From a virus (Duplodnaviria > Caudoviricetes): 64,000 nt of DNA. The notes below the pieces were generated by a model that was given only the letters and a program-made list of their open reading frames with translations, ran no database searches and had not been told where the DNA came from. Shown in pieces: positions 1-64,000 of this stretch (its first letter is position 1; each line of letters begins with the position of its first letter). Position numbers and translations under genes: made by a program. The stretch lies in the IMG/VR virus record IMGVR_UViG_3300028197_000002. The stretch is one strand, 5' to 3'.

Positions 1-1
1 T

Positions 2-550
2 GCAAATGGTAGATTTTCTAATAATGGAGATTGTCAAAAAATAAGTCAGGTGTTAAGAGGGTCGACTACTGATGCTAGTAGATTCTATCTATCTACTGAC
101 GGAAGTCAGGCTGGAGTAATCCATAGCGGAGCTGTGTTTTTGGCAGGAACAGCGTATGGCAATATTGCTGGTATAGTTTTGCCAGATAACGCAGTATTTA
201 CTTTTTCAATAAATATTTCTTGCAGAAAGCAAAGCAGCAACGATTCTGCCGCTTGGATAATTAAAGGCGCTGTCCGGAACAGTAGTGGTTGGGGCGGATC
301 GAGCCAGACACTCTTCTCTGAAGCTTCGGTTACTTCAACAATGAATTACAATTTAATAGGCTCTCCTATTATAGAAAGCTTTATTGATTCTGGTTTAAGT
401 GGAATAACTGCGGAGGTGACAACTTCGTACTACAATTCAGACACAACAAATTCTGTATCTAATGCATGGTTTGGTATAGAAGTTCATGGACTTGCCTCTA
501 CTAACTTAAGATGGTCCGCTATGGTCGATGGTATACTTACTACATATTAG
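2..550 (+). CDS. C-terminal part of a tail/structural protein (5'-truncated; frame open from the window edge)
   Basis: The frame is open upstream of the ORF-track GTG (ANGRFSNNGDCQKISQVLRGSTTDA). It is Ser/Thr/Gly-rich and beta-strand-like, and lies directly before a tail fibre gene. Confidence 0.5.
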   Translation, partial: ANGRFSNNGDCQKISQVLRGSTTDASRFYLSTDGSQAGVIHSGAVFLAGTAYGNIAGIVLPDNAVFTFSINISCRKQSSNDSAAWIIKGAVRNSSGWGGSSQTLFSEASVTSTMNYNLIGSPIIESFIDSGLSGITAEVTTSYYNSDTTNSVSNAWFGIEVHGLASTNLRWSAMVDGILTTY

Positions 551-553
551 GAG

Positions 554-877
554 ATGATAATGGGAATTTTTGATAATAATATGACAACAGAGAATAAATC
601 TAAAGATATAGCTGATTCTCTTGTCAATATAACAAAAAATACTTTTGATAAAATAAAAATATCTTATTCCCAAGGAGTGCAGACGTTTTGGAATAACCCT
701 AAAGCAACACCACAAGAAATCGCAGAGGCTTTAGGAACAAACGCCTCAGAGGTTTTTTCTTTACATTACAACTTAGGAGCACTTATTGCCACTATAGATC
801 CAAGTTTTTTAGAAAACACCGCAAACCTTATTGGCAATTTCACACAAAATGAAGATGGAACAGTAACTATCAACTAG
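554..877 (+). CDS. Hypothetical protein in the tail module
   Basis: 107-aa ORF tightly packed between structural genes, with GGAG upstream of the ATG. Confidence 0.6.
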   Translation: MIMGIFDNNMTTENKSKDIADSLVNITKNTFDKIKISYSQGVQTFWNNPKATPQEIAEALGTNASEVFSLHYNLGALIATIDPSFLENTANLIGNFTQNEDGTVTIN

Positions 878-885
878 GTAAAAAA

Positions 886-2970
886 ATGACAGTAGATTAT
901 GGATCTCATGATTTAACAACTACAGGAGATGTTGGAATCAACACATCTTCTCCAAGCTTTAAGTTAGATGTCAATGGAACATTTAGCGCGAACAGTGTAA
1001 ACGTAAATGATGCATTTACCTTACCTACATCTGATGGTGCTCAAAATCAAATTCTGGTCACTGATGGATCTGGAAATGTGGCTTGGAGCACCTTGTCTTC
1101 TTCTGGTATAGACGGATCTGGAACTGCTGGCCAAGTGCCTAAGTTTAGCGATAGTGATACTTTAACTGATAGTGTTATTTCAGAATTGTCCAATAATGTA
1201 GGAATTGGAACAGCGAGTCCATCTGAAAAACTACATGTCGATGGAACCATCAGAGCAGACGATGGCATTGGAACTGAACAAGAATCCAGCACATTCATGA
1301 CATACCCCGGAGGAGGTCTTTATAGAACTGCAACTAGTACGAAAACTGGGTATATTAAAATAACAATGCCGCAATCTTGGCTTGCAGTCATGATAAAAAT
1401 GAGTTTTGATCTCTATGAATACAGCGCTCAAGACTTTACTACTTTTAAACTTTCTGGGTACATGTACACAAGCAGTGGGGGACAATGGATTAACACCGCT
1501 ACAAGTATGGACTCAAATTATGCAAATGATGTTAGATACTATGTTAGATTTGGACACGATGGAACTTACTGTGCTATTTACATATCAAAATGCGATGCCG
1601 CAGGAACAGATTTAGCCGAAACTAGTACTTGGAGTTATCCTCAAGCAGTCGTTAGAGATGTTCATGCTTCATTTTCAGGCACGTATGGTACTATGGATCG
1701 CTGGGCTGATGGTTGGGATGTTGATTTCACTACGACTCTTGGCACGATTACTGCAACCAGAGCTATAGGCAGAGCGTACCATATGCATGAAGCAGGCTAT
1801 GTTTTTAATGAATTGGGAGAAGATGTCGATTTTAGAATTGAGGGAAGTTCTGACACTAGTCTTTTTGTTGTCGATGGAGGTCTTGACAAAATTGGAATTG
1901 GAGAATCCTCTCCTAATTGCAAACTAACTATTGGTGAAAATATTGATTCTGGAATTGTTAATCCCGGAATATCTATAAATTTGGAAGGCGTGAATAAGCC
2001 ATCATTTACAACAAGAAGAACTACTTCTAATCCTGTCTTCTCTATTATGCCTTATTTGGGACAGACATATCTTTCTACTGGGTGTTACTATAACGGATCT
2101 AATTGGATACATTCTTCTTCAAATGCTTATAACAACATACTTGTTCTAGAACCCATATCGGGAGCTAATTGGTATTGTGGTGGCAACAGTAGCACTATAA
2201 ATAGCATTGCAAGCAATAAAAATCTATGGGACAGAACAGGCGCATGGAAGGCAGACATAAACACTTCTTCACTACAAGTTAATAGTGCGTTCACATTTCC
2301 TACATCTGATGGCTCTGCAAATCAGATCTTAAAAACTGACGGATCTGGAACCGTGACTTGGGCAGATGATGGATTTAATTTAATATCTGAAAGTGCTGAT
2401 ACGGTTACTATATCTGGAAATCTTGCTGTTTCTGGGACCACAACAACAATTAATTCAACAACAGTAACAGTAGATGATAAAAACATTGAATTAGGATCTA
2501 ATGCTAGTCCAACTGATGTAACTGCTAACGGTGGTGGGATAACACTAAAAGGATCTACAGATAAGACTATCATATGGGATAGCACTAATTCTAACTGGAC
2601 TTCCAGTGAGAATTTTAATATTGCTTCAGGAAAAGAATTTAAAATAAATAATGTGGCGATTTCAACAGCCAAAGCTTGGTGCTACTTCGGGGGCGGCACA
2701 AGTCCCTACATCGTTAGAGACTTTAATGTTAGTAGCGTAGCTGATGTCTCCGGAGGAAACTTTGGACAATATGTTGTTAATTTTGAGAATAACATGTCTA
2801 CTTCTAGTTATGTCTGTGTGACAGCTGGTGCTGTTACAACTGACGGTAGGGTAGCTACAGTTTGGGCCAATGCTAAAAGTACAAGCAGTGTCAATATCTT
2901 TGGATTGCCAAATTATGGCACCATAGCTTATGTTGACATAGGCGGTATGGACATAGCAATTTTTGAATAA
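886..2970 (+). CDS. Tail fibre protein
   Basis: Repeated GIGT/GIN..P..KL.V.G motifs and a duplicated FTxPTSDG..NQILxTDGSG module. The C-terminal AKAWCYF..FNVSSV.D..G.Y.VNF domain is typical of fibre tips, and chaperone genes follow. Confidence 0.85.
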   Translation: MTVDYGSHDLTTTGDVGINTSSPSFKLDVNGTFSANSVNVNDAFTLPTSDGAQNQILVTDGSGNVAWSTLSSSGIDGSGTAGQVPKFSDSDTLTDSVISELSNNVGIGTASPSEKLHVDGTIRADDGIGTEQESSTFMTYPGGGLYRTATSTKTGYIKITMPQSWLAVMIKMSFDLYEYSAQDFTTFKLSGYMYTSSGGQWINTATSMDSNYANDVRYYVRFGHDGTYCAIYISKCDAAGTDLAETSTWSYPQAVVRDVHASFSGTYGTMDRWADGWDVDFTTTLGTITATRAIGRAYHMHEAGYVFNELGEDVDFRIEGSSDTSLFVVDGGLDKIGIGESSPNCKLTIGENIDSGIVNPGISINLEGVNKPSFTTRRTTSNPVFSIMPYLGQTYLSTGCYYNGSNWIHSSSNAYNNILVLEPISGANWYCGGNSSTINSIASNKNLWDRTGAWKADINTSSLQVNSAFTFPTSDGSANQILKTDGSGTVTWADDGFNLISESADTVTISGNLAVSGTTTTINSTTVTVDDKNIELGSNASPTDVTANGGGITLKGSTDKTIIWDSTNSNWTSSENFNIASGKEFKINNVAISTAKAWCYFGGGTSPYIVRDFNVSSVADVSGGNFGQYVVNFENNMSTSSYVCVTAGAVTTDGRVATVWANAKSTSSVNIFGLPNYGTIAYVDIGGMDIAIFE
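1009..1086 (+). repeat. Internal tail-fibre repeat, copy 1 (VNDAFTLPTSDGAQNQILVTDGSGNVAW)
   Basis: Near-identical peptide and DNA core (cctacatctgatgg...actga[t/c]ggatctggaa) recur at about 2278-2361. Confidence 0.8.
2278..2361 (+). repeat. Internal tail-fibre repeat, copy 2 (VNSAFTFPTSDGSANQILKTDGSGTVTW)
   Basis: Matches copy 1 at about 1009-1086. Confidence 0.8.
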
Positions 2971-2981
2971 GGAATAAAAAA

Positions 2982-3230
2982 ATGAAAAGAATAATTTATC
3001 CAAATGATGATAGTGGAGTTGCGATTGTTATTCCATCTCCAAATACAAAATATACAATAGATGAAATTGCCCTTAAGGATGTTCCTGCTGGGAAGCCATA
3101 TCATATCATAGAAGAAACAGACGTTCCTACAGATAGAACTTTCCGCAGTGCTTGGGAAGCTGACTTCACTGAGCCTGAAGGTTTTGGTATAGGAGCAGAC
3201 GAGTTCTTTAGATTAGGCTATGGAGGATAA
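2982..3230 (+). CDS. Tail fibre assembly chaperone-like protein
   Basis: KRIIYPND..GVAIVIP...IALKDVPAGKPY.I....VP.DRTFR.AWE pattern, common downstream of phage fibres. Confidence 0.65.
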   Translation: MKRIIYPNDDSGVAIVIPSPNTKYTIDEIALKDVPAGKPYHIIEETDVPTDRTFRSAWEADFTEPEGFGIGADEFFRLGYGG

Positions 3231-3231
3231 T

Positions 3232-3840
3232 ATGAATATAAGTGTTAATATGCAAAAAGCTAAAGAAGTATGGAGAGATAAAATTCGGCAGGATAGAGAG
3301 TCTTATTTTACTTCTTTAGATGTAGACTACCTTAAAGCTACAGAAGCACAGAATGTCACCTTGAAAAATGACATAGAAGAAAGAAAGCAACTACTTAGGG
3401 ATGCTCCAGAAGATGATAGAATTGAAAGTGCCACAACACCAGAAGAATTGAAAGTTGTTGATCCTGTAAAAGAGGCTATGTATATTTCAGATATAGACAA
3501 AGCAAAAAGGGACAAACTAACAGAGATTGATGAAGCTTGGAAAGTTACGTTAAACAATGGATGGCAAACGCCAGAAGGTTGGAGTCTTGGTATTCATACA
3601 GATGATGTAGCCTTATTGAGTGCTGCCTATGCTCTTGCTAAAGAGGCCGCGTCGTTAGGTTATACAGACCCTGTTGTTATTTCGGATACAAATAGTGAAC
3701 TTCATTCATTGGACGTAGCAGAGATGACACCCTTGATGTTGGCTTATGGAGCAGCGAGAACGCAACTTAGTGGGGCAGATGCCGCTAGAAGAAAACTTGT
3801 TAAAAATGCTACAACCATAGAAGAATTAGTAGGAATATAA
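3232..3840 (+). CDS. Tail assembly chaperone with a DUF4376-like C-terminal domain
   Basis: N-terminal VNMQKAKEVWRDKIR..R...F..LDV.YLKA.E...KQ.LRDAP pattern. GGAGG at 3222-3226 favours the ATG at 3232 over 3220. Confidence 0.55.
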   Translation: MNISVNMQKAKEVWRDKIRQDRESYFTSLDVDYLKATEAQNVTLKNDIEERKQLLRDAPEDDRIESATTPEELKVVDPVKEAMYISDIDKAKRDKLTEIDEAWKVTLNNGWQTPEGWSLGIHTDDVALLSAAYALAKEAASLGYTDPVVISDTNSELHSLDVAEMTPLMLAYGAARTQLSGADAARRKLVKNATTIEELVGI

Positions 3841-3883
3841 CATGAGTGTAGCCATAATTATAAAATATTTACTATAATATTTT

Positions 3884-4444
3884 ATGGATGATATAGAAAT
3901 AGAAAATCTTTTAGAAAATACTAAAAGCAAAAAAATAAAATCTAAGCCAAAAGGCAAAAGAGTTGAGCTTCAATTAGCGAAAGATTTAAATGAAAGATTT
4001 GATTCCATTTTTACAAAAAATCCAAAATGGGGAAAATTTTCTAGGACCATAGGATCAGGAAATCGTTGGGGGCAGAATGTTCATTTGTCAAAAGCCTCAA
4101 TGGACAACTTTTCTGGAGATCTGGTTTGCCCTCCTTCTTTTAAATTTGTAATTGAATCAAAAGGAGGATACAACGAAATAGATCTTTGCTCTGCTTTTTC
4201 AAAAGGAAATTCTGAGCTAGATTCTTTTTTAAAGCAAGTTTCTGATGATTCCGAAAGAACAGGAAGAAAACCTTTGTTGTTCTGGAAAAAAGATAGAAAG
4301 CCTAGGTTGTCTTTTTTAAAGATAAAAGATATAGGAAATATAAATAAATTATCTTTTGACTACCACATGAAATATAAAGATTGGATAGTTATAGAATATA
4401 AAGATTTAATTAGTTTTAAAGATGACTTTTTTTTTGAAAACTAG
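3884..4444 (+). CDS. Holliday junction resolvase (Hjc-like PD-(D/E)xK nuclease)
   Basis: KGKRVELQLAK...SGDL...IESKGGY matches the Hjc motif order (G..xE, D, ExK). Confidence 0.7.
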   Translation: MDDIEIENLLENTKSKKIKSKPKGKRVELQLAKDLNERFDSIFTKNPKWGKFSRTIGSGNRWGQNVHLSKASMDNFSGDLVCPPSFKFVIESKGGYNEIDLCSAFSKGNSELDSFLKQVSDDSERTGRKPLLFWKKDRKPRLSFLKIKDIGNINKLSFDYHMKYKDWIVIEYKDLISFKDDFFFEN

Positions 4445-4785
4445 ATTTTATTTACAGGAACCTCTAAATTGCTTAAGATTTTTTCTATCTCTGAAACACA
4501 AGACTGCAAGACGTTTTCTAGTTTGTTTTCTACTTCTACGCTTTTTTTTATATTATATCCACATTTTTGTAGAGTTTCCAAATGCTTGACTTGATCATTT
4601 GGCACTTTTGATCTAATTATTCTTCTTATTTCTTTTACAATGTTATCTGCTGCTCTATTGATATCTCTAGAGCCTATGTTGTCCAGATTATCTATCAAAT
4701 CTTGAATAGCATTTAATATGTCTCCAATTCTTCCTGTTAGATAAACAGTATTTTCATTTAATATAAATTCTTTAAAATTAATCAT
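4441..4785 (-). CDS. Hypothetical protein with an N-terminal FKEF..NE motif
   Basis: 114-aa ORF starting MINFKEFILNE. Confidence 0.6.
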   Translation of the reverse strand: MINFKEFILNENTVYLTGRIGDILNAIQDLIDNLDNIGSRDINRAADNIVKEIRRIIRSKVPNDQVKHLETLQKCGYNIKKSVEVENKLENVLQSCVSEIEKILSNLEVPVNKI

Positions 4786-5200
4786 CGTTTGCCAACTTAA
4801 CTTCTGATTTGGGTTTCTTTTTATTCTTTACATTTTTACCTAATTTCAAGTTCTTTACACTTCGAACACAAGCTCTTGCTTCTTCCATAGAATCGGTCGA
4901 TCCTTGGTGAAATAGGTCTTTTGCGGTATTTAAATTTTTAATGCTATATTCTAAAACAGCATCTTCAATTATATACCCTTCTTCGGTGTATTTTTGATGC
5001 TGAGTTTTGGGAACATTGAAACAACCAAAGCACATTTTTGAATAGTTGTTGTTGTCAACAAAAGGGGAAGATCTGTGGGAAACCACATACAAATCCATTT
5101 TTTGATTACAAATTGGACAATTTTTAAATGCTTTTTTCACACTTGTTTTTGTTGCTTTTTTTCTTGACATTTTTGTAATTTTTAGATTAATTTTTTTCAT
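4778..5200 (-). CDS. Hypothetical basic protein with two CxxC pairs (putative zinc ribbon)
   Basis: CPIC and CFGC pairs; Lys-rich. Confidence 0.55.
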   Translation of the reverse strand: MKKINLKITKMSRKKATKTSVKKAFKNCPICNQKMDLYVVSHRSSPFVDNNNYSKMCFGCFNVPKTQHQKYTEEGYIIEDAVLEYSIKNLNTAKDLFHQGSTDSMEEARACVRSVKNLKLGKNVKNKKKPKSEVKLANDD

Positions 5201-5236
5201 AAGTCAATTTTATATTAAAAAAAATTAAAGTAAAGT

Positions 5237-5986
5237 CTATTTGTATTTTAAAATAAAATCCAAAGCTTCACTCTCAAATATAGAAGACAATAACTCAGCA
5301 TTGGGGATAATGCAATGACCTCCAATTTTATTGTTTTCAGGAGGAATTAAATTTGGCCTTGAAAATATTTTTTTTCCTAATTCCTCGTATCCTTCATTGT
5401 AAGTTTCATTCCATTTTTTTATAATATCAAAATTCAAATTTTGTTTATCAAAATGTTTTTTCATTTCTCCATGAAAAGCAATGCATAGCCCATAATAAGT
5501 TGTGCTATATAACTTGGCCAACTCAGTATTTGAAGATCCTAAAATTAAATCGTATTTTAAATTCAAATCCTCAAAATGTTTTTTAGATAATTCTTTTTCT
5601 TCTTCATTTTGATAGCCTATGTATTTGACAAAAGTTTTCAAAGCTTGATATAGATTAGGATGGATGCCTCTTACAGGCGAATGGACCACAGGCAATGATG
5701 ATATTTTTCTTATTTTATTAGTTACATCAGGTAGCGTTGTAGAATGTATTATTGTTAAATTAGGTTTGTATTGAAACATCACCTCTGCAACAGTGTTTAT
5801 AAAATTATCTTCATCTTCAAAAGATATGCAAATGTTTAATATTTCTATATTTTTAAAATCATCAAGATGTTTGTCGCAAGAATAAGGGTCTCTGATTTTT
5901 ATTTCAAAATCAGATTTAAAATCTTGGTAAATCTTAGAAATAGATTTGCCAATTTCTCCATGTCCTAAAATTCCTATTTTTTTCAT
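5237..5986 (-). CDS. UDP-glucose/GDP-mannose dehydrogenase family protein (short form)
   Basis: Rossmann GHGEIG, HSTT.P, HSPVRG, ELAKL and catalytic GGHC. The C-terminal UDP-binding domain is missing. Confidence 0.75.
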   Translation of the reverse strand: MKKIGILGHGEIGKSISKIYQDFKSDFEIKIRDPYSCDKHLDDFKNIEILNICISFEDEDNFINTVAEVMFQYKPNLTIIHSTTLPDVTNKIRKISSLPVVHSPVRGIHPNLYQALKTFVKYIGYQNEEEKELSKKHFEDLNLKYDLILGSSNTELAKLYSTTYYGLCIAFHGEMKKHFDKQNLNFDIIKKWNETYNEGYEELGKKIFSRPNLIPPENNKIGGHCIIPNAELLSSIFESEALDFILKYK

Positions 5987-6408
5987 TTTCCCGTAGAGCC
6001 AAAGCCTCCTGATCCTCTTGTGGTCGAGGACAAATTCTCAGTTTTTTCAAAATCAAAATTAAAACAAGCCTCTATAATGAGTTGAGCTATTTTGTCTCCT
6101 TTTGAAATATTAAAAGAAGAATTTGAATCTGTGTTGAAAAGTATAACTTTTACTTCTCCACGATACGAAGCATCTACGACTCCTGCTAAAACATCTATGC
6201 CACTTTTAAGTGCATGACCTGATTTAGGGGCTATTCTTCCATAATAGTCTGAGGGTATCTCTATAGATATCCCAGTAGAAATTGCCTTTCTTTCTAATGG
6301 TTGTATTATTGCGTCTTCAGAAGCAAACAAATCCGCTCCTGCGTCGGATGGATTTGCTCTATATGGAATTTTTGCATCTTCATTGAGAAGCTTTACTTTT
6401 ATAGGCAT
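5983..6408 (-). CDS. dut: Trimeric dUTPase
   Basis: AGADL, GRIAPKSG, GVVDASYRGEVKV, GDKIAQL and RGSGGFGSTG motifs. The likely start is MPIKVKL at 6408. Confidence 0.97.
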   Translation of the reverse strand: MPIKVKLLNEDAKIPYRANPSDAGADLFASEDAIIQPLERKAISTGISIEIPSDYYGRIAPKSGHALKSGIDVLAGVVDASYRGEVKVILFNTDSNSSFNISKGDKIAQLIIEACFNFDFEKTENLSSTTRGSGGFGSTGK

Positions 6409-6409
6409 T

Positions 6410-8062
6410 CTATCCCTCACATGCTGCACAAGTTAAAATAGATCTAGCTAGTTCTTGCGCAGGGTTGGCCGATCTCTGATAATAAAAAGTTTTAACCCCC
6501 ATTTCCCACCCTTCAATAAGCAAAGAATTAACTTCCTTTGGAGATGCTGAAGGCGGTATCATTAAGTTTAATGATTGGGATTGATCAATATATTTTTGAC
6601 GCTGGGCGGCTTGAACGACTATGTCTCTTTGACTTATTTCTCCAAAAGTTTTAAAAACATCTTTTTCTTCTTGGCTAAGAAAATTCAAGTGTTGGACTGA
6701 TCCACCTTTTACAAGAATGCTTTTCCAAGTTTCGTCATTGTTTTTATCGTGTTCTTTCAAGATAACTCTTAAATAAGGATTTTTATAAGTAAATTTTCCT
6801 TTAGCTAAATTTTTAACAAAATAATTGGAATTTAAAGGCTCTATCGAAGGACTAACTTGACCCAAAATGAAAGAACTGGATGTTGTTGGAGCAACTGCTA
6901 AAGTTGTTACGTTTCTTCTTCCATATCCCTTTAAAAGTTCTGGTTCTCCAAATTCTTTGGCCATCTCTTCTGTGGTCTTATCTGCTCTTTCTCTTATGGA
7001 CTTCCAAATTTCCATATTTAGATACTTGGCTTCCATTGACTCGAAGGAAATCATTTTAGATTGAAGTAAAGAATGCCATCCTAAAACTCCCATTCCCAAA
7101 GCTCTTTGCTTTTTAGCAAAATCATGAGGAGCTTCCATGTAAGGAACCCCTTCTGTTTTAACAACAAACTCTTCATTTACAGCGTCTAAAAATTTAACTA
7201 ATGTTTCTACCGCGTCTGTTTCTTTTATTTCATCCCAATGAAGTAAATTTATAGAAGATAACACACAAACAAAAGAATTGTCCTTGTCAGAGTGAAGCTG
7301 GATTTCGCTACACAGATTAGAAGCATTTATTTTTAATTTTTTATCTTTATAAACTTTTGGAGCTTGTTTGTTGGTGTTATCAACAAACATGATGTATGGA
7401 TAACCAGTCTCAAATCTTTTTTGAATTACTTTGGCCCACAATTTTCTTTTTTCTTTATCGCCTTCGATAAGTTCTTTCATAAACTTATTGGTAACAGTAA
7501 CTCCTATGCTCATATTTTGAATTGGATGACCTTCGCCTCTAATGTGAAGAAACTCTTCAATATCAGAATGTTCTATTGGCATATAGGCAGCAAAAGAGCC
7601 TCTTCTTGCGCTTCCTTGACTGATGACCTCTGCTACTTTGTCAAAGATTTCCATAAAGTGCACAGCGCCACTAGATTCTCCTCCTACGCTTATCTTGGTT
7701 CCTCTTGCTCTCAGGTCACCAAAAAAGCCTGAAGTGCCTCCGCCAAGTTTTGACATCATGCCAACTTCTGAGGCTTTAGTTAATATGGACTCCATTTTGT
7801 CTTGTATATGACTTCCAAAGCAACTTACAGGAAGTCCTCTTTTATTTCCAAAGTTTGTCCAAATAGGAGTGGCTAAAGAATAGAACCCTTTAGCCATATA
7901 GTCTTCAAACTTCTTGGCGAAATTTTTTATTTTTAATATTTTTTCTGCGTTTTTAGCTATTTGCTTTATTCGTTGCTCAGGAGTAACTCCTTCTTCCAAA
8001 TAGCCTCTTTTTAAAAATAATCTACTATGATTGTTTAGCCAATAAAAATCTTGCTTGCTCAT
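6410..8062 (-). CDS. nrdA: Ribonucleotide reductase class I alpha subunit, no ATP cone
   Basis: PVSCF, GGGTSG, SQGSARRG, SNLCSE, APTTSSS, DQSQSLN and TFYY motifs; 550 aa. Confidence 0.95.
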   Translation of the reverse strand: MSKQDFYWLNNHSRLFLKRGYLEEGVTPEQRIKQIAKNAEKILKIKNFAKKFEDYMAKGFYSLATPIWTNFGNKRGLPVSCFGSHIQDKMESILTKASEVGMMSKLGGGTSGFFGDLRARGTKISVGGESSGAVHFMEIFDKVAEVISQGSARRGSFAAYMPIEHSDIEEFLHIRGEGHPIQNMSIGVTVTNKFMKELIEGDKEKRKLWAKVIQKRFETGYPYIMFVDNTNKQAPKVYKDKKLKINASNLCSEIQLHSDKDNSFVCVLSSINLLHWDEIKETDAVETLVKFLDAVNEEFVVKTEGVPYMEAPHDFAKKQRALGMGVLGWHSLLQSKMISFESMEAKYLNMEIWKSIRERADKTTEEMAKEFGEPELLKGYGRRNVTTLAVAPTTSSSFILGQVSPSIEPLNSNYFVKNLAKGKFTYKNPYLRVILKEHDKNNDETWKSILVKGGSVQHLNFLSQEEKDVFKTFGEISQRDIVVQAAQRQKYIDQSQSLNLMIPPSASPKEVNSLLIEGWEMGVKTFYYQRSANPAQELARSILTCAACEG

Positions 8063-8132
8063 TTATTTTTGTACTTAATTTAAGCCTAGGATACTGAAAA
8101 TATAGTATATCAGATAGTGAAAGTTTTACAAA

Positions 8133-9104
8133 TTAAAACAAATCATCTTCTGAGAAGCTTTTTCCTTTTTTACTATATTCAACAGGTCTTGAATGAAAAA
8201 AATCAGACATGTTGTTTCCAAGAACTTGTTCATCAAACCAATGAGTTTTGGCAAGCAATTCTTTATTAATTTCAAATACTTTACTATATCCAATTTCTTG
8301 TAAAGATTCGTTCATTCTATTTTTTATAAATTCTTTTAGAATAGCTGAGTTTAATTTTTCTTCTCCATATCCATTAACAATCCATTCAATGATTTGCATC
8401 TCATACTTGACAGCTTCTTTCGCTTCGCTAATTATTTTTTCTTCTAATTCTTCATCAAATAACTCTGGATATTCGTCTCTTATTACATTTATTATCTTCA
8501 TGCCGATCATAGCGTGAAGGTTTTCCTCTCTAGATGTGTATTCTACTTGCTTGTTGGTATCTTTAAGTAGGTTTCTATATCTTCCAAACCAACTTATTGT
8601 ATAAAATTGTGAAAACAAAGCTATGTTTTCCACAAACAAAGTAAATAAAACCAAAGAATAAATAAATTGTTTTTTATTGTCCGAGTGGAACTTATGCAAA
8701 TGCTTTCTTAAATAATTAACTCTTCCTTTGATAATATCCAGCTCTAACATTTGGTCGAAAGAATCTTCGATTCCCAAGACTTCAAGAAGTCTCTCATAAG
8801 CATCTCCATGTATGACCTCTGTATTTGCCATTACATAGCCCATGTCATTTATGCTTGGATGTGGAAGATTGTCTCCAAGCTTTGCCCAAAACTTTTTAAC
8901 TGATATCTCTAATTGGCCAATTGTCGCTAAAGCTCTTTTTACTATTTCTTTTTCTTGAGCAGTTAAGGAAACCATAAAATCTTGTTTGTCGCTTTGAAAG
9001 CTAAACTCTTTATCAGTCCAAAATCCATTGTGCATTGCTTCAATGAAGTCCTGCGTCCATGAATAGTGGTCTGGCTTCCGTGATATCTGCTCTTCAAAAA
9101 TCAT
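8133..9104 (-). CDS. nrdB: Ribonucleotide reductase beta subunit (class Id-like ligand set)
   Basis: Ferritin-like ligands E66, E96/H99, E159 and E194/H197, with Y103 and K70; C-terminal DFFH..PVEY. Confidence 0.95.
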   Translation of the reverse strand: MIFEEQISRKPDHYSWTQDFIEAMHNGFWTDKEFSFQSDKQDFMVSLTAQEKEIVKRALATIGQLEISVKKFWAKLGDNLPHPSINDMGYVMANTEVIHGDAYERLLEVLGIEDSFDQMLELDIIKGRVNYLRKHLHKFHSDNKKQFIYSLVLFTLFVENIALFSQFYTISWFGRYRNLLKDTNKQVEYTSREENLHAMIGMKIINVIRDEYPELFDEELEEKIISEAKEAVKYEMQIIEWIVNGYGEEKLNSAILKEFIKNRMNESLQEIGYSKVFEINKELLAKTHWFDEQVLGNNMSDFFHSRPVEYSKKGKSFSEDDLF

Positions 9105-9204
9105 ATAAAAATTCTCCTCGTAATTTGTTTTTCTTTATTCTCGATAAGATATATCTAAGTTTGATAAAAAATTTTTTTCAACTATTGAAAATTTTTTTTG
9201 TCAA

Positions 9205-11205
9205 TTACTTCAAAGTTGTAAATCCTTCGCTTTTTTCTAGATTTATTAAATCGCAACCTTGAAGCAAATCTAGTAAATTTTCATCATGAGTTGTTATAAA
9301 AATCTTTCTATCCTTTGCAAGTTCAGAAATCATACTATAAACACCAACCACTCCAATTGGATCAATATTAGTGGTTACTTCATCTAAAAACACCAAAGAA
9401 GGACAAACTCCAGAACTTAGCGTCATTATATGAGCAAAGGCTTGCGAAACAGCTAGATTCAGTCTTCTTCTTTCTCCTCCACTCATTGCGTGATAAACAA
9501 AAGGATCGCCATCAGAAGGGCTTCTTTCTATTTTCTCATCCAACTCATTGTTAAATTCTAAACTTATTTTATTATCAATTAAGAACTGCAGCCAATAAGC
9601 AACTTTAGAATTAAGAGCGGGTATAATACCATCTATTATAAATTTTCTAATTCCAGAATCTCCAAAGGCAACTACCCAGAATTCATAATAAGGCAGTTCT
9701 TTTTCTGCTTTATTCAACTCTTCTTTTTTATTTTTCAAAGAAGACGCTTTATTCTCTAGGTCTGTGCTTAAGGAACTTTTAATTTCAATAAAAGGACTTT
9801 TTTCTAAGTCTTTCTTTTTATCACTTATTTGCTCTTCAGTATGTAGCACCTTCTCTTCTAGTATTTTTTGATTGACATCAGAATTTTCAGGCTTAGAGAT
9901 TTTTTCTAATTCTTTTATTCTTTTGTCCGTGTTTGCGGCATTTTCTTTGTTTTCGTGCTGTTTATCTTGAGCAGAACCTACTACTTTTTCAAACTTTTTA
10001 ATTGCTTTATTGTCTATTTCTACTTTTGCGTCTAAAGTGCTTTTTTCAGCCTCTTTTTCAGAAACGAATTTTTCTAATTCCTTTATTTTAGATTTTACTT
10101 TGGATAAGTATTTTTCATAATTTTTTTCTTGTATTTCTCCAAAACAGAATTGGCATTTTTTGCCTTTATTAGAATTAAATTTTTCTATTTCCTTGGAACA
10201 TTCTTTTATTGATTTTTTGGAATTGTTAATTTCATTTTCAACATTATTTATTTCCATCTGCGTAGAGTTCAATAAACTTTTTTGTTCATTGACTTTGTTT
10301 TTGGCAGAATCTATTATTTCATATATTTTAGATAAATTTGAAGCATGGCTTTCAATTTCTGCTTTTAAACCTTCTATTGTTTTTTGACTTTCAAGGTACA
10401 GCTTCATATCTTGATCACTAGATTCAATTTCTGTCTTTTTTAATTCAGATAGCTTTTGTTCAAGATCTTGTATTTCTGTTCTCTTCTTTTCTTTCCATTG
10501 ATCTTCTTGATCTTGTGCTATGTTAATTCTTTTTGCAATTTGAGATTCTTGATCTTCTAAATTTTCTACTTCGTAACAATAATTTTTTATTTGATCTTTT
10601 TTGTTTTTTCTAAGCTCTTTTGCTTTATCTGCAAAGTCTCTATATTTGTCTAATGAAAGCAGGTTTTCTATTATTTGTCTTTTACTTGCCGCATCGCACT
10701 CTAAGAAACTTCCTGCGTTGTTGTCGGTAAACACAAGAACATTTACGAATGTTTCATAGTTTAAGCCTATCTTATCTTCAATTAATTTTTGCGTAGCAGG
10801 CATTCCTCCGAGAGTTATCTCAGTTTCATTTCCCCATTTGTGTTTTTTATCTTCCCAAATGCGAAGAGAGTCAGGCTTTCTTTTTCTAACTAATTTAAAA
10901 TTTCCCCATCTTACTTCTATTTCTAAATTCTTTCCAGTTTTATTATTGATTACATTTTTATGCGTAATTTTTTTATGGTTTTTTATGGTTTTCCCATAAA
11001 GCCCATAAACAATTATTTCGGGTATGCTTGATTTACCAACTCCATTGCTTGACGTTCTATCGTCATCAATGTTTTTAACATCAAGATTGCTACCTTTAAT
11101 TAAAACAATATCGGAGCACTTGCTTAAATCAAGCTCGATCCCATCGGGACCGAAGCACAGAAAGTTCTTTGCAGCTATATAATTAAAATCTAAATTTTCC
11201 ATCAT
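9205..11205 (-). CDS. sbcC: SbcC/Rad50-like ATPase (gp46-like)
   Basis: Walker A NGVGKS, long coiled coil with a CQFC zinc hook, MSGGE signature, Walker B FLDE and an H-loop. Confidence 0.93.
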   Translation of the reverse strand: MMENLDFNYIAAKNFLCFGPDGIELDLSKCSDIVLIKGSNLDVKNIDDDRTSSNGVGKSSIPEIIVYGLYGKTIKNHKKITHKNVINNKTGKNLEIEVRWGNFKLVRKRKPDSLRIWEDKKHKWGNETEITLGGMPATQKLIEDKIGLNYETFVNVLVFTDNNAGSFLECDAASKRQIIENLLSLDKYRDFADKAKELRKNKKDQIKNYCYEVENLEDQESQIAKRINIAQDQEDQWKEKKRTEIQDLEQKLSELKKTEIESSDQDMKLYLESQKTIEGLKAEIESHASNLSKIYEIIDSAKNKVNEQKSLLNSTQMEINNVENEINNSKKSIKECSKEIEKFNSNKGKKCQFCFGEIQEKNYEKYLSKVKSKIKELEKFVSEKEAEKSTLDAKVEIDNKAIKKFEKVVGSAQDKQHENKENAANTDKRIKELEKISKPENSDVNQKILEEKVLHTEEQISDKKKDLEKSPFIEIKSSLSTDLENKASSLKNKKEELNKAEKELPYYEFWVVAFGDSGIRKFIIDGIIPALNSKVAYWLQFLIDNKISLEFNNELDEKIERSPSDGDPFVYHAMSGGERRRLNLAVSQAFAHIMTLSSGVCPSLVFLDEVTTNIDPIGVVGVYSMISELAKDRKIFITTHDENLLDLLQGCDLINLEKSEGFTTLK

Positions 11206-11233
11206 GCCATTATAAGATTAAAGTCATTTTCAA

Positions 11234-12298
11234 TCAATTACAAATACTTTTGCCAATAGAAATTAGCTTAGTTTTTTCTAATTCTGTTTTAACTTGTTCA
11301 ATATACTTTTCTATCATCTCGTCTTCTTTTTGCAAAATGACTTTAGCATCTTCGACAACATGTTCTTCTCTTTTAACAGATTGTTTTATCTGTATTGAAG
11401 AAACTTTATTTTCTTTAATTAATTTTTTTCTTACTTCCATTATTGAAGAGGAACTCATGTCTTCAACTTCTAATCTAACAAAATTTCCCTCTAGGTCGTA
11501 TTGGTCAATTTCATCTTCTTTAATTATGAAATGTTTAGGACTGAACTCGTTTTCCACATATTCAGATTCATCTTTTTCTAAATCATAAATTAAAACATGC
11601 TTCTTTTGGAATGCTTCTCCAAAACTTAATTGCAACGGAGAACCAACGTACTCTACGTTGTCATCTATTTTTTGCTCTGCGTGGTAGTGGCCCAAGAAAA
11701 CTTTGTCCCATTTCTTAAAAACACCTTTGTCAACTTTTATCATTTCTCCATCATGTTCTACCGAAACTTCTGCCATGGTGTTGTATTTTAAATTCCAAAG
11801 GGATCCATCTACTGCTATATGCGCTCCTAATATTTTCTTTTTATTCTTTAATTTACTATATTTTTTTTCTAATGACTTTAAGTCATTTATCGGATCATGA
11901 GTATAAGGAAGAAATGCAAATAAATTCTCTTCATTTTCCGTCAAGGATATAACACTAGGCTCGTTTATAACTTTAACACCCGGAAGAGTCCTCAAAGGAT
12001 TTACAGAAGACACGTCCCATTTCTGGTCATGCCACATATCATGATTGCCTAAAAGAATGAAAAATTTTAAATCATTTTTAAGTAAATGCTTTTCAAGAAC
12101 TTCAAATGTTTTTTGGTAAGTCAAAACATCTATTTTCTGCCTATCATGGAACAAATCTCCCAAAAAAACCACATGTTTAATTTCTTTGGCGGCTGCTGTT
12201 TCGAATGCCCAATCTAACGCACGGATACAATCTTCAAGTCTTTCTACAGACTTTTTGTGCGGATGGATATGAATATCTGTAAATATTAAAGTTTTCAT
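11234..12298 (-). CDS. sbcD: SbcD/Mre11-like metallophosphoesterase nuclease (gp47-like)
   Basis: DIH, GDLFH, GNHD and GHYH motifs; adjacent to the Rad50-like gene. Confidence 0.93.
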   Translation of the reverse strand: MKTLIFTDIHIHPHKKSVERLEDCIRALDWAFETAAAKEIKHVVFLGDLFHDRQKIDVLTYQKTFEVLEKHLLKNDLKFFILLGNHDMWHDQKWDVSSVNPLRTLPGVKVINEPSVISLTENEENLFAFLPYTHDPINDLKSLEKKYSKLKNKKKILGAHIAVDGSLWNLKYNTMAEVSVEHDGEMIKVDKGVFKKWDKVFLGHYHAEQKIDDNVEYVGSPLQLSFGEAFQKKHVLIYDLEKDESEYVENEFSPKHFIIKEDEIDQYDLEGNFVRLEVEDMSSSSIMEVRKKLIKENKVSSIQIKQSVKREEHVVEDAKVILQKEDEMIEKYIEQVKTELEKTKLISIGKSICN

Positions 12299-12306
12299 TA
12301 AATAAC

Positions 12307-12335
12307 ATTATATCAGACAATGCTATTTTTGTCGA
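12307..12335 (-). promoter_or_regulatory. Sigma70-type promoter upstream of sbcD/sbcC
   Basis: TCGACA-N17-TATAAT on the minus strand, 9 nt upstream of the start codon. Confidence 0.6.
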
Positions 12336-12610
12336 TCTTTATTCTTTACATAATCCTTTAAAAGATCCCAGATATTTAAAGATTTAATTTCTTGAGCATT
12401 AACAGGCTTGTTCTCAGCGTTCTGGGCATCTATTCCACCTCCTAAAGGATCTGCTCCTAAAGATGCGTCGAAGTTTGGGCTGGGCGCGTTTGGCGGTGGA
12501 GGTGGCGAACTAGAAGCTCCTAAGCCAATTGAAGAACTATCGCTTCCTGTCTCTGGGGCTGGGCTTTCTGGTGACGCTTCTTCAACTTCATTTACATTGT
12601 ATTTTTTCAT
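12323..12610 (-). CDS. Hypothetical Pro/Ser-rich low-complexity protein
   Basis: SSSPPPPPNAPSP tract; TATAAATA lies immediately upstream. Confidence 0.55.
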   Translation of the reverse strand: MKKYNVNEVEEASPESPAPETGSDSSSIGLGASSSPPPPPNAPSPNFDASLGADPLGGGIDAQNAENKPVNAQEIKSLNIWDLLKDYVKNKDRQK

Positions 12611-12611
12611 G

Positions 12612-12619
12612 TATTTATA
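12612..12619 (-). promoter_or_regulatory. T4-type late promoter-like octamer TATAAATA
   Basis: Exact match just upstream of the 12610 start. Chance occurrence in AT-rich DNA is not excluded. Confidence 0.35.
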
Positions 12620-12643
12620 TACGCAAAATATTAATAATATTTC

Positions 12644-13402
12644 TTAAAGCTCAGTTAAAATTTCATATCCGTCATCAACACATAATATTAAATGTTCATA
12701 TTGAGCAGACAATTTTCTATCTGTTGTTACCGCTGTCCAATTGTCTTCTAATATGACACAATCGGAGGTTCCTAAGTTTATCATAGGCTCAATTGTAAAT
12801 GTCATTCCCGGCATTATTTTAGGTCCAAAATTTTTAAATTTTTCATCTACATAATGACATATTTTTGGGTCTTCATGAAATTCAACTCCACACCCATGAC
12901 CCACAAAATTCTCTACAACAGAGTACCCTGTTCCTTTTGAAAAGCTTGTTATTGCATGGCCAATCATGTTGAAAGGAACGTTTGGACCAACGACTTCAAT
13001 TCCCTTTCGCAACGATTCTTTTGTGTGTTTTAAAAGATTTTGAGATTCTTCTGATATCTGGCCGACAGTATACATTTTGCTAGTGTCGCCAAAATAACCA
13101 TCTACTATGGTGGTTATATCTATATTTAAAATATCTCCTTCTTTAAGTATCTGTTCGTCAGAAGGAATTCCATGGCAAACGACTTCATTCACAGAAATAC
13201 AACTTTCAGCAGGATAGCCTCTATAGTTCAAAGTTGCAGCGACAGCATTATTTTTTTTTATAAATTTGGATATCTGTTCATTTACGAATCCTGTCGTCTC
13301 TCCTAGTTTTACAAATTGTTCAGCATGAACTAAACATTCAGCTGCTAATTTGCAACTTTTTTTAATTCCTTCAATCTGGCTTTTTGTTTTTATAGGTATC
13401 AT
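12644..13402 (-). CDS. map: Methionine aminopeptidase type I
   Basis: CISVNEVVCHGIP, NIDIT, GDTS, GHGCG.EFHE, FTIEPMIN and SAQYEH metal-binding motifs. Confidence 0.97.
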   Translation of the reverse strand: MIPIKTKSQIEGIKKSCKLAAECLVHAEQFVKLGETTGFVNEQISKFIKKNNAVAATLNYRGYPAESCISVNEVVCHGIPSDEQILKEGDILNIDITTIVDGYFGDTSKMYTVGQISEESQNLLKHTKESLRKGIEVVGPNVPFNMIGHAITSFSKGTGYSVVENFVGHGCGVEFHEDPKICHYVDEKFKNFGPKIMPGMTFTIEPMINLGTSDCVILEDNWTAVTTDRKLSAQYEHLILCVDDGYEILTEL

Positions 13403-13445
13403 TATTTTATTATAGCTTAATGTACAATTAAAGAAAGTTAAATTA

Positions 13446-14027
13446 TTATTTTAAATTAGAAATCTGTGGTATGTTTCTAGAGAACCTATCCCAATTCTGT
13501 TCCGCCCACTTTTTAAATTTAACTTCTGCGTTCTTTGGCCCAATTTCATTTGTTTTTCCAGTAGTTTGAAATTCTAATGCATGAGTGGCTTCATGAATAA
13601 TTGTGCTTGCTATTTCTAATATTGCTGCTTTCGAGTCTCTAAGTTCTTTTAAAATTTTATTGACGTTAACTTTTATTACATCTGAAGGTTGAATTTTTGA
13701 TACGTCTATATCTGGAAGATAATCTTTTAAAACTTGATTTGGAAGTTTTTCTAAATTTTGAAGAGCTTTTGGATCGTTCCCAAATTTAAGTCTTATTTTA
13801 GACAAAACATCATTTCCAATTAATTTTTTATTTTCGCCCGAGCTATAAAGGCCATAAACGGATGATGTCAAAGGAGCTATTGTGCTTATGTTTTTCAAAA
13901 GATTTCTATCATACATTCTTACAAGTTGCACTGCGTACTTAGCCTTGTCGTAAATCACATTGAGCTGTCGTTCATCTACTTGATCAGTACCAATCGTATT
14001 TTGTTCAAACCATTTTTTAAAATTCAT
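13446..14027 (-). CDS. Putative zincin-like metallopeptidase (HEXXH) with an N-terminal FKKW motif
   Basis: IIHEATHALE followed by E residues; starts MNFKKWFEQ. Confidence 0.5.
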   Translation of the reverse strand: MNFKKWFEQNTIGTDQVDERQLNVIYDKAKYAVQLVRMYDRNLLKNISTIAPLTSSVYGLYSSGENKKLIGNDVLSKIRLKFGNDPKALQNLEKLPNQVLKDYLPDIDVSKIQPSDVIKVNVNKILKELRDSKAAILEIASTIIHEATHALEFQTTGKTNEIGPKNAEVKFKKWAEQNWDRFSRNIPQISNLK

Positions 14028-14085
14028 TTTTTCACCTATTCATTACAGTTGCTTTATATATTAAACTTTAATAAACATTTATAAA

Positions 14086-14466
14086 ATGAAGTATAAAATT
14101 ATGCATAGGAGGCAAACTTTGAAAATAAGCAAAGAATGGATTCACGCTATTTTTCCCAAAAATAGCTCTTATTTTAAATTAAAAAAAAGTGATTTTTCAC
14201 TCTCAGGTTGGAAATATATTTCTAAATATCAATACCATTATGTTGAATTGGCGATTATAGAAACAAAAGAAGAGTCAGATTTGTTTCATTTGTTTTGGGA
14301 ATCTCCAATGAAAATGGAATTTGGAGCAATAATATCAAAAGAAAAATTAAAGAATTCAGATTATAAATTGCATTCAAATATTGAAAATATAAATTATTAC
14401 ATTAATGAAAAACACAAAAATAAGATAAAACACAAAATCTTTTGTACCTCTATTTTTGTATCATAA
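14086..14466 (+). CDS. Hypothetical protein
   Basis: 126-aa ORF with no recognised motif. Confidence 0.45.
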   Translation: MKYKIMHRRQTLKISKEWIHAIFPKNSSYFKLKKSDFSLSGWKYISKYQYHYVELAIIETKEESDLFHLFWESPMKMEFGAIISKEKLKNSDYKLHSNIENINYYINEKHKNKIKHKIFCTSIFVS

Positions 14467-15276
14467 GGCGCTTAATTGTTCAGAAAGTTTGTTGGCTAGT
14501 TGAATATATTCTCTGTAGTACTTCAACACGCATTGATTATCATTCAAATGAGAAAAGTGAAAAAACACGGACTCAAAAACATTGTTGTTAGTGTCTGTTG
14601 ATATGACTTTATCTCCCGAAAAAGTTTTTTTTAATTCTATGTCATTCCAAGAAGCTAAGTTACACCCTTTATGTTTGCATACTTTTACATTGTCAAAATT
14701 AAGATGAATAAAGTCTAAGTATCTTTGGTCTACATAAAGACCAATTCCTGGGCTTTCTTCACACTTCCAATAACAACAGTCAGCCCACCAACTTATGGCA
14801 TCTAAAGATTTTTTAGATGCGCCAATAAACCCAGCATTAAAAAATCCATGAGTAAAGTTTACTGAAAAGTTTTTGTAAGAAGGAGAAGAAGGTCTCCAAT
14901 GTCGGGTCAATAATAAGCCATCTATATCTTCTAGTAAAAAATTCCAATCAGAAACAAAGTAGATGTCTGGGTCTACGTAGATTACCTTGTCGTATTTTTT
15001 TAAAAGTTTTTTTATCAAAAAAGGTTTTGTAGCCCACCGAGTATTGTCATTGTAAAAATTATTGTTCAAATTAATTAATTCATATTCTTCTATGAAATTT
15101 TTATCTAGGACCTTTACATCATCAAGTTGACCAGATACGTTTTTTTGTCCTGTCGCCGGTGCGTTTAAAATATAGAAGTCCACATCTTCTTTATATTTCT
15201 TCATAGAAAACAATGTAGACATTGCTCTTGATAAGAAATTTGTAGATGCAATTGTGCAAACGCAATTTTTATTCAT
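14461..15276 (-). CDS. Glycosyltransferase (GT-A fold, GT8-like)
   Basis: WATKP, YVDPD (DxD), FNAGFIG, DQRYLD and GCNLASWN motifs. Confidence 0.75.
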   Translation of the reverse strand: MNKNCVCTIASTNFLSRAMSTLFSMKKYKEDVDFYILNAPATGQKNVSGQLDDVKVLDKNFIEEYELINLNNNFYNDNTRWATKPFLIKKLLKKYDKVIYVDPDIYFVSDWNFLLEDIDGLLLTRHWRPSSPSYKNFSVNFTHGFFNAGFIGASKKSLDAISWWADCCYWKCEESPGIGLYVDQRYLDFIHLNFDNVKVCKHKGCNLASWNDIELKKTFSGDKVISTDTNNNVFESVFFHFSHLNDNQCVLKYYREYIQLANKLSEQLSAL

Positions 15277-15988
15277 AGATCATAAACTCGTTTTTTGTGC
15301 CTTTAAGGGAATTGGCTAATTCTTCATAATTTAAAACATTTTGTCGAACTGTTTTTTTATTTATTTTTTTAAGGCTTGTTCGTAAACGCTCAGGTTCAAC
15401 TTTTAAGAAATTTTGAACTAATAAAAAATGACTATTTGAATCTTGAATCAATTTTTCATAAGATATTTTGATCACATTAGAGCTATCGCTAGATATTATA
15501 TCTAAAATTCTTCTTTCATTATTGTTTTCTTGAAGCAAAAAATTTTTAAATTCATCTAAATCTAAAACAATTTTTTTACTTTTTGGAATTTTTTCTTCCC
15601 CTCTGTAGTGCCAAGTTTTACTTGATCGAGCTTTTTTCAAAGAAATAAATTGTTTTATTTTATTGTTTCTATAGAGAAAAATTATTTTTGAGTGATTTGA
15701 AATATATTTCCAAGAAGGGTTGTTGATTGAAAATTGATCTCTGTGAATTTTAAAGCCATTGCGTTTTTTAAATATGCTTTCAATCACATCGCTACAATCA
15801 TATTTCCTATTGAAATCAGAAGGATTCAATCCCATGTCAAGTAAATAGGCCATTCTGTACGCACCCCAGTACTTACAATTCCAACAAAAAAATTCATCTA
15901 AAAGAGAAATTTTAGAATGAGAATCTAAACTTTCTCTTAAAAATGTACTTCCGACTCTATTGCTGCCTAATATTACAAAATTATTCAT
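15269..15988 (-). CDS. Sulfotransferase (Stf0-like)
   Basis: PAPS-binding SNRVGSTFL, LYRNN..KQFISL.KA..S..WH and ISYEKL motifs. Confidence 0.75.
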   Translation of the reverse strand: MNNFVILGSNRVGSTFLRESLDSHSKISLLDEFFCWNCKYWGAYRMAYLLDMGLNPSDFNRKYDCSDVIESIFKKRNGFKIHRDQFSINNPSWKYISNHSKIIFLYRNNKIKQFISLKKARSSKTWHYRGEEKIPKSKKIVLDLDEFKNFLLQENNNERRILDIISSDSSNVIKISYEKLIQDSNSHFLLVQNFLKVEPERLRTSLKKINKKTVRQNVLNYEELANSLKGTKNEFMIYE

Positions 15989-16023
15989 ATATAATATAAA
16001 AGTAACATTAAAAGGTAAAAATA

Positions 16024-17082
16024 ATGAAATTTACAGAATGGCTAGCAGCAGAAGAAATGATAACTGAAGTTGACTGGAAAGATGATTTTGAAGATGTAAA
16101 AAAACAATGCGTAAATCCAAAAGATGCAGTAGAGTACTTAAATGCAGTAAGAAAAAATGCTAGTCGTCCATATGGGGACAGAGAAAAATTCCCAGCAAAC
16201 AAACCTTTTGTTCATGCAAAATCTTCTTTCTTTAAGAAAGGAGAAGAAGAGGTAGATATAGATTATTTTATAGATCAAATAACAAAACCTCCAAAAACCG
16301 TTGTTAATACAAATGAAAAAATATTAAAAAGTGGTGGTCCAAATGAATTTGTTTACAAAACTGGAATTCCGGCATTTAGAGGAATAGCCTATGACAAAGA
16401 CAAAGGTGAATTTGTTTACATAAACACCTGTCCCGGAGCAGGAGGTTGTGTTCTTGTGTGTTATGCAAGAAGAGGAAGATACATCCAGTATCCAAATTCA
16501 TATGACAATATGACAAGGCGACTAAATCTTCTTTTGAACGATCCAGAAGAATATGAAAATAGATTATACAAAGAACTCAAATCAAAAGCAGAAGAACACA
16601 AGGCCCTTGAAGGATACAAACCAAAAATCATACTGCGATGGAATGACTCCGGCGATTTTTTTACAAAAAAATACGTAAAGATTGCAGAAGACGTAATTAA
16701 AAAGTTGAATAAAAACAAATACAATGTCGAAAGTTATGCCTACACAAAAACGCCTGATATAAAGCCTGACAAGTCGGTGCAAACAACCGTGTCACTTCAA
16801 CCAAATAAATCAATTTCAAAAGAAGATCAAAAAGTTTCTTTGATTGTTCCCAAAGAATTATTCAAAGGCCTTGACTTTTTAAAAGTAAAAGATGAAGAAA
16901 AATTAAAGGATAATATCTCTGATCATTTTAAATTACCAAAATCTAAAATTTTAACTTATGAAGAAATGAAAAACACTCCAGAAGGAAAAGGTTTAAAATG
17001 GAATGTCATTGTAACTCCAAATGATGGAGATGATGCAGCGTTCAGAAAAGACGTGAAAAGAATTTTACTGACTCAGCACTAA
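16024..17082 (+). CDS. GP88-like protein with a Cys cluster
   Basis: TCPGAGGCVLVCYA (Cx5Cx3C), LRWNDSGDF and AYTK motifs; starts MKFTEWLAAEE. Confidence 0.65.
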   Translation: MKFTEWLAAEEMITEVDWKDDFEDVKKQCVNPKDAVEYLNAVRKNASRPYGDREKFPANKPFVHAKSSFFKKGEEEVDIDYFIDQITKPPKTVVNTNEKILKSGGPNEFVYKTGIPAFRGIAYDKDKGEFVYINTCPGAGGCVLVCYARRGRYIQYPNSYDNMTRRLNLLLNDPEEYENRLYKELKSKAEEHKALEGYKPKIILRWNDSGDFFTKKYVKIAEDVIKKLNKNKYNVESYAYTKTPDIKPDKSVQTTVSLQPNKSISKEDQKVSLIVPKELFKGLDFLKVKDEEKLKDNISDHFKLPKSKILTYEEMKNTPEGKGLKWNVIVTPNDGDDAAFRKDVKRILLTQH

Positions 17083-17086
17083 CATG

Positions 17087-17114
17087 TTGATTTACACGTA
17101 TATTTAACTATAAT
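17087..17114 (+). promoter_or_regulatory. Sigma70-type promoter upstream of the helicase
   Basis: TTGATT-N16-TATAAT, 6 nt before the ATG. Confidence 0.5.
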
Positions 17115-17120
17115 AAGGTT

Positions 17121-18542
17121 ATGAAAACCACACTAAAAATAGGTAATTGCTACAGTCAGTTGCTATCTGACAATCTGGGTTTGTTGAAAATTCTTCACGA
17201 GAATATGAGATTTCGTGAAAAGAACTATTTCCATAGTCGTCTTTATAAACAAAAACTATGGGATGGGTACACAGATTTTTTTAGTAAAAAAACAGGCAAG
17301 TTTTTAACTGGACTTCTTCCTGAAGTTTTGGCTGCTCTGGATCATATCGAAGAACCTTACGATACATTCGATCAAAGACAAGAGTTTGATTTTAATTTCA
17401 AAGAAATTGATGAAAATTTTTTAAGTCAATTCGCTACACCGGGATCGGAAGATGAAAACATGTCTCTTTACGACTATCAAGTTGATCTTACCAATTCACT
17501 TTTAAAATACAAAAGAGGAGTAATATGTGCTCCTACCGCTGCTGGTAAAACTAATATCATGATTTCAATTTTGAAAGCAATTCCAGAAAACTGCCCTACT
17601 TTGATACTTGCAAACAAAACTAGTTTGGTGCAACAAAATTACGAAGAGATGATGAAATGGGGATTTACAAATGTGGGAAGATTATATGGAAAATACAAAG
17701 ATCCAGATGTTTTTACTTGTTCTACTGTTCAATCTTTGCACAAAATAGAGCCTTTGCTAGGAAAAATAAAAGTTTTAATTGTTGATGAAATCCATGAAAA
17801 CATGAGCAAACAACCAAAAAAATTCATAAATAAAATGAAAAGTTGTTCTGTGCGTGCTGCTGTAAGCGCTACTCCATTTAAATTTGGAGGAAAAGATCAT
17901 TGTCAAAAATGGTTAGTAAAAGGATATTTCGGCCCAGTTTTAAAGTCTAAAAGTATAGGTGGAGTTTTAACAACAAAGCATCTTCAAGAACGAGGAACTC
18001 TTTCAAAAGCAAAATGCATTTTTCATCCAGTTAGAGAGCCAGAACTTAAACATGAAATTTATTTAGATGCCGTAACAAGAGGAATTGCAGAAAATTGGGA
18101 ATTTCACAAAACTGTTACCAAGATCGCTGGCAAGCTTAAAGGAAGAACCTTGATACTAGTTGACAGAATTGCTCATGGAGATGCATTAGCCTCAATGCTA
18201 CCTGATGCTTTGTGGGTTCAAGGTAAAGATAACTTAGAAACAAGAAAAAATGTTATTGAAAAATTAAAAACATCTAAAGATAAAATAATTGGAATAAGCA
18301 CTCAACAAATCTTTAATACTGGAATTAATGTCAAGATTCACAACTTGATTAATGCTGCTGGTGGTCAAGCTGATCATCAAATTATTCAAAGAGTAGGTAG
18401 AGGATTGAGAACTGCTGATGATAAGGATATCTTAAACTATTATGATTTTGTTTTTCATAATAATGAATATCTTAAGACTCATAGTCTAAAGAGAATAAAA
18501 ATATTAAAGAAAGAAGGACACGAAGTAATAATAAAAGACTAA
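17121..18542 (+). CDS. SF2 DNA helicase (UvsW/RadD-like)
   Basis: LYDYQ, PTAAGKT, VDEIH, SATP, NTGIN and QRVGRGLR motifs. Confidence 0.9.
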   Translation: MKTTLKIGNCYSQLLSDNLGLLKILHENMRFREKNYFHSRLYKQKLWDGYTDFFSKKTGKFLTGLLPEVLAALDHIEEPYDTFDQRQEFDFNFKEIDENFLSQFATPGSEDENMSLYDYQVDLTNSLLKYKRGVICAPTAAGKTNIMISILKAIPENCPTLILANKTSLVQQNYEEMMKWGFTNVGRLYGKYKDPDVFTCSTVQSLHKIEPLLGKIKVLIVDEIHENMSKQPKKFINKMKSCSVRAAVSATPFKFGGKDHCQKWLVKGYFGPVLKSKSIGGVLTTKHLQERGTLSKAKCIFHPVREPELKHEIYLDAVTRGIAENWEFHKTVTKIAGKLKGRTLILVDRIAHGDALASMLPDALWVQGKDNLETRKNVIEKLKTSKDKIIGISTQQIFNTGINVKIHNLINAAGGQADHQIIQRVGRGLRTADDKDILNYYDFVFHNNEYLKTHSLKRIKILKKEGHEVIIKD

Positions 18543-18543
18543 T

Positions 18544-18918
18544 ATGAATTTTAAAAATTATCTAATTGATATTGACGGGACAATTACAGATGATGTTCCA
18601 AACGAAGAACCTGAAAAAATGGAAACATGTTTGCCCTACGAAGGTAGTGTTGAAACTTTAAACAAATGGTATGACGAAGGCCATACGATTACTTTTTTCA
18701 CATCAAGAACAGATGAACACAAAGAAGTTACAGAAAATTGGCTTAAAAAACATGGATATAAATATCATCATTTGCTTTTAAATAAACCAAGGGGTGGCAA
18801 TTACGCAATCATTGATAACCATATGTTTAAATCATGCCATTTTACAGGAAATTGGCCTAAAGTAAAAAAAGAAATGGACTCATATGTCCATGATTATAGT
18901 CCATCTTCAAAAATATAA
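18544..18918 (+). CDS. HAD-superfamily phosphatase (small, capless)
   Basis: DIDGT motif I, FTSR and KP motifs. Confidence 0.75.
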   Translation: MNFKNYLIDIDGTITDDVPNEEPEKMETCLPYEGSVETLNKWYDEGHTITFFTSRTDEHKEVTENWLKKHGYKYHHLLLNKPRGGNYAIIDNHMFKSCHFTGNWPKVKKEMDSYVHDYSPSSKI

Positions 18919-19030
18919 TTTTTATCAACTCAGATTTAATAGCATATCAAAAGCTCAATTACATTATGGAATGAAAACCACAATGCAGTAAGACATAGGA
19001 TTAAATCAGATAACTTCCCAGATTGGAACT

Positions 19031-19882
19031 TTATTGACACCTAAGACTTCTATGATATTTTCTTATTGGATTGTTAAATTCCTTTATGGGATGCATTATG
19101 TAAGATTTTTTGCACGACTCGAAATCATCAGTTCCTAAATCACCATCGTTAGATTTACTTACTTCATTGTTAACAGTATATGTAAATGATCCCCCAAATT
19201 TAATTTTGTATTTTTCATATTCTCCTGTTGGTTGTTGAGGAATTGAAAAATTTGCAAATTCTCCTATGCCTCCTCCCAAATGCCAAGCTAAAGTTGGAAA
19301 AAGATGTTCTGAAACATCCCAGCCTTTATATTTAGGATAATAACCTTTATTGAAAGCATTTGTATAATTTAAAATTATTTCAAAAAAGTTCAGCTCTTTT
19401 AATTTTTTCAAAAAATCTTTCTTAAAAAACAAACAACATCCTAACATGTAATAGGTATCAGTTATTTCTTTTCGCAAAAACTTTCCTATGAAAGGAAATG
19501 TATTGTCTTCAAAATTTCTATCCACTTTCTCTTTTTTTAAGTTATTTCCAACCAACCAAGAGTTTCTTTTTTTTAAATCTTGAGCAATATTATTTGCTGC
19601 AAATAAGCAATCCGGCTCTGTATAACAGTACCAGTCTACATCTTCGCCCCATATTTCCCATGCTTTCATCAGTCCTAATATTACATTTTTATAAGGAGCT
19701 TTATTGGAATTATGACTAAAACCTTTTAGTTTATATGTGTAATTTATGCTTTTGAAATCATCTTTTGAGTAGCCGTCACTCACAAGAAGTATATCTTTAG
19801 ACAAAAAAGATCTAACTGAGTCTAACGTGTCGAGCAAAAGGTCACTTTCTTCGTGACAGTTTAAAACCGTAGCTATTTTCAT
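19031..19882 (-). CDS. Putative glycosyltransferase (GT-A-like)
   Basis: TVLNCHE, LLVSDG, YTEPDCLF (DxD-like), GCCLFF and terminal HPIK resemble GT-A enzymes. Confidence 0.45.
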   Translation of the reverse strand: MKIATVLNCHEESDLLLDTLDSVRSFLSKDILLVSDGYSKDDFKSINYTYKLKGFSHNSNKAPYKNVILGLMKAWEIWGEDVDWYCYTEPDCLFAANNIAQDLKKRNSWLVGNNLKKEKVDRNFEDNTFPFIGKFLRKEITDTYYMLGCCLFFKKDFLKKLKELNFFEIILNYTNAFNKGYYPKYKGWDVSEHLFPTLAWHLGGGIGEFANFSIPQQPTGEYEKYKIKFGGSFTYTVNNEVSKSNDGDLGTDDFESCKKSYIMHPIKEFNNPIRKYHRSLRCQ

Positions 19883-20500
19883 TTAATAAATTGTCTTTGA
19901 AAACATTATTTCTTTATTATCTCTTATAAAAGTAATTCCACAATTTTTAATTGAAGTATTTTCTTCAAAATCAAAATTAGAATATCTTTCAAAAAGAATT
20001 TCAACAGTGTTAGTAGCTAAAGCGTGTAAACATCTACACACAGATCCATGAGAAACTATTAAATATTTTCCTTTTGGATCTAAATTAGAATAAAAGCTCT
20101 TAACTCTTGGTACGAACTCTGCAAGACTTTCGTCTTTAAAACAAATCTCTTTTTTATCTTCGATCCACGAAAAGTCATAAATATCTTTTCTGTTTCTTAT
20201 CGTCACACAAGGAGAAATTGAATTTTCTTTAGTGACAGAAAATTCTCTTAATTTATAATTAACTTCAAAGGGAACTTTTATAATATGAGATAAAACTCTA
20301 GAAGTTTGCAAACATCTTAATAAAGGAGAAGTGTATCCAATAAAATTTTCAAAAGGGGTTTTTTGAGAAAAAATATTTTTTAACCATCTTGCAGTAACTT
20401 CCATTTGAGTAAATCCATTATTACTCAAAGAGCTATCTAAATCTTCTGTGGTCCCGATGTTGTTAAAGCTTTCTGCGTGTCGAATTAAAACAAGTTGCAT
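19883..20500 (-). CDS. Histidine phosphatase (phosphoglycerate mutase family)
   Basis: LIRHAES, SPLLRCLQT, LRE and VSHG motifs. Confidence 0.85.
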   Translation of the reverse strand: MQLVLIRHAESFNNIGTTEDLDSSLSNNGFTQMEVTARWLKNIFSQKTPFENFIGYTSPLLRCLQTSRVLSHIIKVPFEVNYKLREFSVTKENSISPCVTIRNRKDIYDFSWIEDKKEICFKDESLAEFVPRVKSFYSNLDPKGKYLIVSHGSVCRCLHALATNTVEILFERYSNFDFEENTSIKNCGITFIRDNKEIMFSKTIY

Positions 20501-20808
20501 TAAACTTCTTTAGCTTTTGGAGCCAAAGTATCTCCTGTGATTTTTCGAATAAGATCAGCAATAAGTATACCTCTATCTATAGAATTTTCAATGGTTTCAT
20601 ATTTAGACCTGTCTCTTTCTTTAATATTTTTAATTACGCCTAAATCAAGCAAATCTTGCTTAAGTTTTCGACTAAATTCTTCTGTATTTCTTTGAAGAAG
20701 ATATTTTTTTTCTCTATCTCCAAGATTTTCATAATTAGAAGAAATTGTTCCTAGTATTGCATCTTCTATCACTTCACTTTTTTGTTCAAACCAAACAGAA
20801 AATTTCAT
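20500..20808 (-). CDS. Hypothetical protein with an N-terminal MKFSVWFE motif
   Basis: 102-aa ORF, translationally coupled to the phosphatase gene. Confidence 0.6.
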   Translation of the reverse strand: MKFSVWFEQKSEVIEDAILGTISSNYENLGDREKKYLLQRNTEEFSRKLKQDLLDLGVIKNIKERDRSKYETIENSIDRGILIADLIRKITGDTLAPKAKEV

Positions 20809-20854
20809 AAATATCCTTGTTTTTAATTAAATTCACATTTATATATACTGTATC

Positions 20855-21658
20855 ATGAGAACATTTAAAGAATGGATAGAAAAAAGACAAGATATTTTTG
20901 GCTTTGAAAAAGAGCAAGAAGAAGACTCGTCGTTTGCCGTAAAAAATCAAGATCCAATTATGCAAGTTGATATTGAGCATATTATGGATGAATTGGCAAA
21001 CACTAAAATCCATGGAAAAAGAGGCAAAATTCCTTATATTAATGAAATACACTGGGGTGACGAAATTGGCTCTTTAAAATTATTGCTAAGTCCCGCTGGT
21101 TCTGGCAAAGCAATAATATCTGGAAAGCAAACTGATCTTGAAAATAAAGATTGTTGGATTTGCAAATCAATAATTCCATATGTGAATCTAGAAGATGCTT
21201 CATTTAGAGATGATGAAAACCTCGCTGATATACTGTATAATAAAATAGATGAAATTGGACCTATAGAAATACCTAAAGCAGAATATTTAAATTTAGAAAA
21301 ACTAACAATTAAGCTTTCTAGAAAATGTTGCAAGCCTGACGTTATACCTAAAATTTTTATATACACAGGAATAAGAGAAGTAGTTAAAGATAAAAATTAT
21401 ATAATAAAATTTGAATGCAAAGGACAAGGAGCAGAGGCTCCGGGAGAAGGTGGAGGAAATAGACTTGAAATGTTTGCCATAGAAACATCTTATAATGATA
21501 AAACTGGTTTGATTAGATGCATGGGTTATGGAGTAACCTCTCCCATGAAAGGCCATAAATGGGAACCACAGCCATCTGATTGGGATGAATATTTTTCTCC
21601 AAAGCAAAAATCAGATGAAATTTGTGAAGCAATTGCCAACGCTTTAAGTATTTTTTGA
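20855..21658 (+). CDS. Hypothetical protein with an N-terminal MRTFKEWIE motif
   Basis: 267-aa ORF with no recognised catalytic motif. Confidence 0.6.
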   Translation: MRTFKEWIEKRQDIFGFEKEQEEDSSFAVKNQDPIMQVDIEHIMDELANTKIHGKRGKIPYINEIHWGDEIGSLKLLLSPAGSGKAIISGKQTDLENKDCWICKSIIPYVNLEDASFRDDENLADILYNKIDEIGPIEIPKAEYLNLEKLTIKLSRKCCKPDVIPKIFIYTGIREVVKDKNYIIKFECKGQGAEAPGEGGGNRLEMFAIETSYNDKTGLIRCMGYGVTSPMKGHKWEPQPSDWDEYFSPKQKSDEICEAIANALSIF

Positions 21659-21796
21659 GGATTTAAAATGATGGGATCTGTTAGTTCTATAGTTCGCTGC
21701 AAAGATTTGGAAAACAAAAACTTTCAAGTTCAGGGTGCATTGTCTAATTTGGATTGTAAAAAAGAAAAGAAAAAAAATAAAACAAAAATAAAAACA

Positions 21797-22297
21797 ATGA
21801 AATTTAGTGAATGGTATGAAATAAGAGAAGCAAAAGAAAAAAAGAAAGTTCCTAAAAAATACCTAAAAGGCTTAAAAGAAAAAGGCGAATACGGATCAAA
21901 AGAAGCAATGAAAAAAGAGATAAAAAAATTCTCAGGCTCTGACGATTACAAAAAAAATTGGGATGCTGATTATAAAAATGGGAAAAGGATAAAAACAAAA
22001 AAATCAGCAGCTACAAAAGCTTATGAGAAAAAGTATGAGTCTAATCTTTTTGAATCTAATGATAATATAGATGTTGCTTTGAAAAACAAATCTGAAAAAA
22101 CTGGAATATCCAAATCAATACTTAGAAAAGTATACAACCGAGGAAAAGCCGCTTGGAATTCTGGACATCGACCGGGTGTTGCTCAAGATCAATGGGCTAT
22201 GGGAAGAGTCAATAGTTTTATAACAGGAAGTGGAGGCGCTCGAAAGGCAGACAAAGATCTTTGGGATAAAGCTAAAAAATCTAGGAAAAAGAAATAA
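21797..22297 (+). CDS. DUF5824-like basic protein
   Basis: ALKNKSEKTGISKSILRKVYNRGKAAWNSGHRPG...WAMGRVNSF pattern. The probable start is MKFSEWYEIRE at 21797. Confidence 0.6.
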   Translation: MKFSEWYEIREAKEKKKVPKKYLKGLKEKGEYGSKEAMKKEIKKFSGSDDYKKNWDADYKNGKRIKTKKSAATKAYEKKYESNLFESNDNIDVALKNKSEKTGISKSILRKVYNRGKAAWNSGHRPGVAQDQWAMGRVNSFITGSGGARKADKDLWDKAKKSRKKK

Positions 22298-22321
22298 TAT
22301 ATAAATTGAAGAATTAGCATC

Positions 22322-23248
22322 TTACCAACGAGATAATAAAACCTCTCCATTTTCTCTCTTTGATATTTCAGAACTCATATGGTCACTTTTTGCCAGTATT
22401 ATACCTTCAATAGTTTCTGGCTCTTGTGGAGAATTCCACTCTTTTCTATCTTGATGAGTTAAGATGCAATGACTTACTTTGTTGATAAAATCTCTATCTA
22501 GATTTTCATTATGAGCATATCTGTTAAATATGCTATTACTTCTTACAATATGACTTTGATATCTTTCTCCATCTCTATCATACTCAATTGAATTTTCATT
22601 ATTTATAGAGTAAAGCTCTATTTTTCCAATGTCATGAAGCCAAGCGCTTAGGTACAAAACATCTGTATCAATAGTATTTGAATAAAAATCAATGTTATGC
22701 TGGCAATTTGCAATAGCCATACAATGAGAAAATACTTCTGCCGTATGAACTAACAAGCCACCTTTAAAAGCATGGTGATTTTTCTTAGCCGCAGGACAGT
22801 TTACAAAAACTTTATTCTCTGATATTACTGATACGAGAAATTTTCCATAATCTTTATTGATCCAGTATGAATCGTCAATCAATAATTTTTTAGCTTTTTC
22901 AACTTGTTCTTTTCTATCCTTAAATATCAGCTTTGAAATTTCTTCAGGGACATCTTCTTTTTGAACTACTTCGCAGTTCGCATGAAAAGGTTTGTTTTTT
23001 ATGCTTGAATCTAAAGATATGCTGCTATAAGTCTTGTGTTCTTCTAATGCTTCTTCGTAATTAAAAAGAACTATTTTTACAAAATTATTGGATTTAGGTT
23101 TGAGATCATTTTCATTCACATTCCAATATTTCATATTCACTCGTCCTGCGCATGTATTCAAACTCAGAACATATTGTTGAAATCCGCGTCTTTCTTCTAT
23201 GCCAGAAGATTCAACGTAACCATAAAACTCTTGATCTAATTTTTTCAT
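22322..23248 (-). CDS. HD-domain hydrolase, YhaM-like 3'-5' exoribonuclease
   Basis: HHAFKGGLLVHT, LHDIGK, ILTH, P.TIEG and DHMS motifs. Confidence 0.8.
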   Translation of the reverse strand: MKKLDQEFYGYVESSGIEERRGFQQYVLSLNTCAGRVNMKYWNVNENDLKPKSNNFVKIVLFNYEEALEEHKTYSSISLDSSIKNKPFHANCEVVQKEDVPEEISKLIFKDRKEQVEKAKKLLIDDSYWINKDYGKFLVSVISENKVFVNCPAAKKNHHAFKGGLLVHTAEVFSHCMAIANCQHNIDFYSNTIDTDVLYLSAWLHDIGKIELYSINNENSIEYDRDGERYQSHIVRSNSIFNRYAHNENLDRDFINKVSHCILTHQDRKEWNSPQEPETIEGIILAKSDHMSSEISKRENGEVLLSRW

Positions 23249-23268
23249 TTTTTAATTCCTTGAAAAGG

Positions 23269-23296
23269 ATTATAACAATTTTCAAAAATTGTTCAA
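23269..23296 (-). promoter_or_regulatory. Sigma70-type promoter with an operator-like palindrome
   Basis: TTGAAC-N16-TATAAT with TG before the -10. The perfect inverted repeat AACAATTTT-ca-AAAATTGTT (23274-23293) covers the spacer. Confidence 0.55.
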
Positions 23297-23384
23297 TTTC
23301 AATTATATAAAAAATACAAATTTAAACATTGAGCTAACTAGATTAAGTTAAATATAATGTGTTTGTTTAATTAATATAAATTTA

Positions 23385-23762
23385 ATGAAATCAAAAGATG
23401 TATTAGAATACAGGCATAGATGCGCTGATATTTATAAAATAACTCAAGGATGTGTAGAATGCGGATACAATGAACATCCGTCTAATTTGTGTTTTGACCA
23501 TTTGCCACAACATGAAAAGGCTGAAGTATGTAAAAATGGTTACTCAAAAAGATCCACTGCTGGCGGGATGTATAAACTTTATCGTAAAAAATATAGCATT
23601 GATATTTTAATTGAAGAGATGAAAAAGTGTCAGGTTATTTGTCATCATTGCCATATGAAAAATCATCATAAAAAAAATACAAGAACAATTGACAATGTAG
23701 ATGAAAGAATAAATTCTATCGAAGAATTAGAAAGCTTATTAAGAGAATTTGAAGAACAATGA
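23385..23762 (+). CDS. HNH-type endonuclease
   Basis: CVECG...FDH...CQVICHHCH pattern. Confidence 0.65.
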   Translation: MKSKDVLEYRHRCADIYKITQGCVECGYNEHPSNLCFDHLPQHEKAEVCKNGYSKRSTAGGMYKLYRKKYSIDILIEEMKKCQVICHHCHMKNHHKKNTRTIDNVDERINSIEELESLLREFEEQ

Positions 23763-24700
23763 ATCTAAAAGAATTTTATGAAAATAATAAAACTGATCCA
23801 GAGTTTGATCATGAATTCTATTCAAGAGGCGTAATTAAATTCACAAAAAAATTAAGTGAAAATTTACATAAATTTGCCCAGCCCTACTGTAGGGATAACG
23901 ATGTGACCGAGCGAGAGAGACTTTATTATCATTATGAGCTTCACGGGAAAAAACTAGGTCTTTTCAAAAGCCTAGAAGAAATGAAGAAAACTTTTTCAAT
24001 GCAAGAAGACAAGGAAGATATAGATCCAGCGAGTAAAATTTCTGTTGTGTGTGCGTGTATGAATAGGGAAAAAATGCTCAAAGTATCGCTACAGTCATGG
24101 TTGAATTTTGATGAAGTGGATGAAGTTGTAATTATAGATTATTCTTCTATGAATAATTTAAAGTATCTTGAAAAAATAAACAATAAAATAAAAGTTATAA
24201 GAATAGAGGGTCAAAAATACTACAATGTTGCAAAAGCAAATAACTTAGCAGTCTTAAATGCAAAAAATGAAAGGGTAATGAAAATGGATGTGGATTATGT
24301 TTTAAATCCATATTTTAATATATTTAAAATATTAAATAAAGCAATAAGAAGAAATAATTTCATTATCGGAAACTGCAAGCTTGAGCAAGCGGACAATAAT
24401 CTTGGATTTTTAAGATATCTTCATGGATTTTTATACATCTATAAAGAAACTTTTGAAAAATTTGGAAAATACAATGAGAATTTTGAAGGTTATGGGTGGG
24501 AAGACTCAGATGTTCATGTCAAGTTAGAAAAAAATGGTTTAAAAAAAGAATTTATACCTTTTGATCAAATGTATATCTATCATAATCCGCATAGTGATAA
24601 TGTGAGATCAGAAAATTACGAAAATAAAAACATAGAAGAAACTTTTCTCTCAAATCAAAATTACAAAAATGAAGATAAGAAGTACAAATGGATTTGCTAA
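23759..24700 (+). CDS. Glycosyltransferase (GT2 / GT7 C-terminal-like)
   Basis: VVCACMNR, IIDYSS, ANNLA, MDVD (DxD) and YNENFEGYGWEDSD motifs. Confidence 0.85.
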   Translation: MNLKEFYENNKTDPEFDHEFYSRGVIKFTKKLSENLHKFAQPYCRDNDVTERERLYYHYELHGKKLGLFKSLEEMKKTFSMQEDKEDIDPASKISVVCACMNREKMLKVSLQSWLNFDEVDEVVIIDYSSMNNLKYLEKINNKIKVIRIEGQKYYNVAKANNLAVLNAKNERVMKMDVDYVLNPYFNIFKILNKAIRRNNFIIGNCKLEQADNNLGFLRYLHGFLYIYKETFEKFGKYNENFEGYGWEDSDVHVKLEKNGLKKEFIPFDQMYIYHNPHSDNVRSENYENKNIEETFLSNQNYKNEDKKYKWIC

Positions 24701-25439
24701 TCAATTCAGACATTCTTTATTTTTTAACTACGCATTAAAAAATAAAATATTAAAAAACGCGATTCAGTATTGGACTATAACAAATCACAATAACGTTTCT
24801 TTCTGTAAGTTTTTTAAAAAACCATGTTGTTTAAATATCATAGAAAATAATATGATGTGTCATGAAATCGAAAAATTAGATTACGAAAATGAAACTTTTT
24901 CTTTCTTAGTAAAAAAATACACAAATGAAAAATCATTCGAAATTTGCAAAAAATCTTTTAAGGATTTTGAATTGAAATGTGAATATGAATTTAAAATTCA
25001 AGAATTCATAAGAAAAAATAACATTGAGAATTCAATAGGTCTTCACTTGAGGACGACTTGCAAAACAGCTCTTTTAAGAGAAAATAAAAACGCTAGGTTT
25101 CAACCAAAAGATATACAAGATACAATAAAAAAAATAAAAGAAACAGATAAAAAAGTTTATTTAGCAACAGATAACAAAGAAACTCAAGATAAGATGGTTG
25201 ATTTACTTGGAAATAAAATAATTTTTTACAAGAAAATAGAGTCAGGAGAAGAAAACTTCAAAGGGAAATATGATAAATCAAAAGTAAAAAGAAACACGAC
25301 TGATTTTCACACTATCTTTGATTTTTATGTTTTACAAAGTTGCAGTTCTTTTATTGGGTCTAACGAAAGTACCCTTTCCATTATGATAAAATATATAAGA
25401 GATAACGCTACAGACGATCCTATATTGGGAAGTCTATAG
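24669..25439 (+). CDS. Fucosyltransferase-like protein (GT-B; NodZ/GT23/O-FucT-like)
   Basis: GFANQ, IGLHLRTT, YLATDN and D..L..C..FIGSNEST.S motifs. Confidence 0.65.
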   Translation: MKIRSTNGFANQFRHSLFFNYALKNKILKNAIQYWTITNHNNVSFCKFFKKPCCLNIIENNMMCHEIEKLDYENETFSFLVKKYTNEKSFEICKKSFKDFELKCEYEFKIQEFIRKNNIENSIGLHLRTTCKTALLRENKNARFQPKDIQDTIKKIKETDKKVYLATDNKETQDKMVDLLGNKIIFYKKIESGEENFKGKYDKSKVKRNTTDFHTIFDFYVLQSCSSFIGSNESTLSIMIKYIRDNATDDPILGSL

Positions 25440-25449
25440 ACACTCAGTG

Positions 25450-25986
25450 TCACTTTTCATTATCTAGAGTATTCTCGACATCTTGGAGTTGTTCTTCGAT
25501 GTATTTCTTTATTTGCAATTCAAATTCTTCTTCAGAAGATCTAGCTCTATCTTCATCGCCTTCTTCAGATGCATATCTAAAAGCAGGATAATTGCTTCCT
25601 ATGTCAATTCCAAGATGATATCCTTCTTTGTATGATTCTGTAGCAACCCATTTATTTTGATCTAAACCTTGTTCGTATCCTTCATGCCAAATTGATCCAT
25701 AACTTGAAGTCATTTCATCTTGAGTTGGATTTATTGTTTTTAACATGCCTTCTAAAACTCCTTGGTTTTTCGCAAGAGCAACATCATTGTTTTCTAGAGA
25801 CTTGAACTGAGTTAAGAACAGTTCGTTTAGTTGGTCGGAATTCAATTCATTTCTTTTTTCTGACACTTCAAGCAAGTTTTTATAATAATTAACTTGCTTT
25901 GCTTGATATAAAGAAAAATTCACACATGTGAAAATTGTTGCTAAAATAAAAGAAAAATTAAAAAGTCTTCTTGAAGTAAATTTCAT
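25450..25986 (-). CDS. Hypothetical membrane-anchored protein
   Basis: N-terminal hydrophobic segment, EGY..G repeats and an acidic tail. Confidence 0.55.
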   Translation of the reverse strand: MKFTSRRLFNFSFILATIFTCVNFSLYQAKQVNYYKNLLEVSEKRNELNSDQLNELFLTQFKSLENNDVALAKNQGVLEGMLKTINPTQDEMTSSYGSIWHEGYEQGLDQNKWVATESYKEGYHLGIDIGSNYPAFRYASEEGDEDRARSSEEEFELQIKKYIEEQLQDVENTLDNEK

Positions 25987-26103
25987 TTTGTAACTTCCTT
26001 GAAAGAAAATACGAACGGTTTGTCTATGTCAAAGTGATGGAAGTATTTTAGAACAAAAAACAAATATGGTGCAATGGTTTTGTTGAAAGAAATAAAGAAA
26101 ATG

Positions 26104-26301
26104 CTACTTTTTTCTGAAAATAGAATTTTTCATCTTTTGCCAAAAACTAATTTTAACAACTTTCTCCGCATTTTTAAATTTTTTTTCAAGATAAATTTGA
26201 TCCATTTCTTTTTCAATTTCTTGAATTGTTTGTTTATTTTTGTCTAAAAGAGTTTTTTGACATTTTAAATATTGACTATCAGTTAATCCAGAATCTCGCA
26301 T
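26104..26301 (-). CDS. Hypothetical protein
   Basis: 65-aa ORF in a minus-strand run. Confidence 0.5.
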   Translation of the reverse strand: MRDSGLTDSQYLKCQKTLLDKNKQTIQEIEKEMDQIYLEKKFKNAEKVVKISFWQKMKNSIFRKK

Positions 26302-26760
26302 TCATTCCTCCTTTTCTAATTTAACAAAAACATTTTCAGGAGGTTCTGAAAAATATAATTTTAAATAAGAACAAGCAAAAATCTTTTGTTTTGTATTAAA
26401 ATCGAGATATTCTGGCTCTATCTTGTAGATCCATCCATCATGAAATTTTTCTTCAAAAACTAAACGAGCATCACAATTTAAAAAAAGTTCATTGGAAAAC
26501 AAAAGGTTAAAACCATCTTCAGGACGGTCTATTTTTTTCAAAGAGGTTACGCTTTTTATTATTTTATCAGCGCCCCATATGATAGGAGAAAGAGTTTTTC
26601 TAGTAATTGGAGCCGGAGCTAATCCAAAAGTTCCTTTTGTACAATGAAAAGCCCATGTGTTCTTTTGGTCACGAAATATTCGAATGCTTTTTATAGAAGA
26701 TTCTTTTTCAGGTTCAGGTGAATCTTCATTTTTAAAAATTCTATGATCTTTAATATTCAT
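26302..26760 (-). CDS. Hypothetical protein
   Basis: 152-aa ORF coupled to its neighbours. Confidence 0.6.
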   Translation of the reverse strand: MNIKDHRIFKNEDSPEPEKESSIKSIRIFRDQKNTWAFHCTKGTFGLAPAPITRKTLSPIIWGADKIIKSVTSLKKIDRPEDGFNLLFSNELFLNCDARLVFEEKFHDGWIYKIEPEYLDFNTKQKIFACSYLKLYFSEPPENVFVKLEKEE

Positions 26761-27415
26761 GTTTAAATTTCTCTTTAAAATATTTTTCCACTTCAGGAGT
26801 AATTGAAGGACGATACAAATCTAAATCTAGATTCTCAATTGCTGAATTTTTTTGCATAAAAGGAGACAGAATAACATAGTAATTCGAAATCTTACCATCA
26901 TAAATCCACCCATTAATTTTTTCTAATGGAGCTTGGTTTATATCTAAAAACTTATGTTTTTCTAAAAAACTATAGGTAGAATTTAATTCATTTTTAATTT
27001 TATTAAAACTTGCCCTAATGTCCATTTGCTCAAAAGTGTTAACTTCTTTTAGTCTTTGATTATAAATCCAATGCCATCTTTTCCATCTTTTCCATGCTTT
27101 TTCGCCAACAAGTATTTGAGGTTCGATTAAAGGATGGATGTTATTCTCTTCGAGATGTTTTAAAGTTTGCAATTGGGCTAAAACATAAAAATAATATTCT
27201 TTATCATCCGAAAGTAAACCTTTTGTTTCTCTAATTAATTTATATCCGTATTTAAATAAAGTTGTCTTTCTTGGATCTTTATTTAAATTTAACCTAGGAA
27301 ATCTTTCATTTGGAAATACTTCAGCACAGAGTTTTTGCCAAATAAGACAAATCTTGTAAGCCTTAATTTCCATGTTGTCCATATCATATTTTAAAATAAT
27401 TTCTAAATTGTTCAT
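26750..27415 (-). CDS. Hypothetical protein
   Basis: 221-aa ORF with no recognised motif. Confidence 0.6.
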   Translation of the reverse strand: MNNLEIILKYDMDNMEIKAYKICLIWQKLCAEVFPNERFPRLNLNKDPRKTTLFKYGYKLIRETKGLLSDDKEYYFYVLAQLQTLKHLEENNIHPLIEPQILVGEKAWKRWKRWHWIYNQRLKEVNTFEQMDIRASFNKIKNELNSTYSFLEKHKFLDINQAPLEKINGWIYDGKISNYYVILSPFMQKNSAIENLDLDLYRPSITPEVEKYFKEKFKHEY

Positions 27416-27923
27416 TTAACTTTGTTTTTTCTAAAAAGGTTGTTATGATCCTTCCAACCAATTTTAACTTTTAACTTACCCGTACTATTTTACGATAACT
27501 TTCAAAAACATACAATGAGTAAATGAAAAATTAATCTTCACAGTTCTATGTAGAACACAATGGGGTTAAAAGCTCTCCCAGTATTTCTAAGCCGATAATT
27601 TTATGTTATCAGGTTGTGTCAAAAGCAACTGTTACTCGGGGCTGAATCATTTAACAGAAAGATCTTTTTTCCGATAGGTTTTTTCCATGTAACCAGATAG
27701 TAGTTGATCTATCATAAGGGTTTTGGGTCATGGTCTAAAAAGGACAACGTTCTTTAACTGACATAAAAAAAGATTACAAGTAAGTTAAATTGAAGAAATT
27801 GAAAAAGAGAAGATTAAAGAAAATCACTTAGGATATATTTTATATTTTAGTGGGGTTAGTTGAGTTGTGAAATTAGCTGTTCTCTATAGCTAATAAATAA
27901 CTATGTAATACTAATTCTCTCCC

Positions 27924-27983
27924 TAAAATATATTAGGTCCTCGGGGAAAAGGCCCTTCTATGCAATTACATAAAATATATTAG
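27924..27983 (+). repeat. 13-bp direct repeat TAAAATATATTAG (two copies)
   Basis: Copies at 27924-27936 and 27971-27983, with related inverted copies near 27833-27850. Confidence 0.7.
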
Positions 27984-27986
27984 AAA

Positions 27987-28235
27987 ATGAACAAAAAACA
28001 TAGACGACATATAAAGAGGTTGGCATCTAAGTATGATATTACTTTGTTTGAAGCAATTAAATTATTTTATGGAGAAAAAGAATCTATAAATAAAAATGTT
28101 GTTTATTCGATTTATAAAAAAAGGAATAAAGGCAAGGTTGGAAAATTCAAAAGCACTAAAAAGAAAAAACGAACAAAAGTGAAAAAACAAGTGTTATCAA
28201 AGCTCTCTCAATCTGATATTATAAATTCATGTTAA
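27987..28235 (+). CDS. Small basic hypothetical protein
   Basis: 82 aa and Lys/Arg-rich; overlaps the polymerase start. Confidence 0.5.
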   Translation: MNKKHRRHIKRLASKYDITLFEAIKLFYGEKESINKNVVYSIYKKRNKGKVGKFKSTKKKKRTKVKKQVLSKLSQSDIINSC

Positions 28236-29518
28236 ACATTGCCGAAATATTAGATTCTGTTGGTCCAGACGTGTTTTTTCATTTTGATGAAGCTCACATT
28301 GACTGGACATCAGAGAAAAAAGCCAGTTTGATCATACAGTCTAACGGTAAAAAGTCATGTATTGAGTTAGTTGATCCCAAAGTTATAGAGGAGATGGCAG
28401 CTAGTATCCCTTATTATTTTAAAGATTGTAATTTATATTCTTGGAATCTGAAAAATTTAATATCTTTTTTCAAAAAGAAAACATCTTTAAATTTGAAATT
28501 TGAAAATGACATTTACGATCTCTATATTTTGTGTTCTTATTTTTCTTTAGGTTTAAAAAAGCCAAAGAGGACTCAAGATGCAGCGTTAATTGTAAATCAT
28601 TTAAAACAAACTGATATCTGGGATAAGTTTTTAATATTTTATAAAAAAATATATACGCCTTTAATTCAAAGAGTCATTCCCGACATAGAAACAGACCCTT
28701 TAGTGAATTTAAAAACCAAGAGTTTTTCAAATTGTTATTATGAGCTTGAAGGCCAAGCGAATGGGAGGATGAAAACTTTAAAGTTATCGAATAATAGCTA
28801 TATGCCCCATAGCATGTCTGATGATGATAAAAATAACATAGCGCTCCCAGACCCAGACGATGTCTTTTTGGTATTTGACTACAAACATATGGAGGTAAGT
28901 GTTCTTGAATGGCTTTCTAAAGATAAGGGTTTGTCTGAGATACTTTCTGAGGATCGAGATCTTTATAGCGCTGTTTGGGAGTATTTAACAAAAACTGATG
29001 CGGATGAGTCTCAAAGAAGTCTCTGCAAGAAGATATTACTTCCAGTTGTTTTTGGCCTAGGGCCAAAAAGCTTGTCAAAAAAACTTGGGTTGAGCGAAAA
29101 AAACGCCTCTAAGTTGATATATAAATTGGTCGATACATTCCCCGTTGCTTTTTCTTGGGTTGAGTCTCAACGAGTCGATAGCAACAACTTTGCCACAGAT
29201 TTTTTTGGTAGACGTAGAAAATTCTCAGAAAATGAATTCTATAAAATTAGAAATTTTTGTGTGCAATCCCCTTCTAATATGATTTGTTTAAAAAAACTTG
29301 TAGATCTACACGATTCGCTAATTGATGCGAAATTACGATTTCATGTTCACGATGGCTATGTTATTTCGTGCAATAAAAGAGAAATTAAAAATGTTTATAA
29401 AAACGCTAAATTAGTTTTAGAAAAAGATGATGAAATGTTTCTAAATTTAAAGTTAAAAGTTTCTTGCAAATATGGTAAAAAGTTAAACAATCTATTTAAT
29501 ATAAACGAGGTCATTTAA
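28229..29518 (+). CDS. Short, divergent family A DNA polymerase
   Basis: Motif A FDYKHMEV, motif B RSLCKKILLPVVFG, GRRR and motif C HVHDG. No recognisable exonuclease motifs. Confidence 0.8.
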   Translation: MLNIAEILDSVGPDVFFHFDEAHIDWTSEKKASLIIQSNGKKSCIELVDPKVIEEMAASIPYYFKDCNLYSWNLKNLISFFKKKTSLNLKFENDIYDLYILCSYFSLGLKKPKRTQDAALIVNHLKQTDIWDKFLIFYKKIYTPLIQRVIPDIETDPLVNLKTKSFSNCYYELEGQANGRMKTLKLSNNSYMPHSMSDDDKNNIALPDPDDVFLVFDYKHMEVSVLEWLSKDKGLSEILSEDRDLYSAVWEYLTKTDADESQRSLCKKILLPVVFGLGPKSLSKKLGLSEKNASKLIYKLVDTFPVAFSWVESQRVDSNNFATDFFGRRRKFSENEFYKIRNFCVQSPSNMICLKKLVDLHDSLIDAKLRFHVHDGYVISCNKREIKNVYKNAKLVLEKDDEMFLNLKLKVSCKYGKKLNNLFNINEVI

Positions 29519-30076
29519 ATGAAAGAAATTGTTCAGAAGTTTCCAGTCACAGGAAAGGAGTACGCAAATTTAGAAGAAAAATTTGGCGAATTGTGTGAAT
29601 ATCAAGCGTGGCAATTGCTTAAGAAAAACTCAAAAAACAATCACACTGATGGTCAAGAAGACATAGCTCAAGACATGCGGATAGCTTTGTTGAGATCCGC
29701 CTCTTATTACAAAAGGCAGTGCTACATAGAATCTTGCTTGAAAATTTGCGAAGAATACGCAAAAGATGACTTTATGAAGTCTATGCTGGATCAACTTAAA
29801 GATTTGTGGATAAACAAAACAAGACACGGAGCTAACCGGCAGAAGTTTGGAGAATATCAAGAGAACATTCTTGATAAAATGGTTAAATGTTTGGTGCCTA
29901 TTAAAAAAAGACCAAGCAAGAAAGAGCCTCTTTTGATGGACACTAAGTTTATAACCTATTGCAAAGCAATAACTTGGAATGCTCAAAAAGCTTTGGGAAA
30001 GAAGATAACAAGAGAAAAGACAATAAGAACAGGAATGGTTTCTTTATCTGAATATGATTATTTAGGTGGAAGTTAA
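29519..30076 (+). CDS. Putative sigma-factor-like protein (sigma domain 2 only)
   Basis: EDIAQDMRIALLRSA resembles region 2.2, TKFITYCKAITWN resembles region 2.3, and VSLSE is present. No sigma4 HTH; 185 aa. Confidence 0.5.
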   Translation: MKEIVQKFPVTGKEYANLEEKFGELCEYQAWQLLKKNSKNNHTDGQEDIAQDMRIALLRSASYYKRQCYIESCLKICEEYAKDDFMKSMLDQLKDLWINKTRHGANRQKFGEYQENILDKMVKCLVPIKKRPSKKEPLLMDTKFITYCKAITWNAQKALGKKITREKTIRTGMVSLSEYDYLGGS

Positions 30077-30126
30077 AATAATTATTTAGGGTAGATAATA
30101 ATGTTGATTGGATACTCTAGAAGAAT

Positions 30127-30405
30127 TTAGCTCCAGTGTTCGACTCCTGTTTCGTCATAGTAGTGAAGAACCCAACCAGATGTAGAAAGATATTTTCTGT
30201 CGATTTTGATTAATCCTGCATGAACTTTTCGGTGACAAGATGAGCAACATGTGACCGTGTTTGTGTCTGTGTATTGTCCGCCATCTTTGCCTTCAATTAT
30301 TCTGTGTACATCAAGAACGCAATACTCAGATGTTTTGCAAAACTTGCAAATTTTATCACTTAATTTTTTGTGCTTTTTATTTATAAGTTTTCTTTTTCGG
30401 CTCAT
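30127..30405 (-). CDS. HNH endonuclease
   Basis: CKFC...VHRI...GG.Y...N.VTCCSSCHRKVH pattern. Confidence 0.8.
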   Translation of the reverse strand: MSRKRKLINKKHKKLSDKICKFCKTSEYCVLDVHRIIEGKDGGQYTDTNTVTCCSSCHRKVHAGLIKIDRKYLSTSGWVLHYYDETGVEHWS

Positions 30406-30425
30406 TGTAATTTAACTTAGTTAAA

Positions 30426-30453
30426 TTGACATTTCTTTTGTTTTGATTACAAT
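30426..30453 (+). promoter_or_regulatory. Sigma70-type promoter upstream of guaC
   Basis: TTGACA-N16-TACAAT. Confidence 0.55.
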
Positions 30454-30487
30454 TTTTTACACAAGCGACCCACAAGAAAGAGAAAAT

Positions 30488-31618
30488 ATGAGAATAGAAA
30501 ATCAAATAAAATTAGATTTTTCTGATGTTTTAATATCTCCAAAAAGATCTGAAGCTCCGAGTAGAAAAAATGTCGACTTGCGTAGAAAATTTAATTTTTT
30601 AAATTCAGATGTTTCTTGGCAAGGCGTTCCTGTTTTGGCTGCAAATATGAGCACTACTGGAACTTTTGCAATGGCGAGGGCTTTTGGCAAACACGACATG
30701 ATGGTTTGTTTGCACAAGTATTATTCAATTGATAATTTAATATCTTTTTATAAAGAATATGAGAACACCGACAAGGAAGCTCCTGTTTTTTATACGCTAG
30801 GAATTAAAAATGATGATTTTGAAAAATTAAATGAATTTTCAAAAAAATATAAAAAGCCAAAATATATTTGCTTGGACGTAGCTAACGGATACACCAAGTA
30901 TTTCGTAGAAAAGTGCAAAACTTTAAGAGGTCTTTATCCATCATCTGTTTTTATGGCGGGAAACATATGTACTCCAGAAATGGTTCAAGAGCTTCTTTTA
31001 TCTGGAGGTGTTGATATTGTAAAAGTAGGCATTGGGGGTGGTTCTGCTTGCACAACTAGAATTGTAACAGGAATAGGAGTTCCTCAATTCTCTGCTGTTT
31101 GCGAATGCGCAGACGCAGCACATGGGCTGAAAGGCCATATGGTTTCAGATGGCGGGTGCGTTCATTCTGGAGATGTCGCTAAAGCATTCGGAGCAGCATC
31201 GGATTTTGTAATGTTAGGAGGAATGCTTTCTGGTCATGATGAGTGCGAAGGAGATTGGGAGTTTGAGTGGAAATGCACAACTTTGGGGCAAGACGAAAGA
31301 GCGAATCGAGAGTGGTGGCAACCATGTGACCCCGGATATCCTACTGAAAAAAGAAAAGTTTCTTTGGGATTTTATGGCATGAGCAGCAAAGAAGCTATGG
31401 ATAAATTTAATGGAGGTCAAGATAATTATAGAGCTTCCGAGGGTAGATCGGTAAGCATCCCTTATAAAGGATTTGTTGAACAAACTATAATAGACTTATT
31501 GGGTGGTATTAGAAGTTCCTGTACATATGTCGGCACAGAGAGCTTGAAAGACTTTAGCAAATGCTGTACATTTATTAGGGTGAATAATACACACAATAAA
31601 ATTTTTGAGAAAAATTAA
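30488..31618 (+). CDS. guaC: GMP reductase
   Basis: MRIEN.IKLDFSDVLI.PKRS, AANM, CLDVANGY, KVGIGGGSACTTR, SDGGC, FYGMSS and ASEG motifs. Probable start 30488. Confidence 0.95.
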   Translation: MRIENQIKLDFSDVLISPKRSEAPSRKNVDLRRKFNFLNSDVSWQGVPVLAANMSTTGTFAMARAFGKHDMMVCLHKYYSIDNLISFYKEYENTDKEAPVFYTLGIKNDDFEKLNEFSKKYKKPKYICLDVANGYTKYFVEKCKTLRGLYPSSVFMAGNICTPEMVQELLLSGGVDIVKVGIGGGSACTTRIVTGIGVPQFSAVCECADAAHGLKGHMVSDGGCVHSGDVAKAFGAASDFVMLGGMLSGHDECEGDWEFEWKCTTLGQDERANREWWQPCDPGYPTEKRKVSLGFYGMSSKEAMDKFNGGQDNYRASEGRSVSIPYKGFVEQTIIDLLGGIRSSCTYVGTESLKDFSKCCTFIRVNNTHNKIFEKN

Positions 31619-33211
31619 ATGTCTGATTTTAATTTCGATGATTTAACTGATGAAGAAATATATAAATTAAGGAAAAATACAAATCCTGACGAGACCGAAG
31701 CAGAAAAATATAATTGGACAGAAGAATTTCAAAAAAATATAATTTCTCTTTTGCTTTGCGACCGTTGGTTTGCTGTTCAGTGTCGCGACTTGGTTAATCC
31801 AAATTATTTTGTTGACGAAGTGCATCAACTTCTTGTTCGAGTTCTTTTCAATTACTTAGACACTTACAAAAGTCTTCCTGAAAAATCTTTTGTGATGCAA
31901 GAGGTTGATAGTGCAACCAAGAAAAAAGAGCCAAAAATAAAACAGCACTACATAGCAGAAACTAATTTGGTTTATGAAAAATATGTTCCAAATTTAGAGT
32001 CTAGGCCCGCTTTGCTAGATAAGATATTAAATTTTGCAAAGCTGATGGCTCTCAAGTCTGCTTTCGACACTTCTTTGAACTTGATGAAAAAAGATCCTGA
32101 AGAAGAAGCAACTTGGATGAAAATACAAAACACTTTGAAAGAGGCCTTGTTGGTCGATAGAAACTTTAATGAAGGGTTGAACTATTTCGAAACGTTTGAA
32201 GAGCGTTACGAGAGAATGGAAAGTCAAGAAGAGTCGAAGGAAATATTCACTACTGGATTCGATGGGCTTGACGATGCGTTATTGGGCGGTGGTACTCATC
32301 GAGGAGAGATATATGCTTGGGTTGGTCTTTCCGGAACTGGCAAGAGTTTGGCTTTAGTTGCTGCTGCTAAAAGAAATGTTACAAAATACAACAAAAAAGT
32401 TTTGTATGTTTCTTTAGAAATGGATGAAGATAAAATTGCCGAAAGATTCGACGCGCAGTTTGCCGGGGTTAATATAAATCTTCTTTATGAAAATAAAGAC
32501 AAGATACAGCAAAAGTTTGATCAGATAAAAGAAGAAAACGAAGATCCTAAGATGTTAGTGGTCAAACAGTTTCCTGCTGGATCTATGTCTGTAAATACTT
32601 TGAAAGCATATATGCAGCAATTGCAGATGACAGGTTTCAAACCAGATTTGGTAATTGTTGATTACATTGGAGAAATGAAAGATTATCCCGGAATGGCAAC
32701 TTGGGAATCTAGATACAGAATTGTTAGAGATCTTAGAGGACTAGCGACAGAAGAAAATGTTTGCATGTTCACGGCCCTTCAGCCAAATAAAAGTGCTAGA
32801 GAAGCTCAGAAAATGGATGGGCCGGGAGAAGGTGTTATTGATGATGATAATTTGGCTGACTCCTATGGTCAAATTAGGCCTTTGGATGGATGTTGGTCAA
32901 TCAATCAAATGCAAGTGGAGAAAGATGCTGGAATTGCTAGAATATTTGTAATTAAACATCGTCATGGAAAAAGTAGATTTACTATATGGGTAGGCTATGA
33001 TAGAGACACGCTTGCAATGGATCAAATTTCTCATTCTTCATATGAGAAAAAATTACACGAGAAGCACATGAAGGCTTCTGAAAAAGTTCAAGAAGATGTT
33101 GCGAGTCAGGCCGCTGAAATAAATAAAGTTTTAGGCAAAGGAAAAAAGAACTTCTTTGCAGATGATATGGGACATTCTACTGAAGACCCCGACGCACCAG
33201 ATGATTTATAA
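31619..33211 (+). CDS. dnaB: Replicative DnaB-like helicase (gp41-like)
   Basis: TGF..LD, Walker A GLSGTGKS, SLEM, IVDY and KHRHG motifs. Confidence 0.9.
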   Translation: MSDFNFDDLTDEEIYKLRKNTNPDETEAEKYNWTEEFQKNIISLLLCDRWFAVQCRDLVNPNYFVDEVHQLLVRVLFNYLDTYKSLPEKSFVMQEVDSATKKKEPKIKQHYIAETNLVYEKYVPNLESRPALLDKILNFAKLMALKSAFDTSLNLMKKDPEEEATWMKIQNTLKEALLVDRNFNEGLNYFETFEERYERMESQEESKEIFTTGFDGLDDALLGGGTHRGEIYAWVGLSGTGKSLALVAAAKRNVTKYNKKVLYVSLEMDEDKIAERFDAQFAGVNINLLYENKDKIQQKFDQIKEENEDPKMLVVKQFPAGSMSVNTLKAYMQQLQMTGFKPDLVIVDYIGEMKDYPGMATWESRYRIVRDLRGLATEENVCMFTALQPNKSAREAQKMDGPGEGVIDDDNLADSYGQIRPLDGCWSINQMQVEKDAGIARIFVIKHRHGKSRFTIWVGYDRDTLAMDQISHSSYEKKLHEKHMKASEKVQEDVASQAAEINKVLGKGKKNFFADDMGHSTEDPDAPDDL

Positions 33212-33222
33212 GGAAAATTTGT

Positions 33223-33720
33223 ATGAGCGATTTTTTTGAAGCACCACAAGCTACGACTAAAATAAAATTAGGCGGACAAGACATTGTGATAGACAATAAA
33301 AGAATGTCTTTTAACGAGTCTAATCTTTCTGTATTTATGGAAAATTTAGCTTTGTGGTATGATTATTTTTGTCAAAAATTGGCAGAAGCGGAAGCTCTTT
33401 TGTCATTTAAAGAGCATGAGTATGAGATAGCCTACGCTACTGAATACGAGAAGCATAAAACTGATGGGTGTACTGATAAACTTTCTGAGGCTAATGCTAA
33501 AAAAAGCGAAGAAGTCTCAGAGCATAAAAAAGAAATAATATCAGCAAAACATAAAGTAACTTTGTTGAAGCAACATTTAAGAAGCTGGGATAAAGCGCAT
33601 GACAATGCGCAAAGTCGAGGACATACCATTAGAAAAGAAATGGATAAATTAAACTCTGACATCATGATAAAGAAAGATATTTATAATGAAGTGGATGAGG
33701 TTGTGAGGAAAAATGGCTAA
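33223..33720 (+). CDS. UvsY-like recombination mediator
   Basis: Helical coiled-coil protein of T4 UvsY size that follows the helicase; context-based call. Confidence 0.5.
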   Translation: MSDFFEAPQATTKIKLGGQDIVIDNKRMSFNESNLSVFMENLALWYDYFCQKLAEAEALLSFKEHEYEIAYATEYEKHKTDGCTDKLSEANAKKSEEVSEHKKEIISAKHKVTLLKQHLRSWDKAHDNAQSRGHTIRKEMDKLNSDIMIKKDIYNEVDEVVRKNG

Positions 33721-34546
33721 AAAAAGTTTGGTATTTGTTCTGAATAAAGACAACTCAGACGAGTATTTGAATTGGGTTGATTTAAAAAGTTCAAAATATG
33801 ATATTGTTTACGTGGAAGAAGTTCTGAAAAACAAATGGAAAACTATTCACGATTTGCTTTCTAGATCTAAATATAAATTATTTTATTATGACTTTCCTTG
33901 TTTTATAAATTCCGATGTTGCATCTTCAGATGAAGATTTGTGTAAGTTTATAGAGGTATTCAAAACGAATAAACTCAATATTGCTTCTCCTGCCATACAA
34001 GGCCCTGAAGTTTTTTTTGAATCTAAAAATTCATTTTTAAGAAATGTTAATTATGTGCCGAGTGTGTTTTTTGCATTTTCTAAGCACGCAATTTCTCTCT
34101 TTAAAAAGAATAATATTTTGAACTTTAATGATTCTGGATCAGGAATTGATTGGACGCTGCCAGCGATCATTAAAAATGATAAAGTTTGCATAATAGACTC
34201 AATAAAAATTAATTATAAATTTGAACAACAAGAAAAGAATATAAAAGATTTTGTTGAAATTTATACTGAATTTAATTTGGAGAGTTTTTACTTTACAGAG
34301 TATTCAAGAGTTGATTGTGAAGAAGAGATGGATATAGAAAGTTTTTCTAATAATTTTAAAAAATTGAGAAACTGCAATTTTAGAAGGCCAACAAGAAGAT
34401 CGAATGATTGTGCCCCAGAAAGAAGCTTTATTAGCCAAAGACTTCTGAACGCCACAGGCGCTCAGAATTTGAATCAGGCCAACGCAGCCTCCTCGACAAA
34501 TGCGCTAGTCAGTGCCACAGAGGAAGAAGGAAATGAGGAGATCTGA
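33713..34546 (+). CDS. Hypothetical protein, DUF707/glycosyltransferase-like
   Basis: NKW, YDFPCFINSD, L.IASPA, SGSGIDW and IIDSI patterns resemble DUF707. Confidence 0.4.
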   Translation: MAKKSLVFVLNKDNSDEYLNWVDLKSSKYDIVYVEEVLKNKWKTIHDLLSRSKYKLFYYDFPCFINSDVASSDEDLCKFIEVFKTNKLNIASPAIQGPEVFFESKNSFLRNVNYVPSVFFAFSKHAISLFKKNNILNFNDSGSGIDWTLPAIIKNDKVCIIDSIKINYKFEQQEKNIKDFVEIYTEFNLESFYFTEYSRVDCEEEMDIESFSNNFKKLRNCNFRRPTRRSNDCAPERSFISQRLLNATGAQNLNQANAASSTNALVSATEEEGNEEI

Positions 34547-34808
34547 AATGGCGAAGCCAAAAGTGTTAGTTTCCGAAGCCCAGAAGAGTTGTCGCGAAAA
34601 CTTTTCGAAAGAAGAAGACGTAGCCACTCTTCTCAAAAAAGTTGATGAACTTGAGAGCGTAATTTCTATTTTTTCTGAAATTCATGAAAAAAGAGATCAC
34701 GCTGTAGTTCTTAGCAAATTAACATGTTTTGTTATTGTTGCTTTATCTTTTTTTAATCTTTTTCTTAATTATATGTTGTTTAAATTTTTTGTTTTGAGTT
34801 TGCCATGA
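34512..34808 (+). CDS. Hypothetical membrane protein
   Basis: C-terminal hydrophobic helix. Confidence 0.5.
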   Translation: MPQRKKEMRRSEMAKPKVLVSEAQKSCRENFSKEEDVATLLKKVDELESVISIFSEIHEKRDHAVVLSKLTCFVIVALSFFNLFLNYMLFKFFVLSLP

Positions 34809-35416
34809 TAATTCCAGAAAATTTTACAAACTACGAACTAAGCGACAAAGAGCTTGAAGAACATATTTTGTTTTGTTTGATGGTATTTAACAAAAACGCT
34901 AATCAAACTGCTGTTAAGTTAGAAAAGTTTCTTAGTTGGTGTCATGAAATTGATATTGATCATTTTAAAACAATGAGTCATTTCCAAGTTGTCAGAAACA
35001 AACTAAAAAAACACTCTGCTGTTGAAATGGTGACAAGGTTTCGATTTGGCAACACAACGGTCAAAGCCGCTGGTTTGGAGCAACTGGTCAATTCTGGATT
35101 TGATCTTAAAACATGCTCGGCTGAGGAACTTGAAACCATATCAGGTTTCGGGATGAAGACCTCTCGCTATTTCGTTCTTCACACAAGAAAAAATGCTCGC
35201 GTAGCATGTTTAGACACTCATGTTTTAAAATGGATGAAAAGGTTTCCTTATATATTTGGAGAAATTAAAAAAGGACAGCCAAGTAGAAAGAGGTACTTGG
35301 AGTTAGAAAAAGAGTTTTTAGAGGTTTGTGATACTTCAAATGTTAACCCAGCAGAATTGGACTTGAGTATTTGGAATTCACAACGAAAAAAAACAGAAGC
35401 GATCTTGAATCTTTAA
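34805..35416 (+). CDS. HhH DNA glycosylase, 8-oxoguanine glycosylase (Ogg2)-like
   Basis: HhH motif LETISGFGMKTSRYF, LDTHVLKWM, Y..LE and ELDLSIW. Confidence 0.75.
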   Translation: MIIPENFTNYELSDKELEEHILFCLMVFNKNANQTAVKLEKFLSWCHEIDIDHFKTMSHFQVVRNKLKKHSAVEMVTRFRFGNTTVKAAGLEQLVNSGFDLKTCSAEELETISGFGMKTSRYFVLHTRKNARVACLDTHVLKWMKRFPYIFGEIKKGQPSRKRYLELEKEFLEVCDTSNVNPAELDLSIWNSQRKKTEAILNL

Positions 35417-35452
35417 TCTAGATTTAAGTTAAAGATTACATATAATACTTGC

Positions 35453-35701
35453 ATGAGATATTTAGAAATAGCAAGTAGAATTAAAGAAAATAACCCAAAG
35501 GCAATCTTGATAGATGGGTTCGATGAGGCTTTAATTGGGGATACTCAAAATAAAAGCCCAGTTGTGGGTGTTTATGATTTAGAACGGTGCATTGCTTTGC
35601 TTGTTGAAAGTGGAATGACCACTCTAGAATCAACAGATTATTTGGAATCAAAACTGCAAGAATGCAAAAGTGATAATGATCCCATTTTTATTTCACTATG
35701 A
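35453..35701 (+). CDS. Hypothetical phage protein
   Basis: DGFDEALIG...VYD...CI pattern. Confidence 0.55.
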   Translation: MRYLEIASRIKENNPKAILIDGFDEALIGDTQNKSPVVGVYDLERCIALLVESGMTTLESTDYLESKLQECKSDNDPIFISL

Positions 35702-36516
35702 TACTTGATAATGACATACTGGCCATATGTAATATTTATTCTAGTTCAAATAAATATAAATGTTTGTTGCCTCATTTTATAAATCATTATAAAAAAATAA
35801 AAGTTGATAAAATAGTTTTCATATGCGAAGATGATGTTCAAAATTTTATAAAAAACGAATTTGATTGCGAAGGCATTATTTTAGAAAAACCAAAAGTTTT
35901 TTCTACAACTTCAAATTTAATAGAAGATTTAAAAGGGAAGTCTTTATTTCCTCCGGGCATAAAAAAAGTTTCACTTGGAACCTTAGACTCTTGCAGAATT
36001 AATGCTTTTAAAAATAATCACAACTGTTGGTATGTGCCTTTAGATTTGGATGAGTTTCATGATGTTGAAGATATTCATGAAGTAAAAAATGAGTGTTTGT
36101 CTGGTGGAAAACAGTATGTTTATTCTGAGCTTTATGACAGAACAACTGCTGACATGTCGGTGCCAGAAACATTAAGTTCAAAATGCATATATTCGCAGTT
36201 TCCTAATCACGTAGACATAACTGGCTCTATTATGAAAGCCAACAAGAAAAAAATTGCTCTTTGCCATCCTAGCTTAGATGTTTCTGGTGGACATCACGGA
36301 GTAACAATTGAGCCTTTTACTATTGAAAAAGGAATACTTTGTAAAGAAAGTGATCTTCAGGAGATGGAATTTAAAACCTATCACTTCAAGTGGTTTGGAG
36401 ACTTTTATCAGGTGGACGAGAAAAAAAGAGAGGATAGAAAAACTCAAGGTCTTTGGTGGTTTGATGAATTTGATAGGCTTTCTGAAAATAATCCGTTTTC
36501 TAGTCAAGGCAATTGA
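35698..36516 (+). CDS. Glycosyltransferase family 2-like protein
   Basis: LPHFINHYKK, WYVPLDLDEF (DxD), K.A, GGHH and YHFKW motifs. Confidence 0.65.
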   Translation: MILDNDILAICNIYSSSNKYKCLLPHFINHYKKIKVDKIVFICEDDVQNFIKNEFDCEGIILEKPKVFSTTSNLIEDLKGKSLFPPGIKKVSLGTLDSCRINAFKNNHNCWYVPLDLDEFHDVEDIHEVKNECLSGGKQYVYSELYDRTTADMSVPETLSSKCIYSQFPNHVDITGSIMKANKKKIALCHPSLDVSGGHHGVTIEPFTIEKGILCKESDLQEMEFKTYHFKWFGDFYQVDEKKREDRKTQGLWWFDEFDRLSENNPFSSQGN

Positions 36517-36531
36517 GTTTTAAATGTCATA

Positions 36532-37296
36532 ATGGATTTATATACTAGTTATTTTATTGCCAATTCATTTGATCGTCAATTAGAAATTGACGCTTCGATT
36601 ATTTCTAATTTGAAAAACGATAAATTTGATAACGTTTTTATTTTTGTAGAGAAAAAAAATGATTTAAAAAGAAGGTATGAAGTAAAAAGTGATAAGTTGA
36701 AAGAGCTAGTTATAGGATGCGTTCCAACTTATAGAAGTTGGATCACTCACCTGATTGAAAATAAAAGTGATTGTGCTATTTTTTGTAATTCTGATATAAG
36801 CTTTGACGAAACTATTGATTTGGCAAAAAAATACATTTTTAAAGAAAATAGTGTAATTTGTCTTTCTAATTATGATAAAAAAAGACCATGGTGGTCGCAG
36901 GATGCTTGGGGATTAAGTTTTGAAAATGCTACTAAAATAGACTTTCTAGATGATTTGAAATTACAGATTGGACAAGTAAGATGTGATAATAAATTTGCAT
37001 ATAAATTTGCTTTTAACCAATGGGATATTTATAATCCTTGCAAGGAAATAAAAGCTTATCACAATCACCAATCTGGAATAAGAAATTATTCGAAGACAGA
37101 CCCTGTTAATTTAGAGAATGTCGCTTTGGTTTTTCCTTGTAAGAATGAAATGCCATCCAGAATTCATTATGCATTTGTTCCTTTGGGTATGAAAAATATA
37201 ATAGGAATAGAACTCTGTCCTTATATGGTTAAAGGCCTTGGCCAAGAACAGGCTAATGATTTTGAAAATAAAATGTCTTTTTATAATGAAAATTAA
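36532..37296 (+). CDS. Putative glycosyltransferase-like protein
   Basis: IFCNSDI.FD, SQDAW, G..RCDNKFAY and NP...I..YH.H motifs. Confidence 0.5.
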   Translation: MDLYTSYFIANSFDRQLEIDASIISNLKNDKFDNVFIFVEKKNDLKRRYEVKSDKLKELVIGCVPTYRSWITHLIENKSDCAIFCNSDISFDETIDLAKKYIFKENSVICLSNYDKKRPWWSQDAWGLSFENATKIDFLDDLKLQIGQVRCDNKFAYKFAFNQWDIYNPCKEIKAYHNHQSGIRNYSKTDPVNLENVALVFPCKNEMPSRIHYAFVPLGMKNIIGIELCPYMVKGLGQEQANDFENKMSFYNEN

Positions 37297-37297
37297 A

Positions 37298-37924
37298 ATG
37301 AAAATAGAAGAGTTAAAAAAAGAATTAGATTTTGTTGTTTCTAAAAGCATTATAAACACAGACATGCTTATAGGTCGATTAAAGTTTATGGATTTAAAAT
37401 CTAAAAAAAGCAGTCAATACGTGGATTCTAAATATCTTCCTCCATATTATCATTTATCTAAGTTTATAAACCCCTCCAGAGTTGTGCAAATAGGGTTTGA
37501 TTTAGCATTTTCTTTATGTTGTTTTTTAAAATCAAATAATTCAGTGAAAGAGGTTTTGGCTTTTCAGCCTAAAGATGATGATTCTTATTATTCAGAAAGA
37601 TTAGCTATTTCTAATTTGCGGGAAATTAAAAAAGAAATTGAAATTAATTTTCACAAAGGAAGTGTTTTTGATGTTGACTTTCAAAAACTTTTGTCTCAAA
37701 AAAAATGGGATTGTTTTTTTATAAATGAAAAATATGGGAAGTTTGATTCAATCAAAGAGGATTTAGATCTTAGTTGGGATCATTTGAATGATGATGGTTT
37801 TATTGTTTTAGACGGGATAATGCATAAAAAAGTGAATAAGTTATTTAAAGATTTCTGTAAAATAAGAAATACTTCTGGAATTGAAATAAAAACTAGATAT
37901 GGATTGGGAATAATTAGAAAGTAA
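37298..37924 (+). CDS. Class I SAM-dependent methyltransferase-like protein (Methyltransf_24-like)
   Basis: P.RVVQIG.D.AFS, DL...WDHL..DG.IVLD motifs. Start chosen just after the upstream stop. Confidence 0.55.
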   Translation: MKIEELKKELDFVVSKSIINTDMLIGRLKFMDLKSKKSSQYVDSKYLPPYYHLSKFINPSRVVQIGFDLAFSLCCFLKSNNSVKEVLAFQPKDDDSYYSERLAISNLREIKKEIEINFHKGSVFDVDFQKLLSQKKWDCFFINEKYGKFDSIKEDLDLSWDHLNDDGFIVLDGIMHKKVNKLFKDFCKIRNTSGIEIKTRYGLGIIRK

Positions 37925-37939
37925 ATACTAAAATATAAC

Positions 37940-38725
37940 ATGGGATTTGAAGTAACATATCATTATAAAGAAGCTTTAGAAACAGTAGGAGAGTATGATG
38001 AAGTCGTACTTACCAAGACTGCTAAAATAGGAAAATATAAAGAAGACGTTCCTTTAGAGGTTCTAGCGGGGAAAATAATTGCACAGTTGGCAAGAAGAAA
38101 CATTTTGATTGTAGATATAGATATTGTTGAGTTTGCTCCCAAGAAGATCAGCTACAAAGAAACATCAACTGGGATTTTAATTAGAAATAAAAAGTTTAGT
38201 TTTGATTCTGGGGCTGTAATTTCTGAATCTGGAGATTCTGATTACGACGATGAAGATTTATCTGCTATTTTAGAAAATGAAAAACTTTTAGAAAAAATAA
38301 AAAGTGCAATAGGCCCACAAGAGCCAGTTCAAAAATTAAACTTGGCTCCAAGAAACTCCAAGTCTTCTTCCTCAAAGTCTTCCCCACCGCCATCTTCTAG
38401 TGGCAAAAGATCTTTGAGAATGGAGATTTATGATCCTGAAATCACAAATGATGAGAAGAACAAGCAAAAAGGCTTAAAGTTTTCAATGGGTAAGAAATAT
38501 CCAATTTACGAAGAAAAGTCACTGGGAGTTGGTGGAATAATGAATTATGTAACAAAAGATGATTCTGGAAAAGAGGTCGAAGTAGGCTCAGACTCTTTTG
38601 TTGTTCCAACTAAAGGTCTTGCATTTAATGATGACGGTCCAAGATATTTTGGCGAAGCTGATTCTGAGCCAAATATTTGGGGAAATATACAAACACAAGA
38701 CAACATACCTGATGTAAGAGGATAA
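37940..38725 (+). CDS. Hypothetical protein
   Basis: 261-aa ORF with a Ser/Pro linker. Confidence 0.6.
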   Translation: MGFEVTYHYKEALETVGEYDEVVLTKTAKIGKYKEDVPLEVLAGKIIAQLARRNILIVDIDIVEFAPKKISYKETSTGILIRNKKFSFDSGAVISESGDSDYDDEDLSAILENEKLLEKIKSAIGPQEPVQKLNLAPRNSKSSSSKSSPPPSSSGKRSLRMEIYDPEITNDEKNKQKGLKFSMGKKYPIYEEKSLGVGGIMNYVTKDDSGKEVEVGSDSFVVPTKGLAFNDDGPRYFGEADSEPNIWGNIQTQDNIPDVRG

Positions 38726-38726
38726 A

Positions 38727-39236
38727 ATGGCAAATAATAAAAAAAAAGAAAAAAAGAAATTAGCTAGAGTTAAAATTGCCAAAGCAAGAGTTTTGTCGAG
38801 AAGAAAGAAAATTAAAGAAGCTAATTCTTTAGAAAAAAAACAAGCTAAGTACGCTCATAAATTTAGAGAAAAGTTACAACCAGTTATAAACGACCCGGAA
38901 AAGAAAAAAGCAATGGAAGAAAGTAAAGAAAAAGCTCTTAGAGAAAAATTAGAGCAAAATGCAGAAATGCTTAAATATTTAGAAGAGCAGTACGAAACTG
39001 AAATGAAAAATAAAGCTGATGTAAATAAAGAACTTGAATCGCAAGGCCACATCACTTTTCAGGAAAAATTAGCCGCTTTAGAAAAACAAGTTATTGACAA
39101 AATGGAATCTGATGCCAAAGAATCTGGGAACATAGAGGACATAGTGGATGCTGCTAAAAAGGTCCAATTATTGAACGATTCAGAAGCCGTTGATTCTGTT
39201 GAGTCAATCACCTTGGAAGAGCCAGAAGAGGGCTGA
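38727..39236 (+). CDS. Hypothetical coiled-coil protein with a basic N-terminus and acidic C-terminus
   Basis: Amino-acid composition. Confidence 0.55.
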   Translation: MANNKKKEKKKLARVKIAKARVLSRRKKIKEANSLEKKQAKYAHKFREKLQPVINDPEKKKAMEESKEKALREKLEQNAEMLKYLEEQYETEMKNKADVNKELESQGHITFQEKLAALEKQVIDKMESDAKESGNIEDIVDAAKKVQLLNDSEAVDSVESITLEEPEEG

Positions 39237-39305
39237 GAATATAATTAAAATACTTTAAAAAAGGCATTTTAATTGATCCAAATTTTAGTTTTTTTGTTTA
39301 AACTG

Positions 39306-39334
39306 TTGATCCAGAAGACTATATACATTATAAC
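39306..39334 (+). promoter_or_regulatory. Sigma70-type promoter upstream of ssb
   Basis: TTGATC-N17-TATAAC, followed by the hairpin GAACGTA-aatga-TACGTTC (39342-39360). Confidence 0.55.
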
Positions 39335-39387
39335 TTTCTTAGAACGTAAATGATACGTTCGCAACTTTAATAAACGGAGAAATAACT

Positions 39388-40374
39388 ATGTTAGACATCA
39401 ATTCTTTAACGTCCGATTACAAAACTACTAAAACAAATGAAAACGCCTCTTCAGGCGGAAACTTCCTTCAAAATTTTGTAAAAATGCCAGAAGGAAAGGG
39501 CAGCGTTGTCATGAGGATTCTTCCTCCCGCTCCCAAAGGAATGTTTGATAGAGATGAAAATCCTTTTTATCAGGCAACCAGAATTCATAAAGTGAATGGC
39601 AAATCTCTTCATGATCCAAGAGTCAAAGTCAACGGAAGATGGGTTGGCGAAAATCCAATTGGGGATTATTTGAAATGGCTTTGGAAAGAATCAGAACAAC
39701 AATCTTCGATGGAAGAACGCGATAAGATGCAGAGAACTTATCGTCAATTAAAGCCAATCGAAAGATATTATTTTAATGTAATCGTCAGAGCAGAAACTGA
39801 TGAAAGCGGAAATGTCAATAAAAATGTTGGACCTAAAATTCTTTCTGTGGGCAAGACTGTTTTTGAAGCAGTTTTAAGAGGAATTGTTGGTGACGAAGAG
39901 ATGAATCAAAAGGGTTTTGGAGATGTCACAGATTTTAAAACTGGCAGGGATTTTAAACTTGTCAAAACTATTAGAAAATCTGGAGAAATGACCTATCCTA
40001 ATTATGAATCATCACACTTCTTAGATGAATCACCTGCTGGCGACCCAGATGAATCTAAAGGATGGATAGAAAATCTTCATGATTTATCTTCTTTAAGAAC
40101 TCTTAAAACTTCTGATGAACTTGAGACTGAGCTTATGATTCATTTAGGTCTTAAGCAAGATAGTTCTTCTGGCTTTGATCCTACCAAGTTTCAGGCTAAA
40201 ACTACAACTCAAACAGCTACAGTAACAACTGAAGAAGAATCTGCTCCTCCTGTTGCTCCTGTTGTTGCCGCTGCTTCTTCCGATGCTCCTGCCTCTGCTG
40301 AAAGTAGTAGCGACTCATCGGATGACGACATGGCTGATAAAGATTTTCTAGAAGAACTTAGAAAATTATCTTAG
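39388..40374 (+). CDS. Single-stranded DNA-binding protein (gp32-like)
   Basis: MRILP, NPIGDY, RYYFNV, KILSVGKTVF, GRDFKL and YPNYE.S.F motifs; acidic tail SSDDDMADKDFLEELRKLS. Confidence 0.85.
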   Translation: MLDINSLTSDYKTTKTNENASSGGNFLQNFVKMPEGKGSVVMRILPPAPKGMFDRDENPFYQATRIHKVNGKSLHDPRVKVNGRWVGENPIGDYLKWLWKESEQQSSMEERDKMQRTYRQLKPIERYYFNVIVRAETDESGNVNKNVGPKILSVGKTVFEAVLRGIVGDEEMNQKGFGDVTDFKTGRDFKLVKTIRKSGEMTYPNYESSHFLDESPAGDPDESKGWIENLHDLSSLRTLKTSDELETELMIHLGLKQDSSSGFDPTKFQAKTTTQTATVTTEEESAPPVAPVVAAASSDAPASAESSSDSSDDDMADKDFLEELRKLS

Positions 40375-40393
40375 TATTTAGTAGAATTATTCC

Positions 40394-40494
40394 CTCTCGG
40401 TAGCCCTTTGAAATTTTTTGTTTGTTCAAAGACTGTGCAAGCTTTTTGATTAGATTCGTGGAAATCCGTCGAATTGCTAAGGGCTACCAGAGAG
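40394..40494 (+). ncRNA. Candidate structured RNA element between ssb and recA
   Basis: CTCTC-GGTAGCCCTT (40394-40408) pairs with AAGGGCTACC-a-GAGAG (40479-40494). This stem encloses two smaller hairpins and ends about 12 nt before the recA GGAGG. Confidence 0.45.
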
Positions 40495-40516
40495 ATTTTT
40501 ATAACTTGGAGGAAAA

Positions 40517-41725
40517 ATGGCAAAGAAAAAAATAAAATTAAAAAGCAAAGATAACGAAACTAATATTTTAAAAGATATTTTAAGCGAAACAGGTGGAGAC
40601 ACTTTAAGAGAGGCGGGCACAGTTCCATATTTTGTTGATACTGGAAATCTTGCTGTAAATTTTGGTTGTAGTGGAAGATTTATAGGTGGCGGCTTTCCGG
40701 GAGGAAGAGTAATTGAAGCTTTTGGCCCTGAAGCTTCCGGCAAGTCTTTCTTAGGATATTGCTTTATGCACTCTGTGCAAGTAATGGATGGAATTGCAAT
40801 ATTATTAGATTGTGAAAGATCAAGCGGATCTGAATTTGCTGAAAGATGTGGCCACGTAGATCCGGATACTCTTATTGTTTATGATCCTGTTACGTTAGAG
40901 CAAGTAGAAAAAAAAATTACTCTTGCTGTAAAAGCAATTAGATCTAAGTTCCCTGATAAGCCTATTGGGATTGTGTGGGATTCTATTGGAGTTAATCCAT
41001 GCGAAAGAGAATGGGCTGCAATAGACCTTCCTGAAAATGCTACCGATGCTCAGATAAAGGCAGCAGGAGGTAACGAGCGTCCCGGCGAAAGGGCAAAGAC
41101 TGCGAACAGGATATTAAGAAGTTTAAATCCTTTCCTTAATGACAATAACGCTACTCTTTATGTGATTAATCAGGTCAGAAAAAAGATAGGTGTTATGTTT
41201 GGAAATGATGAAACAACATCTGGTGGTGGTGAAGCTTTGAAGTTTTATGCTTCATTGAGAGTTAGATGTGGTGCTCCTAAGTCTTTTCAAGATAAGGATA
41301 CAAAGTTGCCAATAGGTGTTAACATGAGTGTCACAAATAAAAAGAACAGACACTTTACTCCCGGAGTTAAAATTGAAAACATTCCTCTGTTCTTCAACAC
41401 AGGTATTAATCCTCTGGGTGGCTTGTTGGATGCTTTGCTTCTTTCCAAAAGAATCGAAGCAGAAGGAGCGCGTGGGAAGTATAAAATTCTTCCTGAATAT
41501 GCTGGTGGTGACGAAGAGGCTTATTTCACTCAATCTAAAACTGCTCCAACGGAGGCAGAGGTTCTTTATAAGCATCCCAATTTAGTAGACGCAGAGAGCG
41601 AACAACAGGTTCGAGATTATCTCAAGGAATGGTCAGGTGCTATTGAGTTAACAACTTCGGAAAAAATTGAAGAAATTGATGCTACTAATCCTGACGTTTC
41701 TCATTTAGTAAGTGATATGGCTTAG
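40517..41725 (+). CDS. recA: RecA/UvsX recombinase
   Basis: DTG, GGFPGGRVIEAFGPEASGKS, VWDSI, INQVR.KIG and GGEALKFYAS motifs. Confidence 0.93.
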   Translation: MAKKKIKLKSKDNETNILKDILSETGGDTLREAGTVPYFVDTGNLAVNFGCSGRFIGGGFPGGRVIEAFGPEASGKSFLGYCFMHSVQVMDGIAILLDCERSSGSEFAERCGHVDPDTLIVYDPVTLEQVEKKITLAVKAIRSKFPDKPIGIVWDSIGVNPCEREWAAIDLPENATDAQIKAAGGNERPGERAKTANRILRSLNPFLNDNNATLYVINQVRKKIGVMFGNDETTSGGGEALKFYASLRVRCGAPKSFQDKDTKLPIGVNMSVTNKKNRHFTPGVKIENIPLFFNTGINPLGGLLDALLLSKRIEAEGARGKYKILPEYAGGDEEAYFTQSKTAPTEAEVLYKHPNLVDAESEQQVRDYLKEWSGAIELTTSEKIEEIDATNPDVSHLVSDMA

Positions 41726-41728
41726 AAA

Positions 41729-41887
41729 ATGGCTAATGCGCATGTTGCTTGTCGCGATGCTTTGAAGGGTCAGGCGGATCACAACCTAAATATTTACTTG
41801 CGTTCAATCACATGCAACCCGTTTCTGTTGAGGCAAAAACTTGGGCGGGTCGCTGGGATTGGAAGTGCTTGGAGACATGATTTATGA
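41729..41887 (+). CDS. Small ORF missed by the track (52 aa, MANAHVACRDALKG...)
   Basis: ATG 3 nt after the recA stop and ATGA overlap with the next gene. GC content is atypically high. Confidence 0.35.
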   Translation: MANAHVACRDALKGQADHNLNIYLRSITCNPFLLRQKLGRVAGIGSAWRHDL

Positions 41888-42105
41888 AATGTTTACTTGT
41901 AAAAACAAAAGATAAAAAGTTTTTAACTTACCAAAAAAATTATAAACATCTTTTGGAATATGCTAAAAATTTTAAAGCTAAAATGTATGTGGCGAAAACA
42001 AAGTCTAAAGATCAGATATTAGAATTAAATAGTTTGGTAGTTGCTTTGTGTGATAAAAATTATAAAAGTGAAGATCTAGAATATGAAATAATTGAAGAAA
42101 AATGA
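41884..42105 (+). CDS. Hypothetical protein
   Basis: 73-aa ORF coupled to the next gene. Confidence 0.55.
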   Translation: MKCLLVKTKDKKFLTYQKNYKHLLEYAKNFKAKMYVAKTKSKDQILELNSLVVALCDKNYKSEDLEYEIIEEK

Positions 42106-42710
42106 TAAATGTAAGTCATAAATTTATTTACGTTGGAGTTCCTAAGACTGGAACAACGTCAATAGAAACTTTCATTAAAAAAAAATATAAAATTCTTCCA
42201 AGCTGCCAAAGCAAACATTGGCCAATTTCTCTACACGACGCAGAATATTTAGATTATTTCAAATTTGCTTTTGTTAGAAATCCTTGGGATTGGGTAGTGT
42301 CTTGGTTTTCTTATAGGAAAGAGCCTAGCTCTACTTTTACAACACCAAGTTCAGCAATAAAATCTGAATTTAAAAGATGGATTTTTAAAACCTTCGAAGA
42401 AAATGAAAAGCTTAAAAAAGAAAATTATTCTTTAAATAAAAGTCTCTGCTACAGGCCTCTGTATTTGTCTCAAAGTGAATACATCTCCATTGACGGCGAA
42501 TTGAAAATGGATTTTATAGGTAGGTTTGAAAATTTACAAAAAGATTTTGATTCAATTTGCAAAAAAATAAAAATTCCAAAGCACATCTTAGACGCCCGAA
42601 ACAAAAGTTGGCACGACCATTACTCATTATATTATGATGTTGAATCTTTTTCTTTTGTAAAAGAAAAATATAAAGATGATATAATAAATTTTAATTATAA
42701 ATTTAAATGA
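42102..42710 (+). CDS. Sulfotransferase family 2 protein
   Basis: VPKTGTTSI (5'-PSB), FAFVRNPWDWVVSWF (3'-PB), SQSEY and DFIGRFENL..DF motifs. Confidence 0.88.
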   Translation: MINVSHKFIYVGVPKTGTTSIETFIKKKYKILPSCQSKHWPISLHDAEYLDYFKFAFVRNPWDWVVSWFSYRKEPSSTFTTPSSAIKSEFKRWIFKTFEENEKLKKENYSLNKSLCYRPLYLSQSEYISIDGELKMDFIGRFENLQKDFDSICKKIKIPKHILDARNKSWHDHYSLYYDVESFSFVKEKYKDDIINFNYKFK

Positions 42711-42737
42711 AAGATATAATGAAAAAGATTTTTTAAA

Positions 42738-43601
42738 ATGAGAAAATTTGGAATAGAAATTGAGTTAAACTCTTTTGATAATAGAAATTTTTCAAAAAAT
42801 CCTTTAAATATAGGCGAATACCCAAAAGGATTTTTTGAGGTCGTTGATTCGATCTCTTCTCTGGGATTTAAAGTAGAGCCTAAGTCTTGGCACCACACTC
42901 ATAATAATCGCAATTGGATTGTTAAAACAGATTCTTCGTGTGGGATAGAGATATGCTCCCCAGTTTTGGAAGAGACTGATTCTGTGATTGTTCTTCTTGA
43001 TCATTTGAAAGAGAAAAAGTTTCAAGCAGATCATTCTTGTTCTTTTCATATTCACTTTGATTTTTTTGATAGTTTAAATGATCAAATTGCTTCGGTTTTA
43101 TCTTGGTGGATTAAAGTAGAGCATTTGGTTTTTGATTGCTTGAGTGACAATAGGAAGTTGAACTCTTATTGCAAGTCTATAGGTCTTTGTAATATTTTTG
43201 AGCATGATCAAATTCCTTCTGAGGAAGTGATATTTTCTTTAGGCAAAAGTAAACACTACAGCGTCAATACTTTTCATTTGGTTAGAAATAACAGAAGAAC
43301 TTTAGAGTTTAGATTATTTAATTCAAAAGAATTTATTGATAATTCTTTTGAATTAAATAATTGGATGTTTTTTTTAAATGAATTTATCAACGCTTCTTCT
43401 TCGAAGGGTACGCCGTCAGATTTTTGTTGGGTTGACCTTGAAGAATTACTAGCGTTAATAAATTTAAAAAATGAAAAATTATTTTGGCTTTTGTCTAAAA
43501 TAAATAATAAAATAGATAAAAAATCTTTATTTAGATCTAAATCTTTTGATGATTTAAAAAAAATATTTGTTGAAAAATCAAATCTTATGAAGGATAAATA
43601 A
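42738..43601 (+). CDS. Putative amidoligase (COOH-NH2 ligase, Amidoligase_2-like)
   Basis: FGIEIE, W.VKTDSS, EICSPVL, SCSFHIH, KHYSVN and TLEFRLF motifs. Confidence 0.8.
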   Translation: MRKFGIEIELNSFDNRNFSKNPLNIGEYPKGFFEVVDSISSLGFKVEPKSWHHTHNNRNWIVKTDSSCGIEICSPVLEETDSVIVLLDHLKEKKFQADHSCSFHIHFDFFDSLNDQIASVLSWWIKVEHLVFDCLSDNRKLNSYCKSIGLCNIFEHDQIPSEEVIFSLGKSKHYSVNTFHLVRNNRRTLEFRLFNSKEFIDNSFELNNWMFFLNEFINASSSKGTPSDFCWVDLEELLALINLKNEKLFWLLSKINNKIDKKSLFRSKSFDDLKKIFVEKSNLMKDK

Positions 43602-43631
43602 TTTCAAAGAACGCGTAGAGGAAGGTGATCT

Positions 43632-44081
43632 ATGAGTTTTAATGAAAAATTTGAAATATTAAGAAATCTAGGAAATAAACTTGTAGATTACAACTATCCG
43701 TTGTCCCCTATCTATTTTGAAAACGACATTAGTTGTTTGAAAACTATGGAAATAGAAATAGATGGATACGATACAGTCGTTTACTTTAACAAGTCTCTAT
43801 ATGATGACGGCTGTCACTTGGAAACTTTCCAAATTTATAATAAAAATGCACCCTTTTTGCCTTTTCATCTAATTGCAAAATTAGCTCAAAAAGCATTAGG
43901 CAGTCATTTTCTATTTTTAATAGAGTTTTATCAAGATGATCACAAAGTGTATTGTTGGACAGTATCTGTCGATGATAGAGGACGTCCTATGCCTTCTCCA
44001 TTACAAACCAAAACAAAAACCAAAGTTTTTGAAGGTTTTCAATACGGCTATCTCCAGCCAGAACAAGTAAAATTATATTAA
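43632..44081 (+). CDS. Hypothetical protein
   Basis: 149-aa ORF. Confidence 0.6.
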   Translation: MSFNEKFEILRNLGNKLVDYNYPLSPIYFENDISCLKTMEIEIDGYDTVVYFNKSLYDDGCHLETFQIYNKNAPFLPFHLIAKLAQKALGSHFLFLIEFYQDDHKVYCWTVSVDDRGRPMPSPLQTKTKTKVFEGFQYGYLQPEQVKLY

Positions 44082-44097
44082 TTTATGGAGTATTTAA

Positions 44098-44397
44098 ATG
44101 AATAAATCAAAAAAGATACAGCAGTTGTTCGTTACGCAGCTCATAAAAGAAGGTCATGTGCAAATAACATTACCAAACGAAATGACATTGGAAGTTGGAA
44201 TTACTCAAGAAGATGGAAATGGTGATCTTAAAAAAGAGCCAAATTACTGTTGGGTTTTAGCTTCTCAAAATGGCAGAACAATTGCTATAGATGAATATAA
44301 TTTAGGTATTAAATATACAGATGCAGATAAGAACAAGTTTGTTATAGAAACTACGTCTGGGAACGAAGAAGACGTAAAATTCCTAGAAGTTATATAA
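44098..44397 (+). CDS. Hypothetical protein
   Basis: 99-aa ORF with GGAG upstream. Confidence 0.6.
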   Translation: MNKSKKIQQLFVTQLIKEGHVQITLPNEMTLEVGITQEDGNGDLKKEPNYCWVLASQNGRTIAIDEYNLGIKYTDADKNKFVIETTSGNEEDVKFLEVI

Positions 44398-44689
44398 TTC
44401 TTAGAAATTTTAGTTCTTCCTTTTCTAATTTAACTTCAGCTGAAAGATTGACTTTATTATTAGAAGTTATTACAATGAAATCTATCCAAAGAATAATTCC
44501 GTCATTTGAAAATACGGCATTAGAAACTTTTATTGTTTGGATGTTAAAAGATTGCAAGTTAAGATTTTTTTCTACAATCTCTTTTAAAAATTTAATTGTC
44601 TTTCTAATATCAATGTAATAAGTCCAATCTTTAATCAACAATTGTTCAAGAGAATTGGAATCAAAAATTTTTTCTTTTTTAGAGGTCAT
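44390..44689 (-). CDS. Hypothetical protein
   Basis: 99-aa ORF filling the gap between plus-strand genes. Confidence 0.5.
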   Translation of the reverse strand: MTSKKEKIFDSNSLEQLLIKDWTYYIDIRKTIKFLKEIVEKNLNLQSFNIQTIKVSNAVFSNDGIILWIDFIVITSNNKVNLSAEVKLEKEELKFLRII

Positions 44690-44697
44690 ATAAAGCT

Positions 44698-44964
44698 ATG
44701 AAAAAGGACAGTGTTATAGTAAGAGAGTATTGCTCTCGCGTTTCAGATGACGAATTGTGTTCGTTAGTAGATAAGTTAACAAGACCCGTAAGCGGGGATA
44801 CGTGTGATGTTTCTTTTATTTTTGAAAAGGATAAAGAAATAGACAGGTGGCTTTGTCAGGCAAAGAGTTCAGACGATTGGTTCAACAGAGTGGATATGAT
44901 TCAAGATGCTTCTCTCTATGAGCATAAGAGAAGAGGTCAGCGAAGGTCTAAATCTAACAATTAG
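44698..44964 (+). CDS. Hypothetical protein
   Basis: 88-aa ORF. Confidence 0.55.
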   Translation: MKKDSVIVREYCSRVSDDELCSLVDKLTRPVSGDTCDVSFIFEKDKEIDRWLCQAKSSDDWFNRVDMIQDASLYEHKRRGQRRSKSNN

Positions 44965-44986
44965 CAGTTGTTTTTTGTCTGTAATT

Positions 44987-45038
44987 ATAATATAAAGGGG
45001 GAGTGGATAGTTCCGTCTCCTTTTATATTATTTTTTTT
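44987..45038 (+). terminator. Rho-independent terminator
   Basis: ATAATATAAAGGGGGAG...CTCCTTTTATATTAT stem followed by a T8 run. Confidence 0.6.
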
Positions 45039-45054
45039 ATTTAAAGGTTAAATT

Positions 45055-47076
45055 GTGACTGTAGAAGTTTTAGAAGATCAGTTTAATTTGGTAGAAACCA
45101 ATAACTACCCGGACTATTCCAAATTTCCTTTTGAAAAATTTAATCCTGTTCAAAGTAGAATATTCGAAATATTTAAAGAGGATTGCAATTTAGTAGTAGC
45201 GGCTAAAACTTCTGCTGGAAAAACCATCTGTTCTGAGATGGTCATGGCTCATGAAATAAGAGAGAAAAGTGGCAAGGCTATGTACTTGGCTCCTTTAAAA
45301 GCTTTGGCTAAAGAAAAAATTGATGATTGGACGAGTGAAAGTCATCATTTTGCTGATTTAAATCTTTCTATATGTACCGGCGACTACAGACTAACAGACA
45401 AACGAAAGAAAGAGTTAGAAGATGCAAATATTATTATTATGACATCGGAAATGCTCAATTCTCGATGCAGAAACAACAAGTCTGAATCTAATGAGTGGTT
45501 GAAAAACATAGGAACCATCGTTTTAGACGAAGCGCATCTTTTAACTGTTGGAGGAAGAGGAGATCATCTAGAAGTTGGGCTAATGAAGCTCACAGAGATC
45601 AATCCAAATTGCAGAATCGTCGCCTTGTCTGCGACTATGCCTAATGTTGACGAAATATCTGAATGGCTTAATCGTTTGAATTCTAAGAAAACCTTTTTAA
45701 TTGATTCAAAATATAGGCCTTGTCCTTTAAATATTCATTACCATTCTTATGAAGAGCAAAAGACATATGATTTGAATGAAGAGTCTAAGATAGATTCTTC
45801 TATAGATATATTGAGAGAATATAAAGATGATAAATTTTTAGTTTTTGTTCATACTAAAAAATTAGGATATAAATTAAAAAAAGATTTAGAACAATTTGGC
45901 ATGAATGTTGAATTTCACAATGCTGATTTGAACAAGGACAAAAGGCAAGAAGTTGAGAGTAGATTTAAAAACGGAGATTTAAGAGTAATTATTGCCACAA
46001 GCACTTTGGCTTGGGGTTTAAATTTGCCTGCTAGACGAGTCATCATTGCAGGAGTTCATAGAGGCATGTCAGAAGTTGACACTTACGATGTTGCACAAAT
46101 GGCAGGAAGAGCAGGAAGAGTTGGTTTTGATCCTCAAGGAGATGTTTATATTTTAGTTCCCGGATCCGAACCAGATAAGTACGTTGATAAATTTTCTACT
46201 CCACAAAATATTGAATCTCAACTTTTGAAATACATAGGACAAGAAGAAAATCCAAGATATAAAACTTTGGCTTTTCATCTTGTTAGTGAAATTCATCATG
46301 GAAACATAAAGACAATTGATGACATTCATGAGTGGTATGAAAGATCTTTGGCTTATTTCCAATCTATGGATTTAGAAGATACTATTGCCGACAATACAAT
46401 TGAACTTCTTTTGCAAGTTGGAGCAATAAAGCAAACTGATGGAGTGTTTGAAGCTACTTCTATTGGAAAAGTTTCCAGTATGTTTTATTACAGTCCTTTT
46501 GATGTAGCGGATTTAAGAAGAAATTTTAGATTTTTGTTTGCAAATAGATTAGAGTCTAACGATGTTGCTTTGTCTGTTGCTCTTGGAAATATAGATTCTA
46601 TACGGATGGGATTTGTTAGCAGAACAGAAGCAGAAGAAATGGAAGATTACCATTACATGGTAAGACAAAATTTAGGTAATGGCATAATGGATTCTGCTGT
46701 TAAGGGAGGATATATTTACTATTGCTTGCTTAATGGTCTTGATCTTGGGCCTTTTTCTTCTTTAGGAAGATTGATGCAATTTGACTTCGAAAGAACAGCT
46801 ACTGTATTGAACAATCTTGATTCTATGGCTGCTAAATGGAACAAGAGAAAGTTCTTTAATGAAGTTTCTCTTAGAGTTTCTTACGGAGTTAAAAAAGAGC
46901 TTATTGGTTTTTGTAAATTGCCTGATGTGGGCAAAGTCAGAGCGCAAAGACTGTATGCTGCTGGATTTAGAAGCTCAAAGGATTTAGTAGGTAAATTTGA
47001 TGATGTTAAAAAAGCTTTGAATATGAAAGATGAAAAAATATCCCAAATAATACAGAGTGCAGAAAAATTATCTTAA
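45055..47076 (+). CDS. Ski2/Hel308-like SF2 helicase with a C-terminal HhH
   Basis: NPVQ, TSAGKT, APLKAL, DEAH, SATMPN, ATSTLAWGLNLPA, QMAGRAGR and LPDVGKVRA motifs. GTG start. Confidence 0.92.
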   Translation: MTVEVLEDQFNLVETNNYPDYSKFPFEKFNPVQSRIFEIFKEDCNLVVAAKTSAGKTICSEMVMAHEIREKSGKAMYLAPLKALAKEKIDDWTSESHHFADLNLSICTGDYRLTDKRKKELEDANIIIMTSEMLNSRCRNNKSESNEWLKNIGTIVLDEAHLLTVGGRGDHLEVGLMKLTEINPNCRIVALSATMPNVDEISEWLNRLNSKKTFLIDSKYRPCPLNIHYHSYEEQKTYDLNEESKIDSSIDILREYKDDKFLVFVHTKKLGYKLKKDLEQFGMNVEFHNADLNKDKRQEVESRFKNGDLRVIIATSTLAWGLNLPARRVIIAGVHRGMSEVDTYDVAQMAGRAGRVGFDPQGDVYILVPGSEPDKYVDKFSTPQNIESQLLKYIGQEENPRYKTLAFHLVSEIHHGNIKTIDDIHEWYERSLAYFQSMDLEDTIADNTIELLLQVGAIKQTDGVFEATSIGKVSSMFYYSPFDVADLRRNFRFLFANRLESNDVALSVALGNIDSIRMGFVSRTEAEEMEDYHYMVRQNLGNGIMDSAVKGGYIYYCLLNGLDLGPFSSLGRLMQFDFERTATVLNNLDSMAAKWNKRKFFNEVSLRVSYGVKKELIGFCKLPDVGKVRAQRLYAAGFRSSKDLVGKFDDVKKALNMKDEKISQIIQSAEKLS

Positions 47077-47892
47077 TTTTCTTTGCCTTCTGTATATTCT
47101 AATTTTATTTATTTTAGATATTCTACTTAAAATTTCTTTCCTGTTTAAAGAAAGATGTATTTTTCCTTGAGAATATCTTTTACTTAACAACGATGTGCTT
47201 GTGTTGCATATAGTTTCTGTTAAGCCACACGAGCAACAGGGCTTGGTGCCTGTGATTGAAGGTGCTCCAGCGCAACCTTCATCCGCTACTGTTTGAGAGG
47301 TGTAAGAAGGTCCTCCTCCGCAAGCTCCACCGCCACCACTAGCAGTTACGGTAAAAGGACCCGGACCACAGCAGCAAACAGATCCTCCTACACAACCGCC
47401 AGTAGTAATTCCGCAAGGACTGTTTGAAGACATAGTAATGCTTGTGAAATAGCAAGGAATTGAGCAAGATCCTGCTAAAGCAAATAAAATTTGATCATCT
47501 TCATTGGCGAGAACGTTTAGCTTGCTTTTTGCTTGTATAAGAGATTGATCTAGTTGAAAACTTGGAGCTTTTGGTAAATTTTTAATTCCTAATTTTTTAT
47601 TTAAATTATTTAAAGATAACAAGTCTTCTTTTTTTGCATTGCTTCTGAACTTTTTGCTTTCGATAAGTTCTTTTATAACATCTTGGTCAGTTTTTTTAAT
47701 TTTTCTTTTAAATTTTATTCCAAGAATATTATAAGTTTTATATTTATAACTTGATGAACAGGGGCCGTATGGAGTTGTGCACAGATATTTAAATGTAACA
47801 GAGTCGCACGTTCCCTCTGGAGGACACTTGACGTCGCAACATCCTGCGCATCCCGGACTAGCACAACTTACTTCCCAACTACAGCTTGTCAT
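47068..47892 (-). CDS. Cys/Gly-rich protein of unknown function
   Basis: About 22 Cys in two clusters flanking a Lys-rich linker. Confidence 0.55.
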   Translation of the reverse strand: MTSCSWEVSCASPGCAGCCDVKCPPEGTCDSVTFKYLCTTPYGPCSSSYKYKTYNILGIKFKRKIKKTDQDVIKELIESKKFRSNAKKEDLLSLNNLNKKLGIKNLPKAPSFQLDQSLIQAKSKLNVLANEDDQILFALAGSCSIPCYFTSITMSSNSPCGITTGGCVGGSVCCCGPGPFTVTASGGGGACGGGPSYTSQTVADEGCAGAPSITGTKPCCSCGLTETICNTSTSLLSKRYSQGKIHLSLNRKEILSRISKINKIRIYRRQRKLR

Positions 47893-48146
47893 TTGAGATC
47901 TCCAAAAAATCCTTCTGGATACTCCATTTTAACAACGCCTTCTTTAGAAGGTTCTCCTGTGTCTGGATCTTCCACCCACCACCTTACTTGTTGAACTTCT
48001 ATCCCTAAATCTTCCATATGGCAGTCATCCGACTCAGCTACAGGCATGTTGTATCTTTGCCCGTCAAGCAGAACTGTTACGCTACAATGACTATCTTTTT
48101 TATTAAAAAGACGACAATTGCCACAATTTTTTTCTAATTTTTTCAT
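47889..48146 (-). CDS. Small Cys-containing hypothetical protein
   Basis: CGNC..F...C...C pattern; ATGA overlap with the Cys-rich gene. Confidence 0.6.
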   Translation of the reverse strand: MKKLEKNCGNCRLFNKKDSHCSVTVLLDGQRYNMPVAESDDCHMEDLGIEVQQVRWWVEDPDTGEPSKEGVVKMEYPEGFFGDLK

Positions 48147-48209
48147 ATTGTAAACTTTTCTATAACATAGTAAGATAATGCACTTTTAATTAATTCTATA
48201 GGTACTTAA

Positions 48210-48809
48210 ATGATTTGCGTAGCAGGCCAAATGCGTTCTGGAAAAAATGTAGTTGGCGAATATTTATGTAATAATAAAGATTATACTTTAGCATCTTTTG
48301 CAAAGCCTGTAAAAAAAATATTTTGTGATGCTTTTGGAAAAAACCTAGATTTTGTAGAAGAGTGGAAAGTCGAAAAAGACCCACCAGTAGGCTTTCAAAA
48401 GCCTACTAGACAAGCATTACAATTTATTGGAGATGGTTTTAGACAAATAAAAAATGATGTTTGGATTGAATATGCTATGCGTAACAACCCTGAAAATGCG
48501 TGTTTTACTGATGGTAGATATATAAATGAATTGAAGGCTGTGCGAAAAAAAGGTGGAAAAAACATTTTGCTTTGGAGACCGGGATATGAGAATGATGATC
48601 CGAATGAATCGGAGGCTCAAATAAAAGTTCTTGTTGATTGGTATAAAGAAAAATTTTATAAAACTGGAGTCCAAGGCCAGATAACTAGATCTAGATTTGA
48701 TAGTTGGGATGATCCTGATTATCCAAAAGGGACTGAGTATGTAGATTATTTTATTATAAACGATGGCGGTATATCTCAAGTTTATGATAAATTGGACGAG
48801 CTATTTTAG
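48210..48809 (+). CDS. Deoxynucleoside monophosphate kinase (T4 gp1-like)
   Basis: GQMRSGK P-loop, SFAKPVK, RQALQFIG, DVWI and TDGRY.NE motifs. Confidence 0.88.
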   Translation: MICVAGQMRSGKNVVGEYLCNNKDYTLASFAKPVKKIFCDAFGKNLDFVEEWKVEKDPPVGFQKPTRQALQFIGDGFRQIKNDVWIEYAMRNNPENACFTDGRYINELKAVRKKGGKNILLWRPGYENDDPNESEAQIKVLVDWYKEKFYKTGVQGQITRSRFDSWDDPDYPKGTEYVDYFIINDGGISQVYDKLDELF

Positions 48810-48929
48810 GAAATTTAATAGTGAGTTTATTTTTTATTCATGTTGGATTTTTAACTATTTTTTTTATAGTTCAAGTTATTATTGGAACTTTTGTAATATA
48901 TTTAAAAAATAAATAAAGGATATAAATTT

Positions 48930-49397
48930 ATGAATATTTCTGTTGGAAGCGATCATCGTGGATATAAATCTAAGGCAAAGATTATTGAGTTCCTTGAAAA
49001 ACTTGGACATTCGGTCAATGATGTTGGGGCGAATAATGAAGACAGTGTAGATTATCCAGATATTGCCTCTATGGTTGGACGAAGTATTTCAGATGGTTTG
49101 AGTGACCGTGGAATTTTAATTTGCGGTACTGGAATCGGCATGTCTATTGCTGCTAATAAACACAAGGGTGTTCGAGCCGCAATTTGCAATGACATGGTTA
49201 CTGTTGAGATGAGTCGTCGTCATAACAATTTAAATGTGCTTTGTTTATCATCTCAACAGCCGCAGGTAGAAGATTTGGTTTCTATCTGGTTGGAAACTGA
49301 GTTTGAAGGCGGTCGTCATGAGCGACGAATCAATATGATCTCAGAATTAGAAGAAGATAGCGACCGGTTCCGTGGTCCTCCGAGTTGGCACGTTTAA
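48930..49397 (+). CDS. rpiB: Ribose-5-phosphate isomerase B
   Basis: GSDHRG, VDYPD, ILICGTGIGMSIAANK, RRHNN.NVLCL and FEGGRH.RR motifs. Confidence 0.97.
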   Translation: MNISVGSDHRGYKSKAKIIEFLEKLGHSVNDVGANNEDSVDYPDIASMVGRSISDGLSDRGILICGTGIGMSIAANKHKGVRAAICNDMVTVEMSRRHNNLNVLCLSSQQPQVEDLVSIWLETEFEGGRHERRINMISELEEDSDRFRGPPSWHV

Positions 49398-50059
49398 TCT
49401 ATTATTTGTCTTTGAACAGTTTTGCCTAATTGTTCAATTCTTTTTTCTGTATAGACCTCAAATTTCCATCCTCTAACTTTGCAGGCTTCTTTTGCTGCTT
49501 CCCATTTATTTTTGTTTACTTCTAGCGTGGTTTGAGATGAAGGTTTGACTTCCCATAATTCTTTGTGTCCATCCATAAATGTTATAAATAAATCAGGGAT
49601 GTAATCATGTGCATGTCCTTGGTGTAAGTAAGGAACCTTGAATGGTTCGGCATAAAAAGATAAAACATTGTCGTGTTGATCAAGTATCTTATATACTTTT
49701 TCTTCCAGTCCAGACCTGTATTTTATGGCTTTTCCAGTTTTTGTGGATGTATAGGTTCCTTGTTTGAATTTGGGCTTTCTTGTTTTTTTCTTTTTCCCTT
49801 TAAAGTCATGCCATATAATTGCTCTGTTTTGTCCTTTGTATTTTTTAAAATCAAAACTGGGATGTTTTGCTTTAAAGTGCATCTTCATGTCTCGAACAGG
49901 AGCTTGACAATGCTCTAGTGGACAAACAATGTATTCTCTTCCCTCTTCATGTTCTTCGAGAAGGTGTTCTTTGAACTCATAATATTCTTCAAACTCCATT
50001 CCACAGCAAAAACACTGGTATTTTCTAGAATTGTTATTGTTATTAAATGGTAATGTCAT
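49394..50059 (-). CDS. TnsA/T4 gp4-like PD-(D/E)xK endonuclease with two N-terminal C2H2 zinc fingers
   Basis: YRSGLE, EPF..PY, YIPDLF, EVKP and KWEAA motifs. N-terminal Cx2Cx12Hx4H and Cx4Cx9Hx4H. Confidence 0.75.
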   Translation of the reverse strand: MTLPFNNNNNSRKYQCFCCGMEFEEYYEFKEHLLEEHEEGREYIVCPLEHCQAPVRDMKMHFKAKHPSFDFKKYKGQNRAIIWHDFKGKKKKTRKPKFKQGTYTSTKTGKAIKYRSGLEEKVYKILDQHDNVLSFYAEPFKVPYLHQGHAHDYIPDLFITFMDGHKELWEVKPSSQTTLEVNKNKWEAAKEACKVRGWKFEVYTEKRIEQLGKTVQRQIID

Positions 50060-50376
50060 TTTTGTTTAATTTCTGATTTGTCTATTACTTCAATTTCATC
50101 TAAATCTTTAATCGTAAATATCAACTCTTTTCTTTCATCTTTTGAATCCAAATCAAAAGCTTTAAATGTCGCATCTTTGCAAAATTCTTTTTCATCTTCA
50201 TTTGGGTTTTTCATTTTTGCGAAAGTTAATCTGCTTTGCTCAGGTGCTCCATATAGTTTTCCTTCTTTTTTAAAGAAAAACACTAATCCATTATCTTCAA
50301 TAGCACAATTTTTATCAAAATTTTCTTTGATATTGTCCCAATTATTTAATAATGTTCTAAAACTAGAAAAATGCAT
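50056..50376 (-). CDS. Hypothetical protein
   Basis: GGAGG Shine-Dalgarno supports an ATG at 50376 rather than the TTG at 50391. Confidence 0.6.
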   Translation of the reverse strand: MHFSSFRTLLNNWDNIKENFDKNCAIEDNGLVFFFKKEGKLYGAPEQSRLTFAKMKNPNEDEKEFCKDATFKAFDLDSKDERKELIFTIKDLDEIEVIDKSEIKQK

Positions 50377-50405
50377 AAAAAAATCCTCCAACTCTATATA
50401 TTGCT

Positions 50406-50798
50406 ATGGACAATTTATCGTTTACTAATTTTTTAAAAAATGAAGAAGCTGGACTTCTAGATGCTCTAAGCCAGCAATTAAATATTAATTTAGATGATCT
50501 TAAAAAAGACCCTAAATTAGCATCTTTCTATTCGTTTGGAGCAATTACTCATAATATTGGTTCTTACGTGATTTTAGATTATAAAAAAAATAGAGAAGGG
50601 AAAATAACTCATGCATTAGTTAAACAAATAAATGATCCAAAAATGAAAAATGTTCAATATCGAAACAATAACATTGTGAAAAATTCTCACGCAAATAAAA
50701 AGTTTCTTGTGTCAATCGAAGATTTAGAAAAATTAATGCTTCAAGGACAAGACAAACCGGCAGACGCAGGTATGGGAATGATGGGAGGAATGATCTAA
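50406..50798 (+). CDS. Hypothetical protein
   Basis: Starts MDNLSFTNFLKNEE and ends in a Gly/Met tail. Confidence 0.6.
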   Translation: MDNLSFTNFLKNEEAGLLDALSQQLNINLDDLKKDPKLASFYSFGAITHNIGSYVILDYKKNREGKITHALVKQINDPKMKNVQYRNNNIVKNSHANKKFLVSIEDLEKLMLQGQDKPADAGMGMMGGMI

Positions 50799-50803
50799 TG
50801 GTG

Positions 50804-50983
50804 ATGAAATTTAAAGAATGGCTGTTGGCTCAAGAATCCACCACAACAGCATCTGTAGCAACATTTGCTCGCCCAGTAGGAATGATGGTTAGAAGAAAGT
50901 TTTCAAATCCAATAGCAATAAATCCTAAAGATGATGCAAAAAGCATTGTTAAAAAATTAAAACTTTTAAACATTGATGAATAA
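50804..50983 (+). CDS. Small protein with an N-terminal MKFKEWLLAQE motif
   Basis: The motif supports the start at 50804. Confidence 0.55.
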   Translation: MKFKEWLLAQESTTTASVATFARPVGMMVRRKFSNPIAINPKDDAKSIVKKLKLLNIDE

Positions 50984-51034
50984 TAACTTTTCAAATACAA
51001 TGACTTTATTAAAATCTTAAATTAGAGAAGTTAT

Positions 51035-51898
51035 ATGTATATTCTTGAACAGTACGACGCGTCCTTAAGAGACATTTTGCGTATAGGCGTTTATCAAAAA
51101 AATAGAACAAACCATGCCGCGTTGTCTGTTTTTGGTATGCAAAAAAAGTACAGAATTGATGAGTATTTTCCTCTATTGACGGGTAGGAAAATATGGCCAA
51201 AAGCCATCTTTGCAGAGCTTCTTTGGTTTATCTCTGGATCTACAAATAACAATAATCTTAGATCTTTAGGTTCTAAGATTTGGGACTTATGGTCTAATGA
51301 AGAATTTGAAAAAGAAAATGGCTATGAGAAAGGAAGCTTGGGTCCTTTGTATGGCTTTCAATTGCGTCATTTTGGAGGAAGCTATAACAAAGGCGTAGAA
51401 GACGAAGTTGGTTATGGCCATGGAGGATTTGATCAATTAGAAAATATGGTTAATTTGTTGAAGACAGATCCTAATTCTAGAAGAAACTTATTTTCTTTAT
51501 GGAATCCAAATCAAATAAAAGATATGAGATTGCCTCCATGTCACTATACGTTTCAAGTTTATGTTAATGAAAATAAATTAAGTGGAATGCTGACTCAAAG
51601 ATCTTGCGATTTTCCTATCGGCGCACCAGCAAACATCCAATTTTACTCTTCTTTGATTTACATGCTGGCCCAACAGTGTGGATACGAACCTTATGAGTTT
51701 ATTCATTCTGTTGGAGATGCTCACATATATGTAAATCAAATAACGCAAGTAGAAAAATATTTAGAACGAAAGTCCAAGCCTGAATCGCCTAAATTAAATT
51801 TAAAAAAGGCTAAAGACATATATTCATATTCATTGAGTGATTTTGAAATTGAAGATTACAATCCATTGAATCCTATATCCATTCCTGTTGAAGTTTAG
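51035..51898 (+). CDS. thyA: Thymidylate synthase
   Basis: FPLLT, ELLWFISG, LGPLYGFQLR, LPPCH, QRSCD, N..FY and GDAHIY motifs. Confidence 0.97.
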   Translation: MYILEQYDASLRDILRIGVYQKNRTNHAALSVFGMQKKYRIDEYFPLLTGRKIWPKAIFAELLWFISGSTNNNNLRSLGSKIWDLWSNEEFEKENGYEKGSLGPLYGFQLRHFGGSYNKGVEDEVGYGHGGFDQLENMVNLLKTDPNSRRNLFSLWNPNQIKDMRLPPCHYTFQVYVNENKLSGMLTQRSCDFPIGAPANIQFYSSLIYMLAQQCGYEPYEFIHSVGDAHIYVNQITQVEKYLERKSKPESPKLNLKKAKDIYSYSLSDFEIEDYNPLNPISIPVEV

Positions 51899-51901
51899 TT
51901 A

Positions 51902-52438
51902 ATGATAAATTTAATAGTAGCTTTTGACGACAAGTACTCCATAGGAAAAGATAATCAGATTCCGTGGCACTTTCCAGAAGACTTGATAAATTTTAAAAAA
52001 ATTACTTCTGGTCATGTTTGCATAATGGGAAGAGCTACTTGGCTAAGTTTACCAGATAGATTTAGGCCTCTTCCAAACAGGACTAATGTTGTAATTTCAA
52101 AAGAAAATTTTTCTTATTTTGAAAAAACATTTGGGAATTCTGATTCTGCCTCCCTTGGAAATCATGATAAAAATAATTTCAATTGTTTTTCTGATATATC
52201 CTCGGCTTTAAATTTTTATGAAGGAAAAGAAATTTTTGCCATAGGTGGAAGAAATATCTTTAAAGAATTTATTTCTAATAACTTTGTTCAAAAGATGATA
52301 GTGACTCATGTTTTTGGAGACTACAAAGGAGATGTAAAGTTCCCGATAGAAGAATGGAATTATTTCGAAAACAAAGTTAGTAAAAAAGTTGTTATTTTTG
52401 AGAATGACAAAATGAAGATGGTAGAGTATTACTTATGA
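51902..52438 (+). CDS. folA: Dihydrofolate reductase
   Basis: IGKDNQIPWHFPEDL..FK, IMGRATW.SL, RPLPNR.N and IGG motifs. Confidence 0.95.
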   Translation: MINLIVAFDDKYSIGKDNQIPWHFPEDLINFKKITSGHVCIMGRATWLSLPDRFRPLPNRTNVVISKENFSYFEKTFGNSDSASLGNHDKNNFNCFSDISSALNFYEGKEIFAIGGRNIFKEFISNNFVQKMIVTHVFGDYKGDVKFPIEEWNYFENKVSKKVVIFENDKMKMVEYYL

Positions 52439-53826
52439 CAACGAATGATTATTTAAGTTCTATATGCAAAAATCTTCCTAAGATTGCTGTTTTGGGGGAT
52501 TCTATAATAGACGAATATTACGAGGTGACAGCCAACAGAATTAGCCCAGAATTTCCTATTCCAGTTATGGAAAGTGAATCTATTCTTCCTTATGAAGTCC
52601 TGCCGGGAGGTGCTGGTAATGTTTGCCATCAGTGCAAAAGCTTTTCCCCTAGCGTTCATTTTTTTGGAATTTTAAATGAATATGCACATGAAGTTTTTAA
52701 AGATAAAATGTATATTGGATCTCCTGTTTTGGCTAATCATTTGAATTGTAAAATTCCAATAAAAAAAAGATTTTATGAAGGAGATTTTCCACTCTGCCGA
52801 ATGGATGAGGAATCAAAAAAATACAACTTACGACAGGCAGATTTTTTTGATTCGTATTCAAGTATTTTATCTAAATTAAATTCTACTTTTGATGTTGCTA
52901 TATTTTCTGATTATTCAAAAGGATTTTTTGAAGATTTAGATATAAGTTCTTTTTTTAAAAAAATTCCAAATGCTTTAAAAGTAGTAGACCCTAAAAAAGG
53001 ACCTTTGTTTAAATGGAAAGGTTGTGACATTATAAAGCCTAATTCTAAAGAGGCGGAAATAATTAGTGGTGAAAAAGATTGGAAATCTCAAGCTACTTAT
53101 TTTTCAAAAGAGACGGATTGTCGCAACGTGATAATCACACAGGGAGGTGAAGGGGTAGTTGGTCTTATAGATGGACGTTTTTTTGAATATCGCCCAGACT
53201 TTAGAGTAAAAGCCAATTCCGTTGTTGGAGCTGGTGATTGTTTTATTTCTGTTTTATCTATTTTCGCTGCGAGTGGAGTTCCTATTGAAAAGTGTGTTGA
53301 AATAGCTTTTAAAGCAGGCTCTAAATATGTTACAAATAAGCATAATGCTCCTGTGTGGCCTACTGACTTGATTGGGTCCAAGGTTGTTGATGCTGATCTT
53401 TTAGTAAATAGAAATTTTAAGTTGTGTTTCACAAATGGCTGTTTTGATATTATTCATTCTGGCCATTTGAATTCTTTAAGGTTTGCAAAAGAGAAAGGCG
53501 ACAAGCTCGTAGTAGGTGTTAATTCTGATGCGAGCGTAAATAGCCAAAACAAACATCACCCTTTAATAAATGATATTCGTCAAAGGATAGATGTTTTAGA
53601 ATCTTTAGAATTTGTTGATTTTATTGTTGTTTTTAATGAAAGAACCCCTTTAGGGTTGATTGAAAAAATAAGGCCAGATGTGCTTGTGAAGAGTGAAGAG
53701 TATAAAAATCCTCCATTATATCCACCCATAGGTTCTGAATTTGCTGGAGAAGTTATTTTTTCTCCAATGATCGAAAACTTTTCTACCTCAAATATTATAA
53801 AAAATATAAAAAACAATAATAGATAG
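52435..53826 (+). CDS. hldE: Bifunctional heptose-7-phosphate kinase / heptose-1-phosphate adenylyltransferase
   Basis: PfkB domain (GD.I.DEY...RISPE.PIPV, GGAGNV, SDYSKG, VDPK, PN.KEA, GAGD) followed by TNGCFDIIHSGH, LVVGVNSD.SV and RPDVLVK. Confidence 0.92.
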   Translation: MTTNDYLSSICKNLPKIAVLGDSIIDEYYEVTANRISPEFPIPVMESESILPYEVLPGGAGNVCHQCKSFSPSVHFFGILNEYAHEVFKDKMYIGSPVLANHLNCKIPIKKRFYEGDFPLCRMDEESKKYNLRQADFFDSYSSILSKLNSTFDVAIFSDYSKGFFEDLDISSFFKKIPNALKVVDPKKGPLFKWKGCDIIKPNSKEAEIISGEKDWKSQATYFSKETDCRNVIITQGGEGVVGLIDGRFFEYRPDFRVKANSVVGAGDCFISVLSIFAASGVPIEKCVEIAFKAGSKYVTNKHNAPVWPTDLIGSKVVDADLLVNRNFKLCFTNGCFDIIHSGHLNSLRFAKEKGDKLVVGVNSDASVNSQNKHHPLINDIRQRIDVLESLEFVDFIVVFNERTPLGLIEKIRPDVLVKSEEYKNPPLYPPIGSEFAGEVIFSPMIENFSTSNIIKNIKNNNR

Positions 53827-53833
53827 TATTATT

Positions 53834-54052
53834 ATGAAATTCACAGACTGGCTAGAAATTAGAGAGAACCAAGCAGCAGCGCTCAACAAAACTGCTTTAA
53901 ATATGTTGAAGCGTGGCAATGATAAAAATGTAGGAAAAAAGATAGTTGGAATGTATGACCGTTCTTTAAGACAAGCTAAAGACATAAAAACAGCGGCAGC
54001 TTTAGCCGGAGCAGCAGCCGCAGTTAAAAAATCTCTTGGAATAGATAAATGA
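53834..54052 (+). CDS. Small basic protein with an N-terminal MKFTDWLEIRE motif
   Basis: 72 aa, Ala/Lys-rich. Confidence 0.55.
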   Translation: MKFTDWLEIRENQAAALNKTALNMLKRGNDKNVGKKIVGMYDRSLRQAKDIKTAAALAGAAAAVKKSLGIDK

Positions 54053-54177
54053 AATTCAAAGAGTGGCTAATTTTAAATGAGAAAAAAGGCCCTAAGCCTA
54101 ATTTTCTAAAGCCTAAAGGATTTGTAAAGCCTGCTTCTCCTCATAAAATCAAAAAAGCAACTATATTAAATGTGTAA
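54049..54177 (+). CDS. Small basic Lys/Pro-rich peptide missed by the track (42 aa, MKFKEWLILNEKKGPKP...)
   Basis: Overlaps the previous stop (ATGA) and the next start (TAATG), and carries the shared N-terminal motif. Confidence 0.6.
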   Translation: MKFKEWLILNEKKGPKPNFLKPKGFVKPASPHKIKKATILNV

Positions 54178-54392
54178 TGTCATATACGCTTTATAATAAA
54201 TCCAATAACAATAAGTTAACTCATCCTAAAGTGGGTCTTTGGTTCACTAATAGTTTGGAAGAGGCACAAGGAATGCTTGAATCTTTTTATGAGTATTTAG
54301 ATTCTTCTAATATGTCTTCTTTGAAAGATGACATTGTAATATTTAATATTGATGAAAATAAAATAATTGAAGAATTAAATGAAGCATCATGA
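54177..54392 (+). CDS. Hypothetical protein
   Basis: 71-aa ORF, translationally coupled. Confidence 0.55.
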   Translation: MSYTLYNKSNNNKLTHPKVGLWFTNSLEEAQGMLESFYEYLDSSNMSSLKDDIVIFNIDENKIIEELNEAS

Positions 54393-55326
54393 ACACATGG
54401 TGCTATCTGTTAAAGATAGCATTGATCTTTCTGAGAAAAAAGAACAAAACACGGTAGTGATTTGCACAAGCCAGTGTGATATTAAAGTCATGATGTGGAG
54501 TGTCTTTTCTTTATTGCTAAATGCCAATAATTCTTTTGATAGTCTTGAGGCTTGTATAAATGGATCTTCTTTGAAAGAACAAAGATTATTGCAAGATGCC
54601 AAGCAGAATTTTTTTGAAGATCTTTTGTATGAATATAAAATTGATTTAAATATTCATAGGGTGCTGGGCAGGCAGGGACACTCTCATGCCATAGATAGTT
54701 GCATTCCTTGGATAGATACTGAATACTATACTCTCATGCATGATGATGTCATATTGAAAAATGATTGGTCTGATGAGTTAAAGGATTCTGGTTTTTTAGA
54801 AGATCCTAAAAGATCTTTGATTAATGTTAAGCCTTTTTTTATGATGAAGCCTTTGGCTTTTTGTAATTCTCTTTATCTGGACAAGCCAAAGCTGGGAATG
54901 CCTCATATAAATTCTTCTTTTGTTATTGTTAAAAAATCGGTCGTAGAAGAATTAGGAGTTAATTGGCAAGGATATCATAATAAAATTGATTTCAAGTTAG
55001 AGGGAGAGTGGGCTAGAAAACTTGTTGATTTTTATGAGCCAATAGCCTCTGGAAATATAAGAGAAGGAAATGAATACAATTACCACAACACAGATATAGG
55101 ATCTTGGGTTTGTTATAAATTGTTGATTTCTGATTATAATTTAAAATCAATGAAAGGCGATTTTTGCTTGCACATAACGGAAGGAAGTTGGTCAAGTGAT
55201 ATTGGGCTTGCAATTAGAATAAATAAAAATTATCAAGAAATAGAGAAAGTAGAAAATAAAATACTAAGTTCAAAGTTCGCAGACCTTTATGTTAAATATT
55301 GCGAACATTCAAATATAGTTATTTAA
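54379..55326 (+). CDS. Glycosyltransferase family 2-like protein
   Basis: GHSHAID, YTLMHDDV (xDD), SSFVIVK and TDIGSW motifs. Confidence 0.6.
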   Translation: MKHHEHMVLSVKDSIDLSEKKEQNTVVICTSQCDIKVMMWSVFSLLLNANNSFDSLEACINGSSLKEQRLLQDAKQNFFEDLLYEYKIDLNIHRVLGRQGHSHAIDSCIPWIDTEYYTLMHDDVILKNDWSDELKDSGFLEDPKRSLINVKPFFMMKPLAFCNSLYLDKPKLGMPHINSSFVIVKKSVVEELGVNWQGYHNKIDFKLEGEWARKLVDFYEPIASGNIREGNEYNYHNTDIGSWVCYKLLISDYNLKSMKGDFCLHITEGSWSSDIGLAIRINKNYQEIEKVENKILSSKFADLYVKYCEHSNIVI

Positions 55327-56145
55327 TTTTTCGTAATTGTAATTTGTTTTGGCATCAATTAGCTCTATTTCTTCTTTATTTAATATCAACTTCCATTTTT
55401 TTATTGATTCTGCATCTATTTTCCGGTGAGGGTCAGTACCCCCAAGCATTTTTTTGTTAGGCAAACATTCTTCATGTTCAATCTTATGATGATTCAAAAC
55501 TTTTTTTGACCAATTTAATCCTAAGAATTCAAATATTTTTTTAAGTTCAGTAGTAGGACTGCAGACTAGATCTTCATAACAAATAGGAAGAATTTTCCAT
55601 TTGTATTTTTCTATTTCAAAAAAAGACTCATTTTTGTAGTTCCAGTAACATATTCCTTTGAATATATTTTCTAATTTTTTATTTTCATATTTTTTTATTT
55701 CTTCCTCAAACCTTTCTCTGAAAGATCTGTTTTTATCTTTTAGCCATTTGTTTACTGAAGGTACTGTTTCAAAATTTAGGTAGTTTCTTTTTATTTCTTT
55801 GTCGTTTTCGTAACAATCTTTTTGATAGCACCCCAGATTTATCATTGACGCAAGAACCTCTTTTGGATCTCTGAATATAAATATTATTTTATCATTCTCT
55901 TCATGTAATTCTTTTATGCATTCGTACTCGGAAAATAGCTCTGTCCATATGGGGACTTGATATCCTATTATTCCTTCTTTTTTTTGATAGTTTTCTAATA
56001 AAGAGTATGCTTTTCTTTCTCCATAGCATTTTATTTTTGGATGAGAATTTAATATTAATCTCATCATTGTTGTTCCTGATCTTTGACATCCTAGTACAAA
56101 TATCTTGAAGTTTATTTTTCTTTTTTTAAAGATGTCAAATATCAT
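55309..56145 (-). CDS. Sulfotransferase family protein (Sulfotransfer_3-like)
   Basis: GCQRSGTTMMRLILNSHP, IFIFRDP..V.AS, YEDLV..P..EL..IF.FLG and I.KWK motifs. Confidence 0.88.
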   Translation of the reverse strand: MIFDIFKKRKINFKIFVLGCQRSGTTMMRLILNSHPKIKCYGERKAYSLLENYQKKEGIIGYQVPIWTELFSEYECIKELHEENDKIIFIFRDPKEVLASMINLGCYQKDCYENDKEIKRNYLNFETVPSVNKWLKDKNRSFRERFEEEIKKYENKKLENIFKGICYWNYKNESFFEIEKYKWKILPICYEDLVCSPTTELKKIFEFLGLNWSKKVLNHHKIEHEECLPNKKMLGGTDPHRKIDAESIKKWKLILNKEEIELIDAKTNYNYEKLNNYI

Positions 56146-56162
56146 TTTTTTACTACTTTATA

Positions 56163-56620
56163 TTATGAAAGAATATTTTTTCTTAATAGAGTGTGATGAA
56201 AGTAATTACAACTATTGGATGGTTTTTGCATGTTGGTATTCAATTAACTTAAATGTTCCTAATTCAAAAATTTATTTAAATAAAAAAAATAATTGGAAAT
56301 GGACTCAAAAAATTCAAATTAATTACTTAAATAATAATAAAATTAATGATTTTGATTTAGTGTTGTCGCCTTCTACAGTTGCGGTTCGTCCAATAGAAAA
56401 CAATGAAATTACTATATCTTCTTCTAAAAGCAATGTTTTCTCTAATTTTGTTGAATATAAATATGGTTGTGGAAAATTAAAATTAAATTCTTTTATTCCT
56501 CCTTTTGATAATGTTTTGAAAAAAAATTTAAAAGAAGATATGACTGTGAACGAAAAAGCAGTTTTAAATATTTTTCAAAAGTGTTCTAACTTATATAAAG
56601 CTCTGGAGGGTTCGATTTGA
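56163..56620 (+). CDS. Hypothetical protein
   Basis: ORF 56105-56620; the start is uncertain, and 56163 avoids overlap with the divergent gene. Confidence 0.5.
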
Positions 56621-56621
56621 A

Positions 56622-56900
56622 ATGAAAAGGTTTAATTTCGAAGAAGATGAAGAAGATGACGATGAAGAATATTATGAAGATTCGGAAGAAATGAACATGG
56701 ATATGGATTTTGAAGATCATTTATTGGCGATGACTCATTTTCCTATAAGTGATGACTTGCTTCCTTCTGCAATTAAAGTTTGTGAAAAATCTTTATTTTG
56801 GAGATTTAGAAGTTTCAGTTATAAAGTTAAAAAAATTAGAATGGTTTATTTGGCTTTAAAAGATTTTATAGAAGAAGAAAAAAAAACAGGAGAGGTTTAA
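56622..56900 (+). CDS. Hypothetical protein with a highly acidic N-terminus
   Basis: EEDEEDDDEEYYEDSEE tract. Confidence 0.55.
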   Translation: MKRFNFEEDEEDDDEEYYEDSEEMNMDMDFEDHLLAMTHFPISDDLLPSAIKVCEKSLFWRFRSFSYKVKKIRMVYLALKDFIEEEKKTGEV

Positions 56901-57256
56901 TGCCCAGATATGAGTTTACTTGCGAGCAATGCGGAGAGGTTATAGACCTTTTTTGTAGCATGGCCGAGAAAAAAGATGCCGCTAAAAAAATAAAATGCGA
57001 AAAATGTGGTTCCACTGAAATTCAAGAAAATTTTGGATTTCTTTTTAATTTTACCAACCCAGAAGGCACAGATCGTTGGAACAGTGAGTCTACCGGTCAT
57101 GATTATAGATTTAAACATAATTATGAAAAACCCGGAGGTACGGCTGACGAGAGAAAAAATGCACAAAGACATTCTCATGTAGGTAATGATCCATACAGAA
57201 AAATTGATGACATCAATGGTCCCGGTGGAGGGAACGATTTTGGTGAAGTTAAATAA
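56900..57256 (+). CDS. FmdB-family zinc-ribbon protein
   Basis: MPRYEFTCEQCG....L..M.E......CEKCGS pattern. Confidence 0.8.
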   Translation: MPRYEFTCEQCGEVIDLFCSMAEKKDAAKKIKCEKCGSTEIQENFGFLFNFTNPEGTDRWNSESTGHDYRFKHNYEKPGGTADERKNAQRHSHVGNDPYRKIDDINGPGGGNDFGEVK

Positions 57257-57259
57257 CAT

Positions 57260-57288
57260 TTGATTAAAATTTAGCATTTTGATACAAT
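57260..57288 (+). promoter_or_regulatory. Sigma70-type promoter for prkA-yeaH-spoVR
   Basis: TTGATT-N17-TACAAT. Confidence 0.55.
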
Positions 57289-57328
57289 AACAAAACGACT
57301 AGCGATACAAATAAATTAAAGGTTTAAT

Positions 57329-59392
57329 ATGAGCATATTACAAAAATATTCTGACAGATTTAACAAAGATCAATTTGTAAAATTAAATGAAGAAATGTCT
57401 TTTGATGATTATTTGACAAAAGTTAAACAAAACCCTAATTTAGCAAGAACTGCCTATCAATATCTTTATGATATGATATTGTCTAAGGGCACGTCTTCTG
57501 TTCAAAGATTTAAAAAAAAATATGTTCATTATAATTTCTTTGATGATGTAGAAGGTCCTATTTTTGGTTTAGATGAAACTCTTCACCAACTAGTTCAATT
57601 TTTCAAAGGTGCTGCTGGAGGCTATGGTCCTGAAAGAAGAGTTCTTTTGCTGCATGGACCTGTAGGTTCTTCAAAATCAACTATTTTAAAATGCATTAAA
57701 AAAGGCTTGGAAAAATATTCATTGTTGGATGAAGGCGCGTGGTACACATTTAAATGGGTAAACCTTCCAACAGGTAGCGATGATGGGATTTATACATCTA
57801 GTGAAGATGAATCTCCAATGCATGAAAATCCTCTCAAGTTGTTGCCTCCTGACTTAAGAAAAGATTTTCTAGATGAGATCAATTCAGAAAACAATAGATC
57901 TGATGCTGCTTATTCTTTTTCTGTTGATGGCGAATTAGATCCTAGGTCTAAAAAGTTTATGAAAGAACTTCTAATTAGGCATAAGGGAGATTGGGGAGAG
58001 GTTGTAAAAAATCATATAGTTGTGATTAGAAAAACTCACTCAGAAACAGATCGTGTTGGAATTGCAACATTTCAACCAAAAGATGAAAAAAATCAAGATA
58101 GCACAGAGCTTACTGGTGATATTAACTGGGGTAAGCTTCCACATTTCGGAACAGACTCAGATCCAAGAGCTTTTAATTTTGATGGAGAGTTTTGTGTCGG
58201 TAACAGAGGCATTATTGAATTCATAGAAGTTTTGAAACTTGCAAAAGAATTTTTGTATGATCTTTTAGGAGCCTCTCAAGAACGTCAAATTAAACCAAAG
58301 AAGTTTCCTCAAGTTTCTGTAGATACTGTTCTTGTCGGCCACACAAATAATCCAGAGTATGAGAGATTAAAGAGTGATCAAACTATGGAAGCTTTAAGAG
58401 ATAGAACTGTTAAAATAGATGTTCCTTATCTTCTTCGTTGGAGTGATGAATTGAATATATTGGAATATTATTATGGAAAAAATAAAATTAAACAACACAT
58501 AGCTCCTCATACATTAGAGATAGCTGCTCTTTGGTCTGTTCTAACTAGACTTCAAGAAGATAAAGATGGAAAGATTAGTCTTGTTGAAAAAGCCAAACTG
58601 TATGATGGAAGAGCGCTCCCGGGTTGGACTGAAGATTCTGTAAAAGAATTAAGAGATAAGTATACTGAAGAAGGAATGTTTAAAGGAATTAGCTGTCGAT
58701 ATGTCCAAGACAAGATATCTAATTGCCTAAGTTCAGAATACAATTACATAAATTTCTTTATGGTTTTGAATGAATTAAAATCAGGTTTAGATCATCAATC
58801 TTTATTTGATAGCGAAGAGGATAAGTCAAGGTATATTAATTGCATCTCTCTTGCAAAAAATGAATTAGACCAAATTTTAAAGTCGGAAGTTCAAAAGGCT
58901 TTGGTTGGAGACGAGAATGCTATTGAGAGATTGTGTGGAAATTACATAGACAATGTAATGGCCTACATAGAAGGCACAAAGATTAAAAACCCATTTACAG
59001 AGCAAGACCAAGAGCCAGACGAAAGGCTTATGCGTTCCATAGAAGAGAAAATTGATGTTCCTGAAGTTGGAACAGATGATTTTAGAAGGTCTTTAGCAGC
59101 CTTTATTGGAAACTTGGCTCATAGTGGCAAAGAATTCAAATGGGACTCAAACCCTCAACTTAAAAAGGCTCTGGAAGCAAAGTTGTTTGAAGATACAAAA
59201 GATCACATAAAGCTTTCTGCTTTGAGTGTCAAAGGCACAACGGTTGTTGACAAAGAAGTTCAAGAAAAAATAGACGCAGTCAAAAAGAGACTGATTGACA
59301 GCTATGGGTATAACGAACAATCTGCAACAGATGTTTTAGATTATGTGGGTTCCATTTTTGCCCGTGGTGATATGGCTGATGATGAAGAATAG
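57329..59392 (+). CDS. prkA: PrkA/YeaG family AAA+ ATPase ('serine protein kinase')
   Basis: RTAYQYLYDMI, LLHGPVGSSKST, ESPMHENPL, QPKDEKNQDSTELTG, DPRAFNFDG, NRGIIEFIEVLK, EALRDR and DERLMRSIEEKI motifs. Confidence 0.95.
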   Translation: MSILQKYSDRFNKDQFVKLNEEMSFDDYLTKVKQNPNLARTAYQYLYDMILSKGTSSVQRFKKKYVHYNFFDDVEGPIFGLDETLHQLVQFFKGAAGGYGPERRVLLLHGPVGSSKSTILKCIKKGLEKYSLLDEGAWYTFKWVNLPTGSDDGIYTSSEDESPMHENPLKLLPPDLRKDFLDEINSENNRSDAAYSFSVDGELDPRSKKFMKELLIRHKGDWGEVVKNHIVVIRKTHSETDRVGIATFQPKDEKNQDSTELTGDINWGKLPHFGTDSDPRAFNFDGEFCVGNRGIIEFIEVLKLAKEFLYDLLGASQERQIKPKKFPQVSVDTVLVGHTNNPEYERLKSDQTMEALRDRTVKIDVPYLLRWSDELNILEYYYGKNKIKQHIAPHTLEIAALWSVLTRLQEDKDGKISLVEKAKLYDGRALPGWTEDSVKELRDKYTEEGMFKGISCRYVQDKISNCLSSEYNYINFFMVLNELKSGLDHQSLFDSEEDKSRYINCISLAKNELDQILKSEVQKALVGDENAIERLCGNYIDNVMAYIEGTKIKNPFTEQDQEPDERLMRSIEEKIDVPEVGTDDFRRSLAAFIGNLAHSGKEFKWDSNPQLKKALEAKLFEDTKDHIKLSALSVKGTTVVDKEVQEKIDAVKKRLIDSYGYNEQSATDVLDYVGSIFARGDMADDEE

Positions 59393-59395
59393 TAG

Positions 59396-59403
59396 TATAA
59401 ATA
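59396..59403 (+). promoter_or_regulatory. T4-type late promoter-like octamer TATAAATA between prkA and yeaH
   Basis: Exact octamer in a 23-nt gap. Confidence 0.3.
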
Positions 59404-59415
59404 GAGAGAATTTAA

Positions 59416-60594
59416 ATGCCACGTCGAATCGAAGAAGATCACAAAGACTTCCATGATGTATATGCTGGTCGAAAGAGAAAAGAATTAAAAAAATTCATAA
59501 AAAATGGAAGCATATTTAAAAATCGAGGTAAAAATGGAAAGATTGTATTAACAATCCCAAAAATTGACATTCCCCATATTGTTTATGGAAGCGACGGTTC
59601 AGGAGGAATTGGTCGAGGGGAAGGCGAAGAAGGAAAGGTTATTGGAAAAGAGAAGGAAGAAGGAGATGGCAAAGGAAAGGCTGGAAATGAGTCTGGAGAG
59701 GGAATAGACATTGCCGTTGATCTTGAAGAGATTCTTAAGTTTCTTCAAGATGAATTAGATCTTCCTGATATGAAGCCAAAGCCGAGTGATACATATGAAG
59801 ATGTGATAAAAAGATACAATAACATATCTTTAACAGGACCAGAGTCTTTAAGGCATAACGCAAGGACTTTGAGACAAGCTCTCAAAAGACAATGCGCGGA
59901 TGGTTCCATACACAAATTGCATGACATTCCCGGATTCGCCCAGCCTATAAAGTTGATAACGCCTATAAATAGCGACAAAAGATATAGGCAATTCAATGAA
60001 ATAAAAATACCTTCTAGCAATGCTGTTATATTTTTTGCTAGGGATGGGTCTGCTTCTATGGATCAATCCAAGTGTGACATAGTTAGTGATATGTGCTGGT
60101 GGATTGATGTTTGGATAAGAAAGTTCTATGAAAAAGTAGAAAGAGTTTATGTATGGCACGACACAGTGGCAAAAGAGGTTGATGAGAAAAAGTTTTATAA
60201 ATACAGATATGGAGGAGGAACTGTTTGTTCTGAAGCTTTAAAGCTTGTGTCTTCTATGTTTGAAAATAGATTCAATCCTTCAAAGTGGAATATCTATTTA
60301 TTTTATTTTACGGATGGAGATAATTGGTCTGGCGATAATGAAAAATTCATTAAAATGTTGAAAGAAGATTTTAACGTTAATGTCGTCAATATGGTTGGGA
60401 TAACTCAAGTTTTATCTTATAACTATGACAGAAGTCTGAAGCAGGCTGTAGATAAAAATGATTTTAAAAATGTTAAAACAACACAAGTTTCGTATGAACA
60501 AGATCAATACATGAACATATCAGAAGAAGATAGAGATAGGCAAATTAAAGAAGCTGTTGTTGATCTCTTGGGAAAGGAGAAAGTAAATGAGTAA
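59416..60594 (+). CDS. yeaH: YeaH/YhbH (DUF444) vWA-domain protein
   Basis: Gly-rich linker, EL.LP..KPK, MIDAS DGSAS, GGGT..S.AL and FTDGDNW motifs. Confidence 0.93.
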   Translation: MPRRIEEDHKDFHDVYAGRKRKELKKFIKNGSIFKNRGKNGKIVLTIPKIDIPHIVYGSDGSGGIGRGEGEEGKVIGKEKEEGDGKGKAGNESGEGIDIAVDLEEILKFLQDELDLPDMKPKPSDTYEDVIKRYNNISLTGPESLRHNARTLRQALKRQCADGSIHKLHDIPGFAQPIKLITPINSDKRYRQFNEIKIPSSNAVIFFARDGSASMDQSKCDIVSDMCWWIDVWIRKFYEKVERVYVWHDTVAKEVDEKKFYKYRYGGGTVCSEALKLVSSMFENRFNPSKWNIYLFYFTDGDNWSGDNEKFIKMLKEDFNVNVVNMVGITQVLSYNYDRSLKQAVDKNDFKNVKTTQVSYEQDQYMNISEEDRDRQIKEAVVDLLGKEKVNE

Positions 60595-62191
60595 GAAATT
60601 CATGGAAGGTTCTCCTATCTTGATGGGAAATAATACCATACCGGGAGTAGCTATTCCAGATGATCTTCAAAAATTGCTTCCGACGATATATAAAAAAGTA
60701 AGTGAATTTGGTTGCGACTATTATCCAACTGTGGTTGAGATGCTGACCTATGACGAGATAAGTGAAATTGCAGCCTATGGAGGGTTTCCTGTTCGATATC
60801 CACATTGGAAGTGGGGAATGGAGTATGAAGAGCTTCAAAGAGGATATATGTATGGGATGCATAAAATATATGAGTTGGTGATTAACACCAATCCAGTATA
60901 TATTTATTGTTTGGATTCTAATACGTTGGTTGATAATGTCACTGTTGTTGCTCATGCTCTAGGACATGCGGACTTTTTCAAAAATAATATTTATTTTTCT
61001 CAAACTAGTCAGAACATGATGAACCAGTTGGCTAATCACGGAGCTAGGATTAGAAAATATATGAGTCGTTGGGGGAGAGAGAGAGTTACTGAATTTATTG
61101 ATCATGTATTGAGAATAGAAACTTTAATTGATCATTCTAAAGCTTGGCAAAGAAAACAAGTCAAGAATCCAATTATCAAAGATCATAGAGCATATCGTCA
61201 TCCTAAAAGATTGAAATCAAGAGATGATCGTGATTACATGGATGATTATTTGAACCCAAAAGATTGGATTCAAAATCAAAAAGAAAGAATCGAATTTTTA
61301 GACACAGCGGACTATTTAGATATATTTTCAGATCCCACTAAAGATATTATGAGGTTCATAAGAGATTATGCTCCTCTAAAGCCTTGGGAAGCTGATATAG
61401 TTGCAATGCTTTATGACGAAAGCATGTACTTCGCTCCACAGAGACTCACCAAAACTATAAATGAAGGTTGGGCTTCTTACGTTGATTATAACATAATGGC
61501 AAGGCAAGGATTTACTGCTTTAGGCCAAGATCATGATAGTTCTGGAATAATAGAATATTCTCATCACAAAATGGGAGTGTTAGGTGGCAAGTATTCTATG
61601 AATCCTTATAAGCTTGGCTTTTGTTTGTTTTTGGATATTGAAGAAAGATGGAATAAAGGGCAGTTTGGAACGGAATGGGAAAATTGTGAAGATCTTGCTC
61701 AAAAAGAAAATTGGGATAAAAATCTAAATTTAGGTCATGAAAAAGTATTTGAAGTGAGAACATTTCAAAATGATTTGACTTTAATCATGGAATATTTTAC
61801 CCCAGAGTTCTGTGAGAAATATGAATTCTTCGAATGGAAGAAATATCCAAATGGAGAATATAAAATAGAAAATAGAGATTTTAATAAAATTAAAAATAAA
61901 TTAATAAAAAAATACACTAATGGAGGGTTGCCTGATATTTCTCTTGTAGACCACAATCACAAAGGCAAAAAAGTGCTATTTCTAGAGCATCAAGGTGACG
62001 GAAGGCCTTTATATGATCCTTATATACGCCCTGTGATGCAGTCTCTGAGGTATTTGTGGAAGAATGACGTATGTTTGTCTACAAAGGCTTTAGACGACAC
62101 AGAGCTTATTTATAAGTGTATGGGAGATGATTTGGCAATAGATATTGTAGACGGAAGGCAGTATTTCAGTCATTCTGACGTTTTTGAGTAA
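60587..62191 (+). CDS. spoVR: SpoVR/YcgB family protein
   Basis: GFP.RYPHW.WGMEY, KIYELVINTNP, VAHALGHADFFKNN, YF.PQ..TK.INEGWASY and NPYKLG motifs. Confidence 0.95.
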   Translation: MSKKFMEGSPILMGNNTIPGVAIPDDLQKLLPTIYKKVSEFGCDYYPTVVEMLTYDEISEIAAYGGFPVRYPHWKWGMEYEELQRGYMYGMHKIYELVINTNPVYIYCLDSNTLVDNVTVVAHALGHADFFKNNIYFSQTSQNMMNQLANHGARIRKYMSRWGRERVTEFIDHVLRIETLIDHSKAWQRKQVKNPIIKDHRAYRHPKRLKSRDDRDYMDDYLNPKDWIQNQKERIEFLDTADYLDIFSDPTKDIMRFIRDYAPLKPWEADIVAMLYDESMYFAPQRLTKTINEGWASYVDYNIMARQGFTALGQDHDSSGIIEYSHHKMGVLGGKYSMNPYKLGFCLFLDIEERWNKGQFGTEWENCEDLAQKENWDKNLNLGHEKVFEVRTFQNDLTLIMEYFTPEFCEKYEFFEWKKYPNGEYKIENRDFNKIKNKLIKKYTNGGLPDISLVDHNHKGKKVLFLEHQGDGRPLYDPYIRPVMQSLRYLWKNDVCLSTKALDDTELIYKCMGDDLAIDIVDGRQYFSHSDVFE

Positions 62192-62258
62192 AATTGGTTT
62201 ATTTTAGGCTTTTCAAGGGGTAAATACATTGTATTTCCTCTTAAATTCAGGAGCCTAA

Positions 62259-62957
62259 ATGAGCAAGAGTGCAACTCCTAGAAAAGCTGCTGTAGAACAA
62301 CTTATTGGTGATGTTCATGGTTACAATGTAAACCATAGTTCTAGAGAGATATATCTTCATGGTTATTTGTCAGATGATGAGGAGCCGGGAGTTGATTATA
62401 GGATGGCTACAAATTTTATAAAAAATTTGCATATCTTACAATCTCAAAACAATAAGAACATTCTAGTTCACATGCACACTATTGGTGGCTGTTGGAGTGA
62501 TGGAATGGCAATGTATAATTCTATTAGAATGATACAATCTCCTCTGACTATATTAGGCTATGCTCAAGCTTCTTCTATGAGTGGGATTATAATTCAAGCT
62601 GCCGACAAAAGAGTAATAATGCCTGATTGCGAATTTATGATACATCATGGTTCTTTATCTGTTTCTGACAACTCAATGGCGGTTAAATCAGCAGTTGATA
62701 GGAATGAAGTCAACTGCAAAAGAATGCTACAGGTGTTTGCTCAAAGAGCAGTTCATGGGAAATTCTTTAAAGATCGAAGCTATGGAATTAGAAAAGCAAT
62801 GAATGTAATTGATCAGAAAATAAAATCTACATCTGATTGGTACATGGATGCTGAAGAAGCTGTTTACTATGGATTTGCTGATGGCATATTAGGGGAAAAA
62901 GGATTTGAAACTATGGCTAAGATAAGAGCAGGAAGAAAAAAGAAAGATTTCAGTTAA
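62259..62957 (+). CDS. clpP: ClpP-like serine protease subunit
   Basis: REIYL.G, HTIGG, GMAMYNSI, ASSMSGII (Ser), MIHH (His) and DWYMDAEEAVYYGFAD (Asp) motifs. Confidence 0.85.
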   Translation: MSKSATPRKAAVEQLIGDVHGYNVNHSSREIYLHGYLSDDEEPGVDYRMATNFIKNLHILQSQNNKNILVHMHTIGGCWSDGMAMYNSIRMIQSPLTILGYAQASSMSGIIIQAADKRVIMPDCEFMIHHGSLSVSDNSMAVKSAVDRNEVNCKRMLQVFAQRAVHGKFFKDRSYGIRKAMNVIDQKIKSTSDWYMDAEEAVYYGFADGILGEKGFETMAKIRAGRKKKDFS

Positions 62958-62981
62958 GCTTTTGAAGAGGAGGGATGCGAA

Positions 62982-63155
62982 ATGTTTGTTAATTTCTTTT
63001 TGTTTTTGATAATTTTTATTTTTTTATTGGGAGTTTTTTGCATATCTATGAGTCTATTTGTTAAGGATTCAAAACAAAACTTACATTTTAAGATTAAAAA
63101 AAAATCAGAAGTAGACTTGTCACCAATTATTGAAGAGATCGAAGATGATTTCTAG
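62982..63155 (+). CDS. Small membrane protein missed by the track (57 aa, MFVNFFLFLIIFIFLLGVF...)
   Basis: GGAGG upstream, an N-terminal TM helix and a charged tail. Confidence 0.5.
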   Translation: MFVNFFLFLIIFIFLLGVFCISMSLFVKDSKQNLHFKIKKKSEVDLSPIIEEIEDDF

Positions 63156-63188
63156 CAACAATTATTTTTTGTTTTTTAATTTTCATCA

Positions 63189-63217
63189 TTGTAGTCGATC
63201 AGTTTTTCTACTATAAT
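63189..63217 (+). promoter_or_regulatory. Sigma70-type promoter upstream of dnaE
   Basis: TTGTAG-N17-TATAAT. Confidence 0.45.
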
Positions 63218-63261
63218 CATTTATTGAATTTATTTAGAAAGTCAGACCTGAGAATTTAAAA

Positions 63262-64000
63262 ATGAAAATTGTTGGATTTGAACATTTACATTTACACACT
63301 GATTTTTCTGTTTTGGATGGCTATGGAACTGTGCATGAGTATGCAAAAAGAGCAAGAGAGATAAATCAACAGTTCCTTTGCGTGAGTGATCATGGATCTT
63401 TAGGTGCTGTTCCCAGACAAGTGCAGGCTTGCGAAAAGTATGGAGTCAATCCTATATTTGCTTGTGAACTTTATGTAAACCCTCTTCAGCCTGCATCGAA
63501 GTCTCATAAGTCTTCTAAAATTACAGAAGACATGTCTCCAGAAGAAAGAAAGGCATTTAAGAAATCTTATCATTTGCTTGCAATCGCTTATAGTCAGCAA
63601 GGATATGTTAATTTAGTTAATTTATCATCTGCTGCTTGGACTAAGGGTTTTTATTACAAACCTAGAGTTAATCATGAGCTTTTAACTAAGCACAAAGAAG
63701 GTTTGATTTTTACTTCTTGTTGTTACAACTCCGAAATAGGTCAAGCTTTTGATAGGGGTGGTGAAGAAGCAGGTTTCGATGCTGTTGAGAAATACATAGA
63801 TCTTTTCGGTAAAGAAAATTTCTATTTAGAAATGATGCTTTTAGATTTCAACAAGCAAAAGCCATATAATAAATTCATTATAAAGGCTCATGAAAGATAT
63901 GGTTTGAAATTAACATTAGCAAATGACTGTCATTATTGCATGGAAGAAGATAGTAAAATGCAAAGACTTATGCTTATGGTTCAAACTAAAAATACTGTGA
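63262..64000 (+). CDS. dnaE: DNA polymerase III alpha subunit, N-terminal PHP domain (3'-truncated by the window edge; not in the ORF track)
   Basis: Manual translation gives MKIVGFEHLHLHTDFSVLDG...SDHG...PIFACELYV...HLLAIA....GY.NLV.LSS....GFYYKPR...EGLI..SC...FYLEM...LANDCHY. Confidence 0.93.
   Translation, partial: MKIVGFEHLHLHTDFSVLDGYGTVHEYAKRAREINQQFLCVSDHGSLGAVPRQVQACEKYGVNPIFACELYVNPLQPASKSHKSSKITEDMSPEERKAFKKSYHLLAIAYSQQGYVNLVNLSSAAWTKGFYYKPRVNHELLTKHKEGLIFTSCCYNSEIGQAFDRGGEEAGFDAVEKYIDLFGKENFYLEMMLLDFNKQKPYNKFIIKAHERYGLKLTLANDCHYCMEEDSKMQRLMLMVQTKNTV

Follow-up and report, generated by a model that had tools for sequence, protein, structure and literature searches.

An uncultivated, T4-like giant phage of marine origin probably carries in its head, and injects into its host, a large kit of proteins that can be predicted from sequence, because about ten unrelated proteins encoded in the stretch of DNA analyzed here (64,000 nucleotides, referred to as the window) start with a peptide nearly identical to the tag that loads proteins into the T4 head. 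Our preferred reading, which we regard as reasonably likely, is that the peptide is a T4-like capsid-targeting sequence (CTS) that would be removed by a prohead protease. A preliminary description of this DNA had proposed a T4-type capsid-targeting tag, and our analysis supports that proposal: a strictly N-terminal tag on unrelated proteins, a close likeness to the T4 tags, a frequent hydrophobic-x-Glu end and a T4-type head module with an S77 protease are all present in the sequence.

The preliminary description quoted 11 N-termini, and translation of the DNA reproduced every one of them (Table 1). We defined a strict motif by the regular expression F[KSTRNQ][EDVKQ]W[LIFYVM], the core of which is F-x-[ED]-W-h (h, hydrophobic). 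Six-frame translation of the window gave nine matches, eight of which begin 2 to 3 residues past the ATG at which a real ORF starts (marked in Table 1), and the ninth match lies in a non-coding frame. When the expression was anchored at the N-terminus, 11 of the proteins encoded by the window and the 55.7 kb upstream of it (166 ORFs) carried the motif, against 0.034 expected from the N-terminal composition, which confirms enrichment at N-termini. A 362-kb relative has 21 matches, none of them at an N-terminus. Pairs of N-terminal 10-mers with a similarity score of at least 22 numbered 74 at offset 0, compared with 5 at offset 30 and 9 at offset 60, and the N-termini form a single dominant cluster. 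The sequences downstream of the tag had been called unrelated, and blastp of the mature parts agreed, with E > 0.06 for all pairs. The consensus of the tag is M-[KR]-(T)-F-[KST]-E-W-[LI]-x(1-3)-h-x-E, and at least 14 to 16 proteins in 120 kb carry it, compared with 3 in the entire T4 genome.

Two weaker matches in the original list fared differently. The protein starting at 50406, in which aromatics at i and i+3 precede an L, is a plausible but weak variant of the tag, whereas the glycosyltransferase starting at 23759 is doubtful as a tag bearer; it has no W and no h-x-E, and its orthologues start with MDIVEFY. Another candidate, at 18544 (MNFKNYLIDIDG), was rejected because the sequence is the beta-1 catalytic strand, with the DxD motif, of a HAD phosphatase.

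Table 1. Proteins of the window with tag-like N-termini. A slash marks the putative cut after Glu; the last column marks a strict-motif match just past the initiator Met.
Coordinates	Strand	Protein	N-terminus	Strict motif
4441..4785	-	114 aa, no known family	MINFKEFILNE/N; F-for-W variant, ends L-N-E
13446..14027	-	193 aa, with HExxH (HEATH)	MNFKKWFEQ	yes
16024..17082	+	352 aa, GP88 family (PF17338)	MKFTEWLAAEE, then MITE/VDW	yes
20500..20808	-	102 aa, no known family	MKFSVWFEQKSEVIE/D	yes
20855..21658	+	267 aa, acidic, no known family	MRTFKEWIE	yes
21797..22297	+	166 aa, basic, DUF5824 (Pfam domain from residue 19)	MKFSEWYEIRE/A	yes
23759..24700	+	313 aa, GT2 glycosyltransferase (doubtful bearer)	MNLKEFYENNK
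50406..50798	+	130 aa	MDNLSFTNFLKNEE/A; weak variant
50804..50983	+	59 aa, basic	MKFKEWLLAQE/STTT	yes
53834..54052	+	72 aa, basic (pI 10.4 past residue 11)	MKFTDWLEIRE/N	yes
54049..54177	+	42 aa, very basic (pI 10.9 past residue 11)	MKFKEWLILNE/KKGPK	yes

Pfam and PHROGs searches with 20 tagged proteins of the phage and its relatives assigned no family to most of them. A pI above 9 was found for 73% of the tagged proteins but only 27% of the others (p = 0.007), and the basic peptides of 42, 59 and 72 aa are reminiscent of the T4 internal proteins. The 193-aa protein is possibly a small zincin; an Atlas search gave a lead, and no more than that, to small metalloprotease effector families (score 0.92), and its orthologues in the relatives G006, G008 and L175 retain the tag. 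The orthologue of the 59-aa protein in L186 also retains it (MKFKEWLAKE/M..SVASFARP). With the 267-aa protein, the Atlas search returned no usable match. The tagged cargo of the relatives includes a dual-specificity phosphatase and a GNAT acetyltransferase. The ATG at 21797 lies inside a longer ORF whose start is at 21668, and the 59-aa protein may start two codons earlier, at 50798 (MVMKF...).

The resemblance to the T4 CTS on which the proposal was built holds when the tags are read from the T4 record AF158101. IPII and IPIII start with MKTYQEFIAE/A and IPI with MKTFKEF...ITE/A, and the tags described here are close to all three. The T4 tag nearest to the one at 4785 is that of IPI, MKTFKEF, which equals the tag at 20855 at 5 of 7 positions (K2R, F7W); MKTFNEWLELRE/A, a tag seen in relatives, likewise compares with the T4 tags. 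All 41 tags that we collected have aromatics at i and i+3. Targeting of T4 IPIII depends on residues 4 and 7 (PMC9026906), and these are the same two positions. As in T4, the tag occupies 10-20 residues at the extreme N-terminus of cargo that is otherwise unrelated, mostly small and basic, has two aromatics three residues apart, usually ends in hydrophobic-x-Glu, and is found in a genome with a T4-type portal, S77 protease, acidic scaffold and gp23 capsid protein. Unlike in T4, the second aromatic is Trp, the spacer to the Glu often has one or two extra residues, the largest cargo proteins measure 574 aa here and 1076 aa in a relative, and in related lineages the same cargo bears leaders of other families.

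The contig that bears the window was identified with 8 mismatches in 27 kb. It carries a T4-type head module 46-53 kb upstream of the window, in the order T4 portal, a 580-aa unknown protein, Peptidase_S77 (about 48 kb upstream), a gp22-like acidic protein of 306 aa, and Gp23. The protease matched Peptidase_S77 (PF03420) with 92 bits and phrog_207, head maturation protease; the capsid protein matched Gp23 with 287 bits. The phage has no cultured relative, the identity of its capsid protein to those of cultured phages not exceeding 33%. The S77 protease was found in relatives too. In T4, the CTS of IPI, IPII and IPIII is removed by the gp21 prohead protease (Mullaney and Black 1996; PMC3012670; PMC9026906), which cuts after L/I-x-E (PMC9026906). 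Of the 11 tagged proteins, 8 have an [LIV]-x-E whose Glu falls within residues 8-16, compared with 27 of the 155 others (p = 2e-4). The three strict tags that lack it are those of the 267-aa protein, with no canonical [LIV]-x-E nearby, the 59-aa protein (A-Q-E) and the 193-aa protein, whose first V-x-E is at residue 19. A Glu stands at W+4 or W+5 in 29 of the 41 collected tags, and many tags of LR756511 have W-L-E only. When the capsid protein was aligned to the T4 gp23 site FLTE65/A, the corresponding sequence was LINE48/A, and [RYH]LINE/[ASN] is present in the phage and seven relatives. We infer that LINE/A is the maturation site of the capsid protein; the tag ends ILNE/, LINE/ and LLNE/ have the same L-x-N-E form. 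On the other hand, h-x-E is short and is common in these Glu-rich proteins, which counts against the capsid-targeting reading. A predicted complex of the scaffold-like 306-aa protein with a tagged 152-aa family gave no answer (score 0.00) and counts neither way.

Other propeptides that gp21 cuts in T4 (gp24, MAKINELLRE/S; gp67, gp68, gp22 and Alt) are likewise short and N-terminal, with an L/I-x-E end. The gp24 propeptide resembles, over a few residues only, the type-B leader MI[RQ]KLLRE[SA]L found on the GP88 protein of other lineages, and the scaffold-like protein here starts with MEKIVE/A, where T4 gp22 starts with MLKEQLIAE/A. The T4 propeptides are on structural and core proteins, whereas the tags described here are on a varied set of cargo. 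In the phiKZ-like giants (phiKZ, 201phi2-1, SPN3US), ejection and inner-body proteins are cut at S/A/G-x-E by a protease related to gp21 (PMC5694885, PMC9026906). The present phage is a giant as well, and the many proteins that those phages pack with their DNA mature by cutting after Glu, but the phiKZ-like propeptides are mostly longer than 100 residues and have no short common tag, and neither in capsid protein nor in tag sequence do these phages resemble T4.

We propose that, late in infection, the tag would bind the proteins that bear it to the scaffolding core as the prohead assembles, and that a gp21-type serine protease would cut after the Glu at the end of the tag. The mature protein would be left free inside the head and would presumably exit with the DNA at the next infection.

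The tag is retained on orthologues of 25-64% identity, in which it is the best-conserved segment. Leaders of 11 to 15 residues occur in the 152-aa family, and the E is always just before the conserved block, the junction being ..RE/DASRYSV here and ..E/(G, GN or N)TRYSV in G009, G006 and G008. Orthologues of most tagged genes of the window were not found within 10 kb of the GP88 gene in 44 relatives; several were located elsewhere, on longer contigs. No type-A tag, the type described so far, was present in 80 metagenome head-module loci, none of which comes from a type-A lineage, and these loci are hence uninformative about the phage of the window.

The GP88-family protein is conserved and Cys-rich, and its orthologues (44 loci) carry one of four leader types (A to D), depending on the lineage, each ending in h-x-E immediately before a conserved (I/V)DW. 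Type-A loci contain 21 occurrences of type A, which is absent from 36 other loci and from G001 and G002. Type D is on six further proteins of the 357-kb G002 and is never internal. Two of the leader types at least, A and D, are also borne by further proteins, exclusively within the lineage that uses them. These comparisons lend support to portability of the tag, in that leaders appear to have been exchanged between lineages on the GP88 cargo. The conserved LNE/IDW of GP88 could merely be where the domain begins, a point against the capsid-targeting reading. In a structural model of the GP88 protein (mean pLDDT 72.8), residues 1-27 are predicted to be disordered, suggesting that leader and junction would be accessible. 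The predicted fold had no match in the PDB, and among AlphaFold DB clusters it matched GP88-domain proteins only. A broader idea, which we offer tentatively and believe to have somewhat less than an even chance, is that T4-like megaphages have interchangeable, lineage-specific N-terminal address codes, each lineage placing its own code on the shared GP88 protein and on a private, fast-changing set. At least four leader types, all with an h-x-Glu end, were seen, and the private set would comprise a dozen or more proteins per lineage.

A box of the type TATATA[TA]A is found upstream of 6 of 11 tagged genes and 21 of 155 others (p = 0.003). It also precedes the portal, gp13 and tail-tube genes and is a weak candidate for a late promoter. 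The gene of the 102-aa protein has the box TATATATA 39 nt upstream, and the exact sequence TATAAATA precedes a different set of genes. Contigs of identical sequence from one metatranscriptome run (0.08 word share) lie over two tagged genes, at 4540-4935 (114-aa gene) and 20537-20810 (102-aa gene), which is weak evidence and shows at most presence in the RNA library. The tagged genes are dispersed among genes of nucleotide metabolism and replication rather than clustered with the head genes, and this counts against the capsid-targeting reading, as does the very large size of some of the cargo (574-1076 aa).

A short, conserved, N-terminal amphipathic peptide could also be an address that has nothing to do with the prohead, such as a degron for timed proteolysis, a helix on which a chaperone or host factor docks, or a site recognized by a modifying enzyme, similar to leader-guided RiPP-like systems. 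We think this unlikely. The ClpP-like gene in the window (62259-62957) would fit a degron, but ClpP does not track the tag, since it occurs in LR756511 and in G001, where type-A tags are lacking, but not in G002. Nor did Pfam indicate a modifying enzyme of the radical-SAM kind, as no Radical_SAM or SPASM match was obtained with the genes at record positions 29.9-112.7 kb or in further Pfam scans. More generally, these roles leave unexplained the match to the T4 tags, the h-x-E copy of the capsid-protein maturation site, and the Glu that stays constant at the leader-domain junction despite changes in the length and type of the leader.

The shared start could, in principle, reflect nucleic acid rather than protein. 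The run AAA TTT AAA GAA is AT-rich, as is the genome (31% GC), and would keep the initiation region unstructured; alternatively, 5' homology could serve the shuffling of gene cassettes. We consider both very improbable: codons within the motif differ synonymously (TTT/TTC, GAA/GAG/GAC, CTA/CTG/TTG), TGG never varies although Trp is rare (1.5% of residues), there is no conservation upstream, and the 362-kb relative has no such starts. The same peptide is found in relatives of 42-55% GC, the tag as a whole recurs in relatives with 29-55% GC (about 31% to 55% for those of type A), and the exact start MKFKEW[LF] occurs in 41 IMG/VR stretches with a GC content of 27% to 67%. Because synonymous codons vary and the tag recurs across the GC range of the relatives, the sequences argue that the tag is under selection as protein. 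The least probable explanation, in our judgment, is that the tagged genes arose by duplication and divergence from one ancestor, which would make the shared start a functionless remnant. Phage accessory genes do duplicate and diverge fast, and G001 has tandem paralogues with similar starts, but the mature parts of the tagged proteins have no similarity, their lengths range from 42 to more than 700 aa, and they belong to different Pfam families (GP88, DUF5824). Nor would a remnant be expected to outlast the rest of the protein as the best-conserved segment of distant orthologues, or to be swapped while the GP88 domain is kept.

The basic mechanism of capsid targeting is already known from T4, so what is gained here is larger scale, generality and lineage-specific tags rather than a new principle. 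If the T4-like function is true, the first dozen residues would flag the proteins that an uncultivated giant marine phage packs and delivers, and the flagged proteins would be the likeliest first-strike tools against host defences. The tagged set is a short list of candidates, with the Cys-rich GP88 protein, the HExxH protein and the very basic peptides of 42-72 aa. The exchange of leaders on one cargo would offer a natural system for the co-evolution of capsid address and receptor. If the address codes are true, tag and receptor would evolve together in orthogonal pairs, and the injected proteome of uncultivated giant phages could become readable from sequence.

All 11 N-termini quoted in the preliminary description were present in the window, each at the position reported for it. 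Six-frame translation of the window gave nine matches to the core F-[KSTRNQ]-[EDVKQ]-W-[LIFYVM], eight of them within real ORFs, 2-3 residues past the initiator ATG, and the ninth in a non-coding frame; in the complete 362-kb relative G001, none of 21 six-frame core matches was N-terminal. The protein set for enrichment consisted of 166 ORFs from the window and 55.7 kb of upstream contig. The core, anchored at the N-terminus, was observed in 11 of these proteins (the tagged proteins; the consensus of the tag is M-[KR]-(T)-F-[KST]-E-W-[LI]-x(1-3)-h-x-E, with h hydrophobic) when 0.034 were expected from N-terminal composition, and an unbiased comparison of N-terminal 10-mers produced 74 pairs scoring at least 22, compared with 5 and 9 at offsets of 30 and 60, a signal that came from a single cluster of 18. 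These results confirm that the motif is enriched at N-termini over background. Of its members, 11 are the cases described earlier and six are further proteins encoded on the contig before the window starts, three with strict tags and three with looser variants. The last, at 18544, was rejected as a false positive that forms the catalytic strand in a HAD phosphatase. The proteins that bear the tag are otherwise unrelated, as had been proposed: their mature parts show no mutual similarity, and they fall in different families (GP88, DUF5824, GT2) or in none. An IMG/VR scan for an exact MKFKEW[LF] start returned 41 stretches, of which many lie on contigs of 100-260 kb; among their cargo are a dual-specificity phosphatase, a GNAT acetyltransferase and the HExxH protein.

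The window is densely coding, with 31% GC, and no near match to it was found among deposited phages. Pfam searches assigned PolA, a DnaB-type helicase, a gp32-like protein, RecA/UvsX and an SbcCD-like pair to replication and recombination, and ribonucleotide reductase, dUTPase, ThyA, DHFR and a GMP-reductase-like protein to nucleotide metabolism. The same DNA lies on a 259 kb JGI marine metagenome contig, with 8 mismatches over a 27 kb overlap. Upstream on that contig are the tail tube, sheath, gp15, gp13 and baseplate genes, and further up a T4-type head module. The capsid protein shares 74.9% identity with its counterpart in LR756511, an uncultured phage of 595 kb, and no more than 33% with that of any phage in culture. 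The window comes from a giant marine phage that is T4-like and uncultivated.

Features of the window, the upstream contig and related loci (window positions unless a locus is named; ↓, cut after Glu, predicted or, in T4, known)
Feature	Position	Remarks
GP88 protein, PF17338	16024-17082 (+); L002-L045	conserved in all 44 related loci; invariant C29 and H64; C136-x5-C142-x3-C146 cluster; RWNDSGDFF motif
193-aa tagged protein	13446-14027	HEATH, an HExxH motif
TnsA-like / endonuclease I-like nuclease	49394-50059	Cys-rich segment at its N-terminus
ThyA, DHFR, fused PfkB-kinase/cytidylyltransferase (RfaE-like sugar-nucleotide enzyme)	51035-53826	flanked by two groups of small tagged genes
PrkA-like kinase, DUF444 (YeaH-like), SpoVR-like	57329-62191	Pfam; consecutive; copy in a phage of a bacterial stress/sporulation-linked trio
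ClpP-like protease	62259-62957	Pfam; also in G001 and LR756511; absent from complete G002
Head module	46-53 kb upstream of position 1, same contig	five genes, as follows
Head gene 1, T4 portal	L155:16462-18975	with intein (Intein_splicing match)
Head gene 2		580-aa protein of no assigned function
Head gene 3, Peptidase_S77		92 bits; phrog_207 head maturation protease
Head gene 4		acidic 306-aa protein, start MEKIVE↓A
Head gene 5, Gp23		287 bits
Trypsin-like, subtilisin-like (S8) and M19 peptidases	upstream contig	near head and neck genes
Paralogue pair 1	about -37673 to -36659	close 78- and 80-aa proteins, start MASFTLDLVGAP
Paralogue pair 2	about -8249 to -7055	adjacent tail-tube-like proteins, 188 and 174 aa; Phage_T4_gp19 match in second only
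HK97-type capsid protein (Phage_capsid), unrelated small phage contigs	L194:12027-13292; L211:5769-7034	opens with MKFKEWL; probably coincidence, or a delta-domain start

The T4 internal proteins, read from record AF158101, start MKTYQEFIAE↓A (IPII and IPIII) and MKTFKEF...ITE↓A (IPI). Tags in the window start MRTFKEWIE, MINFKEFILNE or in the MKFKEWL manner, and those of relatives include MKTFNEWLELRE↓A, MKTFSEWLE and MTTFSEWLKLKE↓D. The resemblance to the T4 capsid-targeting sequence noticed in the preliminary description was upheld, in that the tags are close to these starts and share with them an aromatic pair three residues apart. Suppressor studies in T4 assigned targeting chiefly to residues 4 and 7, and processing to residues 8 and 10; gp21, the prohead protease, cleaves after L/I-x-E, and an uncleavable tag still targets (PMC9026906). 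The idea that the capsid-targeting sequence is all that diverse T-even internal proteins have in common is already in print (PMC3012670), as is the suggestion that T4-like phages use it to pack various proteins (PMC9026906). In the literature searched, none of the 21 papers using the term dealt with marine or metagenomic phages.

The acidic protein of the head module resembles at its start T4 gp22 (MLKEQLIAE↓A). The known cleavage site of T4 gp23, FLTE65↓A, aligns with LINE48↓A of the capsid protein here, and the alignment gives the putative maturation site as [RYH]LINE↓[ASN] in seven relatives. Many tag ends match this form (WLILNE↓, FILNE↓, WLINE↓, WLLNE↓). An [LIV]-x-E with Glu at residues 8-16 was present in 8 of 11 tagged proteins versus 27 of 155 others (p = 2e-4). 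The three strict tags without it are 20855, which has no nearby site, 50804, which ends A-Q-E, and 13446, whose first V-x-E is at residue 19. Glu falls at W+4 or W+5 in 29 of 41 non-redundant tags, which were drawn from four genomes.

The lineage carrying this tag (type A below) was compared through three partial genomes (G006, G008 and G009) and LR756511. There were 7-9 tags in each 100-143 kb piece and about 16 in LR756511, and the tag was retained in orthologous families at 25-64% identity. In a 152-aa family the leader, that is, the residues N-terminal to the conserved domain, varies from 11 to 15 residues, and the final Glu always lies just N-terminal to the conserved block (..RE↓DASRYSV in the window's phage; ..E↓(G/GN/N)TRYSV in G009, G006 and G008). 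In G006 and G009 the gene of a tagged protein directly follows the portal gene, the position of the core proteins gp67 and gp68 in T4. A pI above 9 was found for 73% of tagged proteins versus 27% of others (p = 0.007), and small tagged peptides of 42, 59 and 72 aa occur. The 193-aa tagged protein was likened by language-model features (score 0.92) to small zinc-protease effector families (M85, PipA/GogA/GtgA, Tox-MPTase3), which we treat as a lead only because few features are shared.

Orthologues of the tagged GP88-family protein (352 aa) were found in 44 IMG/VR loci, with identities of 34-64%, and their N-termini are of at least four leader types: A (MxFKEWLxxE), B (MI[KR]KLLRE[AS]L...), C (MKKxLSLQES...) and D (M[IT]Kxx.QRLFEMM....). 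All end hydrophobic-x-Glu, immediately N-terminal to a conserved (I/V)DW, and residues 1-27 are disordered in the structure model. Type A occurred 21 times in loci of its own group and was absent from 36 other loci, G001 and G002. The type-D leader opens six more proteins in the complete 357-kb G002 (L247-L264; seven proteins with QRLFE[VM]M), where those leaders end K[LI]NE and none was found inside proteins. Within the 20-kb loci, types B and C were almost confined to GP88 itself and are therefore weaker as shared tags. G001 (L050-L068) has a loose type-B-like N-terminal cluster and other shared N-terminal peptides, [RK]-[IV]-x-[LIV]-T-E-x-Q in about six proteins and [IL]Q.[KR][LI]..L.E in about seven. 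Leader repertoires seem to be specific to each lineage. The predicted fold of GP88 matched no solved structure; the protein may be an enzyme that binds a metal or a cluster and is addressed in each lineage by that lineage's own leader.

A TATATA[TA]A-type box was located 8-45 nt before 6 of the 11 tagged genes versus 21 of 155 others (p = 0.003); the portal, gp13 and tail-tube genes are preceded by it too, and it is at most a possible promoter. Exact TATAAATA sites mark other genes. In a marine metatranscriptome run, contigs were 100% identical over two tagged genes (20537-20810 and 4540-4935), one ending 2 nt upstream of the ATG of the 102-aa gene; being contigs only, they give no level or strand.

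We considered whether the shared start is a DNA-level or translational feature, or whether the tagged genes are paralogues, and both explanations fail. The motif codons vary synonymously around an invariant Trp codon, the motif is conserved from 31% to 55% GC and conservation does not extend into the upstream DNA; as for paralogy, leaders are exchanged and the mature parts have nothing in common. The tag could, less probably, be a degron or another docking peptide. The occurrence of the phage ClpP, however, does not follow that of the tag, the annotated 83 kb holds no radical-SAM-type gene for a modifying partner, and the T4 likeness and the conserved Glu junction would be left unexplained. 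A capsid-targeting sequence is the best-supported explanation and, in our judgment, a fairly probable one, in which we infer all of the biochemical steps.

This analysis adds three points on the tag: its ends match the inferred maturation site of the capsid protein, the Glu junction is retained while leader length changes, and lineage-specific leaders are exchanged on a single conserved cargo, GP88.
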